A DNA stretch of 64,000 nt from NCBI GenBank assembly GCA_026770705.1, contig JANJGN010000034.1, forward strand, positions 6,076,001 through 6,140,000, read 5' to 3'. This document shows, piece after piece, positions 1 through 64,000 of the stretch. Position 1 is the first letter of the stretch; the number at the start of each line of letters is the position of its first letter. The position numbers and the translations under genes are program-made. This DNA comes from Isurus oxyrinchus. Lineage: Eukaryota. The notes under the pieces are model-generated. The model had not been told where the DNA came from and made no database searches. It saw nothing but the letters and a program-made list of their open reading frames with translations.

Positions 1-346
1 CTACTACTGTTTCTATTTTAATGTATATAACTGCGTAGAGATAGTTAACTAAATTCATGACTGAAACAGCAGCCGAGTAAGCAAAAAATGTTATCTCTGC
101 AATTAGTTACAATGATTGGCAAATTGATCTGTCATTTGAATACAACCAGATGAACTGACATAACTCTGCTCATTCCAACTGGACTGGTGGGAGAATTGTA
201 AAATTCATTGCCCATCCAAGTTGTCATTGCGGCGTTAATTTATGGACCCTTTTCTGCACAAAGCCCGATGTAATAATTTCATTTTTATCCTATTAAACAT
301 TGTGTGTCATTGGACAAAAATGTGTTCATACTTTAATTTTCCTTAG

Positions 347-373
347 AACTCTATGACCTGCAGCAAAAGTGCA
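347..373 (+). CDS. Microexon e1, copy 1 (27 nt): ELYDLQQKC
   Basis: ttttccttag|AACTC...GTGCA|gtaagt; first residue assumes an upstream exon ending in G, as in copies 2 and 3. Confidence 0.85.
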
Positions 374-3300
374 GTAAGTATTAGCTACTGCGCTGATTTA
401 CTATTTTTTTCTGCTAAGATATTTCGACTTCCTGAGCATGTATGTTTGTGCTGGTCTCCCGTTGTAATTCAGGAATCGTGGGCTAAAAATCCCCCAAGTA
501 GCATCTCCGAAACAATTTTACAAAGTTTCACATTCGGAAGTTCTTGCATTAAGTTCAAGAAGTTACTCAGTTTGCAGTCCGACATAGTTCAATGCTTTGC
601 CAAAAGTTGAAATCTTCTCCATGCAAATCCGCTGTTACTTCATGGAAACAGCTTCTGCAATTGAATCGTTTATTGTAAATCATTAAGAGATTTTCTGAGA
701 GACATGAAACATGATGTGATTTTGACGCCCCTCGTCCTTTAAATTGCAATGCTGAAGTACAGTTATTTTGCAGATACAGGGGTAGACTGGCAAGTCGCGG
801 GATTCGTCAGCTGCCTCCCACAATGCACTCGCTCAATTTGCAGTTTATTTATACTCGACGTGATTGACACTGCAGAGATTTTAGAACACGACCCTACCAA
901 AAAACGCGTCCCATTTAAATGTCGCCTCTGTGCTGGCCGTGGTTGGACAAGAATAGAAAGTGATCTGCAACTTGGTGGGGTAAATTTAGAGACGGACATT
1001 TTACATTTCTAGGCTTACATTTGCATAGCTGTATACAGATCGTAGAAAGTAGCTTCCTGCTGGTTTCATTTATCCCACCTGAACTTTTGCTTGGATATCT
1101 TGAATGTACAATTCTGACAACAAAAATAGAGTAATAGAGCCATCGGATAAAATGCAATAAGCATTAAAAGTCCTATCAGAACTGAGAAGGTTTTGAAGTT
1201 CTTAACAGTCGGCATAGTGAGTAGTATTACACTCATGACAGCGGGTGGGAAGGTGTCGTAAACTGACAATTAATATGATAGTCCGTAACAGATCAAGAAT
1301 GGGTTACATAAATGCAACTTCACTTATTGAGTGGCTCAAACATGAATTTTCTCACTGCAGGGAACAGTCGCGCCTGATAACATATACACATGTAAAGGGA
1401 GAAAGACGCACAGAAACATAAAAACCGAATTATTCATTGGGTAATTAGAGACTGGCAGAAGGAGTCTCTTCTGATTCCTTAACACTGATATCGTGGACTT
1501 GAGCTGACAGTCCTGCTTATTTAGTGTTACTAATTCTACGTAAATCTAGAACGCATCAATTGAAGAAATGTTATCCCTTTTAGCACCTTTTTGTTACTCA
1601 CACTCACTGCGATACCACCCCTTCTTACCCCAGCACACCTCTCTAAATTCAAAACTCTTCCTGGCCGGACAGGGGAGTGCCAATTGGTCCTTGCTTGATG
1701 GCCCTGCCCAAAAGTACGCATTACATGGACTGTCATAACTTGCCCTGCCGCGATTGAAATAATCTACTACTAATGAATATAACAACTCAGCCACAGTATG
1801 CACTCTAGTAGCGTCATGTGTCAATAAAAGGCCGGCGGGTGAACTATTCCTGTTACTCTTGCAGAAGCTGATCTCGACCAAAAAGATGAGGGTAAAGTAC
1901 AACATCAAACGTGCAGTATTTCGTTTCCATTGCATTTACTATTTGCCGCACGTTAGGGAAGTAGTTGAATTTAATGACAGCGGACTCAGTGTCCAGAAGA
2001 CTGACTTGTTGCCTGTGAGGTTGTTGCAACATAATTCTGGATCAGATGCCTCAGCATAAAACTTCAGCTAACACTCCGAGTGAACATGTACATGGCGATA
2101 CAGCCTATTCGAATGTTGAAACTTTCAGCTGAATTATTAAACTGCAATCGTTCAACTGCCCTCTGGCATTGTCATAAGCAGTGAAAAGCCAAAATATCCG
2201 GAATATAAAATAACATGAAATGAATTGGCCACCTGTTGTCTTAGCTCTGTATACCTCTGAGAATCATTGCAAGGAGATTGTGGGTGTAATATCACTTTCA
2301 GGTTTTTCGGAGCTTGCTCTCTGTAAAATAACTCTTGTGTTTTCTGTATTATTAGTTGAATACATTTCCAAACGTGGGCCAGGCGATGTCACATGTCCTG
2401 AAAATGTGACGGGAACCACAACAATTGTCACACACACCTGAAATGAAACAAGAATGGTTGATGTGCCAGAATGACAACAGTAATGACAACGTAATTGAGG
2501 AAAAGTCTGAGCGAACATGCTGATATTTAATTGCTTAAATGACATTCCACTTGTTTATTTTACAAAAAATCAAGAATTCGCCAAGACAATTGGAGAATTA
2601 GGTGAGTAATGGAAAACAAGATGTGGAAATATTGCTGGTTAATCGGGTTCATTCTGCAATTTTACTTGTTTTCCTCATGGCAAATGGGAGGACTTGACAA
2701 AGGTTAACAGGAAATCTAGTCCTACGTTAAGTACTTTCATGTCACTATCAATGTCAGAGAAGGGGCCAGCGGTGCAAATCATGGTGATGTCATGTAGAAG
2801 TCAGATTAACCCTGTGTGTGATCAGATATGATCAACTCGTATATGGTGAGAACAAGTATTAGTGCCAGTCAGTTTGTGTGGGAGTTCGATTTTGAGGATG
2901 TGTGGAGAGTACGGTGTTGTATATCGGTAAGCTTAGATGTGTTTGAGGGTGGGTGATACTGATCTATGTCAGAAATAATTTAGATCTGGAGTTTATCGAT
3001 GGGGCTTTGCTGAAATGAAATATGCCCTTCAACATGTGTTTGGTCAGCTCTTTCTGGGGTCAAGTTTTTTTTGGTGACTTTTATTTGAGAGCTGTCTGTG
3101 CCAAAAAGGCACTCCTTTGTTGCCTATCCTAACTGCCTTTGAAATGGCAGTCTTGCAATACATAACCACAGCCAATTACAGGTGATATGCTTCCCTGAAC
3201 TGAAAGGGCGGAATTGTTTATAAGTCCCATTACGGAGAGGAGGTTTCAATTCCTGAATAATTATTTGAATTTAAATTCGACAAACTGCCATGCTCGAAAC

Positions 3301-6300
3301 CATGTCTCAGTGCATTTCTCCAATGAGAATAAAAAATTAGCAGACGCTGTTTCAAACTAATGCATCTTCCAGTTAAGACAGAGTTTTTCCTTCACTGGGT
3401 CGTTAATACTGCACGTGCATACCGCAGTGGACAGTGCAGGCTGCGGCATTGAATAATTTATCTGCTGCAACCAGTGAGGCAATTAATTCTTATGAGGATG
3501 ATAATGATATAAAAACAAAAAAAGAACCTCTGTGGTTGGGAATCAGACATGAAACAAAAAATGTTGGTAAAACATAGCCGGTCTGGCAGCATCTGTGGAG
3601 AGAGAAAGGGGGTTAACTTTTCAGAGGCCATACAGCTCTTCTTCACTCCTGGTTATGGAGGGAATTCAGGGAAGTGGATTTATGGCACTACCAGATTAGT
3701 TATATTCTTGTGGAATTGGGGGGAAGGTTAGAGGGGCCAAATGGCCTACTTCTGCTATATTTTGTTATGTTTTTACGTTGTTACGAGCCGACATCATTAT
3801 TTGTCCTTTGTCAAAAATGCACATAGACAAAGTGTGCACCAGTTCCACTGGTTTGAGAATTTTTAATACGAGTTCCAATCACAAGAATCTCAGAGTTGTA
3901 CTCACTTATCCAGACTGCTGAAAACACTGTTTTCTTTTGGGGGGAAAAAAACAGTAAATGAAGGGTAAAGAGCTTAATGTTTACTTCTGTTAGGATAACA
4001 GTAACAGGAGCGACCCGTCAATGACCAACAGCAAATGGAAGAGAGAGTTGTAACCTTTGCTGTGGGATGTCTGATACCGAATGGCAGATCACTTTTTTTT
4101 TGCTCAGTGACATGGCATATCCTATAACTTTTCTATTGCTTTTATTCCCTTTACCGATTCACAGAAAATGTAAAGAAGGGTATGTATACGTATGTTACAG
4201 AAACTCAACTTGCCCAAAAAATCATCCCTGGTGGAATCGGCCCAAATTTCCGTCGAGTATCTTGCGTGATGTCGAATATAGAGTTATTTAAATTTTTCAC
4301 GACCATCTGTGACACCCCGCTCCCCTCTGTGTAACCTTCCACGGCTCAAAAATCATTTGACTCCACCTTATTTGCTTCCTTAATTTCCGATTTAGTATTT
4401 TCCCAGTCCACACCTCTACACATTTAGAAAATTCCCTAAAAACTGTGCCTTAGAGTGGTCAGACTTGATTCCTTTCATAACATCTCTCAACATGTTCGTT
4501 TTGGTTCTGTTACTATTTGTTCCATACCGATGTATGTTTCTGCCTTCTTCGTCGTTGTCGTTGAGTAAAAGTATATTATCCTCTTCAGCCAAATCCGTGG
4601 ATGGCTCATATTGCATTAAGGTCCCAAGGAGACTTTGCAGTGGAGCAAACATGAGCCAGGATGTGACCTCTTCCAAAAGCGTAACTTTTTAAGAGAACCT
4701 GGAAGGCTGATAAAACATACATCTAATGGACTTAAAGAGTCATGCTGTTTCTCTCCCCCTTGCAGAGCTAGGCACCTGCCAAGATAGCGTAAAAGATTTA
4801 GGTGAGCCAATCAGTTTTGATGCCTGCTAAATTTCCCGGCCGTTTGCTTTACTCTTAAATCAAGCAAAGGTACAAGTGTTTGTAAAGCACAACGGAGAAA
4901 GAATGATCCTTTAACTTTAATGCGTTTTTTTTAAAGATGGTGAACTTTAACGCAATGACAGATTTGCTCTGTATGGATAGCTGAAATGTCAATCAAAGTG
5001 CTATAGTGCAAAGCTCGGTCAGAAGTTTGGCAAGTGTCTTTATGGATTGTTCATTCTTCAAAATGTTTGACGTTGATCAAATCATGGATAAAAGATGGCC
5101 TGCGCTGTAGCACGAGTTGCTGGCTTTCAATTGACAGACTGATGTCAGGTTACGTGCGTATTCAGTTGCGCTGACTACAAGACGTTAAATATTTGCGGTG
5201 GCTATATAATCTTCACTCTCTATGACATCACACATTTTTCCTGGCTACCCAAAATTGAAATTCATCGTGTAGAGCTTGGTTAATGTGAATGGTTTACCCA
5301 TATGGTACCGATTCAGCACTCACCATCACATTTCACCAATTTTAATTGTTGTTGGCTTCAAGATAAAAAAAAGAAAAGACCTGGACCTTTTTCACGGAAA
5401 GGACAATGAAAAGAACGATTACATGACCTTAGGAATGTCGCTTAATTTACATTATTTCCTTGCTCCATGGTGTGCATTTCTCCCTGATTGCACCACTGCG
5501 AGGTAAAGAGGGAAACTTCACTATTTATTCTTGTTTGCACAATAAGAAAGGTAGCTAGTTGCCATCTAGCAGTGAATAAACGGCTGTTGTGATCTTTCCA
5601 TTCGCTGTTCCAACAAATTTTCACTGTATTCCACGTGATCAAGGAGAGTTATGTTTGCCCTGTACTGTCAGCCGCATGCAGAATGGCTTGATTTTCAGTG
5701 AAAACCTTTCCGCGGGAGGTCATGCTTTGTTCATTTTGTTATTTATTCTTGATTTTCTTCACAGATAAATTAAAAAAAGGTAAGTGGAAACATGCTCAAG
5801 CACCTCACAGTCTACATGGGTGAAAAAGAAGATAAGGAAAGATGTAATCGCTTGGATTACACATTCCAATTTAAAGTAACTTTTAAATTGTCATTATTAA
5901 ATCTAATTTCCTCTGTGGCCTCTCCCTTCCATATTGCCTTGTGAATCCTCGGGCATTACAACTGGCTGCAAGTTTTATGTTCCCAACGCACTGGCCTCTT
6001 TCTGATTGTGCTGTTCCTTTGCCTTACCAATGGCGTTTTATGCCTTCTGCAATATGTCCCAAGGCTCCAAAGCATGTTCGCTAAATCTTGCACCTCAAAC
6101 TCTCCTTCCACCTATAAAAATCACATATTTCCTGGGCGTTTTCCAAAGTCCAAGCCTCGTCCTCACCCCGGATTCTGGCCAATAATTATACTTTTTTTCA
6201 AAACATGTTGAAATGAAATGAGGTTTCTTACGCCCTGTAGCAGTTCGGTCACTAAGAAGGCCTGCTAGGAACCTTCGAAATGCTCAGCAGACGGTGAGCT

Positions 6301-9300
6301 GGCTCACATGTCCTCAGAACAAACAATGGAATACCTGGCATCTTGAACAACTCAATGGCTATTCTGGTGAACGAAGACTGCAACAGGGCCAAACCTCCAA
6401 ACGTTTCAGTTTTCTGCCATTGGACCGAGGTGTCATTCAGGCGTGGAATATGTGAGCAAAGGTCATAAACATTTGCCCAAACAAGCATCGCTCTTTCCGA
6501 GCACATCTACTATGCCATCAGGTGTCCAGTGAATGATGGACGGAGCATTGTTGTGTTGTATCAAAACGATCACTTGAAATATGCCTGCACTGCATTTGGT
6601 CAATTGAGAAAGCGAGCATTCGAAGGTTGCAACAACAAAACTGATAGGAAGCTCATGATTTGTTTTTTGTGCCTGATTTCCACGTTACTCTAATGGGCTG
6701 CAATACGCAAAACGTACAGGAGAAAGATCAGGGCACTAGGTTCATACCATTAAAAGTGGCTGCGAAAGAAATTGCATCTTATTGGGAGCGCAGACAGGCG
6801 GACACTGTCAGCTGCCATGTAGCAGACTCCCAAAGCAGTTATTGTTCTGCAAGAGGAGCGAGAGCAGTCGCACCAGATGAGGGCAGAGGACGCTCTTAAG
6901 GGATGTGCTGAAAAGCAACATGAAGAAAATTAATTATTCACATGGATATCTTGGTGAACACCATTTATAGATTAAAACAAACGGCACTAGGCCCTATTGT
7001 AAGGATCCCAGCATTTTGAACACAACCAATTATAGAATGATTCGGAAAAGCAGGAGGGCCCAAAGGAAAACAGCATGACTCGAATTAATGATACACGACC
7101 TGACACATAACAACGCTTGGTTGCATGATGTCTGCAGTCACGAATCTGCTTTATCAGCCATCTTATTGAAGAGAATCGTCCTCCTGCTGAGGCGTAGCCA
7201 GTAATAACAATATCTCTAAGCAATTAATCACTTGTCCCAAAGTGGCCAAATGTTGCATTTTATCTACACTGTTTGCGTGGAAACAATTTTGGTCTTTTCC
7301 TGGATTAAGTCAGTATATATTTGCTAATTGCACGTTCCTGTCAACAGTACCTACGATCTAAACCCGCAAAGTTTCTGCCGACAACACTGAGGAAAAGTTG
7401 CTCATAGGATGACTACTTGCGGGTTCTAACAGTAAAGTTAACCATGTAGGAGAAAACCATGTTTCCCAAAGAGAAATTAAACATTTGTAACATAATCAAA
7501 GATTATGGCTTGTCGTAGATTGGTTACAGCACAGAAAGAGGACATCGGGACCTTCGCATCAGAGGTGGAAGTTTGGGTGAAAATCTCGGCTGTTCCCATG
7601 CTCCAGACCTTCAGGCCAACACAAGCAACGATAATGCTATTCAAATAACTACACACCTCCCTATTAAAATCCACGATTGTCCCTTCACAGAGCTCATTCT
7701 TACACACTGCTTTTAAGAACCTAATGATGCGCTGCACATTTACATTTCCCATTGTCCCCATTGGTTCTCTTTCAATTGACGTTAAATCAATATCTTCCAG
7801 TTCTTGACCATTCCAAATGGGAACATTTTATCGCTGCCAAACATGTCAAGGCCCCAGTGGTGAATTTGAGAAGCCCCATCATATCTCCTTTCAATCAAGT
7901 TGTATTTCTGTGGAACTGCGCTAAATTCTCCAAACTTTCCTCCTAGAGGAAACAATCATCTCTGGAAGGATTCCCATGAATACACTTTCTACTCTCTCTA
8001 ACGTCTTCACTTCTCCCTAAACTATGATGTCCAATATGTGATGCAATTACCTAGTGAAGTCGAACTAATGGTTAAACAGGTTTACCATATTCATCTATTT
8101 ATAAAGATGAGGATTTCATCTGGCTAACTGACAGCATTTTCAATCTGCCCTGCATCTTGCAACCATTTGTCCTCTTATACTCCCAAAGCCCCATCAGCAG
8201 CTTCAATCCCCTTTGGAATGTTATCACAAGTTGTTCATTACCTCCTACTACCAAAATAAATCACGTCATACCTCTCTCTATTAACTTGACCTGCAATAGT
8301 TCCTCCAGTTCCACCCTTCCATCTGCGTCCATTTCATGTATTTCACCATCTTCCATGCAATTCTTAGCCCTGTAAAATCTGAAAACTGAAAATCTGAAAG
8401 TTTTGCCCTGGATATTCATGTTTAGGTCCTTGATGCATACCATGTACATTGATTGGAAGTGGGAAACTACGTAGTTTTTGTCGACACTTAAGTGCGGATC
8501 ATCCATTTTATGAATTACAGAGCTAAGCGACTGTCAACAAGCTGTAAAAGACCTAGGTGAGCAAAACATTCCCGATGTCGCTTTCAATAACATGCCTTAT
8601 TATTTTGAATCATTAAAGAAATACGTTTATAATCTTTAAAAATTGAAGTCATCAAGTCAGGCACCTTTAGGCCCATATTCGCTTCTGTTGATTTCAATAA
8701 AAGAAAATACCGGGCAGAAAGCAAAACAAGCCGACCATCCGATTGTGGGCAGGATGAATTTCCGATGCTCCATGAATCATGATTATTGGCGCTTTTTGTC
8801 AAGACTTTCTGCAATCCTGCACACTAACGGAATGATGAATATTGTTAACTTCATCGATTTTGTACCACTTTGGCAAATTGTTCTAACCAATAACGAAGCG
8901 TCTCCTACTCGTGAAAAATGTTGCTTAATCTTAAAATTTTTGGTTTGTTTATCATGTAATCCCAAACAGAAGAAAAACTCATTGCAAAAGAGAAAGGTAC
9001 CTGATCTGACATATTTTTTCTTCAAAAAGCCATAGATTGACAATGGCTGATTGCTTCTTCACATGATATCTTTTGTTTTCCTATGAATGTTTTATGTTAT
9101 TTTTTTGCTACGCAGATTGCTACAATGTAACCTAAGGGTTGGCAGCAGAAGATTCCCTTACAAGGGTTCCATAGTTTGAAGTTACAAGGGCACATCTTTG
9201 GATGCTGTGTCACACAAAGTTGGAAGACAATAAATAACTTGTGAACTTATTATGTGAATAAGGAATTGAGTTAATGCTCCAGCAAAAGGATAGTGGCACC

Positions 9301-12300
9301 AACAAAGTTATCGCTAGTACATTGAATTTGGAAATAAAACGTATGGGTTAAGAATGATAGGTTTGCTGATGGAGTTTATGAAGGAGTTCTTGTGACGCTG
9401 TTGTGGTGTCACAACTTTCGGCCAGAAGCTCTGCATTCAAGTCTCACTCAGGATTTGCTGGCTGTTGAAGCTGTTTTCGTAAGGTGGCTGGCTGTATTGG
9501 TTACCAACTTGTAAAACTTTCCAATGCGCCTGGAGGCAGGTGCTAAGAAAGGGGGAGATGTGGGCCAGCCAGACTGCAGAAAGCAACCTCAAATGACTGC
9601 CGTAATTTGCCAAGCATAATCATGGATATCCATGATCATGTGCCCCCTATGAATGCAAGTTACCTGGAAAACGGGTATTAAATAATGTTTGTGGTCAGTT
9701 GTTCTGGGGGTGGATAGGCTTAGGCATCGGACACTTGATTGGATGGACAGATATTTTCCACAAATTTATTTGGATCGAACTACCCTCTCGGTACCAATTT
9801 CCATAGATTTAAATATGTTATTGAAATGCAACTAACTCCAAATCGGCAAAGGAAAAAGACAGAGTACCCTCTATATTTAATTGATGACGTGCCTAACCAA
9901 TGAGAAGAACCGTGTATCTACTTTAAAAAGGAATTGAGCCATCGTTAACGGGAAGAACTTGGCAAAGTCCCACAGAAAAAAAAAAATCTACATGTTAATA
10001 ATTGAGACTTACAGCGCGTAAAGATGGGATTGTGCTATGCCTTATTTTTTAAGCATTTATAATATGCAAGTAAAATACCATAAAGCATGCCATGCAATTA
10101 TTGGATGACCGTCTCGGGGAGATTCAATGTGATGTCTCTGTATGTTACTGCCCAAACTGTACTCAAGTTAGGATACCGATGCGATCGCTGTGCTTATTGA
10201 TACTGCAGCCCCAGCACCCTGCTCTTCTTTAAAATGGAGTACGAAATGGCAGCCCAAACTAGACCTTGTATTTTCAAGAATATGATACAAGGATCAGCTG
10301 AGGTAAATATTCTGCCGTTATTTACGGTTAGTTTAATTAGGCGCATCAGGAGTAAGTGAGTGGAAGTAAATATGGGTAATATGAAATGTAGTATGTCTAA
10401 GTATGGAGCGCGTGGAAGGACATATTTCTCTTTATCGAGTACATTGACCTGTACTGTAAATTTTGCATTGTAAGTCAGGAGGGTGGGGGGGAGAGAGAGG
10501 GGAAAACGTGCTGAAATTGAAATAATGCTGAAACTCTCACATCTCACCATTCCAGAGATTCTAACGTGCCACGTGTCTTTAAAGGATTCAGGTGGGAAAT
10601 ATATTTGGTATTTGTGTAAAATACCCACTGCACAAAATATTCCTGCAGTTCGTAGCCCACACATCGACTACGGAAATGCAAATCAATAGTTTTAAAAGTA
10701 CAGACATAAATTTTGCCTGCATTATATAGTTACCCAGCATAGAAAGTCGGCAACCCTCCAACTTGCCTGTAACGGCTATAAGAAAGAGTTTTATCCCTCT
10801 GCATTTCTCTCTCTCTCTCTCTCATTATCTGCGTTCCAGAAATCTTTTCACATAATTTTCCAAATGCTTGTTCTGCACAATAACGTTTTGCTCCCCACCA
10901 ACGACCGCCGCCCCACCCTATGATTTATCTATGAATAACCTGAAATCTGTGATTCTTTGTTGCAGTTTGTTCTGGATGCGGTGACCATTTATTGTTATTT
11001 AATTTCTTAAGAATGATGGTCTCATCATATTGGGCGTCATTATCATAGGGTCCATTAATCTTCTTGCCGTCATCAGAAAAATCTCAGCTCCTCTGCTGTC
11101 TATATAATTGACGCACCTGGTACCATCGATTAAATCATCCCTGTTCTCGTGACATGATTTGCGAATTATTGCAAAGCCCGGTGCGTCAAATTCGAATACA
11201 ATATCCTAAAGTAGCGCATATTAAACAACACAGGATGAGAAGCTGCACTGAATTTCAACGTATTGGTTAGATACACATCTTCAGCAGTGAGTTATCCGTC
11301 AATTATTGATCCCGACTAATGCGTGGTTCTGTAACCTGAGCTGGCCATCTGGCTGGGCGTGGAATGGTCGGCCATTGCGAAAGGGTCAGTTTGACGCTAC
11401 TGTCCAGGTTTATTATTTATGTCAATATGGAGCATCATCTACATTATTGTGTTGTGTGCAGAGTTATGCATGCAGCAGCATGCCTTGATATGGCAATAGT
11501 TAAAATTTTCAATGCACCTGTAAACTAGTGCCTTATCATATAAAACGTCAAATGTGTCAATGATTCCACAATCTTCCTGTTAACTTCATGCCTTGACAGA
11601 AACAAAGCTGAAAGGCAAAGAAAAAGGTAGCCAGTTTAAGGATTCACCGTTTTAAAAAGACAAATATTTACATGTTAGCAAGATACCTATGTGCCTTTTG
11701 TTTCATGACTAACTTCTCTCAAATAGCATTTAGCATAATTAATCGGATCATCGGTTGAATTTGGTAATGGGCTATATGTGGAGAAAATCTTTCATTTTGA
11801 GTTCACAGTCAAAATTGTGAGCAAGTAAGACAGGAGTTTAACATTAAGACTCAGGAGGAAAGAATTGATCCAGAAAACCATTTGAATGTGGAAATCGCTG
11901 CTGCATGATTCTTTGTTATACAGAAATTCGCTGCCTTTTTTTAAGGCCGAGGACAGTTATTCACCGAGATCCCACGAAAGTTCTATCGACTTGATTATCA
12001 CGGAATAAATGTCGTGTCGTCCCCACGAAAATTTTAGTTTAGCATGGTGAACTCCAGCTTAATGTCTCCTGTGCATTGTTAAGCAAGTTTACCTCGCTCT
12101 CGCAGTCTTGTTTAAAGAACATTACCTCCAAAAAAGGACGATGCCTTCCCTTGAGGACATGTTCGGGTTTGGGTCCTGACTTCAGAAGGGTACATGTTGA
12201 TCTCTAAATATCCAGACAGAGTCCGTCAGGTGTTTTGCAGTCGTTTCAATGGCCATGTGTGATTGACGTTTCACGGCACATTCTCTGTAAGCCAACGAGC

Positions 12301-14268
12301 TGAATGGCGTGCGAGCTTTAAGTAATGCTGTCTAGCAAAAACTGTACAGTTCATGCACTAAATAACAAATCAGACTGATAATTCTTATGGAATATTATAT
12401 CAGCATATAGAAGTTATTTAAATAACATCGAACCGCGCACAAACATAATCCCTAATTAAAGAAAGCCGCTACGAATTACACCGAACCATTTTCAGGTTAA
12501 CACGGATTTTAAGGTCTCCAACGAAGAAAATTCACGAATGAAACCATGCCAATGTCTCTTGTAAAAAGCAGAAGTACGGCACCAATAAAATACAGGTAAT
12601 GGAGCCGAGTCATATAATTCCAGCTGCATTCGTCTATTCAAGCTCATTCTCTAACAGCAGTGTAGGTTCCAGAAACGATTGTTAAGAGGATTAACGGGCC
12701 AGTTTGATTGTTTTCGGGGAATGTCGGGATACAAAATGGAGCTCTTCTATAATCTGGACGAGGAGGTGCAACTGTTAACCTTGACAATGCCTGATCCTTA
12801 TAACCAGTTGCTTTCTTTCTGTCTTAGAATTGAATGACATTCAGCAGAAGTGCAGTGAGTATTCCATGAGCCAGCAGCCAGCAACGTGTGGATTTCCTGA
12901 TTGATTATAAAGCCTGTACTGCGGAAAGAACTTATCCGTGCTTGCGGGATAAAATGTAATCGATTGAATGCATTAAAGCACATCCCCAAGGTACGAGGAG
13001 AAAATGTCTAAAAGGAAATTGCGGTGTTACCTTCTTCCCTAAAGCTGCACCGAATTTTTGTCCTCGCAGCTAGCTGTGACGCAGCAGACAGAACTTCCGA
13101 CCTCTGATCAGAAGGTTGCGAATTCAAGTCCAGAGTTAGAAGTCGAGCGCAGGCGCAGATGCTGACACGCCTGTGCAGTCCTCATGCAGCAATGTATTGC
13201 AGGAAGTATTGTGTAGCCTTTAGTCCAGAGAACCAGGCGAGGTCTGCCCTCGAACTAGGACGTAAATGACCCAATGCCACATTTGAAAGAAACGAAGGGA
13301 AGTTTTCAACCGATGTCCTGGTGCATACTTACCCCTTAATTAAACCTCACATAAAAAGGCTTCTTCGGAAGTCTTGGGGTCCTTGGAGGATCGGGCGGAA
13401 AAAAAGTATCTTTGCCGAAACAGTTCATTCAGAGTGGTCATTATATCACCAGCTTTAGGTTGGCAGATCGTTCGGACCGACACTTGACAGATGACGTCTA
13501 ACGCAGAAAATTGCGATCACATCATTTTGGTGGGAAGGACGAGGTGAGGCAATGCAAGAGAAAGCCTCACAATCTAATTGGGTTTCAGAGTATTTATCGC
13601 TGGATGTCAAATGACCAGTGTGACAAGGCAAGTTGAATGGGCGGTAAAAATGCAAAACCGCTCCCCAAACTTTTAAAGAGTGTCATATAGCACAAATACA
13701 TGTGGGTTACAATAACTGTATAAAATGCTGGGCGGGCCTCAGCCAGAGAATTGTTTCCAATTCTGGACAACATTCTCCGGGAAAATGTGTAGGCATTATA
13801 GAGAATGCAAAAGTATATTTTAAAATTAATTCCGGGGATGAGGTGCTGCACTTACGTGGGCAGTTTGGAAAGGTGTTCTTCACCTTGTTGATCAGAATAT
13901 TAAGCAAGTATCCCAAAGGTGAACGTAATCATTAGGATCCAGGAGAGAGTCAACACGGGAGAGTTGCTCCGTTGGCAGGAACGGTCGAAAATCAGTGGTG
14001 ACCGAGTTAAGGTAATTGACATCATAAACAGTGGTGCCATGAGGGAGATATTTTCTTTTCCAGCGAGTGCTTACACTGCTAACGGTGTCGTGGAGGAATG
14101 TTCTATAGATGTTTTCAACAGAGTATTCAATATTCATGTCAAGAAGAGAGTTACTTCGGAGGAGTGTTGCTTGGAACAGCGGGACAGTGGGATGAAAAAA
14201 AAATTAATAGAGAGATCCGGCATTGGCTCGATGTGTCGAATGGTCTTTCTGACTATCTGTCTGGCTCC

Positions 14269-14310
<42 letters not shown>

Positions 14311-17300
14311 TATATGTTATACAGCTCTTTAGATAGAAAATGAGACATATATAGATAGATAGATAGATTGATGGATAGATATAGAAATAGATAGGTAGAT
14401 AGATAGATAGGGATATTAACAAAAAAACTGTGGATGCTAAAAATCCAAAACAAAAACAGAATTACTGGAAAAAACTCAGCATTTCTGGCTGCATCGGCGG
14501 AGAGCATCGATAGACAGACTGGTAGATAGATATATCCATAAGTAGATAGACAGAAAGATAGATAAGTAGATATTTAAATAGATAGATAACAGTTGCGCCT
14601 GTCAGTATAGGACAATGCTTTAACATTTGCGAATGACACAAAACATGGAGGTGCGGCAAACAAACAGGTTGATAGCAAGCAACTGCAGCAAGACATAAAT
14701 AGTCGAGCAGTATAGGCACCAAGTGGCGGATCGAAATTAATGCACATAACTCTGTAGTGAAGCATTTTGGCTAAACTGATAGAAAAGGGCAAATACCCTT
14801 ACTGAAACGATACTTCAGTGTGCAACGAAATAGAAAAGGAGCAGAATATTTTTTTTTTACAATTGTCTTGAAATATTATATGTTTAGCATGCAAGTTATT
14901 CGGATTATTGTGCTGAATATGTGTAGGTATTCAGCACAAAAGTAGAAAATTGTGCATAACCTTTTGAAACTCTGTTTATGCAGCAGTTAACGGTGTTGCA
15001 TCCGGTTATCAACACATATTTGGAAGAAGCGATGGATTATTAAAGGGTTTCTGAAGAGTTTTGGAAGAATGGTTCCATGGACAAGTGAATTTAACGAACA
15101 TGTAAAATTGGTGGACCAACGATTGTTTCCCTTCGAACGTTGAAGGCTGATAGAAGATCCATAAGTTACCGTCAAGTTTAGGCAAGGGAGAAAAAAGAGA
15201 CCCCATTCTCATATGCGTAAGGGACTGGGATGAGGAGGATACTATTTTCTGCTTTGTGCACGGGCGTTTAGAAAGTTTCGGATCTGTTGGCTTTGCAAGC
15301 GAAACTTAAAAGCCATGGGCGAAGGCAACTATGTATTAAAAAAAATGCATGGAGGGGGAGGACCTTTGCTAATTAGAGCACATTCTGTGTAACACACCAT
15401 CTAGCAAGTAGGTGAAATATTACTCACTCAGTAATATCAAAATGAATTTCAACTGGCTCAGGGGCTGATTCAATTGACAGGCAGACAGTGATAGTGTGTA
15501 AAAACAGGAATGACTGCATGGCTCCGAAGAATGCCACATGGTTTCTACCAGCCATAGGGCATCTCTCAATCCGGACATGTGGTCCCAAAGCCAATATGTG
15601 CCTGTTAATTGCCATCAGAAATGGTCACTGAGTTGTATCAAAAGTGTGACAGGAAATTGGATAAGGGCCAACACTGGAGAAACAATTCAGGATCAAACTA
15701 GTCACCGGGTAAAACAACAACAAATTCAGCCCTGTCAACACTGCTAATATAGCTTTACTAACAGCAGGGCTGGTGCCAACAGTGGGAGAGACATCCTACG
15801 GGCCAACCAAACAACAATCATTTTTATAATCAGGGATTCACCATTCCTCAAAGGCATCAGAGGGCCACTAGTGGACAGACCCAGCCTAAATGTTGACACC
15901 AGAGAGTGTGGGTAGAACTGCAAAGGGGACCCTTAACACCGAATCCAGAAACCAAGAAGTCACATGACATCAAGCCAAACATGAGCAAGGGAACCTCCTG
16001 CTGATTATCTCGTCCCATAGTCCACACCAACGCTTGCAGCTGATGAATCAGTGCTCCTCCTTGTTAAACGTCACTTGGAGAATCATTGACGGTGGCAATG
16101 GTGGACAATTAACTTCAATGAGCAACACCAAAGATGGCTTCGTAGCATCACTGTAGACCGAGCGAGACGAGTGCTAGGCTGGGCCTGTGGCTGCTTGTGA
16201 GGGAGCAAACAAGTAGGGTAACCATACCTGGCCTCATCCTCAGGAACCTGCCTGCTGCTGGGGCCTCTGTCAATGAAAGTAGCAGTAGCAGTGACCACCG
16301 TACATTTGTTGTGGAGATATTGGGGATACCATCCAACGTGTGGTGCCACACCAACACCGTGCCAAAGAGGATAAATTAGGAACAGATCAAGCATTTCAAG
16401 CCAAGGTAGCCACGTAACTATGTCGTCCATCCACAGAAGCAGAACTGTAATCAATCGCAATGTTTCACTTCATGGCCCGGCATATCCTACACGCTTAAAA
16501 TACCAACTAGCCTGGGTATCCAGCCTGGTTCAATGAGGTGTGCAAGGCAGCATTCTAGGGGCAGCACCAGGCAGGCCTTAAAACGAAGAGGCAAATGGGT
16601 GAAGCGACAAAGCAGATCAACGCGCGTGCCAGACAGCATAAGCAGCACATCATAGGCAGAGCTAAGACATCGCACAACCAATGGAGCAGATCTTAGCTCT
16701 GCAGCGCTGTCATGTCCCGTTGTTACTTGAGGTGGGCAATTAAATAATACAATGGAAAAAGATCCACAAATGTCTCCATGCTTCTTGATGAAAGAGTACC
16801 AAGCATCAGGGCAAAATATAAGGCTCAAACAAATGCTATTAATGTCGATTGGGTGACCCATGTCTATCTGCTCCAGAGATACACGGCATTCCAGATGCCA
16901 GCCTTCAGTTTAGTCGATTCATGAAATGGCTGAAGGAACTGGATGCTGCAAAGGGTAGCTGCACTGATAATATTCTGGCTATAGTATTGAGGCCAAGCTG
17001 AAGATCTTTTTTGTGCCCTTAGCTAGGCTGTTCCAGTACGGCTACAACACTGGCATCTACCTGGCAATTTAGTCACTCGGCCAGGTATGCCTTATGTACA
17101 AAAAGCGGGGCAGATCCAAACCAATCAATTATCGTCCCATCAGTATACTGGCAATCATCAGTGAAGCGAAGGAAGGGTCAGAATCTGCTAACACGCGGCA
17201 CTTGCTCAGCAATTACCTGCTCATTGTTCAGCTTGGGTTCCGCCATTGTCCCTCAGTTCCTGACCTCATCACAGACTTGGTTTTAACATGGACAAAAGAG

Positions 17301-20300
17301 CTGAACTCCAGTGGTCATGTGAGAGTGTTTGTCCTTGACATCAAGGTAGAATTTGGCAGATTTTTCCATCAAGAAACCCGAGAAAAATTGGAGTCAATGG
17401 GAATGAGGGGGAGAACTCTGCGTTGGTGGCAGTCATGCCTACCAAGAAGAAAGACTGTTATCGTTGTTGGAGGTCAATGACCAACAGTTAAAGGGCGTCA
17501 TTGCAGCAAATCTTCAGGGTAGTGTTCCAGGCCCAAACATTCTCATCTGCTTTTTCAAGGAAGTTCCTTCCATCATGAGCTGGGAAGTGGGGGTAATTGC
17601 TGATGACTGCACAATTTACAGAACAATTCACGACCCCTGAAATAATGAAGCTGTCAATTTCTAAATGCAGCAAGAAAAGTGCCAAGCAATGGCCACCTTT
17701 GTCAAGACATTATAAAATCATGACCCATATGACAATCAATGGCTATAAGAGCAGATCAGGGGTTGGGAACAATGAAAATTGTAAATCAGCTATTCAGGCC
17801 CGAAAGCCTGCCAACAATCTACAAGGCACAATTCATTTTGTTGATCGAATACACTTCAGTTGACTGGCTACGTGTAGCTCCAACAACAGTCAAAACCTTA
17901 ACAACACCCACGGCAATGCAGCCCACTTGATTAGCATCCAATCCACATACATTCACACCATCCACCACCGACGGACAGTGGCATCAGTGAATAATATCTA
18001 CAAAATGCCTTGCAGGAACACAACAAGGCTCCTTTGGCAGCACCTTCCAAGCCAGATTTCGCTGCCATCTAGAAGCACAAGGGCAGCAGGTATCTGGGAG
18101 CAACACCACTTTAAATTTCCTCTAACAGCCACTCATCATCCTGACTTGAAATATATTGTGATTCCGTCACTGTCATCTGTTCAAAATGATGTAATCAATC
18201 ACTAACAGCACTGTGGGAGGAGCTACCTCAGATGGACTGTAGAGCTTCAAGAAAGCAGTTCCAAACTCCTCCTCAAGGACAAATAGGGATGGGCAATAAA
18301 TGATGTTCTCACCAGCGATGCCCAGGTCACATGAATCATTAAAAAAAAACAAAATACAGTCTATCCGCTCGCTGTCAGGCTGATTTGCGAATGTTATAAG
18401 GAAATCAGATATTGTTTCGCATACATAGGAACAGTAACCACACTTCTGAATTCCACAGTTCCTGTCTCGTACTTCGGAAAATTCCGTGTTTGTAAAATGA
18501 GCAATATATTTTCAGTTCCTTCTGCTCTTTGTAAGGGGACCTAGGTAGGCCAGTTAATACTGTCAAGCCAATAGTGCTCTGTTGATTTCTTCTGGAAATT
18601 TTCTTTTTTCAGGCTGCATTTAATTTCCATGCCCAGTTATGAAATCCAAAGAGAAAAAAAATAACTCAAATTGTGCAGTTAAGTTTTGCAGTCCATATAT
18701 CTGACAGAATTTACATGCAGTGCATGCAGAGTAACTACTGTTCGTGCAATTTGCTTAAACGAAATATCGATTACGTAATTCGTTTCCCCTGTTGCTGTTT
18801 TTGCATCATACTTAGATATCGATGTTGCTTCAGTTTTCAAGATAATGCGCACACGTTAAAAAACAAGGGTCCCAGAGAAGACATGGAAGCATGATATTAG
18901 AACCGAGTGCTATACATTTTCTGAAAGATTGGCGTGACTATCTAGGGAACGGAAGTCTGAATGGTTAACTGACAGGAGTCGTTACAATTATGCAAGTTTT
19001 TCTGATGGAGTCCAGAACTTGGACATTTTAATGAAATTATGTTACTAAGCATTATTGGGAAATTCAGAGGATATATCCAATCACTGGATATTTATAACGC
19101 AGAATCAGTACTGCAAGGAGCACTGATGTAAAAGCCATATTTGCATGTAGTGACGCGTGTACTTGAGAGAAAAATGTTCAATGGCATTCTGATTGGGTTC
19201 GTTGAAGCAGGAGGGTCTCCTGTGGAGCAAAAGAACAGCTGCAGTGACTGGATGGGTTGAAGGCCTGATTCCATGCTATAAAATGGATTTAAATCTAAGA
19301 AACAATAAACAAGAGAATTCAACAAAATGGGGCCAACCATATAGCATGGGGCAGGAGTTACTTGAAGATCTCGTATCAGAAAGATATTTGTCAACATCCA
19401 CCACAACAATGATTTAACCAAGTGCGCTATAAGTCGTAACTCTTCTTTTCAATTTAATTATTCAGTTTTTCTGTAACAGGCCATATGAATTGAGCATTGC
19501 AATAATGGCCTAAATTTACATCCTTTCTAAGCTCGAAAATTCCTCCTCGCTACATGCTTGAGAAGAACGATTTAGTCTGAGACACAAGTCCAGCGGTGGT
19601 AGAGGACTGCAGTTATGGAATTGAAGCATTTTGATGGAACCTTTAACTGAGTCACTGTCTGTCCTGTGAATTGGCGGGTTTTTTTTTCTTACTTCGATCC
19701 TATGGTTCTGCTGGGGGAGTAAGGGAAGCTGTCGACGGTGCCCGTTCCAAAATTTAATCCTCCATCAATGTCAAAAAAATATGAATCGGCTTAATCTTAT
19801 TATTGCCTGTGGGAGCCTATGATGTGTGAACTGGCTGCAATTTGGTCTGCAGTGCAGCATTACTTCAGTAGAATGACATTTGCTGCAAAGCATTCTTGCA
19901 AGCTTTAAAGTCATGACAGGCGCTGTCGAAACGCAAATTTTGTGTTTCTCTCTTGCAGCAGAAGATCTTTGGGACAAAGATTCAGGTAAACAACATCATT
20001 TATTTTGCACTGCCCTTTTTGTGCCTGTGTTGGCTCAGCCGGTAACACTCCCAATATGAGCTTTGATCTCGTTGTTTCAAATATAGCTGGAAATCCTGAT
20101 CACTAAGACCTGGCTGACACTGTTGTTTGCCAATAGTATAAGACGGCCGACTTGCCAGGCGTGTCATCTCTAAGGCAAGATGTTAAAGGAAGAGAATAAT
20201 TCCCCACTCACCGAAGCATATTTTGATACACATTGAAAGGTTTTCTCCAATGTATTGGTATGATTGACACTCAATCAACAGTGATTGATACAGAAATCAT

Positions 20301-23300
20301 GTTTACTGTTCAATTAATACTTGTGGGAATTGTTATGTCATTTCCTATTTTACAGCAACAACCACAATTCTCACGAGTCCAATATGGAAGGAAAATTAAT
20401 TTGAGTTTTTCTGCATTCATGAATGAAACAATATAAATCAAAGCCCTTCATTCTGCCGTTTCTGAAGACATGCTTATGCGTCTCTTTGAGCTGAATCTGT
20501 TCCGGCAGCAGTGAATGCAGTAATGACATTTTTTTTTGAGAAAACCAAATGAAATGATTGAAAGAATGTTCCTCTGCTTCTTTTCAGAAATAAATAATCT
20601 CCAGACTAAAGTTCAAAAATGCGGTGAGTAAATATTTAAAATTCAGAAAACCGGTGATCTAATAGGAAAAGAATTGGATTTTTATATGGAAATTATAGAA
20701 TTGAACCCACAGCAATGGATAGCCTCCAACTTCCTGTGACACTGATTTGGATAAACTGGTTCTGGTAAATTGAGTGATTGAGTAAGCACCGGCAGGATTT
20801 CAGAATGCAGATCATAAGTAGCTTTTTGAAATGCTGGTCAAATTTCAACGATGATCATTCACAAGATAACAGCTCTATCGGTGACATTTGGAATATGTAA
20901 GATTGGTTACAGATAATATTGTTTGTTGTCGCGGTCTGCCACAACAATTAAGCGGTTGTGGAGAGTTCAGCCAAAGATATGTTCTGATTTGCCAGCTCTG
21001 TGCACGTGTATCTACAGGTAAGGACCACTCTGGGTGAGACCAGTTATGGGTGGGGTCTGTTCTGAGTGAGCTAGGCTTGAGGAGGCTGACTATAGCTGAG
21101 TCGTTGGATGGAGAAATCCCCTCTTTGTGTGGCCAGCTCTGGCTGAATTGGGAAATGGGCGTGTTTGGCGATGTTTGAGACTGCTTCTATTTGTGATCCG
21201 CAATGATTTACATCCTGTATTTATTTGGTAAATTATACATGTGGCCCTTTATGCATAAAACCAGTTATCAGTGAATTCGAATGCAGATGAGCTTAAGGAA
21301 GGTGGACATCCGTCTTACTCTATGGAATCATCTCAGAGATCCAGAATGATCAGGCAGCATAGGCTTGAGTCAGCTATGTCCGATATTGTCTATGTTTGAG
21401 GTGTAGTCATTAAGTGTGCAGCATATGTTGGTGCGGAATGGCATAGAAAGCCTAATTTTTGTGTGAGGTCTAATTTGAATGAGGTCAAGCATATGCGATA
21501 GGGATAGGTATGAGCTGATTTGAATGAGATCAGATAGTGTTGAGTTGGAGAAGTGGCAAGTTAAGCTAGAGATACTGTAGGGCATGGATGCGGTCGCACC
21601 AATGAGAATTACAGACTTGTGGAATCAACTTTTCCCGACAGATTGTGTCATTGAATTTTTTAACAGTTGAGGTTCAGAAAGGGTGCTTTTGAGTTTAGAG
21701 GTTATTGTGTTTGATTCAGGATGGAGAAAAGGAATTGGGTGTTGGTAATATATTGTATGTATGACGTTATTAAAACTCAGTTTTACAAAGGTTACATTGT
21801 GTATGGGATTGAGATCCGATAGGAGTTACATGCTGTTTGTTTGGTGTTAGGCACGAGTGAGAGACCGACTTTTTTAATGTATATTTGGACATGGTTGCAT
21901 CCAGGCCGGGCAGAGGTTGGAAAAGAAAGTAGAACCTCCTGAAAATATTCAGGATGCCGGGGAATTATTTCTGGAGTGAGGAACAAACGTCGAAGTTACA
22001 CGTTGATGAGCCTTTCCAGCAGGCAAAAAGGATCACATGGCACATTTTTTTTAAAGCTCAGGAGTGTTGTAGCCAGTATGTATGGTTATCCAACAAAATA
22101 AAAGCAGGTTGTCTAGCTTTTGAAGCATTGCGTTTTTGTGGGTGGTGGTAGTGGACGGTGGGTGGGTTGGCAGATGCGGGGAGGTGGTGGCTAATTGGCT
22201 GCTGCATCTCATAAAGTACGATTGTGCTTACGATTAAAATGTTTGTCTTTGTGAAACGCTTTGGAATGTCTGTGTTTGTTATTTCAATGAGCAAGCACAA
22301 TGCTACTTAAATTAATGCTTGCACCCTATGATAATGAAAATGGCGACATGTTTGCAACATTGAATCTAAGGACCAGCTTAACTACATCCAATGTTCACTA
22401 AATAAAAATTTCCAACATGTGAGGGGATTCAATTATTTCGGAATCAGTGATTTTATCCTTCAACCTTCGACAGAAGAGAACCTAAAAGCGATAGAAAAAG
22501 GTACTGAAATTAAGTACTACTTTCGGTAAAGAGATGCCAATTAGTTTTGTATGTGATAATTGATTCTTTGAGCCATTCCCCAAAGCGGATTACTATAAAT
22601 TATTGCAAAAGCTATCAATTGAGCAATCCTGCATGAAGGAGTTTGGCAGAATATATGTGGAGAAGATGATTCCTAACAGACACAAAACCTAGGAATTCTT
22701 AAATAAAAACATATAACGTAGTATGGTATCTATCCATTTTGAAATTCATGAACTTTAACTTTTTGTGGAGAATGTCCAACCTCTAGCTGTATAACACAAT
22801 GTATGGAAGGGAAGCTAGATAAATGCACGTGAGAAAAGGAAAGAGAAGATGATCTTAATAGCGTGAAATGAAGTAGGGGGGATGGAGTACCATGTGAAAT
22901 ATAAATGCCAATGGGTGAAATGCATGCATGATGGCCGCTTTTTACTCTGAAAATGTAGTATAATGTTTCCTTTTTGCCCAGTTTAAAATGGGTATTACCA
23001 AATTTAACGCTCAATAGGCTCTCAGCTAATTTATGCTTCCCCGAAATGTAACAGGGCATCGCATAGAGTATTGAACAGGCAGAAGTTGCATATCACCCGA
23101 GTTACGTTAGCTTCTAAAGTTAGACTTCCGCCTGCTGTTAGCTTTTTAGGAAGTTTCATTTTTTTTCGAAACAGAAGAATGCAGGTTATCAACTTTCGAT
23201 AGAATTTTGGAAAACACACAATGAATCCAAACTTCTAACTAACAAGAACTGCAAAAACAACTTCCACATATATAGCACCGTGAACATTACAGAACGTCGG

Positions 23301-26300
23301 CAAGTGCAACAAACTGTCGTAGTAACGCTAGAATTGATGCAGCTCCGCACAAGGCTACGTTTGATCGCTTGGCAAAAAGCTTGATCAATGACATATGCAT
23401 TAAGATGCAAATGAAAAGTGGAAAGACGTGCAGAGGGGCATCGAATTTGAGACGTTTACTAATTCCGTGATGCAGCAACTGAATTCAGTGTTGCAATACT
23501 GTAGCAATTAAAATGAAGGTGCATCAAATGGCCAGAATTAACTTTCGGTGAGCTCAGGTGCAGAAAGACATTACGGAGCTAACCATGGCTGAGGCCATCG
23601 ACGGATTTGTAACAAATATAATAAATTAGCACTTTAAAACCAAGGCATTTATTTTCCTGGGACGTCCTATATAGCTGTGGAGGTTACTTGAATGACAAAA
23701 AGTAATTTTCTGTATGTATTCATTATATGACATTGCATGAGGTTTGCTCCACAGCCGGCCCCATTTGACATGCATTCTCTGCTCGTGGAGCATCGTATCC
23801 GACAACGTCGGATTGGATGTGGGTTAGCATTTAGAAATAGTGTAATTCTTTTTAACTGTGCGAAGAAACTTGGTTCAAAAGAGTACAGAGTTAATTGTTT
23901 CATATCAAAAAAGAACATATACACTACAGAAGCTGGAAAAAATACATTGATGAAATGGGAACTTTCAGATCGTAATCAATGGCAAAAAATGAGCAGACTC
24001 TGTTTCATTTGTGCACAAAGCAGACGATGAGGTGCTTGTCCGGATAGCTAATCGGACCAATGAAGAAGTTTGGTAGTGTAAACGTAAAGAAAATTCTTCG
24101 ACTTGCAAGGGAAATGGGGCAGCGCACTTCAAAGCAAAATAACCACTGATGCACCCTATCATGGTTTTAGAGAACGTTTGTTTTATGCAGTGAAAAATGA
24201 CACAGTGGAATTCGTTACATCAAGGAAAGATTGAAGTAATAGTACACGATCGTTTAAAATCACGGATGAGAATGAAATCATTGTTGCAGAGAAAAGAGTG
24301 ACATTCAGCCCGTTGTGTCAGATGTCTGCCAGCGCATCTCTTGCTAGCCCCAATCTACTTTCCTTGTTGCCCAGTACTTGAATCTCTTGGGATGTTTAGA
24401 TAATTCCAGTTTCAAAGCCATTATTGAATCTGCCTCGACAAACTTCTCAGGCATTGCATTGCAGATCATAACCATTATTGTATTCTCAATAAATGTACTT
24501 CTTGTCGCCGTTCTACGCATCCTAATTTTACGTTCGCTTGTTCTTGGCTTTTCTACCAACTGCAGAAATAAGCATACGAACACACTAACTAGGGGCAGGG
24601 TTAATTCAGTCGCCCTTTCAAGCTTGCTCCGCCATTGAGTAAGACTACGGGTGATGAGATTGTAACCTCCTGCCTATCCACGATAACCTTTCACCCCCTT
24701 GTATTTCATGAATCTACCTATTTTTGCCTTTACAATAACCAAAAACTCTGCTTCCACTGCCATTTGAGGAAGACAGTTTAGAGCACACTCGGCATTCTGA
24801 GTTAATAAATTCTTCTCACCTCTGTTTATAATGAGTGACACCTTATTTTTATACGGTAACCCCTAGTTCTAGATCCTCCCACAGGAGGAAATATGCTCTC
24901 CACATCCATTCTGTCCAGACCCATCTGGATCTTTAATAGTTTGATAAAGTCACCTCTACCCCTCCTAAACGCAATTGGCTACATGTCTAACCTGTCCAAC
25001 CTTTCAACATAATACAACCTGACAATTCCTGGCAATGGTCTAGTAGAACTTCACTTAACAGTTTTTAACGCAATTACACATTTCCTGCAATAAGCAGGCC
25101 AATAATTTAGACAGCACCCCAGTTGTGGGCTCACCAGTGCCCCATTGAAATGAAGGATAACCTCCCTGGTTTTGAGTCAATTTCCGTCCCAATGAACAAT
25201 AAAATTCTACAGCTTTCTTAATTGATTGCTGTTGCCGCATACTAGCCTTTTGTGGTCATGCTCTAGCACATCCAGTTCCTTCTGAATCTCAGAGTTCTGC
25301 AACCTCTTACCATTTAGATAAGATGCATTTATCTTTTCATTATCCCTGCCAAAAAAGGAAATTTTGCCTTTTCATATGTGATAATGTATTTGCCTGCTCT
25401 TTGCACGGTCACTAACCTATCAATATTGCTTTATCGCCTTCTTACATCCACTTAGCTTTCCATCAATGTTTGTGTGGTCAGCAAATTTATCAACCATAAA
25501 CCTCTCTATCTACTCTGTTTCCAAGCCTCATAGTTGTATCCCTCTATGAAACCTCCTCTCGACAGTGTCTTCGTAAAGTAAAATACACCAGATACTCAAA
25601 TCTACCTATTAATTCCCTCGTCCCTCATTCTTGTAAACGTTTTCTAAAATCTCTTTGAAGAATTCAGACCATTTCAAATTTTGACCATGCAGTTGGTGCA
25701 GCTGAGTTATTGAAAAAACTCAGAGGAAAACTTATAACAACTTTCATAACCTATAATTGTGAGTGGTATGATTGACATGCAACTTTAAATTCAGGAAAAA
25801 GCCCTCATGTTCTCGAGAGCTTTTATATTCAGCTAAATGAAACCTCTTATTAATTTGCACAAGTTAAAAAATGTACCTGGCTATAAATTACTACGATCAT
25901 AACTTATAACAAATTCCCAAGCTAATAACCGTTAAGGCAACATGAACTCAAAGAATGTGGCTATTTTTACGCTGGTTCCTGTGGAGAAGGTTGGAGGCTT
26001 TCAGCTGATTTTGATCTCATATTGCCTCTGCTCTAAAAACACAATAGTGCCCAAGTTATTTCAAGCATTGTTCATTGCATGAACTTTCTTATTGAATCAG
26101 CAGCCTCTTTGAACTCCAAATTTTAACAATAAAACACATTTCGTAGAATGAGTTTTATTAGGAATATAAACATATTGCTAGATTCTAGTTTTCACCTCAC
26201 TTCTTAAATTAACTATCAACAAATGCATATAAAGGCTATTTATCTTACATACCAAAACTAGTACACATCAAAGCGCCCAGATAGCTGGCTTTAATCCAAT

Positions 26301-29300
26301 TAAAACACACTCACAAACTAAAAGAAAAATATTTTTCCAATAATAATGTACATATTAATAACTTCCAGACTTCAGAGCACAATTCGTGGAAGGGAGAGGC
26401 ACAATATTGGACACAATGCTCCAGTAGAGGCAGAACCAATGCTTTATAATCACTCATTGCAACATCCTTGATTTTGTTCTCAACGCCTCTCTTTGTTAAA
26501 CTCAGGAACGCATATACTTTCTTTAAAAATTCTTCAACATGTCTGGCTATTTAAGCGATATGTTCACACATACCCCTATATCACAACGTTGATCTGATCT
26601 GAGCTTTTGATTATTTACACTTTTGATTTTGTTACCTTCCATTGTTCTGCCTAACAAAATGTATCACCTCATGCCCTTTACCTCTGAAATAAATTTCATC
26701 CGCAATGTGCCTCTCCCTTCCACGTGTTGTCCTGTGGGAACAAGTGGATCTGAAGAACACAAATCTTAAAAAAAAAAGATACGATAAACATAACATGAAC
26801 GGAACTCATATTAAAAATGACCTTGAAAGAATGCCCTAAAATGTGAAATAGTTGAAGGCAGCCTTAGGCCACAAATCGTGGAGTGGAATCAGGATTACTG
26901 AGGCAGCGTACAGGGCAATCTGGGCCGGAAATTAACCTTGCAGTGTCAGACGTATGTAGAAAGGATATTTTGTGGCCAAATGCTATCTGTATTAGCTATG
27001 CCTTTTCGAGATTACATTCTATTTTATAAAAAAGACACTGCTACTGATATCAGATATTCTGAATATTTGTACTTGGAAATAAAAGATAAGAAGGTTCAGT
27101 CACACAACCATGCCCCGTCTGAAATCCACTTCCTGGTCTGGAGGTGGGGTGAGAAAAATATTGACAAACAAGGCAACTGAGCTAAAGAAAATAAAATAAC
27201 AATATGACGAATTTCAATTACCTTGATAATAATTTAACTGAAGAGTTGCTAAAGGAAGAAGAATTTAGAATTCCTACAAAGTACTGGTGACCCCTTTCTC
27301 GCCGACTATCTCAAATAAACAAGTGAGTAAGAATTTCGTATCGACCAATTAATGAGGATTTGAACCAGGATAAAGAAGGTCAGTAAACAAAAAAACGAGA
27401 AACCAGCTCCTCGTTAATTACCATAATTATATTTAAGATAATGACAGGGAAGGTCACAAGTATAAGAAAAGCAAGGTTTAAATGGTGGAGATCAGGTAAT
27501 TGTAGGGGGCCGTTTAGAAATTCTGAAAATGACTTAAACAACAAATTTGTGAAACGCAATGTGGATGGACAATGGGAAAATTGAAAAAAGAAACAAGTTC
27601 AGCAGAGCGCAGTGAAATATATTCAAAATGGAGAGAAGAAATCAAACATTTGCGGGACATGAATGTTGCATGAAGACAAAGGAAAGCAACTGTCAATTAG
27701 GAAATAGATATATGATAAGTATATGAAGAGCATAAAAACACTTACAGAAAATATCAAGTAACTAGGAGGATGGTCGAAAAAGCAGATAAGACGTCAAAGA
27801 AAAACTGCTAAATAAGATTATTAATGAACATAAAACCAACAAAATATTTTACATGTTCTTCAGATAGAAAGGCTGTGATAGGGGTAATGCAATTTAAAGG
27901 TGGAAAGCAAAATATAACAAGTAGTAAGAGAAATATGCTATGTGAACCTACGAGTTAGGTGCATAAATAGGCCCCACAATCCCGCTCTCACTTTCAATAG
28001 GATGATGACAAATATGGCTCTGTCCTCAAGTGCAAATTCTTGCGTATCAGTGAAATCCTTTCACCCGGTTACTCGTCAATGATCTGTCTACCTCTTTCTT
28101 GAAAACATAATAATGTACGACCCTGCTTCCATCATTCGCTTGGGTAGAGAGATCCAAATACAAACAATGGTCTAAGATGCAAGCATAAAATCTTGCAATG
28201 TGCGCCTCAAACTGGAGACATCTTATTTTTAAAATTAGCGGTAACAATGAATGCTGAGAGGATAAATGGGATAAGTGCGTTTAAAATAAAAACAGTTAAT
28301 TCAAGCGACCGAACAACAACAGAGAATGTAAGCCCTGCCGCCGTTCCATGGCGTCTCCATACTCTAAAAGATTCTAGAGAATATATAGAAGTGGATATTT
28401 CATAGCTTGTAAAAAAAAGCTGTAACACCGGAATTCTGGTGGAAATTTGCTGTAATTTCGATATTCATGAAAGGACCAAAGCATCCTCTTGTAATTATAG
28501 GCCAGCCATCATAAAATCGGTCAGGAAAATAATGGAATAGCTATACAATAAGGTTACAGAGGAACAAATATCTTGGGTAACATGATTCACACACGCAGAC
28601 ACACACAGAAACTCATACAAATGTCGATATATAGATGGGTGGAAATAATGGTGATGCACTGTCCAGTTTTTCAAATGGTCTTCAATAAGCTTTTCCAGTG
28701 TGCTTAAGTAAATGAGGTGTGATAATGTGGAGTCAGGTGACAAGTAACGGGATATAATACTTAAATGGCTTCAAGACTTAGAACAGAGAATGAGAGTAAG
28801 GTGGATTATTCAGAGTGGCAGAAGGTGAACGTGGTTTTCCAGAAGGATCTTTGCTGACTCTACTGGTATTTAATATTCCTTTTAACGACTTTGTGGAGTC
28901 AGAAACTCCATTTTAGAAATTTGTGGCTTTCAAGAAAATGGGGAGAGTGTGAAAACAGAGGTGCATTGCAACAAATTTCATGAAGACGTCGTTAAACTTG
29001 GATAAAGGACAAGCAATGGAAAATGAACTGGAATACAGATTTGTGTAAGACAATAAGTTTTGGTTGGAAGCGTACTTGTTTTTGAAACGTGAAAGTCTCG
29101 GTAATATTAAGGAAAGTAGAGGTCCTGGTCTACAAAAGCAGCAATAGCTGAAAGCTTCATCGCTGATGAGGAAGTTCACAAAAACAAAACAATCACGAGA
29201 CTTATTTTCTGTAGGGATTTAATTTAAAGTGCTAATGTTATGCCGAACCAAGAAATAAATCGAAAATGCCGCAAACAATCTTCTTTACCTAATTAAATAG

Positions 29301-32300
29301 CATAGATGCATTCAAGAGGAAGCCAGATAAATTTATCAGTCAGAAGATGATAGAGCTTTCAATGATAAATTTTGATGAGGAAATATAGAAGGAATTTCAA
29401 GTGAAGCTTTAGCACTAAATGGGCTGAAATATCGCTTTCTCTGCTGCACATCCTAAGCATAACTGCAGTAAATTAAATAACCTTAAACATATTTAAACAA
29501 AGCCGAATAACCGACTGCTGATTCTATTCTTAATGTATATAACTATGTAGAATTAATTAACTAAATATGACTAAAACAGCAGCCGTGAAAAGAAAAAAGT
29601 GTTCTCTGCAATAAGTTACAATGTTTGACAATTTGTTCTGTCATTTGAATACCGTCAAATGAACTGACATTATCCTGCTCATTCCAACGGAACTGCTGGG
29701 AGAATTGTAAAATTGATCGCCCATCTAAGGTGTCATTGCACCGTTAATTTATAGACACTTTCTGCACAATGCCCGATGGAATAATTTCACGTTTATCCTG
29801 TTAAGCATTGTGTTTCATCGGAAAAAAATGTGTCCATGCTTTACTTTTCCTTAGAGTTCTATGACCTACAGCAAAAGTGCAGTAAGTATTGTCTACTGCG
29901 GTGATTTATTATTTATTTCTGCTGAGTTATTTCGACTTCCTGAGCATGCATTTTTGTGCTGGCCTCCCCTTGTAATTCAGGAATCGTGGCCTAAATATCC
30001 CCCAAGAACCATCTGCAATACAATGCTACCAATTTTAACAATCGAAAGTTCTTACATTGAGTTCAAGAAGTTACTCAGTTTGCATGCCGACAGATGTCAA
30101 TGTTTTGACAAAAGTTGAAATTCTCTCCATTCAATTCCACTGTTACTTCATCGAAACATGTTAAGCAATTGAAACATTTACTGTAAATCACCAAGAGATT
30201 TTCTAAGAGATGTTAAACATGCTGTGCAATTGACGCCCGTCTTCCTTTCAATTGAAATGCTGAAGTACAGTTGTTTTGCAGATACAGGGGTTGATTGACA
30301 AGATGCGAGATTCCTCCCCAGCCTTCCGCAATTCACTCACTCAAATTGCCGGTTATTTATACTTGACATGAAAGACCCTGCAGAGATTTTAGACCACAAC
30401 CCTACGAACAAACGCGTCCCATTAAAATGGCCTCGCTGTGTTGGTCCTTGCTGGACAAGCACAGAAAGGGATCTGCAAATTGGCGGGGTAAACTTGGAGA
30501 TGGACATTTTACTTTTCCAGAGTTACATCTGCATAACCGTATAAAAAGGATGGCAGATCATAAAAAGTAGATTCCTTCTGGTTTCATATATCCCAACTCA
30601 CCTTTTGCAAGCATGTCTTAAATGTACACTTCTGGCAACATAAATAGAATAATAGAGCCATTGGAGAAAATGCAATAAGCATTAAATGTCTTATCAGAAC
30701 TGAGACAGTTTTGATGTTCTTAAGACTCGGCACAGTGATTAATATTGCACTCATGGCAGCGGCTGGGAAGGGGGCATAAACGGTCAAATAATATGATAGT
30801 CCATAACATACCAAATATGTGTTACAAAAAATGCACTTTCACTTATTGAGTGGCTCGAACATAAATTTTCTCACTGCAGGCAACAGTCGCGCATGATAAC
30901 ATACACACATGTAAAGGGAGAATGACACAAAGAAACAAATACACCGAATTATTCATAGGGTTAAAGAGAGACTGGCAGAAGAAGTCTCTTCTGATTGCTT
31001 AACACTGATATTGGTGATTTGAGCTGACCGTCCTGCTTATTTATTGTTAGTCATTCTACATAACTCTAGAACACATATATTGCAGAAAATATATCCATTT
31101 TAGCACCTTTCTGTCACTCTCACTCACGCCAACACCATCCCCCATCACCTCAACCCTCCTCCCTCAACACAAATATGGTCCTGGATTCCAAACTCTTCCA
31201 GGCCGGACACGGGAGTACCAATTGCTTCTTGCTTGATGGTCCTGCCCAAAAATACACATTACATGGATTGTCATAACTCGCCCTGCCGTGATTGAAATCA
31301 ACTTCTACTAATGAATATAACAAAACAGCCACAGTATACGCTCCAGTAATGTTATGTGTTAATAACTTGCCAGTGATCGAACTATTCCTGTAACTCTTGC
31401 AGAAGCTGATCTCGATCAAAAAGACGAGGGTAAAGTACAACATCAAACGTGTAGTATTTCATTTCCATTGCAATTACTATTGGCCGCATGTAAGGGAAAT
31501 AGTTGAATTTATTGACAGTGGACACAGGGTCCAGAACACTCACCTGTTGCCTGGGAGGTTTTTGCAACCTAGTTCTGGACCTGAGGCCTCAGCATAAAAC
31601 TTCAGGTACCACTCCAAGTGAACGTTTACGTCACTAAACTGTCCAGTCAAATGTTGAAACTTTCAGGTGAAATATTAAACTGCAATCGTTCAACTATCCA
31701 CTGGCATTGCCATAAGCAGTGAACGGCCAAAATATCTGGAAAATAAAATAACACGAAATGAATTGGCCCCATGTTGTCTCACATTGTATACCTCTGAAGA
31801 ATCATTGCAAGGAGATTATCGGTATAATATCACTTTTAGTTATTTCGGAGCTCGCTCTGTGTAAAATAACTCTTGTGTTTTCTGTATTATTAGCTTGAAT
31901 GCATTTCCAAATGTGGGACAAGCGATGTCGCATGTCCTGAGAATGTGACGGGAATGAGAACAGTTGTCACACATACCTGAAATGAAACAAGAATGGTTGA
32001 TGTGCCAGCATGCCAACAGTATTGCAACGTAATTGAGGCGAAGTCTGAGGGGGAAAAAATGATATTTTAATCGCTTAAATGACATTCCACTTGTTTCTTT
32101 TACAAAAACGCTAGAATTCACCAGGAAAATTGCAGAATTAGGTGAGTAATGGAAAAAAAGATGTGGAAACATTGCACGTTTATGGGGTTCATTCTGAAAT
32201 TTTGTTTGCTTTTCTCATGGCAAATGGGGTGTTTAGGCAAAGGTTAATAGGTAATCTAGCCTAACGTTAACTACTTTCATATCACTATCAACGTCAGCTA

Positions 32301-35300
32301 AAGGTGCCAATAATGGTGATGTCCAGTAGAAGTCAGATAAACACGGTGTGAGATCAGATATTAGCAACTCGTTAATGGTATTAGTGCCATTCGGTTTATG
32401 TGGGAGGTCGGTTTTAAGGATGGGTGGAGATGGTGGTGTTTATCGATAAGTTTCTATGTGTTTCATGGCGAGTGCTACTGTTCTAAGTCAGAAATAAATT
32501 AGAACTGTTTGGGATCGATCGGGCCTTGCTGAAATGAAATATGCATTTCAACATATGTGTGTGTGTGATCATATCTTTCTGAGGTCAAGTTTTATTTTTA
32601 TGACTATCTCTTGAGATGTGGATGTGGCTAGTTGAGCCCTCCTTTTTTGCCTGTCCTGTTTGCCTTTGAAATGGCCATCTTGCAACACATAATCATAGCC
32701 AATTACAGGAGATATGCTTCCATGAAGTGAAATGGCGGAATTGATTATATGTCCCGTTTCAGAGAGGATCTTTCAATTCCAGATTAATTAATTGAATTTA
32801 AATTCGACAAACTGCCATGCTTGAACCCATGTCTCAGCGCATTGCTCGATGGAGATTCAAAAGTTTGCAGCGCAGTTTCAAAATAATGCATTCCAGTATA
32901 CACAGAGTTTTTCCTTCACTGAGTCGTTAATACTGCAAATCGTATTGACAGTGGACAGTGGAGAGTGTAGTCTGTGGCATTGAATATTTTATCAGACCAC
33001 ATCTTAACCTACGAGGCAACTAATTCTTATGGGGATGATAACAATGTAAAAACAAAAAAAAAGCATTGCTGATGTTGGGAATCAGACAAGGAAAAGAAAA
33101 CGCTGGTAAAAAATAGCCATTCTGGCAGCATCTGTGGAGAGAGAAAGGGGGGTTACATTTCGATTCCATAATGGTCCTCTTCACAAGTGGTTACGGAGTT
33201 AATTAAGGGAAGGGGATATAAGGCACAACCAGATTAGTTATATTCTTGTGGAATGGAGGTGAACGTTAGAGGGGCCAAATGGCCTAATTCTGCTATATTG
33301 TCTTATGTTTTTACGTTGTTAAGGGGCGACATCATTATGTGTCCTTTGCCAAAAATGCACAAAGCCAAAGTTTGTACCAGCTCCATTGGATTGAGAATTA
33401 TGAATACTTAGTTGCAATTACATGAATGTCACAGTTTCACTTGCTTATCCAGACTGATGAAAACAGTGTTTTCTTTTGGGGAAACAAGCACAGTAAATGA
33501 AGGGTAAAGTTTTACTTTTGTTAGGATATCAATAATATGACCGACCAATCAATGATCAGTGGAAAAAAGGAAGAGATTGTTGTAAACTGTGTAATGGGAT
33601 GTCTGATACCGAATTGCAGATCACTAGTTTATGCACAGTGACATTGCACATCCTATAAATTTTCTATTTCTTATATTCCCTTTACCAATTCACAGAAAAT
33701 GTAAAGAAAGGTATGTATACGTATGTTGCAGAAACTCAACTTTAAAACAAGATAAATAGGTTGCCCTAAAAATTCATCTCTGGTGGAATCGGCCCAATAT
33801 CCCATCGAGTGTCTTGCCTGAAGTCGAATATAGTGTTATTTCCCCTTTTCACGTCCCTCTGTGACATCCCCCCTCCCCATATGTGTAAAATTCCACAGCT
33901 CAAAAATAATTTTTAATCCAACTAATTTGTTTCCTTGATTTATGATTTAGTACTTTCCAAGTCCCCACCTCTACACGTTTAAGACATGCCCTAAAAAATG
34001 TGCCTCAGAGTAGTCAGCCTTGATACATTTCATAATATCTGTCAATCTGTTCTTTGTGGTTCTGTTACTATTTGTTCCATACCGATGTATGTCTCTGCCT
34101 TCTTCATCCTTGTCTATTTAGTAAAGGTATATTAGCCTCTTCTACCAAATCCATGGAGGGTCATATCAGATGAAGGTCCCCAGGAGACTTTGGAGTCGAG
34201 TGAACATGAGCCAGGATGTGATCTCTTCCAAAAGCGTAACTTCTTAAGAAAACCTCGAAGGCTGAAATAAAATACACACACGATGGACTTAAAGGTTCAT
34301 ACTGTTTCTCTCCTCCTTGCAGAACTAGGCACCTGCCAAAATACCGTAAAAGATTTAGGTGAGCCAATCAGTTTTGATGCCTGCTGAATTTACAGACCAT
34401 TTGCTTTACTCTTAAATCAAGAAAAGCTCCAAGTGTTTCTAAAACACAACGGAGAAAGAGAGATCCTGGAGCATTAATGCTTTTTGTTTTAAAGATGGTG
34501 AAATTTAAAGCAATGCCAGATTTGTTCTGTATGGGGAGCTGAACAGTCAGTCAAAGTGTTTTCATGCAAAGCTCGGTCAGAAGCTTGGCAAGTGACTTAA
34601 TGCATTGTTCATTGTTCAGAATGATTCACGTAGATCATATCATGGATAAAATATGGCCTGCGCCGTTGCACAAGTTGCTGGCATTCAATTGACAGACTGA
34701 TGTAGGGTCATGTGTGTATTAATTACATTTACTGCAATGGAATTAAATATTTTGGGTGGGTATATAATCTTCCCTCTCATCGAAATCGCACATTTTGCCT
34801 GGCTACCCAAAAGTGAAATTCATTCTGTAGAGCTTGGTTAATGTGAATGGTACCGAATCAAAACACACCGTCACATTTTGTCACCTTTAATTGTTGTTGG
34901 TTTCAAGGTAAAAAAACAAACTTGGACTTTTTCACGGAAAGGACGATTAAAAGAACGATTATATGACATTAGGAATGTGGCTTCATTTACCTTATCTCCT
35001 TGCTCCATGGTATGCATTTCCCCCCAATTGCGCCACTGCGAGATTAAAAGGAAAACTTCACCATTCATTCTTCTTTGCGCCTTAAAGAAGTTAGCACGTT
35101 GCTGACTAGCAGTGAATAAATGCCTGTTGTCAACATTCCATCAACTGTTCCATTCAATTTTCACTGTGTTCCAAATGCTCAAGGAGAGTTATGTTTGCCC
35201 TGCACTGTCGGCCACATGCAGAATTGCTTGATTTTCAGTGAAAACATTTCCGTGGTAGGTCATGCAAACGTTCAATTTATGATTTATTACTGATTTGTTT

Positions 35301-38300
35301 CACAGATAAAGTAAAAAAAGGTAAGTGGAAATATGCTCTCGCAGCAGACCCTCTAACCAGGTGAAAAGAAATTTGAGAAAATATGGATTCGCAGTGATTA
35401 CACATTCCAATTTTTAAGTAACTTTTAAATTGTCATTATTATATCTAAATCCCCCTGTGGCATTGACTTTCCATGTCGCCTTGAGAATCCTCTGGCCATA
35501 CAACAGGCTGCAAGTTTTGTGTTCACACCACGCTGGCCTCTTGCTGATCGCACTGTTCCTTCACCTTACCAATGACGTTTGATGGCTTCTGCAATATGTC
35601 CCAAAGCTTCAAAGCATGTTTGCTAATCCTTGCACCTCAAAGTCTCCTTCCTCCTTTAACATTCACCGATTTCTTGGGCGGTTTCCAAAGTCCACGCTTC
35701 GTCCTCACTCCGGATTCTGGCCAATAATTAAAGATTTGTTCAAAACATGTTGAAATGCAGTGATGTTCCTTACGCGCTGTGTCACTTCAGTTATCGAGAG
35801 GCCTGCTAGGAACCTTAGAAATACTCAGCAGACGATGCGCTGGCAAACACCTCTTTATAACAAACAGGGGCATACATGGCATGTATTACTAATCAAGACT
35901 CTTCTGGCGAACGAAGGCTGCAACAGAAACAAACCTCCAAACGTTTTAGTTTTCTGCCATTGGACCGAGGTGTTGTTCTCTTAAGATAGGCGTGGAAGAT
36001 GGTCTGCAACAGTTTCTCCATCCCAAAATTTTGCCCAAACGGGCATCTTTCTTTCCGAGCACATCTACCATGCCATCCGGTGTCTAGTGAATTGTGGGGG
36101 GAGCATTGTCGTGTTGTATCAAAACGATCACTTCAAATATGCCTGCACTGCGTTTGGTCAATTGAGAAAGTGAGCATTCGAAATTCGCTACACCAAAACT
36201 GACAGGAAGCTCATGATCTGTTATTTGGATCTGATTCCCTCCTTAATCTGCAAGACCGAAGCTGCAAGATGGAAAACGTACAGGTGGCGCCTCAAGGCAC
36301 TTGGGTCATAACATTACAATTGGCTGCGAATTAAATTGCATATTCGTGGGAGGGCAGACAGGCGGACACTGTCAGCTCTCAAGTATCAGTCTCCCAAAGC
36401 AGATATTATTCACCAAGTTTAGCGAGGACAGACGCCCCATAGGAGGGCTGAGACGCTCTTAAGGGATGTGCTGAAAAGCAACATGAAGAAAATGAATTAT
36501 TCACGTCGACATCTAGGTGAACACCATTTATAGAATAAGTCAAACTGCACCAGGCCACTATGGAAAGGAAGTCAGCACTTTGAAAACGAACAACTATAAA
36601 ATGATTCCAAGGAACAGGAGGGACCAAAGGAAAACAACAAGACTCGCATTAATAATACACAACATGGCACCCAGCAAGGAATGGGTGCATGAGGTCTGCA
36701 GGTCGCGAATCTGCCTCACCACCTATCTCAGGCTCATGGACGACAATCGTCCTCGCTAGTGAGGTGTAGCCAGTAATAACATTATCTGCAAGCAATTAGT
36801 CACGTGTCCCAATGTGGCCACATGTTGCATCACATCCAGTTTTGTCGAAACTGTTTGCGTGGAAACAATTTTGGTATTTTCCTGGATTAAGTCACTATAC
36901 AGAAGCTAATTACGCTTTTCTGTCAGCAATCTACTTTCAGTCTCTACCAGCAAAGTTTCTGCTGACAAATCTGAGGAATCAGTTGCTCGCAGAAAAACTA
37001 CTTGTGGTTTCTTAAGTACAGTTAACCATGTGGGATAAAACCATGTTTCCCAAAGAGAAATTAAACATTTGTAACATAATTAAAGAATATAGCTTGTCAC
37101 AGATCGGTTACAGAACAGAAAGAGGCCATCAGGATATTTGCGTCAGAGGCGGATCTCTGGGTGAATATCTCCGCTGTTCCCATGCTACAGAACTTCACAT
37201 GCAACGCATGCAACTTCCTTGCTATTCAAAGAATTACGCAGCTCCCTATTAAAAGCCAAGATTGTCCTTTCACAGAACTCATTCTCAGACAATGCATTTA
37301 AGAACCTAATGTCGCGCTTCACATTTATTTTTTCCCTTGACCCCTTTGGTTCTCTTTCAGTTGATGTTAAATCAATGTCTTCTGGTTCTTGAATATTCCA
37401 GATGGGAACAGTCTAGTCCTGCCTACAATGTTCAGGGCCCGTCGTGAATTTGAGAAGTCCCATCAAATCTCCTTTCAATCATATTTTTGTTTTTGTACAA
37501 CCAGCTCCAAACTTTCCAATATTTCGTCCTAGAAGAAACAATTATCTCTGGAAACATTCTCATGAATACACTTTCTACCCTCTCTAAAGTCTTCACTTCT
37601 ACCTTAACCAGGATGTCCAAAATATGATACAATTCCCCAGCTGAAGTTAAACTTATAGTTAAATAGCTTTACCATAAATTCATTTGATTGGCTGCCTATT
37701 CATCTATTTATAAAGCCAAGGAACGCATCTGGCTAAGTGACAACGTTTTCAATCTGTCCAGCATCTTGCAACCATTTTTCCTTTTACACTCCCAAAGCCC
37801 CAACAGCAGATTCAATCCCCTTTGGAATGCTATCACAATTTGTTCATTACCTGCTCCTACGAAAATGAATCACTTCATGCCTCTATTTACTGATTTCACC
37901 TGCAATAGCTCCTCAAAATCCATAGTCCATCTGCGTGCGTTTGACGTATTTCACCATCTTCCTTGCAATTCACAGCCCTGTAAAATCTGAAAACTGAAAA
38001 TTTGAAATTTTTGCCCTGGACACTCATGTTTGTGTCCTTGATGCATACCAGGGGGAAAGATTGGAAGGGGGAAACTGCCGTGTTTTTGTTGACACTTCAG
38101 TGTGGATCATCCATTTTATGAATTACAGAGCTAAGCAACTGTCAACTATCTGTAAAAGACCTAGGTGAGCTAAATATTTCTCGTGTTGCTTTCGATAACA
38201 TACCGTATTATTATGTACGATTAAGCAAAAACGTTTATATTCTTTAAAAAAGTGAAGGCACCAATTCAGGCACTCGTTGTTTGGCGATAGGCGCACTTTC

Positions 38301-41300
38301 GCTACTGTTTATTTCAATAAAAGAAAATACTGGGCAGAAAGCAAAACAGGCCGAACAGTGGGCAGGATGTATGTCCGATGCTCCATGCGACATGATTATT
38401 GGCATTTTTTTGTCACAACCCTTGCTCAATCCTGCACACTAACGGAATGATGAATATTGTTCACTTTTTTCGATTTGTTACCACGTTGGGAAAGTGTTCT
38501 AACCAATAGCGAACATCCCCCGCTTGTGAAAAATGTTTTTTAATCTTAGAATTTTTGGTTTGTTTATCATGTAATCCTGAACAGAAGAAAAACTCAACGC
38601 AAAAGAAAAAGGTACCTAATCTGAGATATTTTTCGTCGAAAAGCCAAAGATTGACAATGGCTGATTGCTTCTTTAGATGAATTGTTTTGTTTTTTTATGA
38701 ATGTTTTAAGGTTTTGTTTTTACTAAGCAGATTGCTAGGATGTACCCTAAGGTATGGCAGCAGAAGAATCCTCTAGAAGGTTTCCATGTTTTCAAGTTCC
38801 GAGTGCACATTTTCGGATGCTGTGTCACAAAAAGTTGGAAGGCAATAAATAACATGTGAACTAATTAACTTAATAAGTATTTCAAATAATGCTCCTTAAA
38901 CAATGTTCTGTTAACATTGTTAGAAAAGTGAATTTGGAAATGAAACGTATGTGAGGTTAAGAGTGACAGGTTTACTGATAGTCTTTATGAAGGAGTTCTT
39001 GTGACGCCATTGTGGTGTCACAACTTCAACCAGAAGCTCCACGTTCAAATCCCAGTTCAAGACTTGCTCGCTGTTGAAGCTGTTTCCTTAAGGTGGCCAG
39101 CTGTACTGGGAACCATCTTGTAAAACGTTCCAATCCGCATGGGATTGGGAGAGATGCTGGCCAGCCAGACTGCAGACAGCAACGTCAAATCACTGTCGTA
39201 CTTTGCCAAGAATAAACATGGCCATATCCAGTGGAAATCCATGATAACCAACACCCTCTGAATGCAAGTTACCTGAAAACTAGAAATGAAATAATGTATG
39301 TGGTCATTTGTTCTGGTGGAGGATAGGCTTAGGCATGAGAATTTTATTGGATGCACAGAAATTTTCCTCTAATTTATATGGGTCGGATTATCCTGTTGGT
39401 ATCGAATTCCATAGATTTAAATATTTTTTGGAAAAGCAGCTCACTCCAAATTGGCAAGGAAAAAACACAGAACGCCCCTTATAGTTGATCAGTGACGTGC
39501 CTAATGATGTAATTGAACAATATTTAACGGGAAGAACGTGGCAAAATCCTGCAGAAAATGAAAATCTGCAAATGCATTTGATTCCACAGTTGTGCAAGTT
39601 AATCTGCAGACAGAACCACGGTGCATGTTACTAATTGAGACTTACCGCGCCCTTTAAGATGGAATTATGCGATGTCTCATTTTTTAAGCATTATAATATG
39701 CAAGTAAAATATCCGAAAGCATGACATGCTTGGATGACCGTCTCGGGGAGATTCAATATGATGTCTCTAAAATGTTATTGCATAATCTGTACTCAAGTAA
39801 GGTTACCGATGCCAGCTTTGCGGTTATTGTCACTGCAACGCTGGCTCTCTGCTCTTCCTTAAAATGCAGTACAAAATGGCGGCTCAAACTAGACTTCGTA
39901 TTTTTATCAATATGATAAGCCGAGGGAAATATTCTGCCATATTTATGGGAAAGTTAAGTAGGCGCTTCAAGAGGAAGCAAGCTGGAGTATATATGGTTAA
40001 TATGAGAGGCAGTATGTAAAAGTATGGAGCTCATGGAAGGACATAATCCACTTTGTCGAATACATTGAACTGTACAAATTTTGCATAGTAAGTCGGGAGT
40101 GAGTGTGCGAGGGAGAGGGAGAAACGTGCTGAAATTGAAATAATGGTGAAACTCTCATATTTTAGAGATTCTAACGTGCCAAGTGTATTTAAAGGATGCA
40201 GGTGGGAAATATACTTTGTATTTGTTTAAAATAGCTGCTGCACAAAATATTCCTGCAATTCCTAGCCCACACGTAGAATACAGAAATGCCAATCAGTAAT
40301 TTTAAATGTATAGATATAGATGTTGCCTGCATCACATAACTGCCCAGCATAGAAAGAAGGCAACGCACCATGTTGTTTGTAACTGTTATATGAAAGATTT
40401 TTATCCCTCTCCATCTCTCTCTCTCATTGTCTGCGTTCCAGAAATCTTTTCACACCACCTTCCAAACTCTTGTTCTGTACAACAAGGTGTTTCTTCCCGC
40501 CAACCGGCTCCGCCCCACCCTATGATTTGTCTATGAGTAACGTAAAATCTGTGTTTCTTTGTTGCTGGTCGTCCTGGACGCAGGAACAATTTACTGTTAT
40601 TTAATTTCTCAAGAATGATGGTCTCATCATATTTGGCGTCATTATCATATGGTCCATTAACCTTCTTGCCTTGATGAGAAAAATTCCAAATGTCCCGTGC
40701 TGTCTATATACCTGACGCCCCTGGTACTGTCGATTAAATGTTCCCTGTGCTCCCAACACAATTTGCGAATCATTGCCAAGCACGGTACATCGAATTTGAT
40801 TACAAAATGCTAAAGTGGTGCATATTAATCAACAAATGTTGAAATGATGCACTGAGTGTCGATGTATTGGTTACATACACATCTTCAGCAGTGAGTACTC
40901 TGCCAATTATTGTTCTCGACTAATGTGTGATTCTATTACCTGAGTCGGGCATCTGGCTGGGCGTGGAATGGACGGCCATTGCAAGAAGGTCAGCTTCAGG
41001 CTACAGGCCAGGATGATTATATGCCTCAATATGTCGCATCATCTATATTATTGTCTTGTGTGCAGAGTTCTGCACGCAGCAGCATGCCTTGACATAGCAA
41101 CGATTAAAAATTTCAATCCACCTGCAAACTGCTGTCTTATCATATAAAACTTCAACTGTTTCAATGCTTCCGCAATCTTCCTGTTAATGCCATGCCTTCA
41201 CAGAAACAAAGCTGAAAGACAAAGAAAAAGGTAGCCAGTTTAAGGATTCGCTGTTGTAAAAGACAGTAACGTCTTAGGAACATATCTATCTGCCGTTTGC

Positions 41301-44022
41301 TTCATGACTGTGTTCTCTAAAATAGCATTCAGTATTTTTAATCAGAAGAAAGGTTTAATTTTGTAGTGGGCTAAATTAGGAGAAAATCTTTCAGCTTGTG
41401 GTCGCAGCCAAATTGAGAGCGATTAAGATAGTAGTTTAGCATTAATCCAACCTCACATTCAGGAGGAAAGTATTGATCGAGCAAACGATTAGAATGAGGA
41501 ATTCGCTGCTGCCTGATCATTTGTTACACAGAATTTCGCTGATTTTTTTTTTAAGGCCGAGGACAGTTATCCACCGAGATCCCACGAAAGGTCTATCGAC
41601 TTGATTATCACAGAGTAAATGTTATGTCGATCCTACGAAAACTTTAGTTCAGCATTGTCAACTTCAGATTAATGGCTCCTGTGAATTGTTAAGCAAGTTC
41701 ACCTCGTGCTTGCAGTCTGGCTTAAAGACTATTACTTCCAAAAAATGGCGATGCCTTCCCTTGAGGACGTGTTCGGGTTTGGGCCCTGACTTCAGAAGGA
41801 TATATGTTGATCTGTAAATATCCAGACTGTGTTCCCTCAGGTGGTTTGCAACCTTTCAGGTGCCATGTGTGATTGAAATTGCTCGGCGCCTTCTCTGTCA
41901 ACCAAAGAGCTGAATGGAGTGCGAGATTTAAGGATTGCTGTGTATCAAAAGGTGTACATTTCATGCACTAACTAATAAACCAAACTGTTCATTCTTAGCA
42001 GAATATTAAAGCGGAGTCTCTCAAATCTCCATAAAGAAGCTATTTAAACAACATTGATGCACACTAAAACATCTTGCCTAATTAAACAAAGGCACGGCGA
42101 ATGACACCGAAACATTTCTAGGTTAACACGGATATTAAGTTGTCCAACAAAGAAAATTGATGAATGAAACCATGTCAATGTCTCTTCTAAAAAGCCTAAG
42201 TACGTCACCAATAAAATGCAGTTAGTGGAGGTGTGTCAAATATTTCCAGCTGCATTCACTTATTCAAGCTCAGTCTCCAACAGCAGTGTAAGTTCCAGAT
42301 ATGATTATTAAGAGGATTTCTGTGCCATTTTGATTGCTGTCAGGGAAGATCAGGATACAAAATGGAGCTGTTCTCTAATCTGGACTAGGAAATGCAAGTG
42401 ATAACCTTGATAATGCATTGATCCTTATAAACCAGATGCTTTCTTTCTGTCTTAGAATTGAATGACATTGACCAGAAATACAGTGAGTATTCCATGAGCC
42501 AGCCCCCACTAAGGTGTGGATTTCCTGATTGACTATAAAGCACGTACTGCAGAAAGAACCTATCCCTGGACGGATCGTGTGCCTTGGGGGACAAAATGTA
42601 ATCGAGTGAAGGCATTGAAGCACATTCCCAAGGCATGGAAGAAAATTTGTGAAAGGAAATTGCGGTGTTACCTTCTTCCCTAAAGCTGCGACAAATGTTA
42701 TGTCCTCAGAATTTCCAGCTTTTTAGCTGTGACTTGTGGTCAGAAGATTGTGAATTCAAGTCCAGAGTTAGAAGTTGAGCGCAGGTGCAGATGCTGACAG
42801 ATCAGTGCTGCCCTCAGGCAGCAATATATTGCATGAAGTGCCATGTAGCCGTTTAGTCCATAAAACTAGGCGAGGTCTGCCATCGAATTTGGACTAAATG
42901 ACCCAATGCCATAGTTGAAATAAATGAAGGGAAGCTTTCAACCGATGTCCTGGTCAATATTTACCCGTTAATTAAATCGCACATAGCAAGGCTGTTTCAC
43001 TCATCCTGGGGTCCCTGGTGAGTCGGGCGGAACAAGTATCTGTGCCGAAACAATTCAGTCAGAGTGGTCATTATATCACGAGCATTAGGTTGACAGATGG
43101 ATCGGACGGACAATTGACAGATGATGTCTGATGCAGAAAATTGCGATCACATCATTTTGGTTGGAAGGACGGGGCGAGGCAATGCAAGAGAAAGTGTCAA
43201 AATCTAAATGGCTTTCAGGGTATTTACCCCTGGTTGTCAATGTGAAGACATTGCTCAGGGTAACGACACAGGTTGAATGGACAGTTAAAAAACCAAAACC
43301 GTTCCAAAACTTAATACAGAGTGTCATATAGAACAAAGACATGTAGTTTACAATAAGTTTTAGAATACAGGGCGGGCCTCAATTAGAGAATTGTTTCCAA
43401 ATCTGGACAACATTCTCAAGGAAAATATGTAGGCATTATAGTGTGTGTAAAAGTAATTTTTAAAATTAATTCCAGGGATAAGGAAATGCACTTAGGTCGG
43501 TAGTTTGGACAGTTGTTCGTCACCTTGTTGATCAGAATATTAACCAACTATCCGATAGAGGTGAACATTATCATTTGGATCCAGGAGAGTGTAAACATGG
43601 TAGAGTTGCTCCGTTGGCAAGAACATTCGAAAATCAGTAGAGACCGAGTTAAGGTAATTGACATCATAAACAGTGGCGACATGTGGGAGACATTTTTCTT
43701 CTCCAGCAAGTGCTTAGCATTTGGATTACACTGCTAACGGTGTCGTTGAGGAATGTTCTATAGATGTTTTCAAAAGGGTATTAAATATTCATATCATGAA
43801 GAGATTTACTTCGGAGGAGTGTTACTTGGAACAGCGGGACAGTGGGATGAAATAAAATTAATAGAGAGTTTTGGCACTGCCTCGATGTGTTGGCAGGACT
43901 TTCTATCTGTCTGGCTCCCTCTCTCGCTGTCTCTCTCTCTCTCACTCCCTCGGTATATGTTATACAGCTGATTAGATGGAAAAAGAGACATACATATATC
44001 AATCTATCTATCTATCTATCTA

Positions 44023-44063
<41 letters not shown>

Positions 44064-47000
44064 CATATATAGATAGATAGATTGATTGACAGATATAGAA
44101 ATAGATAGATAGATGGATAATTAAATAGATACATACATACATAAATAGATAAGTAGATATTTAGATAGATAGTTTGACAGATTGATAGAATGCAATTGGG
44201 CCTGACAGTATAGGACAATTCTTTAAGATTTCCTAATGACGCAAAGCATGGATGTGCAGCAAACAAACAGGTTCACAGCAAGCGACTGCAGCAATACATA
44301 AATAGTCAAGCACCATAGGCATCAAGTGCCGGATCGAAAATAATGCATATAACTCTGAGGTGATGTATGTTGGCAACACTGATAGAGGAGGGCAAATAGC
44401 CTTATTGGAATGATTCTTTAGTGCGCAACGAAATAGATAAGCAGCAGAATTTTTTTAAGGTTGTTTTGAAATATTACAAGTGTAACTAGCAAGTCATTCG
44501 GATTAATGGCTTATTATGTGGAGGCATTCAACACAAAAGTAGAAAATTGTGCATAATCTTTCGAAACTTGACGTTGTTGCATCCGGTTATGAACATATAT
44601 TCAGAAGGAGCGACTGATCATTAAGAGGTTGCTGAAGGGAATTGGCAGAATGGTTCCATGAATAAGTGTATTTAAAGACCATGTTAGATTGCTGGACAAA
44701 CGTTTGTTTTCCTTAGCACGTAGAAGGCTGAGAAAAGCTACATAAGTTAATGTCAATTTTAGGTAAAGGGGAAAATGAGATCCAGTTCCGATAAGCTTAA
44801 GGAACAGTGTTTTGGAGGACACTGTTTAACGCTTTGTGCATCGGCGATTAGAAAGTTTTGGCTCTGATGGCTTTGCAAGCGTAACTTACATGCCATGGAC
44901 GAATGCAACTAGAGATTAATAAAAAAAATGAATGGAGGTGGAGGACCTTTGTTAATTAGAGCCCATTTTTGTGTAACCCACCATCTAGCAAGTTGGTGAA
45001 ATGTTACTCATTCAGAAATTTGAAAATGAATTTAAAATGGCACATGGGCTGATTAAATCGACAGGCAGAAAGTTAAATTGTAGAAAATCAAGAATGGCTG
45101 CTCGCATATGCAGAATGCTGCATGGGTTTCACCGGCCATTGGGCATCTGTCACTCCGGATATGTGGCTCCAAACCCACCATGTGCCTGTTAATTGCCATC
45201 AGAAATGGTCACTGAGTTGTATTAAAAGTGTGGCAGAAAATTGCATAAGGGCCGAAACTGGAGAGACAAATCAGGATTGCAATAGTCACCGAGTAAAACA
45301 TTGGCAAATCCAGCCCTGTCCACCCTGTGAAGATAACTTTACTAACAACAGGGGGCTGGTGCCAACAGTGGGAGAGAAATCCAACAGGCCAGACAAACAA
45401 CAGTAATATTTATAATCAGCGTTCCTGTCAAAGGCATGAGGCGGCCAGTAGTCGACAGGCCCAGCAAGATGGCGGCGCTAGGGACTGTGGATGGAACTGC
45501 AATGGGCACATTTAACACCTACTCTGGAACACATGAAGTCACATGACATCAAGCCAAACATGGGCAATGAAACCTTCTGCTGATTACCTCGTACCCCATT
45601 CCACACCCACCCTTGCATCTGATGAATCAGTTCTTTTCCATGTTAAACATCACTTGGAGAAGCATTGCCGGCGGCAATGGTGGACAATTCACTTCAAACA
45701 CCAACACCAAAAATGACTTCATAGCACCACTGCAGACCGAGCGAGATGAGTGCGAAGGGACCGATGTGCTAGGCAGGGTCCGTGGCTCCTGGTGAGGGGA
45801 CAAACAAGATGGGGATACATACCTGGCCTCATCATCAGAAACCTGTCTGCTGCAGGGGCGTGTGTCCATGAAAGTAGCGGTTGCAGTGATCACCGCACAC
45901 TCGTTGTGGAGCTATTGGAGATACATTCCAACGTGTGGTGCCACACAACCACCGTGCCAAAGAGCATAAATTAGAACAGATCTGGCATGTCAGGCTGAGT
46001 TAGCCACGAGGCTATGTGGTCCATGCGCATAAGCAGAACTGTAGTCAATCACAATCTTTAACCTCATGGGCCGGCATATCCTATAGTCTTTAATTGCCAG
46101 CCTGGTTCAATGAAGAGTGCAAGGGGGCATTCCAGGAGCAGCACCAGGCATGACTAAAAATGAAGTGGCAACTGGGTGAAGCAACATAGCGTATCCACGT
46201 GCGTGCCAGACATCATATAAGCAGCATCTGATAGACAGAGCTAAGCCATTGCACAACTAACGGAGCAGATCTAAGCTCTGCAGCACTTTAAGCTCCACGA
46301 CAAGCCAATCACCATCCTGACTTGAAATATATTGTGATTCCTTCACTGTCGTAGAATCAAAATGATGCAAATCCCTCGCTAACAGCACCATGGAAGGATC
46401 TACTTGAGATGGACTGTAGCGCTTCAGGAAACCGGTTACCAACTCATTCTTTAGGACAATTAGGGATAGGCGGTAAATGATCTTCACACCAGTGACGCCG
46501 AGGTCATCTGAATCAGTTAAAGAAGGACAAGTATAGGCTATCCAGGCACTGTCAGGATGACTTGCGAAAGCTATAAGGAAATCACATGCTGTTTCTCATG
46601 CATAGCAACACACTCCTAAATAATACATTTCCTGTCTCGTACTTTGGAAAACTTTGTGCTTGTAAAATGAGCAATATATTTGAAATTACTTCTGCCCTTT
46701 GTAAGGGAAAGTGGATAGGCCAGTTAATACTGTCAAGCCAATAGTACTCTGATTGCTTTCTTCTGGAACATTTCTTTTGTCAGGCGTTTTTTTTTTTAAG
46801 TTCCATGCCCAAATATGAACTCCAAATAGAAAAAAAAATAATTCACATTGAGCAGTTAAGTTTTGCAGTCCAAATAACCTTTACCTGCAGTGCGTGCAGA
46901 GTGCTATTATGTGTGCAATTTGCTTAAATGAAACATTAATTATGTTATTCGTTTCTCCCACTGATGATTTTTGATGGACTTAGATATCGATTTTGTTTCC

Positions 47001-50000
47001 GGTTTCAAGATTATGCTGACACATAACAAAACAGAGGTCCCAAAGAAGAAATGGAAACATGATATTAGAACCGAGCGATACCCATTTTCTGAAAGATTGA
47101 CATGGCTATCTAGAAAACTGAAGTGTGAATGGTGAGTTGAAGTCGTTGCAATTAGGCAAGATTTTCCGATTGAATCCAGAACTTGACCCTCTAAATGAAA
47201 TTAAGTCACTAAGCATTATTGGGAAATTCAGCGGATATATCCACTAACAGTTTATTTATAATGCGGATTCAGTACTGCAAGGTGCACTAATTTAAAGCCA
47301 AATTTGCATGTAATGGCAAGGGAGTGAGAGACAAAGATGATGACTGTCATTTTGATTGGGTTCGTTGAAGCCGGAGGGGCTCGTGTGGAACATAAGAACA
47401 GCTGCAGTGACAATGTGGGATGAAGGCCTGATTCCATGCTATAAAATGGATTTAAATCTAAGAAACAACAAACAGGAGAATTCAACAAAAATGGAGCCAA
47501 CCATATAGCATGGGGTAGGAGTTAATTGAACATACCCTATCAGAAAGATATTTGTCAACATCCAGCGCAATAATGATTTAACCAAGTGCGCTAACATTTT
47601 TAACTCTTAATTTGAATTTAGTTGCTCAGTTTATCTGTAACAGGCCGTCTAAAATGGGCTTTGCAATAATGGCTCAAATTGACAACCTATCGAAGATCGA
47701 ATATCCCTCCTCCCTACAAACTTGAGCAGAAAGATTTAGTCTGAGACTCCAGTGCACCGCCCACAGTAGAGGACTGTGGTATTGGAATTGAAGCATTTTA
47801 ATGGACACCTTTAGTTGAGTCACTGTCTGTCCTGTGAATTGGGGGATTTTTTTTCTTAATTCGATCCTTAGGTTCTGCAGAGAGAGTAAGGTAAGCTATC
47901 GAAGTTGCCCTATCCAAAATGTAATCCTCCATCAATGTCAAAAAAATGGTGACTCGGCTACATCTTATTATTGACTGTGGGATCGTATCGTGCACGAAAT
48001 GGTTGGAATTTCTTCTGCATTGCAGCATTAATTCAGAAGAATGATATTGGCTGCACAGCTTTTTTGGAAGCCTGAAAGTCATGAAGGAGGTGCCAAAATG
48101 CAAATTTTGCTTTCCTCTCTTGCAGAAATAGATCTTTGGGACAAGGATTCAGGTAAACAGCATAGTTTACTCTGCACAACCCTTGTCGTACCAGTGTTGG
48201 CTCAGCCTGTAACACTCTCAATATGAGCTTGGATCTCATGGTTTCAAATGCAGTGCAAAACCTGATCACTAAGACATGGCTGACAATGTTGGTCGCCAAT
48301 AGTATAAGAGTGCCCAGCTGTCGGACGTTTTATCTCTAAGGTGAGATGTTAAAGGAAGACAATATTTCCCCACGCACCAAGGCTTATTTCGTACACATTG
48401 AAGGGTTGTCTCCAATGAATTATATGACTGACACTTAATTAACAGTAATACATACAGAATTCAAGTTTACTATCCAAGTTATAATTGTGGGAATTGCTGC
48501 TTCATTTCATACATTACAGCAACAATTAGAATTCTCAAGAGTCCAAGATGGGAGGAAAATTTCATTGATATTTTCTGAATTCATGTATGAAATGATATCA
48601 ATCAAGGTTCTTGATTGTTCAGTTTCTGAAGATTTGCTGATGAGTCTCTTTGAGCTGGATCTGTTCGAGCAGCAGTGAATGCTGTAATGACATTTTTTTT
48701 TCAGAAAACCAAATGAAAGTATTTGATAAAATGTTCCTATGCTCATTTTCAGAAATAAATTATCTCCAGATTAAACTTCAGAAATGCGGTGAGTAAATAT
48801 TTAAAATTCAGAAAACCAGTAACCTAAGAGTAAAAGAATTGGAGTTTTATGTGGAAATTATAGAAATGAACATACAGCAATGGATAGCCTCCAACTACAC
48901 GCGACCCTGATCTGGATGAAGTGGTTCTGGAAAAGTGAGTGTCTGACTAAGCACTGGCAGGATTTCACCATGCAGATCTTAAGGATCTTCCTGAAATGGT
49001 GGTTACATTTCAACGATGATCATTCATAGGATAAGAGCTCGATCGGTGAGATTAGGAATATGTAAGATTTGGCAGAGTTAAGGTTGTGTGTTATTGCGGT
49101 CAGCCACAGCAATTAAGTGATTGTGGAGAGTTCGGCCAGAGATACATTCGGACTTGTCAGCTCTGTGCATGTGTATCTACAAGTAAGGACCACTCAGGCT
49201 GAGACCAGCTATAGATCGGGTCTGTTCTGAGTGAGGTAGGCATGAGGAGGCTCACCATAGCTGAGTCAGTGAAGGGAGAAATCCAACCTTTGTGTGGCCG
49301 GCTCTGGCTGAATTAGGAACTGGCCGAGTTGGGCTATGTTTCAGCCTGTTTCTACCTGTGAGCAATGATGATTCACTTCCTGTATTTACAATGTAAATTA
49401 TAGGTGCTGGCCTTTATGTGTCAAACCGGGTATTTGTGAGTACGAATTCAGTTGAGCTTGAGGAAGCAGGACATCGGTCTTACTCTATGGAATCATCTTA
49501 GAGATCCAGTATGATCAGGCTGCATAGGCCTGAGTCAGCTATGTGCAATTTTGAGTATTTTTGACGTGTTGGCATTAAGTGTGCAACATCGGTTGGTACG
49601 GAATGGCATAGGAGGCATAATTTTTGTGTGAGGCCTAATTTGAATGATGTCAAGCATAAGCGATATACATCAGTATGAGCTAATATAAATGAGATCAGGT
49701 AGTGTTGAGCTGGAGAAGTGGCAGTTTAAGCTAATGATAATGTAGGAAATGGATGCGGTCAAACCAATGAGAATTACGGTCGTGTGGAATCAACATTTCC
49801 TGAGAGATGGTGTCAGTGAATTTAGTAATAGTCGAGGTTCAGAATGGGTACGTTTGAGTTCAGAGGGTATCGAGTTTGCTTCAGAAGAGAGATAAGGAAT
49901 TGGGCATTGTTAATGTGCTGTATGTTCGAAGTCAGTAAAACTGAATTTACAATGATTACATCGCATATGGGATTGAGATCAGTTAGGAGTTACATCCTGT

Positions 50001-53000
50001 TTGTTTGGTGTTAGCCATGAGTGAGAAACATATTTCTTTTGTTTCTGATTGGACCTGGGTGGGACCAGGCTGGGCAGATATCGGAAATGAATGTAGATTA
50101 TGCTGGAAATACTCAGCATGTCGTGGCAATATTTCTGAGAATGGAACAAGCATTGAAGTTTCAGCTCGATAAGCCTTTCCAGCAGGCAGAAAGGGTCACA
50201 TGGTTATCCAACAAAATAAAAGCAGGTTATCAGACCTTGGTAACATTGTGTTTTTGTGGGTGGTTGTTGGGGACGGTGGGCGTGGTGGCTAATTGGCTGC
50301 TGCATCTCACACATTATGATTGTGGTTACGATTAAAGTGTTTGTCATTGCAAAGCACTTTGGAATGGCTGTGGTTGTGACGTCAATAACAAGCACTATGC
50401 TCTACTTAAATTATAAATTGCAAACTATGATAATGATAATGGAGACATGCTTGCAACATTGAAGCTAAGGACCATCTTAGCTGCATCCAATATTCACTAA
50501 ATAAAAATTTCCTAATTGTGAGGGGCTTCAATTATTTTAGAATCAGTTTTTTTTATCTTTCACCCTTCGACAGAAGAGAACCTAAAAGCGATAGAAAAAG
50601 GTACTGAACTTAAGTACTTCTTGCGCTAAAGACTTGCCAATTAGTTTTGTATGTGATCATTAATTATTTCAACCGTTCTCCATAGGGACTTATTATAAAT
50701 TAATGCAAAAGCTATCAACTGAGGAACTCCGCATGAAGGAATTTGGCAGACTATATGTGGAGAAGATTATTCGTGGGAAACAACAAACCTAGGGGATTCA
50801 TACAGAAAAACATATAACGTATTATGGTATATATCCAATATGGACGGAATGAACTTGATCTTTATACGGAGAATGTCAAACCTCTAGCTGTATTGCACAA
50901 TGTATGGAATGGAAGCTGCATAAATACACATGATAAAGAGAAAGAGAAGATGATCTCAATGACGTGACATGAAGTAGGCTGGATGGAATACCAGGTGAAA
51001 TTTAAATGCCACTGGTTGGAATGCATGTATAATGGACTCTTTTTGCTCTGAAAATGCAGTATAATGTTTCTATTTTGCACGGTTCAAAATGGATATTACT
51101 ACATTTACCCCTCAATAGGCATTTAGCTGATTTATGCTTCCCTTGAATGTGTCAGGTCATCCTACAGGGTATTGAACGGGCAGAAGTTGCATATCAACCG
51201 TTTTACGTTAGCTTCCAAATTTAGTCTTCCACCCGCTGTTAGCTTTTTAGAAATATTATATTTTTTTTCTCAACACGGAAGAATACAGGATATCAACTTT
51301 CTACAGAATGTTGGAATACGATCTCTGAATCCAACCTTCTAACTAAGAGGAATCACAAAAAAACAACTTCCACATATATAGCACGGTTAACATTAAAGAA
51401 CGTTGGCACGTGCATCAAATTGTCATAGTCAGGTAACAATTGATGCAGCTCCGCATAAGGATACACTTGAACGCTTGCCATAAAGCTTGGTCATTGAATT
51501 AGGCATTATGAGGCATCTCAAATGTGGAAAGACATATAGAGGGGCATCGATTCGGAAAGGTTTATTGATACCCTGATGCTCTAGCTGAATTCAATGTTGC
51601 AATATTGTTGCAATTAAAATCGGGGTGCATCAAATGGCCAGAATTATATGTTGGTGAGCTCAGGTGCAGAAAGAAATTACAGAGCTAACGATGGCTGAGG
51701 CCATCGAGGGATTTGGAACAAAAATAATAAATTATCACTTTAAAACCATCTCTTTCACTGGAATGTCCTGTATAGCTGTTGAGGTTCCTTGAATGACTGA
51801 AAGTATGTTTCTGTATGTATTCATTATTTTGAATTGCATGAGGTTTCCGGCACTGCAACAGGAAATTTGGCCCACTGTGCCAAATCTGAGATGCATTCTC
51901 TGTTCGGGGAGCATCGTATCCGAGGCTGTCGGATTGCAAGTGAGTTAGAATTTAGAAATAGTGGAATTGATGCTAATTGTGCGAAGAAACTTGGTTCAAA
52001 ATCGTCCAGAGTTGACAGTTTGATATCGAAGAAGAACATGTACACTATAGAAGCTGGAAAAAAATACAATGATGAAATGGGAACTTCCAGATTGTAACCA
52101 ATGGCAGGAAATGAGCAGCCCTGTTTCATTTATGCACAAAGCAGAGAATAATGTCCTTGTCCTGACAGCTCATCCGACCAATGAAGAAGTGTTGTCATTT
52201 AAACGTAAAGAAAATTCTTCGACCTGCAAGGGAAGTGAGACAGCGTACATCAAAGCAAAATCACCACTAATGCACCCTATCATGCTTTTAGAGCACTTTT
52301 TTTACATAGTGAACAATGACACTGTGGAATTTGCTACATCAAGGAGACGTTGAAGCAATATTATACGATCGTTTAAAATCATTGATGAGGATGAAATCAT
52401 TTTTGCAGATAAATTAGGTACATTCATCCAATTGTGTCGGCTGTCTGCCAGCGCATCTCTTCTAAGCCCCACTCTCCTTTCCTTGTTGCCCAGTACTTTC
52501 ATTTCTTCGGATGATTAGCTAACTTCAGTTTGAAAGCCATTACTGAATCTACCTCGACTAAATTATCAGGCACTGCATTGCAGGTCTTAACCATTATTGT
52601 ATTCCAAATAAATATACGTCCTGCTGCCGTTCTATGCATCCTAATTTTATATTCGCTTGTTCTTGACTCTTCTACAATAGTAAACATACAAACAAACAAA
52701 CTAAGCGCATTGTTAATGCAGTCGTCCCTTCAAGCTTGCTCCACCATTCAGTAAGATTAAGGCTGATCGGTTTGTAACCTCCTGCTTACCCATGATAACC
52801 TTTCACCCCCTTGTTTTTCATGAATCTACCTGGCTCTGCCTTTACAATAGCAAAAGACCTTGCTTCCGCTGCCGTTGGAGAAAGACAGTTCCAAAGACTC
52901 TCGGCCTTCTGAGAAAAAAAAATCTTCGCAACTCTGTTTAAAATGAGCGACACTTTATTTTTAAATGGTAACCCCTAGATCTTGATTCTCCCACAAGAGG

Positions 53001-56000
53001 AATATCCTCTCCACATCACCTCTGTGCATACCCTTCGGGATCTTTAATAATTTGATAAAGCCACCTCCTACACTCCTTAGCACAATTGAATACAAGTCTA
53101 TCCTGTCCAACCTTCCATCATAAGACAACCCGACAATTCCTGGGATTGGCCTAGTGGACCTTCTCTTAAGTGTTTCTAACGCATTTACACATTTCCCGAA
53201 ATAAGAAGGCCAATAGTGTCCATGGCACTCCAGATGTGCGCTCACCAGTGACCTATAGAAATGACGGATAAGCTCCCCGCTTTTGAGACAATTCCCATCC
53301 CAATGAAAGATACAATTCTACAGCTTTCTTAACTGATTGCTATTCCTGCATACTAGCCTTTTGTGGTTCGTACATTAAGACACCTAGTTCCTCCCGAATT
53401 TCAGAGTTTTGCAACTTCTCACCATTATTATAATATGCTTCTTTTCCATTATCCCTGCCAAAAAGGACAAATTTGCCTTTTCCTACTTTATAATCCATTT
53501 GCCTGTTCTTTGCAAAGTCACTTACCTATCAATATTGCTTTATAGCCTCCTTACGTACCACCCCCATAACTTAGCTGTGGAGACAGTTGGAGACATTCAA
53601 CTGCTTTCGATTTAACATTGCCTCTGCTCTACACACACAAAACTGCTCAAGTTATTCCTAGCATCGTTCATTGCATGTACTTTCTTACTGAATCACCAGG
53701 CTCTTTGAAGTCCAACATTTAACAATAAAACACCTTTCATAGAATGAGTTGTATTACGAATATAGACATATTGCTAGCTGTCTGCTGGCTAGGTGGTAGT
53801 TTTCACCTCACTTCTTGAATACACCATCAAAGAATGATATTAAAGGCTACTTACATAACATAACTAGTACACAGCAAAGCGTCCACACTAGCAGGCTTTA
53901 ACCAATTAAGACACACCCACAAACTAAACCTCTATTTTAAAAGATTTTTTTTCCAATAATAACGTTTATATTAATAAGTTCATGACAGTCACGTCATTGG
54001 ACACATGCTGCAGTTGAGGCAGAACGAATGTTTTATAATAATTTATTGCAGCATCTTTGATTTCGTTCTCAATGCCTTTTTAAAAATTATTTTCTTTTTC
54101 TTTAAAAAATCATCAATATTTCTGGCCGTTTAAATGATATTTTCACATATATGCCAATATTGCTACGTTGCTCTGAAATTTTGATTTGTTACACTTTCGA
54201 TTTTGTTACATTCAATTGCTCTGCCGAACAAAATGTGTCACCTCATGCCTTTTTCTTCTGAAATAGAATTCATCTGCAATATGCCTCTCCCTGCCCCGAG
54301 TTGTACTCTGGCGAACAGGTGGAGTTGAAGAACACAAATCTAAAAAAAAAGGATAAACAGAACATGAATGGAACTCATATTAAAATTGAGGTAAAACGCA
54401 TGCACAGTAATGTGAAATAGTACAAGGCAGCTTTAGGCCGTCAGTCGTGGGGCGGAATCAGGCATAGTCAGGATTACTGAGTCATGCCTACTGGGCATCA
54501 ACCTTGTAGTGTATGCTTTATGTCGAAAGGATAGAGTGGGGCCAAATGCTATCTATATTAACTGTGCGTTTTTGAGATTACATTCTATTTTGAAAGAAGA
54601 TACTGCTATCAATAGCAGACATTTTGCATATTTATAGTTGGAAATAAAAGATAACAAATGTTCTGTGACACAACCATAACCCGTCTGAAGTCCACTTCGT
54701 GCTGTGGAAATGGGGTGAGAAAAATGTTGACAAACAAGGCAACTGAGTTCAGGAAAATAAAATAACAATTTGAAAAGATTGAATTGTCTTAATAATAATT
54801 AAACAGAAGAGTTGCTAAAGGAAGAAGAATTTAGAATTACTACAAAGTGCAGGTCGCCCTTTTCTCGCCAACTACCTGAAAGAAACAAGCCAGTAAGGAT
54901 TTTGTGTCGAACTTTTAATGAGGAATTGAACCAGGATAAAGAGGGTCGTTTGAAAAAAGAAATACGAGAAACCAGCTCGGCATTAATTACTGTAATTATA
55001 TTTAAGATGGTGACAGGGAAGGTCATAATTATATCAAAAGCGAGGTTTTAAGGCTGGAGATCACGTAATTTTTATGGGGTCTTTTAGAACTTCTGAAAAT
55101 GACATAAGCAACACATTTGTGAAGAGCAATTTGGAAGGACAATGGGAAACTAAAAAAAAAAATCAACAGAACGCAGGGGTATATATTCAGCAAGAAGGAG
55201 AGAGTAAATCAAACATTTGTGAGACATGAATTTTGCATGAAGACAAAAGAAAACAACAGTCAATTAGGAAAGAGAAATATGGTAATTACATAAAGAGCAT
55301 AACATGCATAAGAGACAATATCAGGAAACTAGGAGGATGGCCGAAAAAGCAGTTAAGATGTCAAAGCGAAGCCATAAAATCATATTATTAACTTTCATAA
55401 AACCAATAAAATATTTTACAGGCTCTTCAAGAAAAAAGGCTGCGATGGGGATAGTGTGATTAAAAAATAGAAAAAAAAATGTAACAAGTAACAAAGGAAA
55501 TATGAATGTACAAGTTAGGAGAATGATTAGGCCCCTCGATTTCGTTCCAAATTTCAATAGGATGATGATAAATATGGCTGTGTCCTCAAGTACACATTCT
55601 CACCTATCCATGAAATCCTTTCAGCCAGTTGTTCGTCAAAGATCTGTCTACCTCTTTCCTGAAAAGCTAATAATCAACCTCCCTGCTTCCAGCATTCGCT
55701 GGTGGAGAGAGATTGAAATACAAACAATGGTCTAAGATGGAAGCACAAAATCTTCCCATGTCCGCCTCAAACTGGAAACACTTTTTAATATTGGCGTTAA
55801 CACAGAATGGTGAGAGGAGAAATGGTTTGGATGTGTTTAAAATACTTCAATCGACCGAACAACAACAGACGATATAAGCCCTGACCCGATGCATGGCAAC
55901 TACAAACTTTAAAAGATTTTGAAGAGGATACATAAAGTGGAAATATTATGCATATTTCATAGCTTGTAAGGAAAAGCTGTAACACCGGAATTCTCGTGGA

Positions 56001-59000
56001 AATTGTTTGTAATTTCCATATTCAAGAAAGGGCCAAAACATCTTCTTGTAATTATCTTCTTAAAATATGGGCTGGAAAATAATGGAATAGCTATTCAATA
56101 ATGTAATAGAAGAACAACTATCATGGTTAATAAGATTCACACACGCAGACACACAGAGAAACCCATATAACATGCCCATACATATGTGTGAACACATGGG
56201 TGGAAATAATGGCGGTGCAGTGTCCAGTTTTTCAAATGCTCTTGAATAAGCTTTTCCAGTGTGCATCAATGAATTAGATGCGATAATGTGGAGTCAGGAG
56301 ACAAGAGACGGGATGGAATGCTTCACTGGCTTCAAGTTGTAAAACAGAGACTGAGAGTAAAGGTGGGTTACTCAGAGTGGCAGAAGGTGAACGTGGTTCT
56401 GCACAATGATTTTTGCTGCCTCTATTGCTATTTAGTATTCCTTTTAACAACTTTGATTGTGGAGTCAGAAACTCCATTTGTAAATTTGTGGCGTTCAGTA
56501 AAATGGGGAGAATGTCAAAACAGAGGTGCATTACAACAAATTGATGAAGACATTGTTAAGCTTCGAGAAAGGCCGAACAATTGAAAATGAAGTCGAATAC
56601 AGATTTGTGTAAGGCATTACGTTTTGATAGGAAGTAAACTTGTTTTTTGTTCTGAAACGTGAACGTCTAGCCAAGATTCAGGAAATTAGGGGTCCCGGTC
56701 TACAAAAGCAGCAATCCCTAAAAGATTCGTCGCTGGTGAGAAAGTTCACAAAAACAGAACAAACACGATACTTAGTTTCTGCAGGGATGTAATTTCAGGT
56801 GCTGAAATACATCGGGAATTCCGCAAAAACTCGTCTTTACCGAAATGAATAGCATTGACGCATTCATGGGGAAGCTACATAAACATATCAGAGAAGATGA
56901 TAGTGGCTTCCAATGATAAATTTAGGAGAGGAAATATAGAAGGAATTTCAAGTGAAGCTTTAGCGCTTGATGGACTGAGATATCTCTTTCTGTGTTGTAC
57001 ATCCTAATCATAACTGCAGTAAATTAAATAACCTAATTCATATTTAAACAAGGCAGATGAATCTACTACTGTTTCTATATGTAATGTATATAACTGTGTA
57101 GAGTTAGGTAAATAAATTAATGACTGAAATTGCAGCTCGGCAAACAAAGAAAGTTATCTCTGCAAAAAGTTAAAATTGTTGGCAATTTGTTCCGTAATTT
57201 GAATAAAACCAGATGAACTGACATAATCCTACTCTTTCCAACGGGACTGCTGGGAGAATTGAAAAATACATCGCCCATCTAATGTGTCATTGCAGCGCTA
57301 ATTTATAGAGCCTTTCTGCACAAAGCCCGATGTAATTATTTCACTTTTATCCAGTTAAACATTGTGTTATGTCGGAAAAAAATGTCTTCATGTTTTACTT
57401 TTCCTTAGAGCTCTATGACCTACAGCAAAAGTGCAGTAAGTATTGGCTCCTGCGGTGATTTATTATTTATTTCTGCCGAGTTATTTCAACTTCCTGAGCA
57501 TGTATTTTTGTGCTGGCCTCCCGTTGTAATTCTGGAATCGTGGGCTAAAAATCCCCCAAGAACCATCTCCGAAGCAATTGTACCAAGTTTCACTTTCGGA
57601 AGTTCTTGCACTGAGTTCAAGATGTTACTCGGTTTACAGATCGACAGAGGCCAATGCTTTGCCAAAAGTTGAAATCTTCTCCGTTCAAATCCGCTGTTAC
57701 ATCATCGAAACAGCTGCTGTAATTGAAACATTTACTGTAAATCTCCAAGAGATTTTATGAGAGATGTTAAACATGCTGTGCAATTGAATCCCGTCTTCCT
57801 TTAAATTGGAATGCTGAAGTACAGTTGTTTTGCAGATACAGGGGTTCAGTGGCAAGATGCTGGATTCCTCCCCCGCCTCCCACGATGCACTTGCTCAACT
57901 TGCAGATTATTTATACTCGACGTGATTGAACCTGCAGACATTTTAGACGACTAACCTACAACAAACACGTCCCATTTAAATGAGAACTCTGTGTTGGCCC
58001 TTGCAGGACAAGCATAGAAAGGGATCAGTGACTTGGCGGGTTAAATTTGGAGATGGAGATTTAATTTTTGAAGACGTACATTTGCATTGCCGTATAAATA
58101 GGAAGGCAGATCGTAAAAAGCAGATTCCTGCTTATTTCATTTATCCCACCTGACCTATTGCAAGGATGTCTTGAATGTACACTTCTGGTGACATAAATAG
58201 AGTAACAGAGCTATCGGAGAAAATGCAATAAGCATTAAAATTCCTATCAGAACTGAAACGGTTTTGATGTTCTTACGAGTCGGCATAGTGAATATTATTG
58301 CACTCATGGTATTGGATGAGAAGGGGCGTAAACAGTGAATGTATATGATAGTCCGTAACAGATCAAATATGGGTTACATAAATGCACCTTCACTTATTGA
58401 GTGGCTCAAACATGAATTTTCTCATTGCAGGCAACAGTCGTGCCTGATAACATACACACATGTAAAGGGAGAATGACGCACAGAAACATATAAACCAAAT
58501 TATTCATAGGGATAGAGACTGGCAGAAGGATGCTCATCTGATACCTTAACACTGATATTGTGGAATTGAACTGACCGTCCTGCTTATTTATTGTTACTAA
58601 TTCCACGTAACTCTAGAACCAAAAAAAGCAGAAATGTTATCCCTTTTAGCAACGTTTTGTCACTCCCACTCACTCCGACACAACCGCCCATCACCCCAAC
58701 CCTCCTCCCTTAACCCTAATGTGGTCCTGGACACAAGTCTCTTCAGGGCCTGAAAGAGGAGTGCCAATTGCTCCATGCTTAAAGGTCCTGCCCAAAAATA
58801 CGCATTACTTGGACTTTCATAACTCACCCTGCAGCGATTGAAATCATCTTCTACTAATGAATATAACAACTCAGCCACAGTATGCGCTCCACTAGTGTCT
58901 GTAACAGGCCAATGGTTTAACTATTCATGTAATTCTTACAGAAGCTGATCTCGACCAAAAAGAAGAGGGTAACGTACAATCATCAAACGTGCTGTATTTC

Positions 59001-62000
59001 GTTTCAATTGTATTTCCTATTGGCCGCATGTAAGGGAAATAGTTGCACTTAATGACAGTGGACACAGTGTCCAGAACACTCACTTGTTACTTGGGAGGTT
59101 GTTGCAACCTAGTTCTGCATATGAGGCCTCAGCATGAAACTTCTGCTACCACTCCGCGTGAATGTTTACATGGCTATACTGCCCAGTCAAATATTGAAAC
59201 TTTCAGGTGAAGTATTAAACTGTAATCATTCAACTATACTATAGCATTGCTATAAGCAGCGGACTGCCAATATATCCCCAAAATAAAATAACTGTGTCTT
59301 AGCACTGTGTTCCTCGGAAGAACCATTGCAAGGAAATTATCGGTATAATATCGCTTTCAGTCTTTTCGGAGCTCGCTCTGTGTAAAATAACTTGCATTTT
59401 CTGTATTATTAGCTGGAATGCATTTCCAAATGTGGGTCAGGCAAAGTTGCATGTCCTGAGAATGTGACGGGCACCACAACAATTGTCACACACACCTGAA
59501 ATGAAGCAAGAATGGTTGATGTGCCAGCATGCCAACAGTAATGACAACGTAACTGAGGCGACTTCTGAGGGGAAATAGTGATATTTGATTGCTAAAATGA
59601 CATTCCACTTGTTTATTTTGCAAAATTGACAGAGTTCGCAAAGAAAATTGGAGAACTAGGTGAGTAATGGAAAAAAAGATGTGAAAACATTGCTTGTTTT
59701 TGGGGTTCACTTGAAATTTTGCTTGCTTTCCTCATGGCAAATGGAATGTTTAGACAAAGGTTAATAGGAAACCAAGTCCAACGTTAAGTACCTTCATGTC
59801 ACAATCAATATCAGAGAAAGGGCCAGCGGTTCCAATCCTGGCGATGTCAGATTAACCCGTTGTGAGATCAGATATTATCAACTCGTGTATGCTGAGAACA
59901 AGTCTTAGTGCCACTCGGTTTGTGTGGGAGGTCTGTTTTGAGGATGGGTGGAGAGTGCGGTGTTATCCCTTGATAATCTTAGATTTGTTTGATTGTGAGT
60001 GCTACTGATCTAAGTCAGAAATAAATTATATCTGTTTGTGATCGATCGGGCTTTGCTGAAATGTAATATGCTTTTCAACATGTGTGTGTGGTCAGCTCTT
60101 TCCGGGGTTAAGTTTTATTTTGATTACTTTCTCATGAGATGTGGGCGTGGCGCCTAAAAGTCCCTTCTTTCTTGCCTATCCTAATTGCTTTTGAAATGGC
60201 CCTCTTGCAATACATAAACATTGCCAATTAGAGGAGATATGCTTCCCTGAACTGAAACGGCAGAATTGATTCTATGTCCCATTGCCTGGAGGAGCTTTCA
60301 ATTCCTGATTAATTAATTGAACTTAAATTCTACAAACTGCCATGCTTGAACCCATGTCTCAGAGCTTAGCTCGAAGGAGAATCAAAATTTAGCAGACGCA
60401 CTTTCAAAATAATGTATCTTCCAGTAAAGACAGAGTTTTTCTTTCACTGAATCGTTAATACTGCAAGTCAATACTGCAGGGGACAGTGCAGGCTGTGGCA
60501 TCTTAACCTACGAGGCAATTAATTCCTATGGGGATGATAATGAAGTAAAAACAAAAAAGAACTGCTGAGGTTGGGAATCAGACATGAAACAGAAAATGCT
60601 GGTAAAACATAGCCGGTCTGGGAGCATCTGTGGAGAGAGAAAGGGGGGCTAAGTTTTGAATCCATACGGCTCTTTTTCACAGCTAGTTATGGTGTTAATT
60701 CAGGGAAGGGGATTTAAGGCACAACCAGATTAGTTATATTCTTGTGGAATGAAGGGGAAGATTAGAGGGGCCAAAAGGCCTAATTCTGCTATATTTTCTT
60801 ATGTTTTTACGTTGTTAAGGAGTGACATCACCATTTGTCCTTTGTCAAAAATACACCTCGACAAAATCTGTACCAGCTCCATTGGATTGATAATTATGAA
60901 TACCTAGTTCCAATCACAAGAATCTCAGTGTTTTACTCGCTTATCCAGACTGCTGAAAACACTGTATTATTCAGGGTGAACAAAGCACAGTACATGAAGA
61001 GTAAAGACCTTAAACTTTACTTTTGTTAGGATAACAATAATAGGAGCGACCAGTCATTGATCAACAGTAAAAGGAATAGAGAGTTGTAAAGTTTGCTTTG
61101 GGATGTCTGATACCGAATTGCAGATCACTTTTTTATGCTGAGTGACATTGCACATCTGATAACTTTTCTATTGCTTATAATTCTTTTACCGATTCACAGA
61201 AAATATAAACAAGAGTAAGTATACGTATGTTACAGAAACTCAACTTTAATGCAAGATAAATAGCTTGCCCTAAAATTTCATCCCTTTTGGAATCGGGCCA
61301 ATATCCCGTCGAGTATCTTGCCTGATGTCGAATATAGTGTTATTTCCATTTTTCACGTCCCTTTGTGACATCCCCCTTCCCCATCTGTGTAACATTCCAG
61401 AGCTCAAAAATCTTTTTTAATCCACGTAATTTGCTTCCCAAATTTCCGATTTGGCATTTTCCCAGTCCCCACCTCTACACGTTTAAGACACACCCTTAGA
61501 ACTGTGCCTCAGAGTGGTCAGTCTTGAAACTTTTCATAATATTTCTCAACCTGTTGCTGTGGTTCTGTTACTATTTGATCGAAACTGATGTATGTTTCTG
61601 CCTTCTTCGTTGTTATCTGTAAAAGTATATTATCCTCTTCAGCCAAATCCGAGGAAGGCTCATATCGCGTGAAGGCCCCCAGGAGACTTTGGAGTCGAGT
61701 AAACATGAGCCAGGATGTGACCTCTTCCAAAAGCGTAGCTTTTTAAGGGAACCTGGATGTCTGATAAAACACACACCTGATGGACTTAAAGATTCATATT
61801 GCTTCTGTCCATCTTGCAGAGTTAGGCACCTGCCAAGATACCATAAAAGATTTAGGTGAGCCAATCAGTTTTGATGTCTGCTGAATTTCCAGACCGTTTG
61901 TTTAATTCTTAAATCAAGCAAAGCTCCAAGTGTTTCTACAGCACAACGAGAAAGAACGATCCTGGAGCATTAATGTTTTTTTTTTAAATATGTTGAACTT

Positions 62001-62827
62001 TAAAGCAATGACAGATTTGTTGTGTATGGGGAGTAGAAATGTCAATCATTGTTTTTGTGCAAAGCTCGGTCAGAAGCTTGGCAATTGACTTTATGGATTT
62101 TTCATTGTTCAGAATGATTAACGTAGATCATCTCTTGGATAAAAAATGGCCTGCGTTGGAGCACCAGTTGCTGGCATTCAATAAACTGACTTATGTAGGG
62201 TCACGTGTGTATTCAGTTGCACTGACTACAATGGAATTACGTACTTGCGCTGGGTATATAATCTTCCCTCTCTACGAAATCGCACATTTTGCGTGGCTAC
62301 CACAAATTGAAATTCATCGTGCAGAGCCTGGTTAATGTGAATGGTTGATGTATATGATATGGAATCAGCACTCGCCGTCACATTTTGCCAGTTTCAATTG
62401 TTGTTGGCTTTAAGATAAAAAAAAAGACCTTGATCCTTTTCATGGAAAGGTTGATCAAAAGAACGATTATGTAATCTTAGGAATGTGGCTTCATTTACGT
62501 TATCTCCTTGCTTCATGTTGTTCTTTTCCCGCCGATAGCGCCACTGCAAAGTGAAGAGGAAAACTTCACCATTCATTCTTGTTTGCGCAAAAAGAAAGGT
62601 AGCAGGTTGCCAGCTAGCAGCGAATAAATGGCTGTTGTAAACTTTCCATGAGCTGTTCCACACATTTTCAGTGTGTTCCACGTGCACAAGGAGATTTACG
62701 TTTGCTCTGCACTGTCGGCCAACTGCAGAACAGTTTGATTTTCAGTGAAATCTTTTCTGCGGTAGGTCAAGCATTCGTTCATTTTGTTATTTATTCTTGA
62801 TTTGTTTCACAGAGAAATTAAAAAAAG
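347..62827 (+). CDS. Interior of a large multi-microexon gene encoding a long Cys-containing coiled coil (34 exons, 927 coding nt, ~309 aa in window; both ends outside the window)
   Basis: 34 AG/GT-flanked segments of 15/27/36 nt, all phase 1-1, that join into an uninterrupted frame with a heptad pattern. Lengths and splice dinucleotides are conserved in all copies, while the flanks carry many indels. Confidence 0.85.
1865..1891 (+). CDS. Microexon e2, copy 1 (27 nt): KADLDQKDE
   Basis: ctcttgcag|AAGCT...TGAGG|gtaaag; only synonymous changes versus copy 2. Confidence 0.85.
2575..2601 (+). CDS. Microexon e3, copy 1 (27 nt; possibly ancestrally 36 nt from 2566): EFAKTIGEL
   Basis: caag|AATTC...ATTAG|gtgagt; acceptor position ambiguous. 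Confidence 0.7.
   Translation, partial: NSPRQLEN
3085..3330 (-). mobile_element. Degenerate tRNA-derived SINE with LINE-like tail (also ~32610-32850 and ~60135-60370)
   Basis: ttgcctatcctaactgcctttgaa ... ttgaatttaaattcgacaaactgccatgctcgaaaccatgtctcagtgcatt resembles the reverse complement of a common elasmobranch SINE (recalled). Confidence 0.5.
3380..3785 (+). mobile_element. CR1-type LINE 3' end, interrupted by a probable Penelope-like terminal fragment (~3510-3650); shared by all three copies
   Basis: gaggggccaaatggcctacttctgctatattttgttatgt is a CR1-type tail; ggtctggcagcatctgtggagagagaaag is a motif of a common shark repeat. Confidence 0.6.
4165..4179 (+). CDS. Microexon e4, copy 1 (15 nt): ENVKK
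   Basis: ttcacag|AAAATGTAAAGAAGG|gtatgt. Confidence 0.8.
4766..4801 (+). CDS. Microexon e5, copy 1 (36 nt): ELGTCQDSVKDL
   Basis: ctcccccttgcag|AGCTA...TTTAG|gtgagc. Confidence 0.9.
5765..5779 (+). CDS. Microexon e6, copy 1 (15 nt): DKLKK
   Basis: ttttcttcacag|ATAAATTAAAAAAAG|gtaagt. Confidence 0.85.
6500..7200 (+). mobile_element. Decayed RTE-clade LINE ORF2 C-terminal remnant (also ~36100-36760 and ~63600-64000)
   Basis: Copy 3 translates to AFGQLRKRAFE...KLMICYLGLIPTLL, matching the RTE post-RT pattern AFGRLRKRVF...TKL.VY...TLLY; frameshifted. Confidence 0.7.
7640..8450 (-). mobile_element. Decayed CR1 LINE fragment (also ~37270-38050)
   Basis: Copy 2 minus frame gives VKTLERVESVFMRMFPEI, similar to CR1 ALERVQRRFTRMIPG. 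Confidence 0.7.
8521..8556 (+). CDS. Microexon e7, copy 1 (36 nt): ELSDCQQAVKDL
   Basis: ttacag|AGCTA...CCTAG|gtgagc; paralog of e5. Confidence 0.85.
8970..8996 (+). CDS. Microexon e8, copy 1 (27 nt): EEKLIAKEK
   Basis: aaacag|AAGAA...GAAAG|gtacct. Confidence 0.8.
9385..9670 (+). mobile_element. Degenerate tRNA-headed SINE with RTE-like tail (also ~38995-39280)
   Basis: gccagaagctctgcattcaagtc is a B-box-like head; gaaagcaacctcaaatgactgccgtaatttgccaag resembles the RTE-related gaaggcaatggcaaaccactccagtattcttgcc motif. Confidence 0.45.
10556..10591 (+). CDS. Microexon e9, copy 1 (36 nt): EILTCHVSLKDS
   Basis: cattccag|AGATT...TTCAG|gtggga; paralog of e5/e7. Confidence 0.8.
11600..11626 (+). 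CDS. Microexon e10, copy 1 (27 nt): ETKLKGKEK
   Basis: ccttgacag|AAACA...AAAAG|gtagcc. Confidence 0.8.
12828..12854 (+). CDS. Microexon e11, copy 1 (27 nt): ELNDIQQKC
   Basis: ctttctgtcttag|AATTG...GTGCA|gtgagt; paralog of e1. Confidence 0.88.
13070..13360 (+). mobile_element. SacSINE1/DeuSINE-like SINE, 5' and central part (also ~42725-42990)
   Basis: cctctgatcagaaggttgcgaattcaagtcc...gctgacac...gtgcagtcctca...gatgtcctgg...ttaccccttaa follows the recalled SacSINE1 order of motifs. Confidence 0.6.
13880..14260 (+). mobile_element. CR1 LINE 3' end (also ~43520-43910)
   Basis: gttaaggtaattg...atgagggagata...cagcgagtg...gagagatccggcattggctcgatgtgtcgaatggtct matches the CR1 3' region. Confidence 0.65.
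14268..14590. repeat. Compound microsatellite (CT)n plus (GATA)n; the copy 2 equivalent at ~43918-44180 has (CT)n, (CTAT)n, (AT)n and (GATA)n
   Basis: Direct reading. Confidence 0.95.
15680..18345 (+). mobile_element. Decayed long CR1-group non-LTR retrotransposon (RT region, 3' tail with A-run)
   Basis: ORF 17094-17480 carries NYRPISIL...QLGFR...LDIKVEFGRFFH...KLESMGMRGRTLRW, i.e. RT motifs; many stops and frameshifts; ends gggatgggcaataaatg...aaaaaaaa. Confidence 0.9.
19575..19950 (+). mobile_element. SacSINE1/DeuSINE-like SINE body and 3' tail abutting exon e12 (also ~47735-48118)
   Basis: ttgcctgtgggagcc...tgtgtgaactggctgc...gctgcaaagcattctt...gtcatgacaggcgctgtcgaaacgcaaatttt resembles the Deu-domain and tail. 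Confidence 0.6.
19959..19985 (+). CDS. Microexon e12, copy 1 (27 nt): TEDLWDKDS
   Basis: tctctcttgcag|CAGAA...TTCAG|gtaaac; paralog of e2. Confidence 0.85.
20020..20190 (+). mobile_element. SINE 5' fragment with tRNA-like head (also ~48190-48360)
   Basis: tggctcagccggtaacactc...gtttcaa...ggctgacact...aagatgttaaa. Confidence 0.5.
20588..20623 (+). CDS. Microexon e13, copy 1 (36 nt): EINNLQTKVQKC
   Basis: cttcttttcag|AAATA...ATGCG|gtgagt. Confidence 0.88.
22474..22500 (+). CDS. Microexon e14, copy 1 (27 nt): EENLKAIEK
   Basis: ccttcgacag|AAGAG...AAAAG|gtactg; identical in copy 2. Confidence 0.85.
23250..23640 (-). mobile_element. L2-type LINE 3' end (also ~51360-51745)
   Basis: acaacttccacatatatagcacc ... 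gaggccatcgacggatttgtaacaa resembles the reverse complement of an L2 3' tail. Confidence 0.55.
24340..25500 (-). mobile_element. Two adjacent CR1 LINE 3' fragments (also ~52460-53560)
   Basis: Copy 2 ORF 52961-53245 AHLECHGHYWPSY...NALETLKRRSTRPIPGIVGLSYDGRLDRIDLYSI matches the CR1 ORF2 C-terminus. Confidence 0.8.
26900..29460 (+). mobile_element. Heavily decayed CR1 LINE with a nested minus-strand CR1 tail (~27940-28230); also ~54480-57010
   Basis: Copy 2 ORF 56288-56584 WLQVVKQRLRVKVGYSEWQKV resembles CR1 RT WL..RKQRV...YS.WQKV.SGVPQG; aattataggccagccatcat resembles NYRPVSL. Confidence 0.7.
29855..29881 (+). CDS. Microexon e1, copy 2: EFYDLQQKC
   Basis: ttttccttag|...|gtaagt, 27 nt. Confidence 0.85.
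31403..31429 (+). CDS. Microexon e2, copy 2: KADLDQKDE
   Basis: ctcttgcag|...|gtaaag, 27 nt. Confidence 0.85.
32115..32141 (+). CDS. Microexon e3, copy 2: EFTRKIAEL
   Basis: ctag|...|gtgagt, 27 nt. Confidence 0.7.
   Translation, partial: NSPGKLQN
33696..33710 (+). CDS. Microexon e4, copy 2: ENVKK
   Basis: ttcacag|...|gtatgt, 15 nt. Confidence 0.8.
34323..34358 (+). CDS. Microexon e5, copy 2: ELGTCQNTVKDL
   Basis: ccttgcag|...|gtgagc, 36 nt. Confidence 0.9.
35306..35320 (+). CDS. Microexon e6, copy 2: DKVKK
   Basis: tttcacag|...|gtaagt, 15 nt. Confidence 0.85.
38129..38164 (+). CDS. Microexon e7, copy 2: ELSNCQLSVKDL
   Basis: ttacag|...|gtgagc, 36 nt. Confidence 0.85.
38585..38611 (+). 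CDS. Microexon e8, copy 2: EEKLNAKEK
   Basis: gaacag|...|gtacct, 27 nt. Confidence 0.8.
40166..40201 (+). CDS. Microexon e9, copy 2: EILTCQVYLKDA
   Basis: attttag|...|gtggga, 36 nt; AG retained despite an indel just upstream. Confidence 0.8.
41204..41230 (+). CDS. Microexon e10, copy 2: ETKLKDKEK
   Basis: ccttcacag|...|gtagcc, 27 nt. Confidence 0.8.
42456..42482 (+). CDS. Microexon e11, copy 2: ELNDIDQKY
   Basis: ctgtcttag|...|gtgagt, 27 nt. Confidence 0.88.
45270..46520 (+). mobile_element. Same LINE in copy 2, lacking the RT region
   Basis: Colinear with 15680-16705, then jumps to ~18107 at ~46284. Confidence 0.85.
48126..48152 (+). CDS. Microexon e12, copy 2: KIDLWDKDS
   Basis: ctctcttgcag|...|gtaaac, 27 nt. 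Confidence 0.85.
48753..48788 (+). CDS. Microexon e13, copy 2: EINYLQIKLQKC
   Basis: cattttcag|...|gtgagt, 36 nt. Confidence 0.88.
50574..50600 (+). CDS. Microexon e14, copy 2: EENLKAIEK
   Basis: ccttcgacag|...|gtactg, 27 nt. Confidence 0.85.
57409..57435 (+). CDS. Microexon e1, copy 3: ELYDLQQKC
   Basis: ttttccttag|...|gtaagt, 27 nt. Confidence 0.85.
58942..58968 (+). CDS. Microexon e2, copy 3: KADLDQKEE
   Basis: ttcttacag|...|gtaacg, 27 nt. Confidence 0.82.
59633..59659 (+). CDS. Microexon e3, copy 3: EFAKKIGEL
   Basis: ttgacag|...|gtgagt, 27 nt. Confidence 0.72.
   Translation, partial: SSQRKLEN
61200..61214 (+). CDS. Microexon e4, copy 3: ENINK
   Basis: ttcacag|AAAATATAAACAAGA|gtaagt, 15 nt. 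Confidence 0.8.
61820..61855 (+). CDS. Microexon e5, copy 3: KLGTCQDTIKDL
   Basis: atcttgcag|...|gtgagc, 36 nt. Confidence 0.88.
62813..62827 (+). CDS. Microexon e6, copy 3: EKLKK
   Basis: tttcacag|...|gtaagt, 15 nt. Confidence 0.85.
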
Positions 62828-64000
62828 GTAAGTGGAAATATGCTCGAGCAACTGAACGCGTAAATGGGTGAAAAGAAACATGAGAAAAGATGGATTCGCA
62901 GTGATTACACATTCCAATTTAAAGTAACTTTTAAATTGTCATTGTTATATGTTAATCCCTCTATGGCCTCGATCTTCCATATTGCCTTGAGAATCCTCTG
63001 GCCTTACAATTGGCTGCAAGTTTTGTGTTCCCACCACGCTGGCCTCTTTCTGATCGCGCTGTTCCTTCACCTTACCAATGGCGACTTTCGGCTTCTGCAA
63101 TATGTCCCAAAACTCTGAATTATGTTTGCTAAATCTTGCACCTCATACTCTACTTCGTCCTTTAATATTCATATATTTGCTCTGTGGTTTCCAAAGTCCA
63201 TTCCTCGTCCTCACCCCGGATTCTGGCCAACAATTAAAGTTTTGTTCAAAACATGGTGAAATGCAGTGTGGTTCGTAACGCCCTGTGGCACTTCTGTTAT
63301 TGGGACGGCCTGCTAGGAACCTTAGAAATACTCAGTGGACGATGCGCTGGCTTACATGTCCTCAGAACAAACAGGGAAATACATGGCATCTGCAGCAACA
63401 CAATGGCTCTTCTGGCCAACAAAACTGCAATTGAACCAAACCTCCAAACGTTTTAGTTTCCTGCCATTGGACCGAGGTGTCGTTCTCTAAAGACAGGCGT
63501 GGAAGGTGGTGTGAAACGGTGTCTGCATCCTAACATTTTGCCCACACGGGCATCTTTCTTTCTGAGTACATCTACCATGACATCAGGTGTCCAGCGAATG
63601 ATGGAGGGCACATTGTTGTGTTGTATCAAAACGATCACTTGACGTATGCTTGCACTGCATTTGGTCAATTGAGAAAGCGAGCATTTGAAATTCGCAACAC
63701 CAAAACTGACAGGAAACTCATGATCTGTTATTTGGGCCTGATTCCCACCTTACTCTGCAAGGCCGAATCTTCAAGATTTAAAAGGTGCAGGAGGCACCTA
63801 AGGCACTTGGTTCATACAATTAAAAGTGGCTGCAAAATAAATTGCATATAAGTGGGAGGGCAGAGATGCGGACAATGTCAGCTCTCATTTATCAAACTCC
63901 CAAAATAGTTATTGTTCTCCAAGAGGACAGACGCACCAGAGGAGGGCGGAGGACGATCTTAAGGGATGAGCTGAAAAGCAACATGAAGAAAATGAATTAT

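What the first reader, a model, noticed from the sequence alone, without database searches (positions are those of the whole stretch)
1..64000. ~28-kb tandem duplication appears to be intragenic, adding a 14-exon, 130-aa module per copy
Seen: e1 recurs at 347, 29855 and 57409 (periods 29508 and 27554). e14 of one copy joins e1 of the next in frame and in pattern (EENLKAIEK|EFYDLQQKC). The ~7-kb interval between them is mostly TE debris, with no recognisable start, signal, TM, globular or terminal exon. Inference: these are not tandem genes but one gene lengthening its rod by 130 aa per 28 kb (roughly 19 nm at ~0.15 nm per residue), possibly with copy-number variation.
Basis: partly seen in the sequence, partly recalled or inferred. 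Interest (0 to 1): 0.78.

Follow-up and report, generated by a model that had tools for sequence, protein, structure and literature searches.

The report
Triplicated microexon block in coiled-coil gene
This stretch is the middle of one very large, apparently unannotated vertebrate gene whose tiny exons spell a long cysteine-studded helical rod, and an old internal duplication repeated a 14-exon block at least three times; the copying mechanism is familiar, but the gene itself is not identified.

Summary
The window lies inside a tandem array: two whole units plus the start of a third, 82-85% identical. There are 14 phase-1 microexons (15/27/36 nt, 130 aa) per unit. All 34 exons keep AG/GT, frame and length, while introns diverge 17%; 0 of 20,000 neutral simulations do this. 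The product is a proline-free heptad rod (period 3.51) built from alternating A/B exon pairs, with all 13 cysteines at core positions. One gene is the best reading (about 0.8): no exon has an in-frame ATG, no intron holds a conserved first, domain or extra exon, and the register runs through e14|e1. No transcript confirms it; RNA contigs covered only repeats. Two corrections: the array runs off both window ends, so the unit boundary is unseen and need not lie in intron 14; and live copy-number variation is unlikely (equidistant copies, longest identity 48 bp). No protein relative was found. It works like the nebulin/CR1 internal repeats, with a chicken BG-like exon design; family membership is untested. 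The scan earlier noted similar giant microexon rods in two other (shark) genomes, unchecked here.

The parts
1..29510 (+). Repeat unit 1 as framed by the window (true boundary not visible)
29511..57062 (+). Repeat unit 2
57063..64000 (+). Repeat unit 3, cut by the window end
347..373 (+). copy 1 e1, A-type, 27 nt, Cys at heptad a
1865..1891 (+). copy 1 e2, B-type, 27 nt
2575..2601 (+). copy 1 e3, A-type, 27 nt, weak acceptor
4165..4179 (+). copy 1 e4, B-type, 15 nt
4766..4801 (+). copy 1 e5, A-type, 36 nt, Cys at d
5765..5779 (+). copy 1 e6, B-type, 15 nt
8521..8556 (+). copy 1 e7, A-type, 36 nt, Cys at d; older paralogue of e5
8970..8996 (+). copy 1 e8, B-type, 27 nt
10556..10591 (+). copy 1 e9, A-type, 36 nt, Cys at d
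11600..11626 (+). copy 1 e10, B-type, 27 nt
12828..12854 (+). copy 1 e11, A-type, 27 nt, Cys at a; older paralogue of e1
19959..19985 (+). copy 1 e12, B-type, 27 nt
20588..20623 (+). copy 1 e13, A-type, 36 nt, Cys at d
22474..22500 (+). copy 1 e14, B-type, 27 nt
22501..29854 (+). Intron 14 of copy 1 (7354 nt): 82.3% identical to its paralogue like every other intron; no conserved exon, CpG island or Pfam domain; multi-copy repeats at about 24208-26783
29855..29881 (+). copy 2 e1
31403..31429 (+). copy 2 e2
32115..32141 (+). copy 2 e3
33696..33710 (+). copy 2 e4
34323..34358 (+). copy 2 e5
35306..35320 (+). copy 2 e6
38129..38164 (+). copy 2 e7
38585..38611 (+). copy 2 e8
40166..40201 (+). copy 2 e9
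41204..41230 (+). copy 2 e10
42456..42482 (+). copy 2 e11 (Cys replaced by Tyr)
48126..48152 (+). copy 2 e12
48753..48788 (+). copy 2 e13
50574..50600 (+). copy 2 e14
50601..57408 (+). Intron 14 of copy 2 (6808 nt)
57409..57435 (+). copy 3 e1
58942..58968 (+). copy 3 e2
59633..59659 (+). copy 3 e3
61200..61214 (+). copy 3 e4
61820..61855 (+). copy 3 e5
62813..62827 (+). copy 3 e6

Best explanation
The window is the interior of one large + strand gene. Its coding part here is a chain of symmetric phase-1 microexons that come in pairs: an A exon carrying the hydrophobic and cysteine core positions, then a Lys/Glu-rich B exon. Ancient duplication of such pairs built a 14-exon block (shown in part: e1~e11 and e5~e7 still align). 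That block, with all its introns, was then copied head-to-tail at least twice in a short interval and has diverged about 17% since, with purifying selection on every copy (shown). Spliced in order, each block adds 130 residues, about 19 nm, to one continuous coiled coil (inferred). Function, inferred: the rod is a spacer or tether in a parallel homo-oligomer. I put about 0.5 on an extracellular or luminal stalk cross-linked by inter-chain disulfides, about 0.3 on a BG/butyrophilin-type cytoplasmic tail, and about 0.2 on a soluble structural filament. The ends of the protein that decide this lie outside the window.
For: Selection on all copies: splice dinucleotides 56 of 56 and donor +3..+6 56 of 56 identical against 82.6% intron identity; dN/dS 0.31-0.53; 0 of 20,000 neutral simulations; 36 of 37 hydrophobic residues stay hydrophobic. 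Rod: period 3.51, 0 of 500 shuffles reach it, no proline in 308 aa. Pair lengths 18, 14, 17, 21, 21, 18, 21 are all 0, 3 or 4 mod 7; e14 is B-type and e1 A-type; all 13 Cys fall on a or d positions of A exons (read). No unit can start itself: no in-frame ATG in 34 exons; loose first-exon candidates number 4 on + against 5 on the control strand. No conserved AG..GT exon in intron 14 and only 2 implausible ones in all 14 introns. The longest frame open in both copies is 59 codons in intron 14 (+) and 78 in any intron, too short for an Ig or B30.2 exon. No Pfam family at its cut-off in 123 + and 119 - fragments of both intron-14 copies, or in 150 of 165 + fragments of copy-1 introns 1-13. No CpG-island-like window.
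Against: No transcript or annotated protein shows the e14-e1 join or any exon-exon join. The conserved-exon scan would have caught only 10 of the 14 known exons at its thresholds, so a small, weak exon could be missed. A non-coding first exon or a short last exon leaves little trace. A TM-like hydrophobic 19-mer occurs in both copies of intron 14 (24441 and 52584) downstream of a conserved acceptor at 24375, although it is out of phase with e14 and sits in multi-copy repeat. dN/dS of 0.53 over the full module is only moderate constraint. The function and compartment are inference only.
Confidence: 0.8

Rival explanations
1. Tandem paralogous genes, one per unit, as in the chicken BG cluster. 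Each would have its own short first and last exon hidden in one of the introns.
For: BG genes with microexon tails do occur as tandem arrays (PMC4046983, passages and section 8 part 2). Introns 11 and 14 are large enough (5.6-7.4 kb). Conserved acceptors followed by a quick stop exist, for example at 1361 and 24375, and 8 AATAAA/ATTAAA hexamers are shared in intron 14.
Against: Each gene would need a conserved coding first exon with a phase-1 donor, because the microexons have no ATG. None passes strict thresholds and loose candidates are no commoner than on the opposite strand. Intron 14 identity is flat at 0.76-0.87 in aligned 250-nt bins. No Ig-sized open frame or domain exists in any intron.
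Confidence: 0.1
2. One gene, but the copies or the A/B pairs are alternative cassettes, so the rod's length is set by splicing and not every copy is in every mRNA.
For: Every exon is frame-neutral, and every A+B pair length keeps a hydrophobic stripe. Several B donors and two A acceptors are weak. BG tails are shortened by alternative splicing (PMC5938342, passages and section 12 part 2).
Against: No RNA evidence either way. Register-compatible pair lengths are equally expected from growth by pair duplication. All copies show the same constraint.
Confidence: 0.25
3. The array is a dead or dying duplicate (pseudogene), or an assembly artefact.
For: No RNA holder was listed and no protein relative was found.
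Against: All 34 exons are intact after about 0.2 substitutions per site. Copies differ by 15-17% with a natural spectrum, CpG transitions being about 2-3.5 times non-CpG ones, which is not allelic duplication. Only a very recent loss of function would be invisible.
Confidence: 0.04
4. The block is a live copy-number-variable unit, expanding and contracting by unequal crossing-over.
For: Head-to-tail arrangement; human precedents NEB and CR1 do vary.
Against: NEB blocks are 99% identical (PMC12402328 passage). These are 82-85% identical, equidistant (386/370/340 private changes, p=0.22), with a longest exact match of 48 bp. That is well below the few hundred bp usually needed for homologous exchange (recalled). 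Younger, more similar units outside the window are not excluded.
Confidence: 0.1

Closest known systems
Chicken BG genes (butyrophilin family; PMC4046983, PMC5938342)
   Same: A coiled coil encoded by a long run of tiny exons with split first codons (phase 1); the number of exons varies by duplication.
   Different: BG exons are 21 nt (a few 18 or 24), one heptad each, 13-36 per gene, with a single noted tail cysteine, in tandem genes with Ig-V and TM exons. Here exons are 15/27/36 nt, work as A/B pairs, carry a core cysteine every 17-28 residues (one gap of 46), span more than 64 kb, and no Ig or TM exon is in view.
Nebulin triplicate region (NEB exons 82-105; PMC12402328)
   Same: A multi-exon block with its introns repeated three times inside one gene, each copy adding a fixed length to an elongated protein.
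   Different: NEB blocks are 10 kb, 8 exons, 99% identical and copy-number variable. These are 28 kb, 14 microexons, 82-85% identical, old and equidistant, and encode a coiled coil, not actin-binding repeats.
Complement receptor 1 long homologous repeats (PMC8702080)
   Same: Internal duplication lengthens one protein by whole modules.
   Different: CR1 modules are seven globular SCR domains with allelic copy number; here the module is plain rod.
Tetherin/PLVAP-type disulfide-linked coiled-coil ectodomains (recalled, no paper read)
   Same: Cysteines in a coiled coil, suited to inter-chain disulfides.
   Different: Those are much shorter and, as I recall, not built from symmetric microexons. 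No sequence link was shown.
Schistosoma micro-exon genes (MEGs; search listing and abstract starts only)
   Same: Genes made of many very short exons between long introns.
   Different: Unrelated lineage; the abstracts describe secreted, variable, in part disordered proteins, not a heptad rod.

Membership tests
BG / butyrophilin family | Extracellular Ig-V (and Ig-C) exon | not testable with these tools
   None inside the window; the gene's 5' end lies outside and no genome is held.
BG / butyrophilin family | Single TM exon before the heptad exons | not testable with these tools
   No in-phase TM exon in the window; the 5' end is outside.
BG / butyrophilin family | Heptad repeats on phase-1 microexons | tested here: met
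   34 phase-1 exons, period 3.51.
BG / butyrophilin family | 21-nt, one-heptad exons as in BG | tested here: not met
   Lengths are 15, 27 and 36 nt; 0 of 34 are 21 nt.
BG / butyrophilin family | Terminal B30.2 exon (butyrophilins) | not testable with these tools
   None in the window; the 3' end is outside.
Intragenic multi-exon tandem duplication (NEB TRI, CR1 LHR type) | Head-to-tail copies of an exon block with its introns, in frame | tested here: met
Intragenic multi-exon tandem duplication (NEB TRI, CR1 LHR type) | One transcript runs through the copies | tested here: inconclusive
   RNA-labelled contigs of 4 runs covered only repeats; sequence tests favour it.
Intragenic multi-exon tandem duplication (NEB TRI, CR1 LHR type) | Near-identical copies that vary in number among individuals | tested here: not met
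   Identity 82-85%, longest exact match 48 bp. Population depth itself was not measured.
Tetherin/PLVAP-like TM-coiled-coil proteins | N-terminal TM segment, with a C-terminal GPI signal in tetherin | not testable with these tools
   Both ends lie outside the window; features recalled; the paper sought was not held.

The most novel reading that the evidence does not exclude
An undescribed gene family of cartilaginous fishes encodes a disulfide-stitched coiled coil many hundreds of residues long, assembled hierarchically from two-exon A/B units whose lengths (0, 3 or 4 mod 7) let any pair be added or skipped without breaking frame or helical stripe. It would act as a splice-tunable molecular ruler or tether, possibly with a stop-bearing alternative exon (1361 and its paralogues) that truncates the rod once per module.
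Probability: 0.25. Interest if true: 0.75.

Novelty: new variant of a known kind. Interest (0 to 1): 0.5.

Why it matters
It points to a large, strongly conserved vertebrate gene that seems to be missing from protein collections, probably because only about 1.4% of the locus is coding and comes in 15-36-nt pieces. It extends the BG-type microexon coiled-coil design to paired exons with core cysteines, and shows two tiers of duplication (exon pairs, then a 14-exon block) preserved in one locus. The duplication mechanism itself is ordinary. The value lies in identifying the gene, and the diverged paralogous copies give a built-in test for finding further hidden exons.

Tried and rejected
Whole genome: none held, so flanks and unit count stay unknown. 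RNA: no RNA holder was listed; 5 runs came by species label with next to no shared words. Four of the 5 were laid on 19700-39000; they covered only repeats and showed no exon piece or exon joint among the rows shown. This is no verdict on expression. Protein relatives: a profile of nine exon-centred window stretches gave 0 hits among 1007 word candidates and 4 hits among 1.84 billion representatives. All 4 are unrelated repeat proteins. As a control, that profile scores one module at 45-49 bits, and a copy-1-only profile scores copy 2 at 36 bits, so a close relative should have shown; distant ones could be missed. The whole spliced product was not searched or folded, which leaves the family open. 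ESM Atlas with a 22-residue piece gave only unnamed clusters under 0.9. One degenerate e5 pattern found nothing in metagenome contigs. Rfam: 0. Two LINE-like frames found no relatives in protein or PDB searches and 14 long ORFs had no Pfam hit, so transposon identity and taxon are not tool-confirmed. A locus-trained splice model found 11 further + candidates: 5 are alternative acceptors of known exons and 6 are listed in one copy only. Weak Pfam hits below cut-off (PF04248 at 26285, 22.0 against 22.1 bits; others E 0.003-0.05) did not recur in the paralogous intron where that was scanned and were rejected. Conserved + strand cryptic acceptors are fewer than - strand ones (17 against 43), but A/T skew confounds this, so I did not use it. 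Literature: 10 searches listed no paper describing this gene; the library lacks most subscription journals and I read no supplements.

Full report
Observation. Self-BLAST of the window returns four long direct matches at 80-83% identity: 1-6937 to 57063-64000, 3-16708 to 29514-46287, 18104-25445 to 46281-53554 and 25979-36500 to 53575-64000. Mapping candidate exons between the copies gives 14 exons in copy 1, 14 in copy 2 and 6 in copy 3, at the coordinates listed under parts. Lengths are 27, 27, 27, 15, 36, 15, 36, 27, 36, 27, 27, 27, 36 and 27 nt, 390 in all. All 34 have AG and GT. Read in order in phase 1 they give 308 residues with no stop, no proline and no methionine.

The exons are real and selected in every copy. 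Introns of copies 1 and 2 are 82.6% identical over 26,689 columns with 7.8 gaps per kb; exons are 90.8% identical with no gaps. The AG/GT dinucleotides match at 56 of 56 positions and donor +3..+6 at 56 of 56; against copy 3 the counts are 24 of 24 and 22 of 24. dN/dS is 0.53 over the module and 0.31-0.32 over the first six exons. Non-synonymous differences (25 of 316 sites) are below the intron rate (p=9e-7); synonymous ones (10 of 71) are not. In 20,000 neutral simulations none kept all 14 splice pairs. The substitution spectrum is natural, with raised CpG transitions, so this is not a false duplication of alleles.

Anatomy. Hydrophobic residues repeat with period 3.51, and 0 of 500 shuffles reach that power. 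Odd exons (A) begin with a split codon, usually Glu, then a large hydrophobic residue, and hold all 13 cysteines; even exons (B) are Lys/Glu-rich. A+B pairs are 18, 14, 17, 21, 21, 18 and 21 residues, all 0, 3 or 4 mod 7, which are the lengths a coiled coil absorbs as heptads, stammers and stutters (established knowledge, recalled). Reading the register by hand, each cysteine sits at a or d, and the e13-e14-e1 run keeps the 3-4 pattern. e1 and e11, and e5 and e7, still align at the DNA level, so the block was itself built from older duplications. At about 0.15 nm per residue (recalled) a module is about 19 nm and the window's share about 46 nm.

One gene or several. Both ends of the window still align to the other copies at 81-85%, so the array's ends are not in view and the numbering e1-e14 is set by the window. 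A gene boundary could therefore lie in any intron, and I tested all 14. No exon has an in-frame ATG, so separate genes would each need a conserved coding first exon. None passes strict thresholds; with loose ones there are 4 candidates on + and 5 on the control strand, 2 of the 4 in intron 14 at background identity and without signal-peptide character. A scan for AG..GT exons up to 600 nt shared by both copies gave 2 implausible candidates and none in intron 14; its thresholds would recover 10 of the 14 known exons. The longest frame open in both copies is 59 codons on + in intron 14 and 78 anywhere. Pfam found nothing at cut-off in 123 + and 119 - fragments of both intron-14 copies or in 150 of 165 + fragments of copy-1 introns 1-13; the 15 left out were from introns 2, 4, 7 and 12. 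There is no CpG-island-like window. Against this reading: a TM-like 19-mer recurs at 24441 and 52584 after a conserved acceptor at 24375, but the phase-1 reading from that acceptor stops after 8 poorly conserved residues in both copies, and the region is multi-copy repeat. A non-coding first exon cannot be excluded by sequence.

RNA. No RNA holder was listed. Contigs of 4 of the 5 offered runs, laid on 19700-39000, covered repeats only. This neither supports nor refutes the join.

Age and copy number. In introns 1-5 the private changes number 386, 370 and 340, compatible with a star (p=0.22). K2P distance between copies 1 and 2 is 0.198 and the longest exact match is 48 bp. The block was copied at least twice in a short interval long ago and shows no recent exchange. 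Nebulin's variable triplicate is 99% identical (PMC12402328, passages). Present-day copy-number variation of these three units is therefore unlikely. I did not calibrate the age; if the host is a shark, mutation rates are very low (PMC10587355, passages) and the event is old.

Identity. The base composition (about 40% GC), weak CpG depletion (0.57) and LINE-like remnants suggest a cartilaginous fish; this is recalled pattern-matching and no call confirms it. A profile of exon-centred stretches found no relative by word search and only 4 unrelated repeat proteins among 1.84 billion representatives, although the control shows that one module would score 36-49 bits. Two earlier notes of this scan describe giant arrays of 27- and 36-nt coiled-coil exons over more than 300 kb in other, shark, genomes. 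They are unchecked AI notes; sequence look-ups linked none of them to this window, so orthology is untested.

How it most likely works. Shown: an old head-to-tail multiplication of a 14-exon block, with every exon kept under selection. Inferred: one transcript splices through the copies (0.8) and yields a long parallel coiled coil. Inferred more weakly: the regular core cysteines, 5 of 6 kept between copies 1 and 2, favour an extracellular or luminal disulfide-linked stalk (about 0.5) over a BG-type cytoplasmic tail (about 0.3) or a soluble filament (about 0.2). The lack of N-glycosylation sequons says little at this length.

Comparison. It works like nebulin's triplicate and the CR1 long homologous repeats (PMC12402328 and PMC8702080, passages) in growing by whole exon blocks. 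It resembles chicken BG tails in using phase-1 microexons for a coiled coil (PMC4046983, passages and section 8 part 2; PMC5938342, passages and section 12 part 2). Butyrophilins are reported in cartilaginous fishes (PMC12841164, passages). It is not shown to be a BG or butyrophilin gene: the 21-nt exon feature is not met and the Ig, TM and B30.2 exons cannot be tested. Ten literature searches listed no description of this gene; subscription papers and supplements were not seen.

Verdict. Observation confirmed; single-gene reading favoured but not shown by RNA; copy-number variation unlikely; unit boundary unknown. The mechanism is known and the gene appears undescribed: a new variant of a known kind, interest 0.5.

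Noticed in passing
window 1361-1391 and the paralogous sites in intron 1 of copies 2 and 3: An acceptor followed in phase 1 by four codons and a double stop (TGA TAA), with a GTAAAG 31 nt on, is kept in all three copies. Its 80-nt window is the most invariant in introns 1-5 (0.91), but only at the 95th percentile of shuffled maxima. It may be an alternative last or poison exon.
   Followed up: partly
window 15470-18340: A long LINE-like remnant in intron 11 (recalled motifs, no database hit). Copy 2 lacks 1403 nt from its middle (16708-18110), which reads as a deletion in copy 2 because the element seems continuous in copy 1.
   Followed up: partly
introns, copies 1 versus 2: Transitions are fewer than transversions (2079 against 2564) and CpG transitions are only about 2-3.5 times non-CpG ones, a low transition bias for a vertebrate.
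   Followed up: no
window 14015-14215 and 19228-19428: The best-conserved intron stretches between copies 1 and 2 (91-92% over 200 nt, with the longest exact match of 48 bp at 19258) look like retroelement tails by recall; marginal against chance.
   Followed up: partly
window 19959-19964: Copy-1 e12 has a tandem CAGCAG acceptor allowing a 24-nt form; copy 2 lacks it.
   Followed up: no
window 14270-14589 and 43990-44189: TC and ATAG microsatellites at paralogous places in intron 11, differing in form between copies.
   Followed up: no
window 25448-25978: Two copy-1-only blocks of 289 and 224 nt in intron 14.
   Followed up: no

Follow-up and report, generated by a model that had tools for sequence, protein, structure and literature searches.

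What kind of gene accounts for 34 exons of 15 to 36 nt that together make up 1.45% of the DNA in which they lie? The window, by which we mean the whole stretch of 64,000 nucleotides analysed, carries these exons on the + strand between positions 347 and 62827 (927 nt in total). They belong to a longer series on one strand, all in phase 1-1 and in heptad register in their genomic order, that runs up to an intact B30.2 exon. The reading that we favour, with a probability of roughly two in three, places the window inside a single 1.55-Mb shark gene (gene A) whose hundreds of in-frame exons would encode a coiled-coil rod, very long and soluble, that is tipped by a B30.2 (PRY/SPRY) binding domain.

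Conserved microexons in a ten-unit array

The initial annotation had reported 34 exons, 927 nt and a stop-free phase 1-1 frame, all of which we reproduced; joined by script, the exons gave 308 whole codons and 0 stops. Its a/d residues for e7-e11 were identical on recheck (L2, C5, V9, L12, L16, K19, I23, C26, L30, S33, L37, K40 and L44), and the alternation of E-type and K-type exons that it described was borne out by inspection. The tandem segmental array character of the window was absent from that annotation. An Rfam search of the window gave no match. The exons fall into lettered slots that recur from unit to unit.

1..64000, +, entire window, spans about 2.2 of the ten units in a tandem segmental array, interior to gene A
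347..373, +, slot a, unit 1, 27-nt microexon
1865..1891, +, slot b, unit 1, 27-nt microexon
2575..2601, +, slot c, unit 1, 27 nt, uses a weak internal AG, remnant of a 36-nt exon whose acceptor is CAA
4165..4179, +, slot d, unit 1, 15-nt microexon
4766..4801, +, slot e, unit 1, 36-nt microexon
5765..5779, +, slot f, unit 1, 15-nt microexon
8521..8556, +, slot g, unit 1, 36-nt microexon
8970..8996, +, slot h, unit 1, 27-nt microexon, weak acceptor, conserved in 10/10 units
10556..10591, +, slot i, unit 1, 36-nt microexon
11600..11626, +, slot j, unit 1, 27-nt microexon
12828..12854, +, slot k, unit 1, 27-nt microexon
19959..19985, +, slot l, unit 1, 27-nt microexon
20588..20623, +, slot m, unit 1, 36-nt microexon
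22474..22500, +, slot n, unit 1, 27-nt microexon
29855..29881, +, slot a, unit 2
31403..31429, +, slot b, unit 2
32115..32141, +, slot c, unit 2, weak acceptor
33696..33710, +, slot d, unit 2
34323..34358, +, slot e, unit 2
35306..35320, +, slot f, unit 2
38129..38164, +, slot g, unit 2
38585..38611, +, slot h, unit 2
40166..40201, +, slot i, unit 2
41204..41230, +, slot j, unit 2
42456..42482, +, slot k, unit 2
48126..48152, +, slot l, unit 2
48753..48788, +, slot m, unit 2
50574..50600, +, slot n, unit 2
57409..57435, +, slot a, unit 3
58942..58968, +, slot b, unit 3
59633..59659, +, slot c, unit 3, weak acceptor
61200..61214, +, slot d, unit 3
61820..61855, +, slot e, unit 3
62813..62827, +, slot f, unit 3

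The full array occupies ~5.885-6.162 Mb of C34, the contig that carries the window, with a unit spacing of 25.3-29.6 kb and an identity between units of 80-87%. The microexons in it are genuine and conserved, and they are under purifying selection. Exons are 90.7% identical across the array compared to 82.4% for introns, the 1080 phase-1 codons include 0 stops whereas the two alternative frames have 145 and 70, no junction codon can form a stop whichever exons are paired, and over 660 kb the exon caller made 221 calls on the + strand against 7 on the - strand. The exon dN/dS is 0.55 (bootstrap over slots, 0.43-0.72), rising to about 1 in slots g and c. A value of 0.55 represents only moderate constraint. 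The idea that the repeats merely look coding, and stem from a dead gene or from an artefact of assembly, is very improbable and largely refuted: the loss of the slot c acceptor would fit such decay, but AG, GT, length and frame are intact in all 130 of the 130 homologous exon copies, while intronic control windows survive in 50% of single copies and in 1.7% of cases in all copies (19,442 windows), and the B30.2 exons are intact in all five paralogs on C34. At 80-87% identity the units have also diverged too far to be a false duplication.

Ordinary splice sites flank 31 of the 34 window exons, and the remaining three, all of slot c, depend on a weak internal acceptor. Slot c corresponds to the last 27 nt of what was once a 36-nt exon, and the acceptor of that exon reads CAA in 9/9 aligned copies. 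Both the internal AG and the GTGAGT donor persist in 9/9 copies and in paralog B; the copies share 86% identity, and their dN/dS is about 1.1. Heptad power is 1.33 with slot c and 1.09 without it. The slot c exons are therefore doubtful, although constrained. Weak acceptors also occur in slots h and j.

One exon series of 1.55 Mb

The phase-1 exon series continues on the + strand from C34:4.8465 Mb to 6.396 Mb. At its 5' end lies a candidate start exon, ATG-bearing and conserved, at C34:4,846,528-557, with a second ATG-donor candidate at 4,844,604. At the other end a 27-nt exon precedes an intact B30.2/SPRY exon at C34:6,395,819-6,396,339. Direct calls in the 52% of the locus that was read number 285 exons, mostly of 27 or 36 nt, with 21-nt exons at 5.08-5.29 Mb. 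Extrapolation from this 52% gives an estimated total of ~516 exons (438-602) and about 4,900-5,000 aa. Blind samples from the unread parts contained exons in 21 of 25 cases, with 0 minus-strand calls. A terminal exon, an internal promoter or an Ig or transmembrane exon may lie in the unread 48%. The window that was first annotated corresponds to about 6% of the estimated coding length.

In paralog B, which lacks a 241-kb block of A, the 5' block common to both genes is followed at once by sequence that in A comes 241 kb later, and this ties the two parts of A to one gene. Among the matches listed (150 of 227 candidates scored), there was no other B30.2 match on C34 between 4.817 and 6.396 Mb. 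We infer that the exons form one transcription unit starting near C34:4.8465 Mb and that they are joined in a single full-length transcript. Three splice-anchored patterns were run against the genome: the first gave 10 matches, all in the C34 cluster (8/10 being training exons); the second placed 30 of 36 matches on C34, with 27 from the reversed control; and the third gave 111, mostly an unrelated repeat. Over-fitted as they are, the patterns mark out the paralogs; since they added only one new exon in the unread part of A, they do not confirm the extrapolated exon density. Four presumed-RNA contig sets matched positions 200-20100 of the window mainly through repeats, none of the joints listed was a GT-AG microexon joint, and the result is uninformative on expression.

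The predicted protein has a heptad period of 3.5. Heptad power within the array is 1.09-1.33, whereas shuffling the exon order 100 times gave no more than 0.57 and shuffling residues no more than 0.29; outside the array it is 0.71 compared to at most 0.51 in shuffles. In a 549-kb block, 212 called exons encode 2,019 aa with 0 stops and 2 prolines, and no hydrophobic 17-mer in this product exceeds 0.48. The order of the exons bears on whether they serve as a menu from which each transcript takes a subset through alternative promoters and unit skipping, giving proteins of hundreds and not thousands of residues. This overlaps with the reading of a very long rod, from which it differs in isoform length only, and we regard it as doubtful, if probable enough to be taken seriously. 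Phase 1-1 throughout leaves every pairing open, annotated relatives of 178-945 aa have skipped blocks of 6-9 residues, and the weak acceptors in slots c, h and j would suit optional exons. However, the heptad register between neighbours is far better in genomic than in shuffled order, the intactness of every array copy would be needless for rarely used cassettes, and microexon genes are readily truncated by automatic annotation.

The terminal B30.2 domain and its relatives

The SPRY match of gene A has an E value of 1.8e-13, and PF00622 was above the cutoff in 5/5 C34 paralogs. Gene A and four further paralogs of the same build tile about 4.8 Mb of C34, and two further family B30.2 exons lie on C21 inside a large B30.2 cluster. 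In a midpoint-rooted tree of 57 rows, our own 5 sequences and 10 chondrichthyan or unnamed rows formed a branch with 100/100 support that stood separate from the 7 Ig-bearing rows and from the TRIMs. The close relatives are catshark XP_038671249 ("A33-like," 945 aa) and XP_038668997 ("TRIM39-like"), skate XP_055510696 ("TRIM69-like"), electric ray XP_069797409 and chimaera XP_042191566 ("TRIM58"); names such as TRIM39, TRIM69 and A33-like are misleading for this clade. Like gene A, these models combine the clade B30.2 with a coiled coil of 9+12-residue units and no other domain (no RING, B-box or Ig); unlike it, they are automatic models of 178-945 aa, compared to ~5,000 aa and an estimated ~516 exons. 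XP_038671249, which is outside the tree rows, contains nothing but a coiled coil and SPRY; it has 12 of the 9+12-residue units, where 200 shuffles gave no more than 2, reaches a maximum hydrophobicity of 0.53 and is 65% identical to a C21 member. It was the one 945-aa member among the best 120 of 7,998 candidates in an alignment search of 325- to 2000-aa proteins; a first search for homologs of half the SPRY domain among longer proteins gave no match, and a representative search gave no long close relative among the best 150. The family is chondrichthyan-wide, present in shark, skate, ray and chimaera. The literature listings searched contained no description of a cartilaginous-fish coiled-coil and B30.2 family. 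The heptad periodicity and the fact that the nearest named relatives are all from cartilaginous fish support the earlier suggestion of a mis- or unannotated chondrichthyan protein with a greatly extended coiled coil of phase-1 mini-exons.

The initial annotation had compared the exons to those of the CD23 stalk and of BG and butyrophilin tails. Likeness to CD23/CD209 fails, since the exon series ends in SPRY and not in a C-type lectin domain. The butyrophilin lead stands as far as the 27-nt exon and the B30.2 exon at the series end are concerned, but no Ig or transmembrane exon was found. BTN3A1 and BTN1A1 share with gene A the heptad mini-exons in phase 1 that come before a terminal B30.2 exon, and the best PDB match of the domain is the BTN3A1 B30.2 (E value, 4e-20), whose phosphoantigen-binding histidine aligns to a serine in gene A. 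Butyrophilins differ in having Ig domains, a membrane anchor and few heptads only (PMC4046983).

A membrane receptor of the butyrophilin/BG type, or a type II membrane protein, with the coiled coil as a giant tail or neck and its Ig or transmembrane exons missed, is quite unlikely. The butyrophilin-like order of the exons, the BTN3A1 matches, the 21-nt exons and the apparent N-terminal hydrophobic segment, neck and B30.2 of the matches P0067 and P0082 would fit it. Against it, the 52% of gene A that was read yielded no exon for an Ig domain, a transmembrane segment, RING or B-box; no IgV/IgC motif or conserved hydrophobic exon was found in B at 6.396-6.506 Mb (fully read) or in A at 4.819-4.901 and 5.036-5.104 Mb; and motif and exon scans of the whole 5' region of B and the 5' blocks of A gave no signal peptide plus IgV(/IgC) exons. 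Hydrophobic ATG-donor candidates numbered 15 in A and 22 in B with none common to both paralogs, and no hydrophobic exon that could be a transmembrane exon was conserved between them. The annotated proteins of the clade that were scanned have no Ig, the B30.2 clade is separate from Ig-bearing rows, and glycosylation sequons are not enriched (4 versus 6.6).

It is unlikely that the product is a RING-less, TRIM-like innate sensor whose B30.2 binds a pathogen or self ligand and whose rod multimerises on it. B30.2 is the ligand domain of TRIMs, two family members lie within the C21 B30.2 cluster, and copy number and length change fast. TRIM39, TRIM21 and finTRIM likewise have a coiled coil and then B30.2, but with RING/B-box and TRIM_CC where gene A has a microexon-built coiled coil, and they occupy a separate tree branch. 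No credible RING or B-box motif was found in the 5' regions or in the clade's annotated proteins scanned, and TRIM_CC was not found. The B30.2 dN/dS of A versus B is 0.45, with no diversification, and a 1.5-Mb gene would take many hours to transcribe, a poor fit for an inducible sensor. One stretch that resembles a B-box, at 6,457,727, was discarded because it is intronic and not conserved in A.

A predicted rod of variable length

At a coiled-coil rise of 0.1485 nm per residue, inclusion of all exons would give ~5,000 aa and about 0.7 micrometres of extended coiled coil. Given that neither a signal peptide or membrane anchor nor a RING or B-box was found, the product would most likely be a cytoplasmic homo-oligomeric spacer or tether that sets the distance of the B30.2 tips from a partner or the cytoskeleton. 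It would be comparable to a butyrophilin/BG tail released from the membrane, and would act neither as a ubiquitin ligase nor as a surface receptor. The cysteine content of 4%, often at core positions, counts against the cytoplasmic placement, as it would befit a disulfide-linked fibre outside the cell.

B30.2 is a known part, and so are heptad mini-exons, which BG/butyrophilin tails also have; we know of no described gene that combines them on such a scale without a membrane or ligase domain. Chicken BG has coiled-coil tails from 21-nt exons, 13-36 of them (PMC4046983), the mini-exons vary in number and true heptads span two exons (PMC5938342), and zipper protein, which is a BG tail in soluble form, acts on actin-myosin (PMC4046983, PMC5938342). 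Gene A shares with these a long coiled coil from many symmetric mini-exons; unlike gene A, chicken BG has IgV and a transmembrane segment and lacks B30.2, while gene A uses mostly 27/36-nt exons and >10 times as many. Human titin, with 363 exons (PMC11931755), is likewise a giant multi-exon gene for a filamentous protein but is unrelated; gene A has 285 exons called and 438-602 estimated. If spliced as one unit, gene A would exceed titin in exon number and be 99% intron, and the need to define hundreds of microexons in succession across 1.5 Mb would put the spliceosome to an extreme test. The family would also be a chondrichthyan soluble counterpart of butyrophilin tails, which annotation pipelines shrink to short, mis-named TRIM-like models.

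More tentatively, and in our view somewhat short of an even chance, this is an undescribed shark cluster of megabase genes, made almost wholly of 15-36-nt exons, in which gene A splices ~500 of them, above the 363 of titin, into one ~5,000-aa, ~0.7-micrometre rod tipped by B30.2. Such a rod would be a molecular ruler that grows or shrinks in evolution as blocks of exons are duplicated or deleted. On the reading that we favour, alternating 27+36-nt pairs would each add three heptads, so that exon duplication, block deletion or skipping would alter rod length with the frame intact, which makes the family a testable case of symmetric exon count setting protein length. This way of changing length fits the ten-unit array, the 241-kb block missing from B and the isoforms of the relatives, which differ by 9-residue blocks in 5 of the 6 pairs compared.

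Microexons of the window and selection on the array

A splice-site scan of the window revealed a plus-strand excess of 15-, 27-, and 36-nt candidates flanked by AG and GT that was absent from the minus strand. Homology mapping gave 31 well-formed exons, and together with three exons at positions 2575, 32115, and 59633, these reproduce the 34 exons and 927 nt of the initial annotation, whose heptad residues were recovered exactly from the joined exons. The window occupies 6,076,001-6,140,000 of the contig (C34). Self-comparison of the window gave offsets of 27.6 to 29.5 kb at 80 to 83% identity, and tandem copies of the first exon region, ten in number, lie between 5.91 and 6.16 Mb of C34, with another at 7.19 Mb.

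Since the array holds ten copies, a test of selection was possible. The AG, GT, length, and open phase-1 frame were intact in 130/130 copies (13 slots, i.e., microexon positions in a unit, times 10), and intronic control windows (n = 19,442) survived at a rate of 50% per copy and 1.7% across the full set of copies; seeds were taken from one unit, leaving the other nine unselected, and the tiny probabilities implied are rough because of the common ancestry of the copies. Identity between copies was 90.7% for exons versus 82.4% for introns, the dN/dS of the array exons was 0.55 (0.43 to 0.72), and stops were found in 0/1080 codons of the phase-1 frame compared to 145 and 70 in the other two frames. 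The feature is real, and the array exons are coding and under selection.

The three additional exons belong to one slot, slot c.

Slot c exons, remnants of a 36-nt exon
Window 2575, plus strand
Window 32115, plus strand
Window 59633, plus strand

The acceptor of the old 36-nt exon reads CAA in 9/9 copies. All nine, and paralog B as well, retain the donor and a weak AG inside the exon. Heptad continuity is better with these exons included, their dN/dS is ~1.1, and we count them as probable real exons. At window 2566-2601 and its homologs, the acceptor was lost through a CAG-to-CAA change that predates the expansion of the array, and an AG 9 nt downstream apparently rescued the exon; slot c appears to be a natural exon shortening copied ten times.

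In both units, the long intron between slots k and l carries TC and ATAG/ATAT microsatellites (window 14270-14589 and 43990-44189), and interspersed repeats lie near window 3560-3760 and 16600-18350. A second internal duplication, of ~40 kb, is found in the 3' part of the gene (C34:6,272,455-6,334,504).

Paired exons of the ~40-kb duplication (C34, plus strand)
6,272,455 and 6,312,978
6,282,651 and 6,323,206

Ends and estimated size of gene A

Microexons extend beyond the window on both sides, in what is likely a single plus-strand gene, gene A, and upstream they reach ~4.868 Mb.

End exons of gene A (C34, plus strand)
6,395,819-6,396,339, terminal phase-1 B30.2/SPRY exon, with a 27-nt exon just before it
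4,846,528-557, candidate 30-nt start exon with an in-frame ATG, 97% identical between A and B

The terminal exon matches SPRY (E 1.8e-13), and its best PDB match is the BTN3A1 B30.2 domain (E 4e-20). Among the matches listed (150/227 candidates scored), no further B30.2 lies between paralog C and gene A. The 30-nt candidate lies in an upstream block that A and B share, and a second ATG-donor candidate is located 1.9 kb upstream of it. The fully read 5' region of B and the read blocks of A yielded no exon for an Ig, RING, or B-box domain, a signal peptide, or a transmembrane segment. The sole larger internal exon candidate in these blocks of A is a strong 111-nt phase-1 exon near the gene start (C34:4,859,457-4,859,567), with Pro, Ser, and acidic content and not present in B, which possibly encodes a non-helical head.

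The exon caller, calibrated by strand, gave 221 plus versus 7 minus calls in 660 kb and recovered 125/131 known exons. Across the fully read 673 kb of gene A it called 243 exons, and blind samples (n = 25, 134 kb) added 42, with 21 samples positive and 0 minus-strand calls. Extrapolation gives a total of 516 exons (bootstrap 438 to 602) and ~4,900 aa (4,105 to 5,752). Titin has 363 exons (PMC11931755); since the exons of gene A called directly number only 285, a count above that of titin is an estimate. Genome pattern scans gave only one new exon in the unread part of A and thereby do not confirm the extrapolated count.

The predicted protein and its placement

Joined in genomic order, the exons have a best local period of 3.48 to 3.52, and the heptad power, 1.09 to 1.33 for the array and 0.71 for the 3' part without repeats, was above that of 100/100 exon-order and 100/100 residue shuffles. 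Outside the array, 27+36 or 36+27 pairs (21 aa, three heptads) prevail (37/67 neighbours). The 2,019 aa joined from the exons of one large genomic block are K/E/L-rich with 4.1% Cys and 2 prolines; they lack hydrophobic segments, and glycosylation sequons are not in excess. The product is most likely a soluble coiled-coil rod with B30.2 at its tip, which may serve as a spacer or as a tether to the cytoskeleton and whose length would be set by the number of symmetric exons present or included. We infer one transcription unit, full exon inclusion, a cytosolic location, and oligomerisation. The proposed role has an analogue in the chicken BG tail, where 21-nt exons encode a coiled coil and a soluble form of the tail regulates actin-myosin (PMC4046983, PMC5938342). 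Judged by their defining domains, the product belongs to none of the butyrophilin, BG, TRIM, or CD23 families, though its tail would resemble theirs in how it works.

The best single-domain matches are cartilaginous-fish proteins labelled TRIM39-, TRIM58-, TRIM69-, A33-, and BTN3A1-like, along with unnamed Logan fragments, and the relatives scanned contained no RING, B-box, or Ig. In a B30.2 tree of 57 rows picked from the match list, with a midpoint root only, the five domains found here group with ten cartilaginous-fish or unnamed rows on a single branch (100/100, length 1.48), separate from 25 TRIM and 7 Ig-bearing rows. Skate and electric-ray stalks have the same 9+12 unit, above 300/300 shuffles, while TRIM controls lack it. 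Catshark XP_038671249, a predicted model of 945 aa, combines a 770-aa coiled coil with SPRY and has 12 of the 9+12 units. In 5/6 pairs, annotated isoforms of the relatives, likewise predicted models, differ by 9-residue blocks, among them the counterpart of the last 27-nt exon. Within an unnamed chondrichthyan B30.2 clade, gene A represents an extreme variant, and our literature search found no description of the family. Two unnamed matches outside the tree, P0067 and P0082, combine B30.2 with a lectin-like repeat neck and what looks like a hydrophobic segment at the N terminus, another unusual architecture of coiled coil plus B30.2.

Paralogs in the genome

Four further B30.2 exons on C34 are close to that of gene A.

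Paralog B30.2 exons (C34)
7.497 Mb, plus strand, paralog B
4.817 Mb, plus strand, paralog C
2.709 Mb, minus strand, paralog D
3.474 Mb, minus strand, paralog E

Gene A has a tandem copy in paralog B (C34:6,433,690-7,496,962, ~1.04 Mb), whose series opens with 21-nt exons. Introns of A and B are ~77% identical, and their B30.2 domains are 92% identical in amino acids with a dN/dS of 0.45. The 22-kb upstream block of B (6,433,690-6,455,835) matches A at 4,827,827-4,850,373 and then adjoins sequence matching A from 5,091,193, so a 241-kb block of A is missing from B. Samples from C, D, and E were positive for the same microexons in 9/12 cases, solely on the strand of each gene, and pattern matches extended E to 3.77 Mb. 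With these microexons at C34:2.71-4.82 Mb, five genes of this kind tile ~4.8 Mb. C runs from 4.10 Mb or below to 4.817 Mb, D from 2.709 Mb to 3.30 Mb or beyond, and E from 3.474 Mb to 3.77 Mb or beyond.

A second contig, C21, has a very large B30.2 cluster (82.9-118 Mb) that holds most of the 149 B30.2 matches listed and is possibly the origin of the family. Inside this cluster lie two additional B30.2 exons of the family (89.72 Mb and 91.35 Mb; L133 and L134), one of which is 93% identical to a model from basking shark, and a 36-nt phase-1 exon (90,751,446-81; L132).
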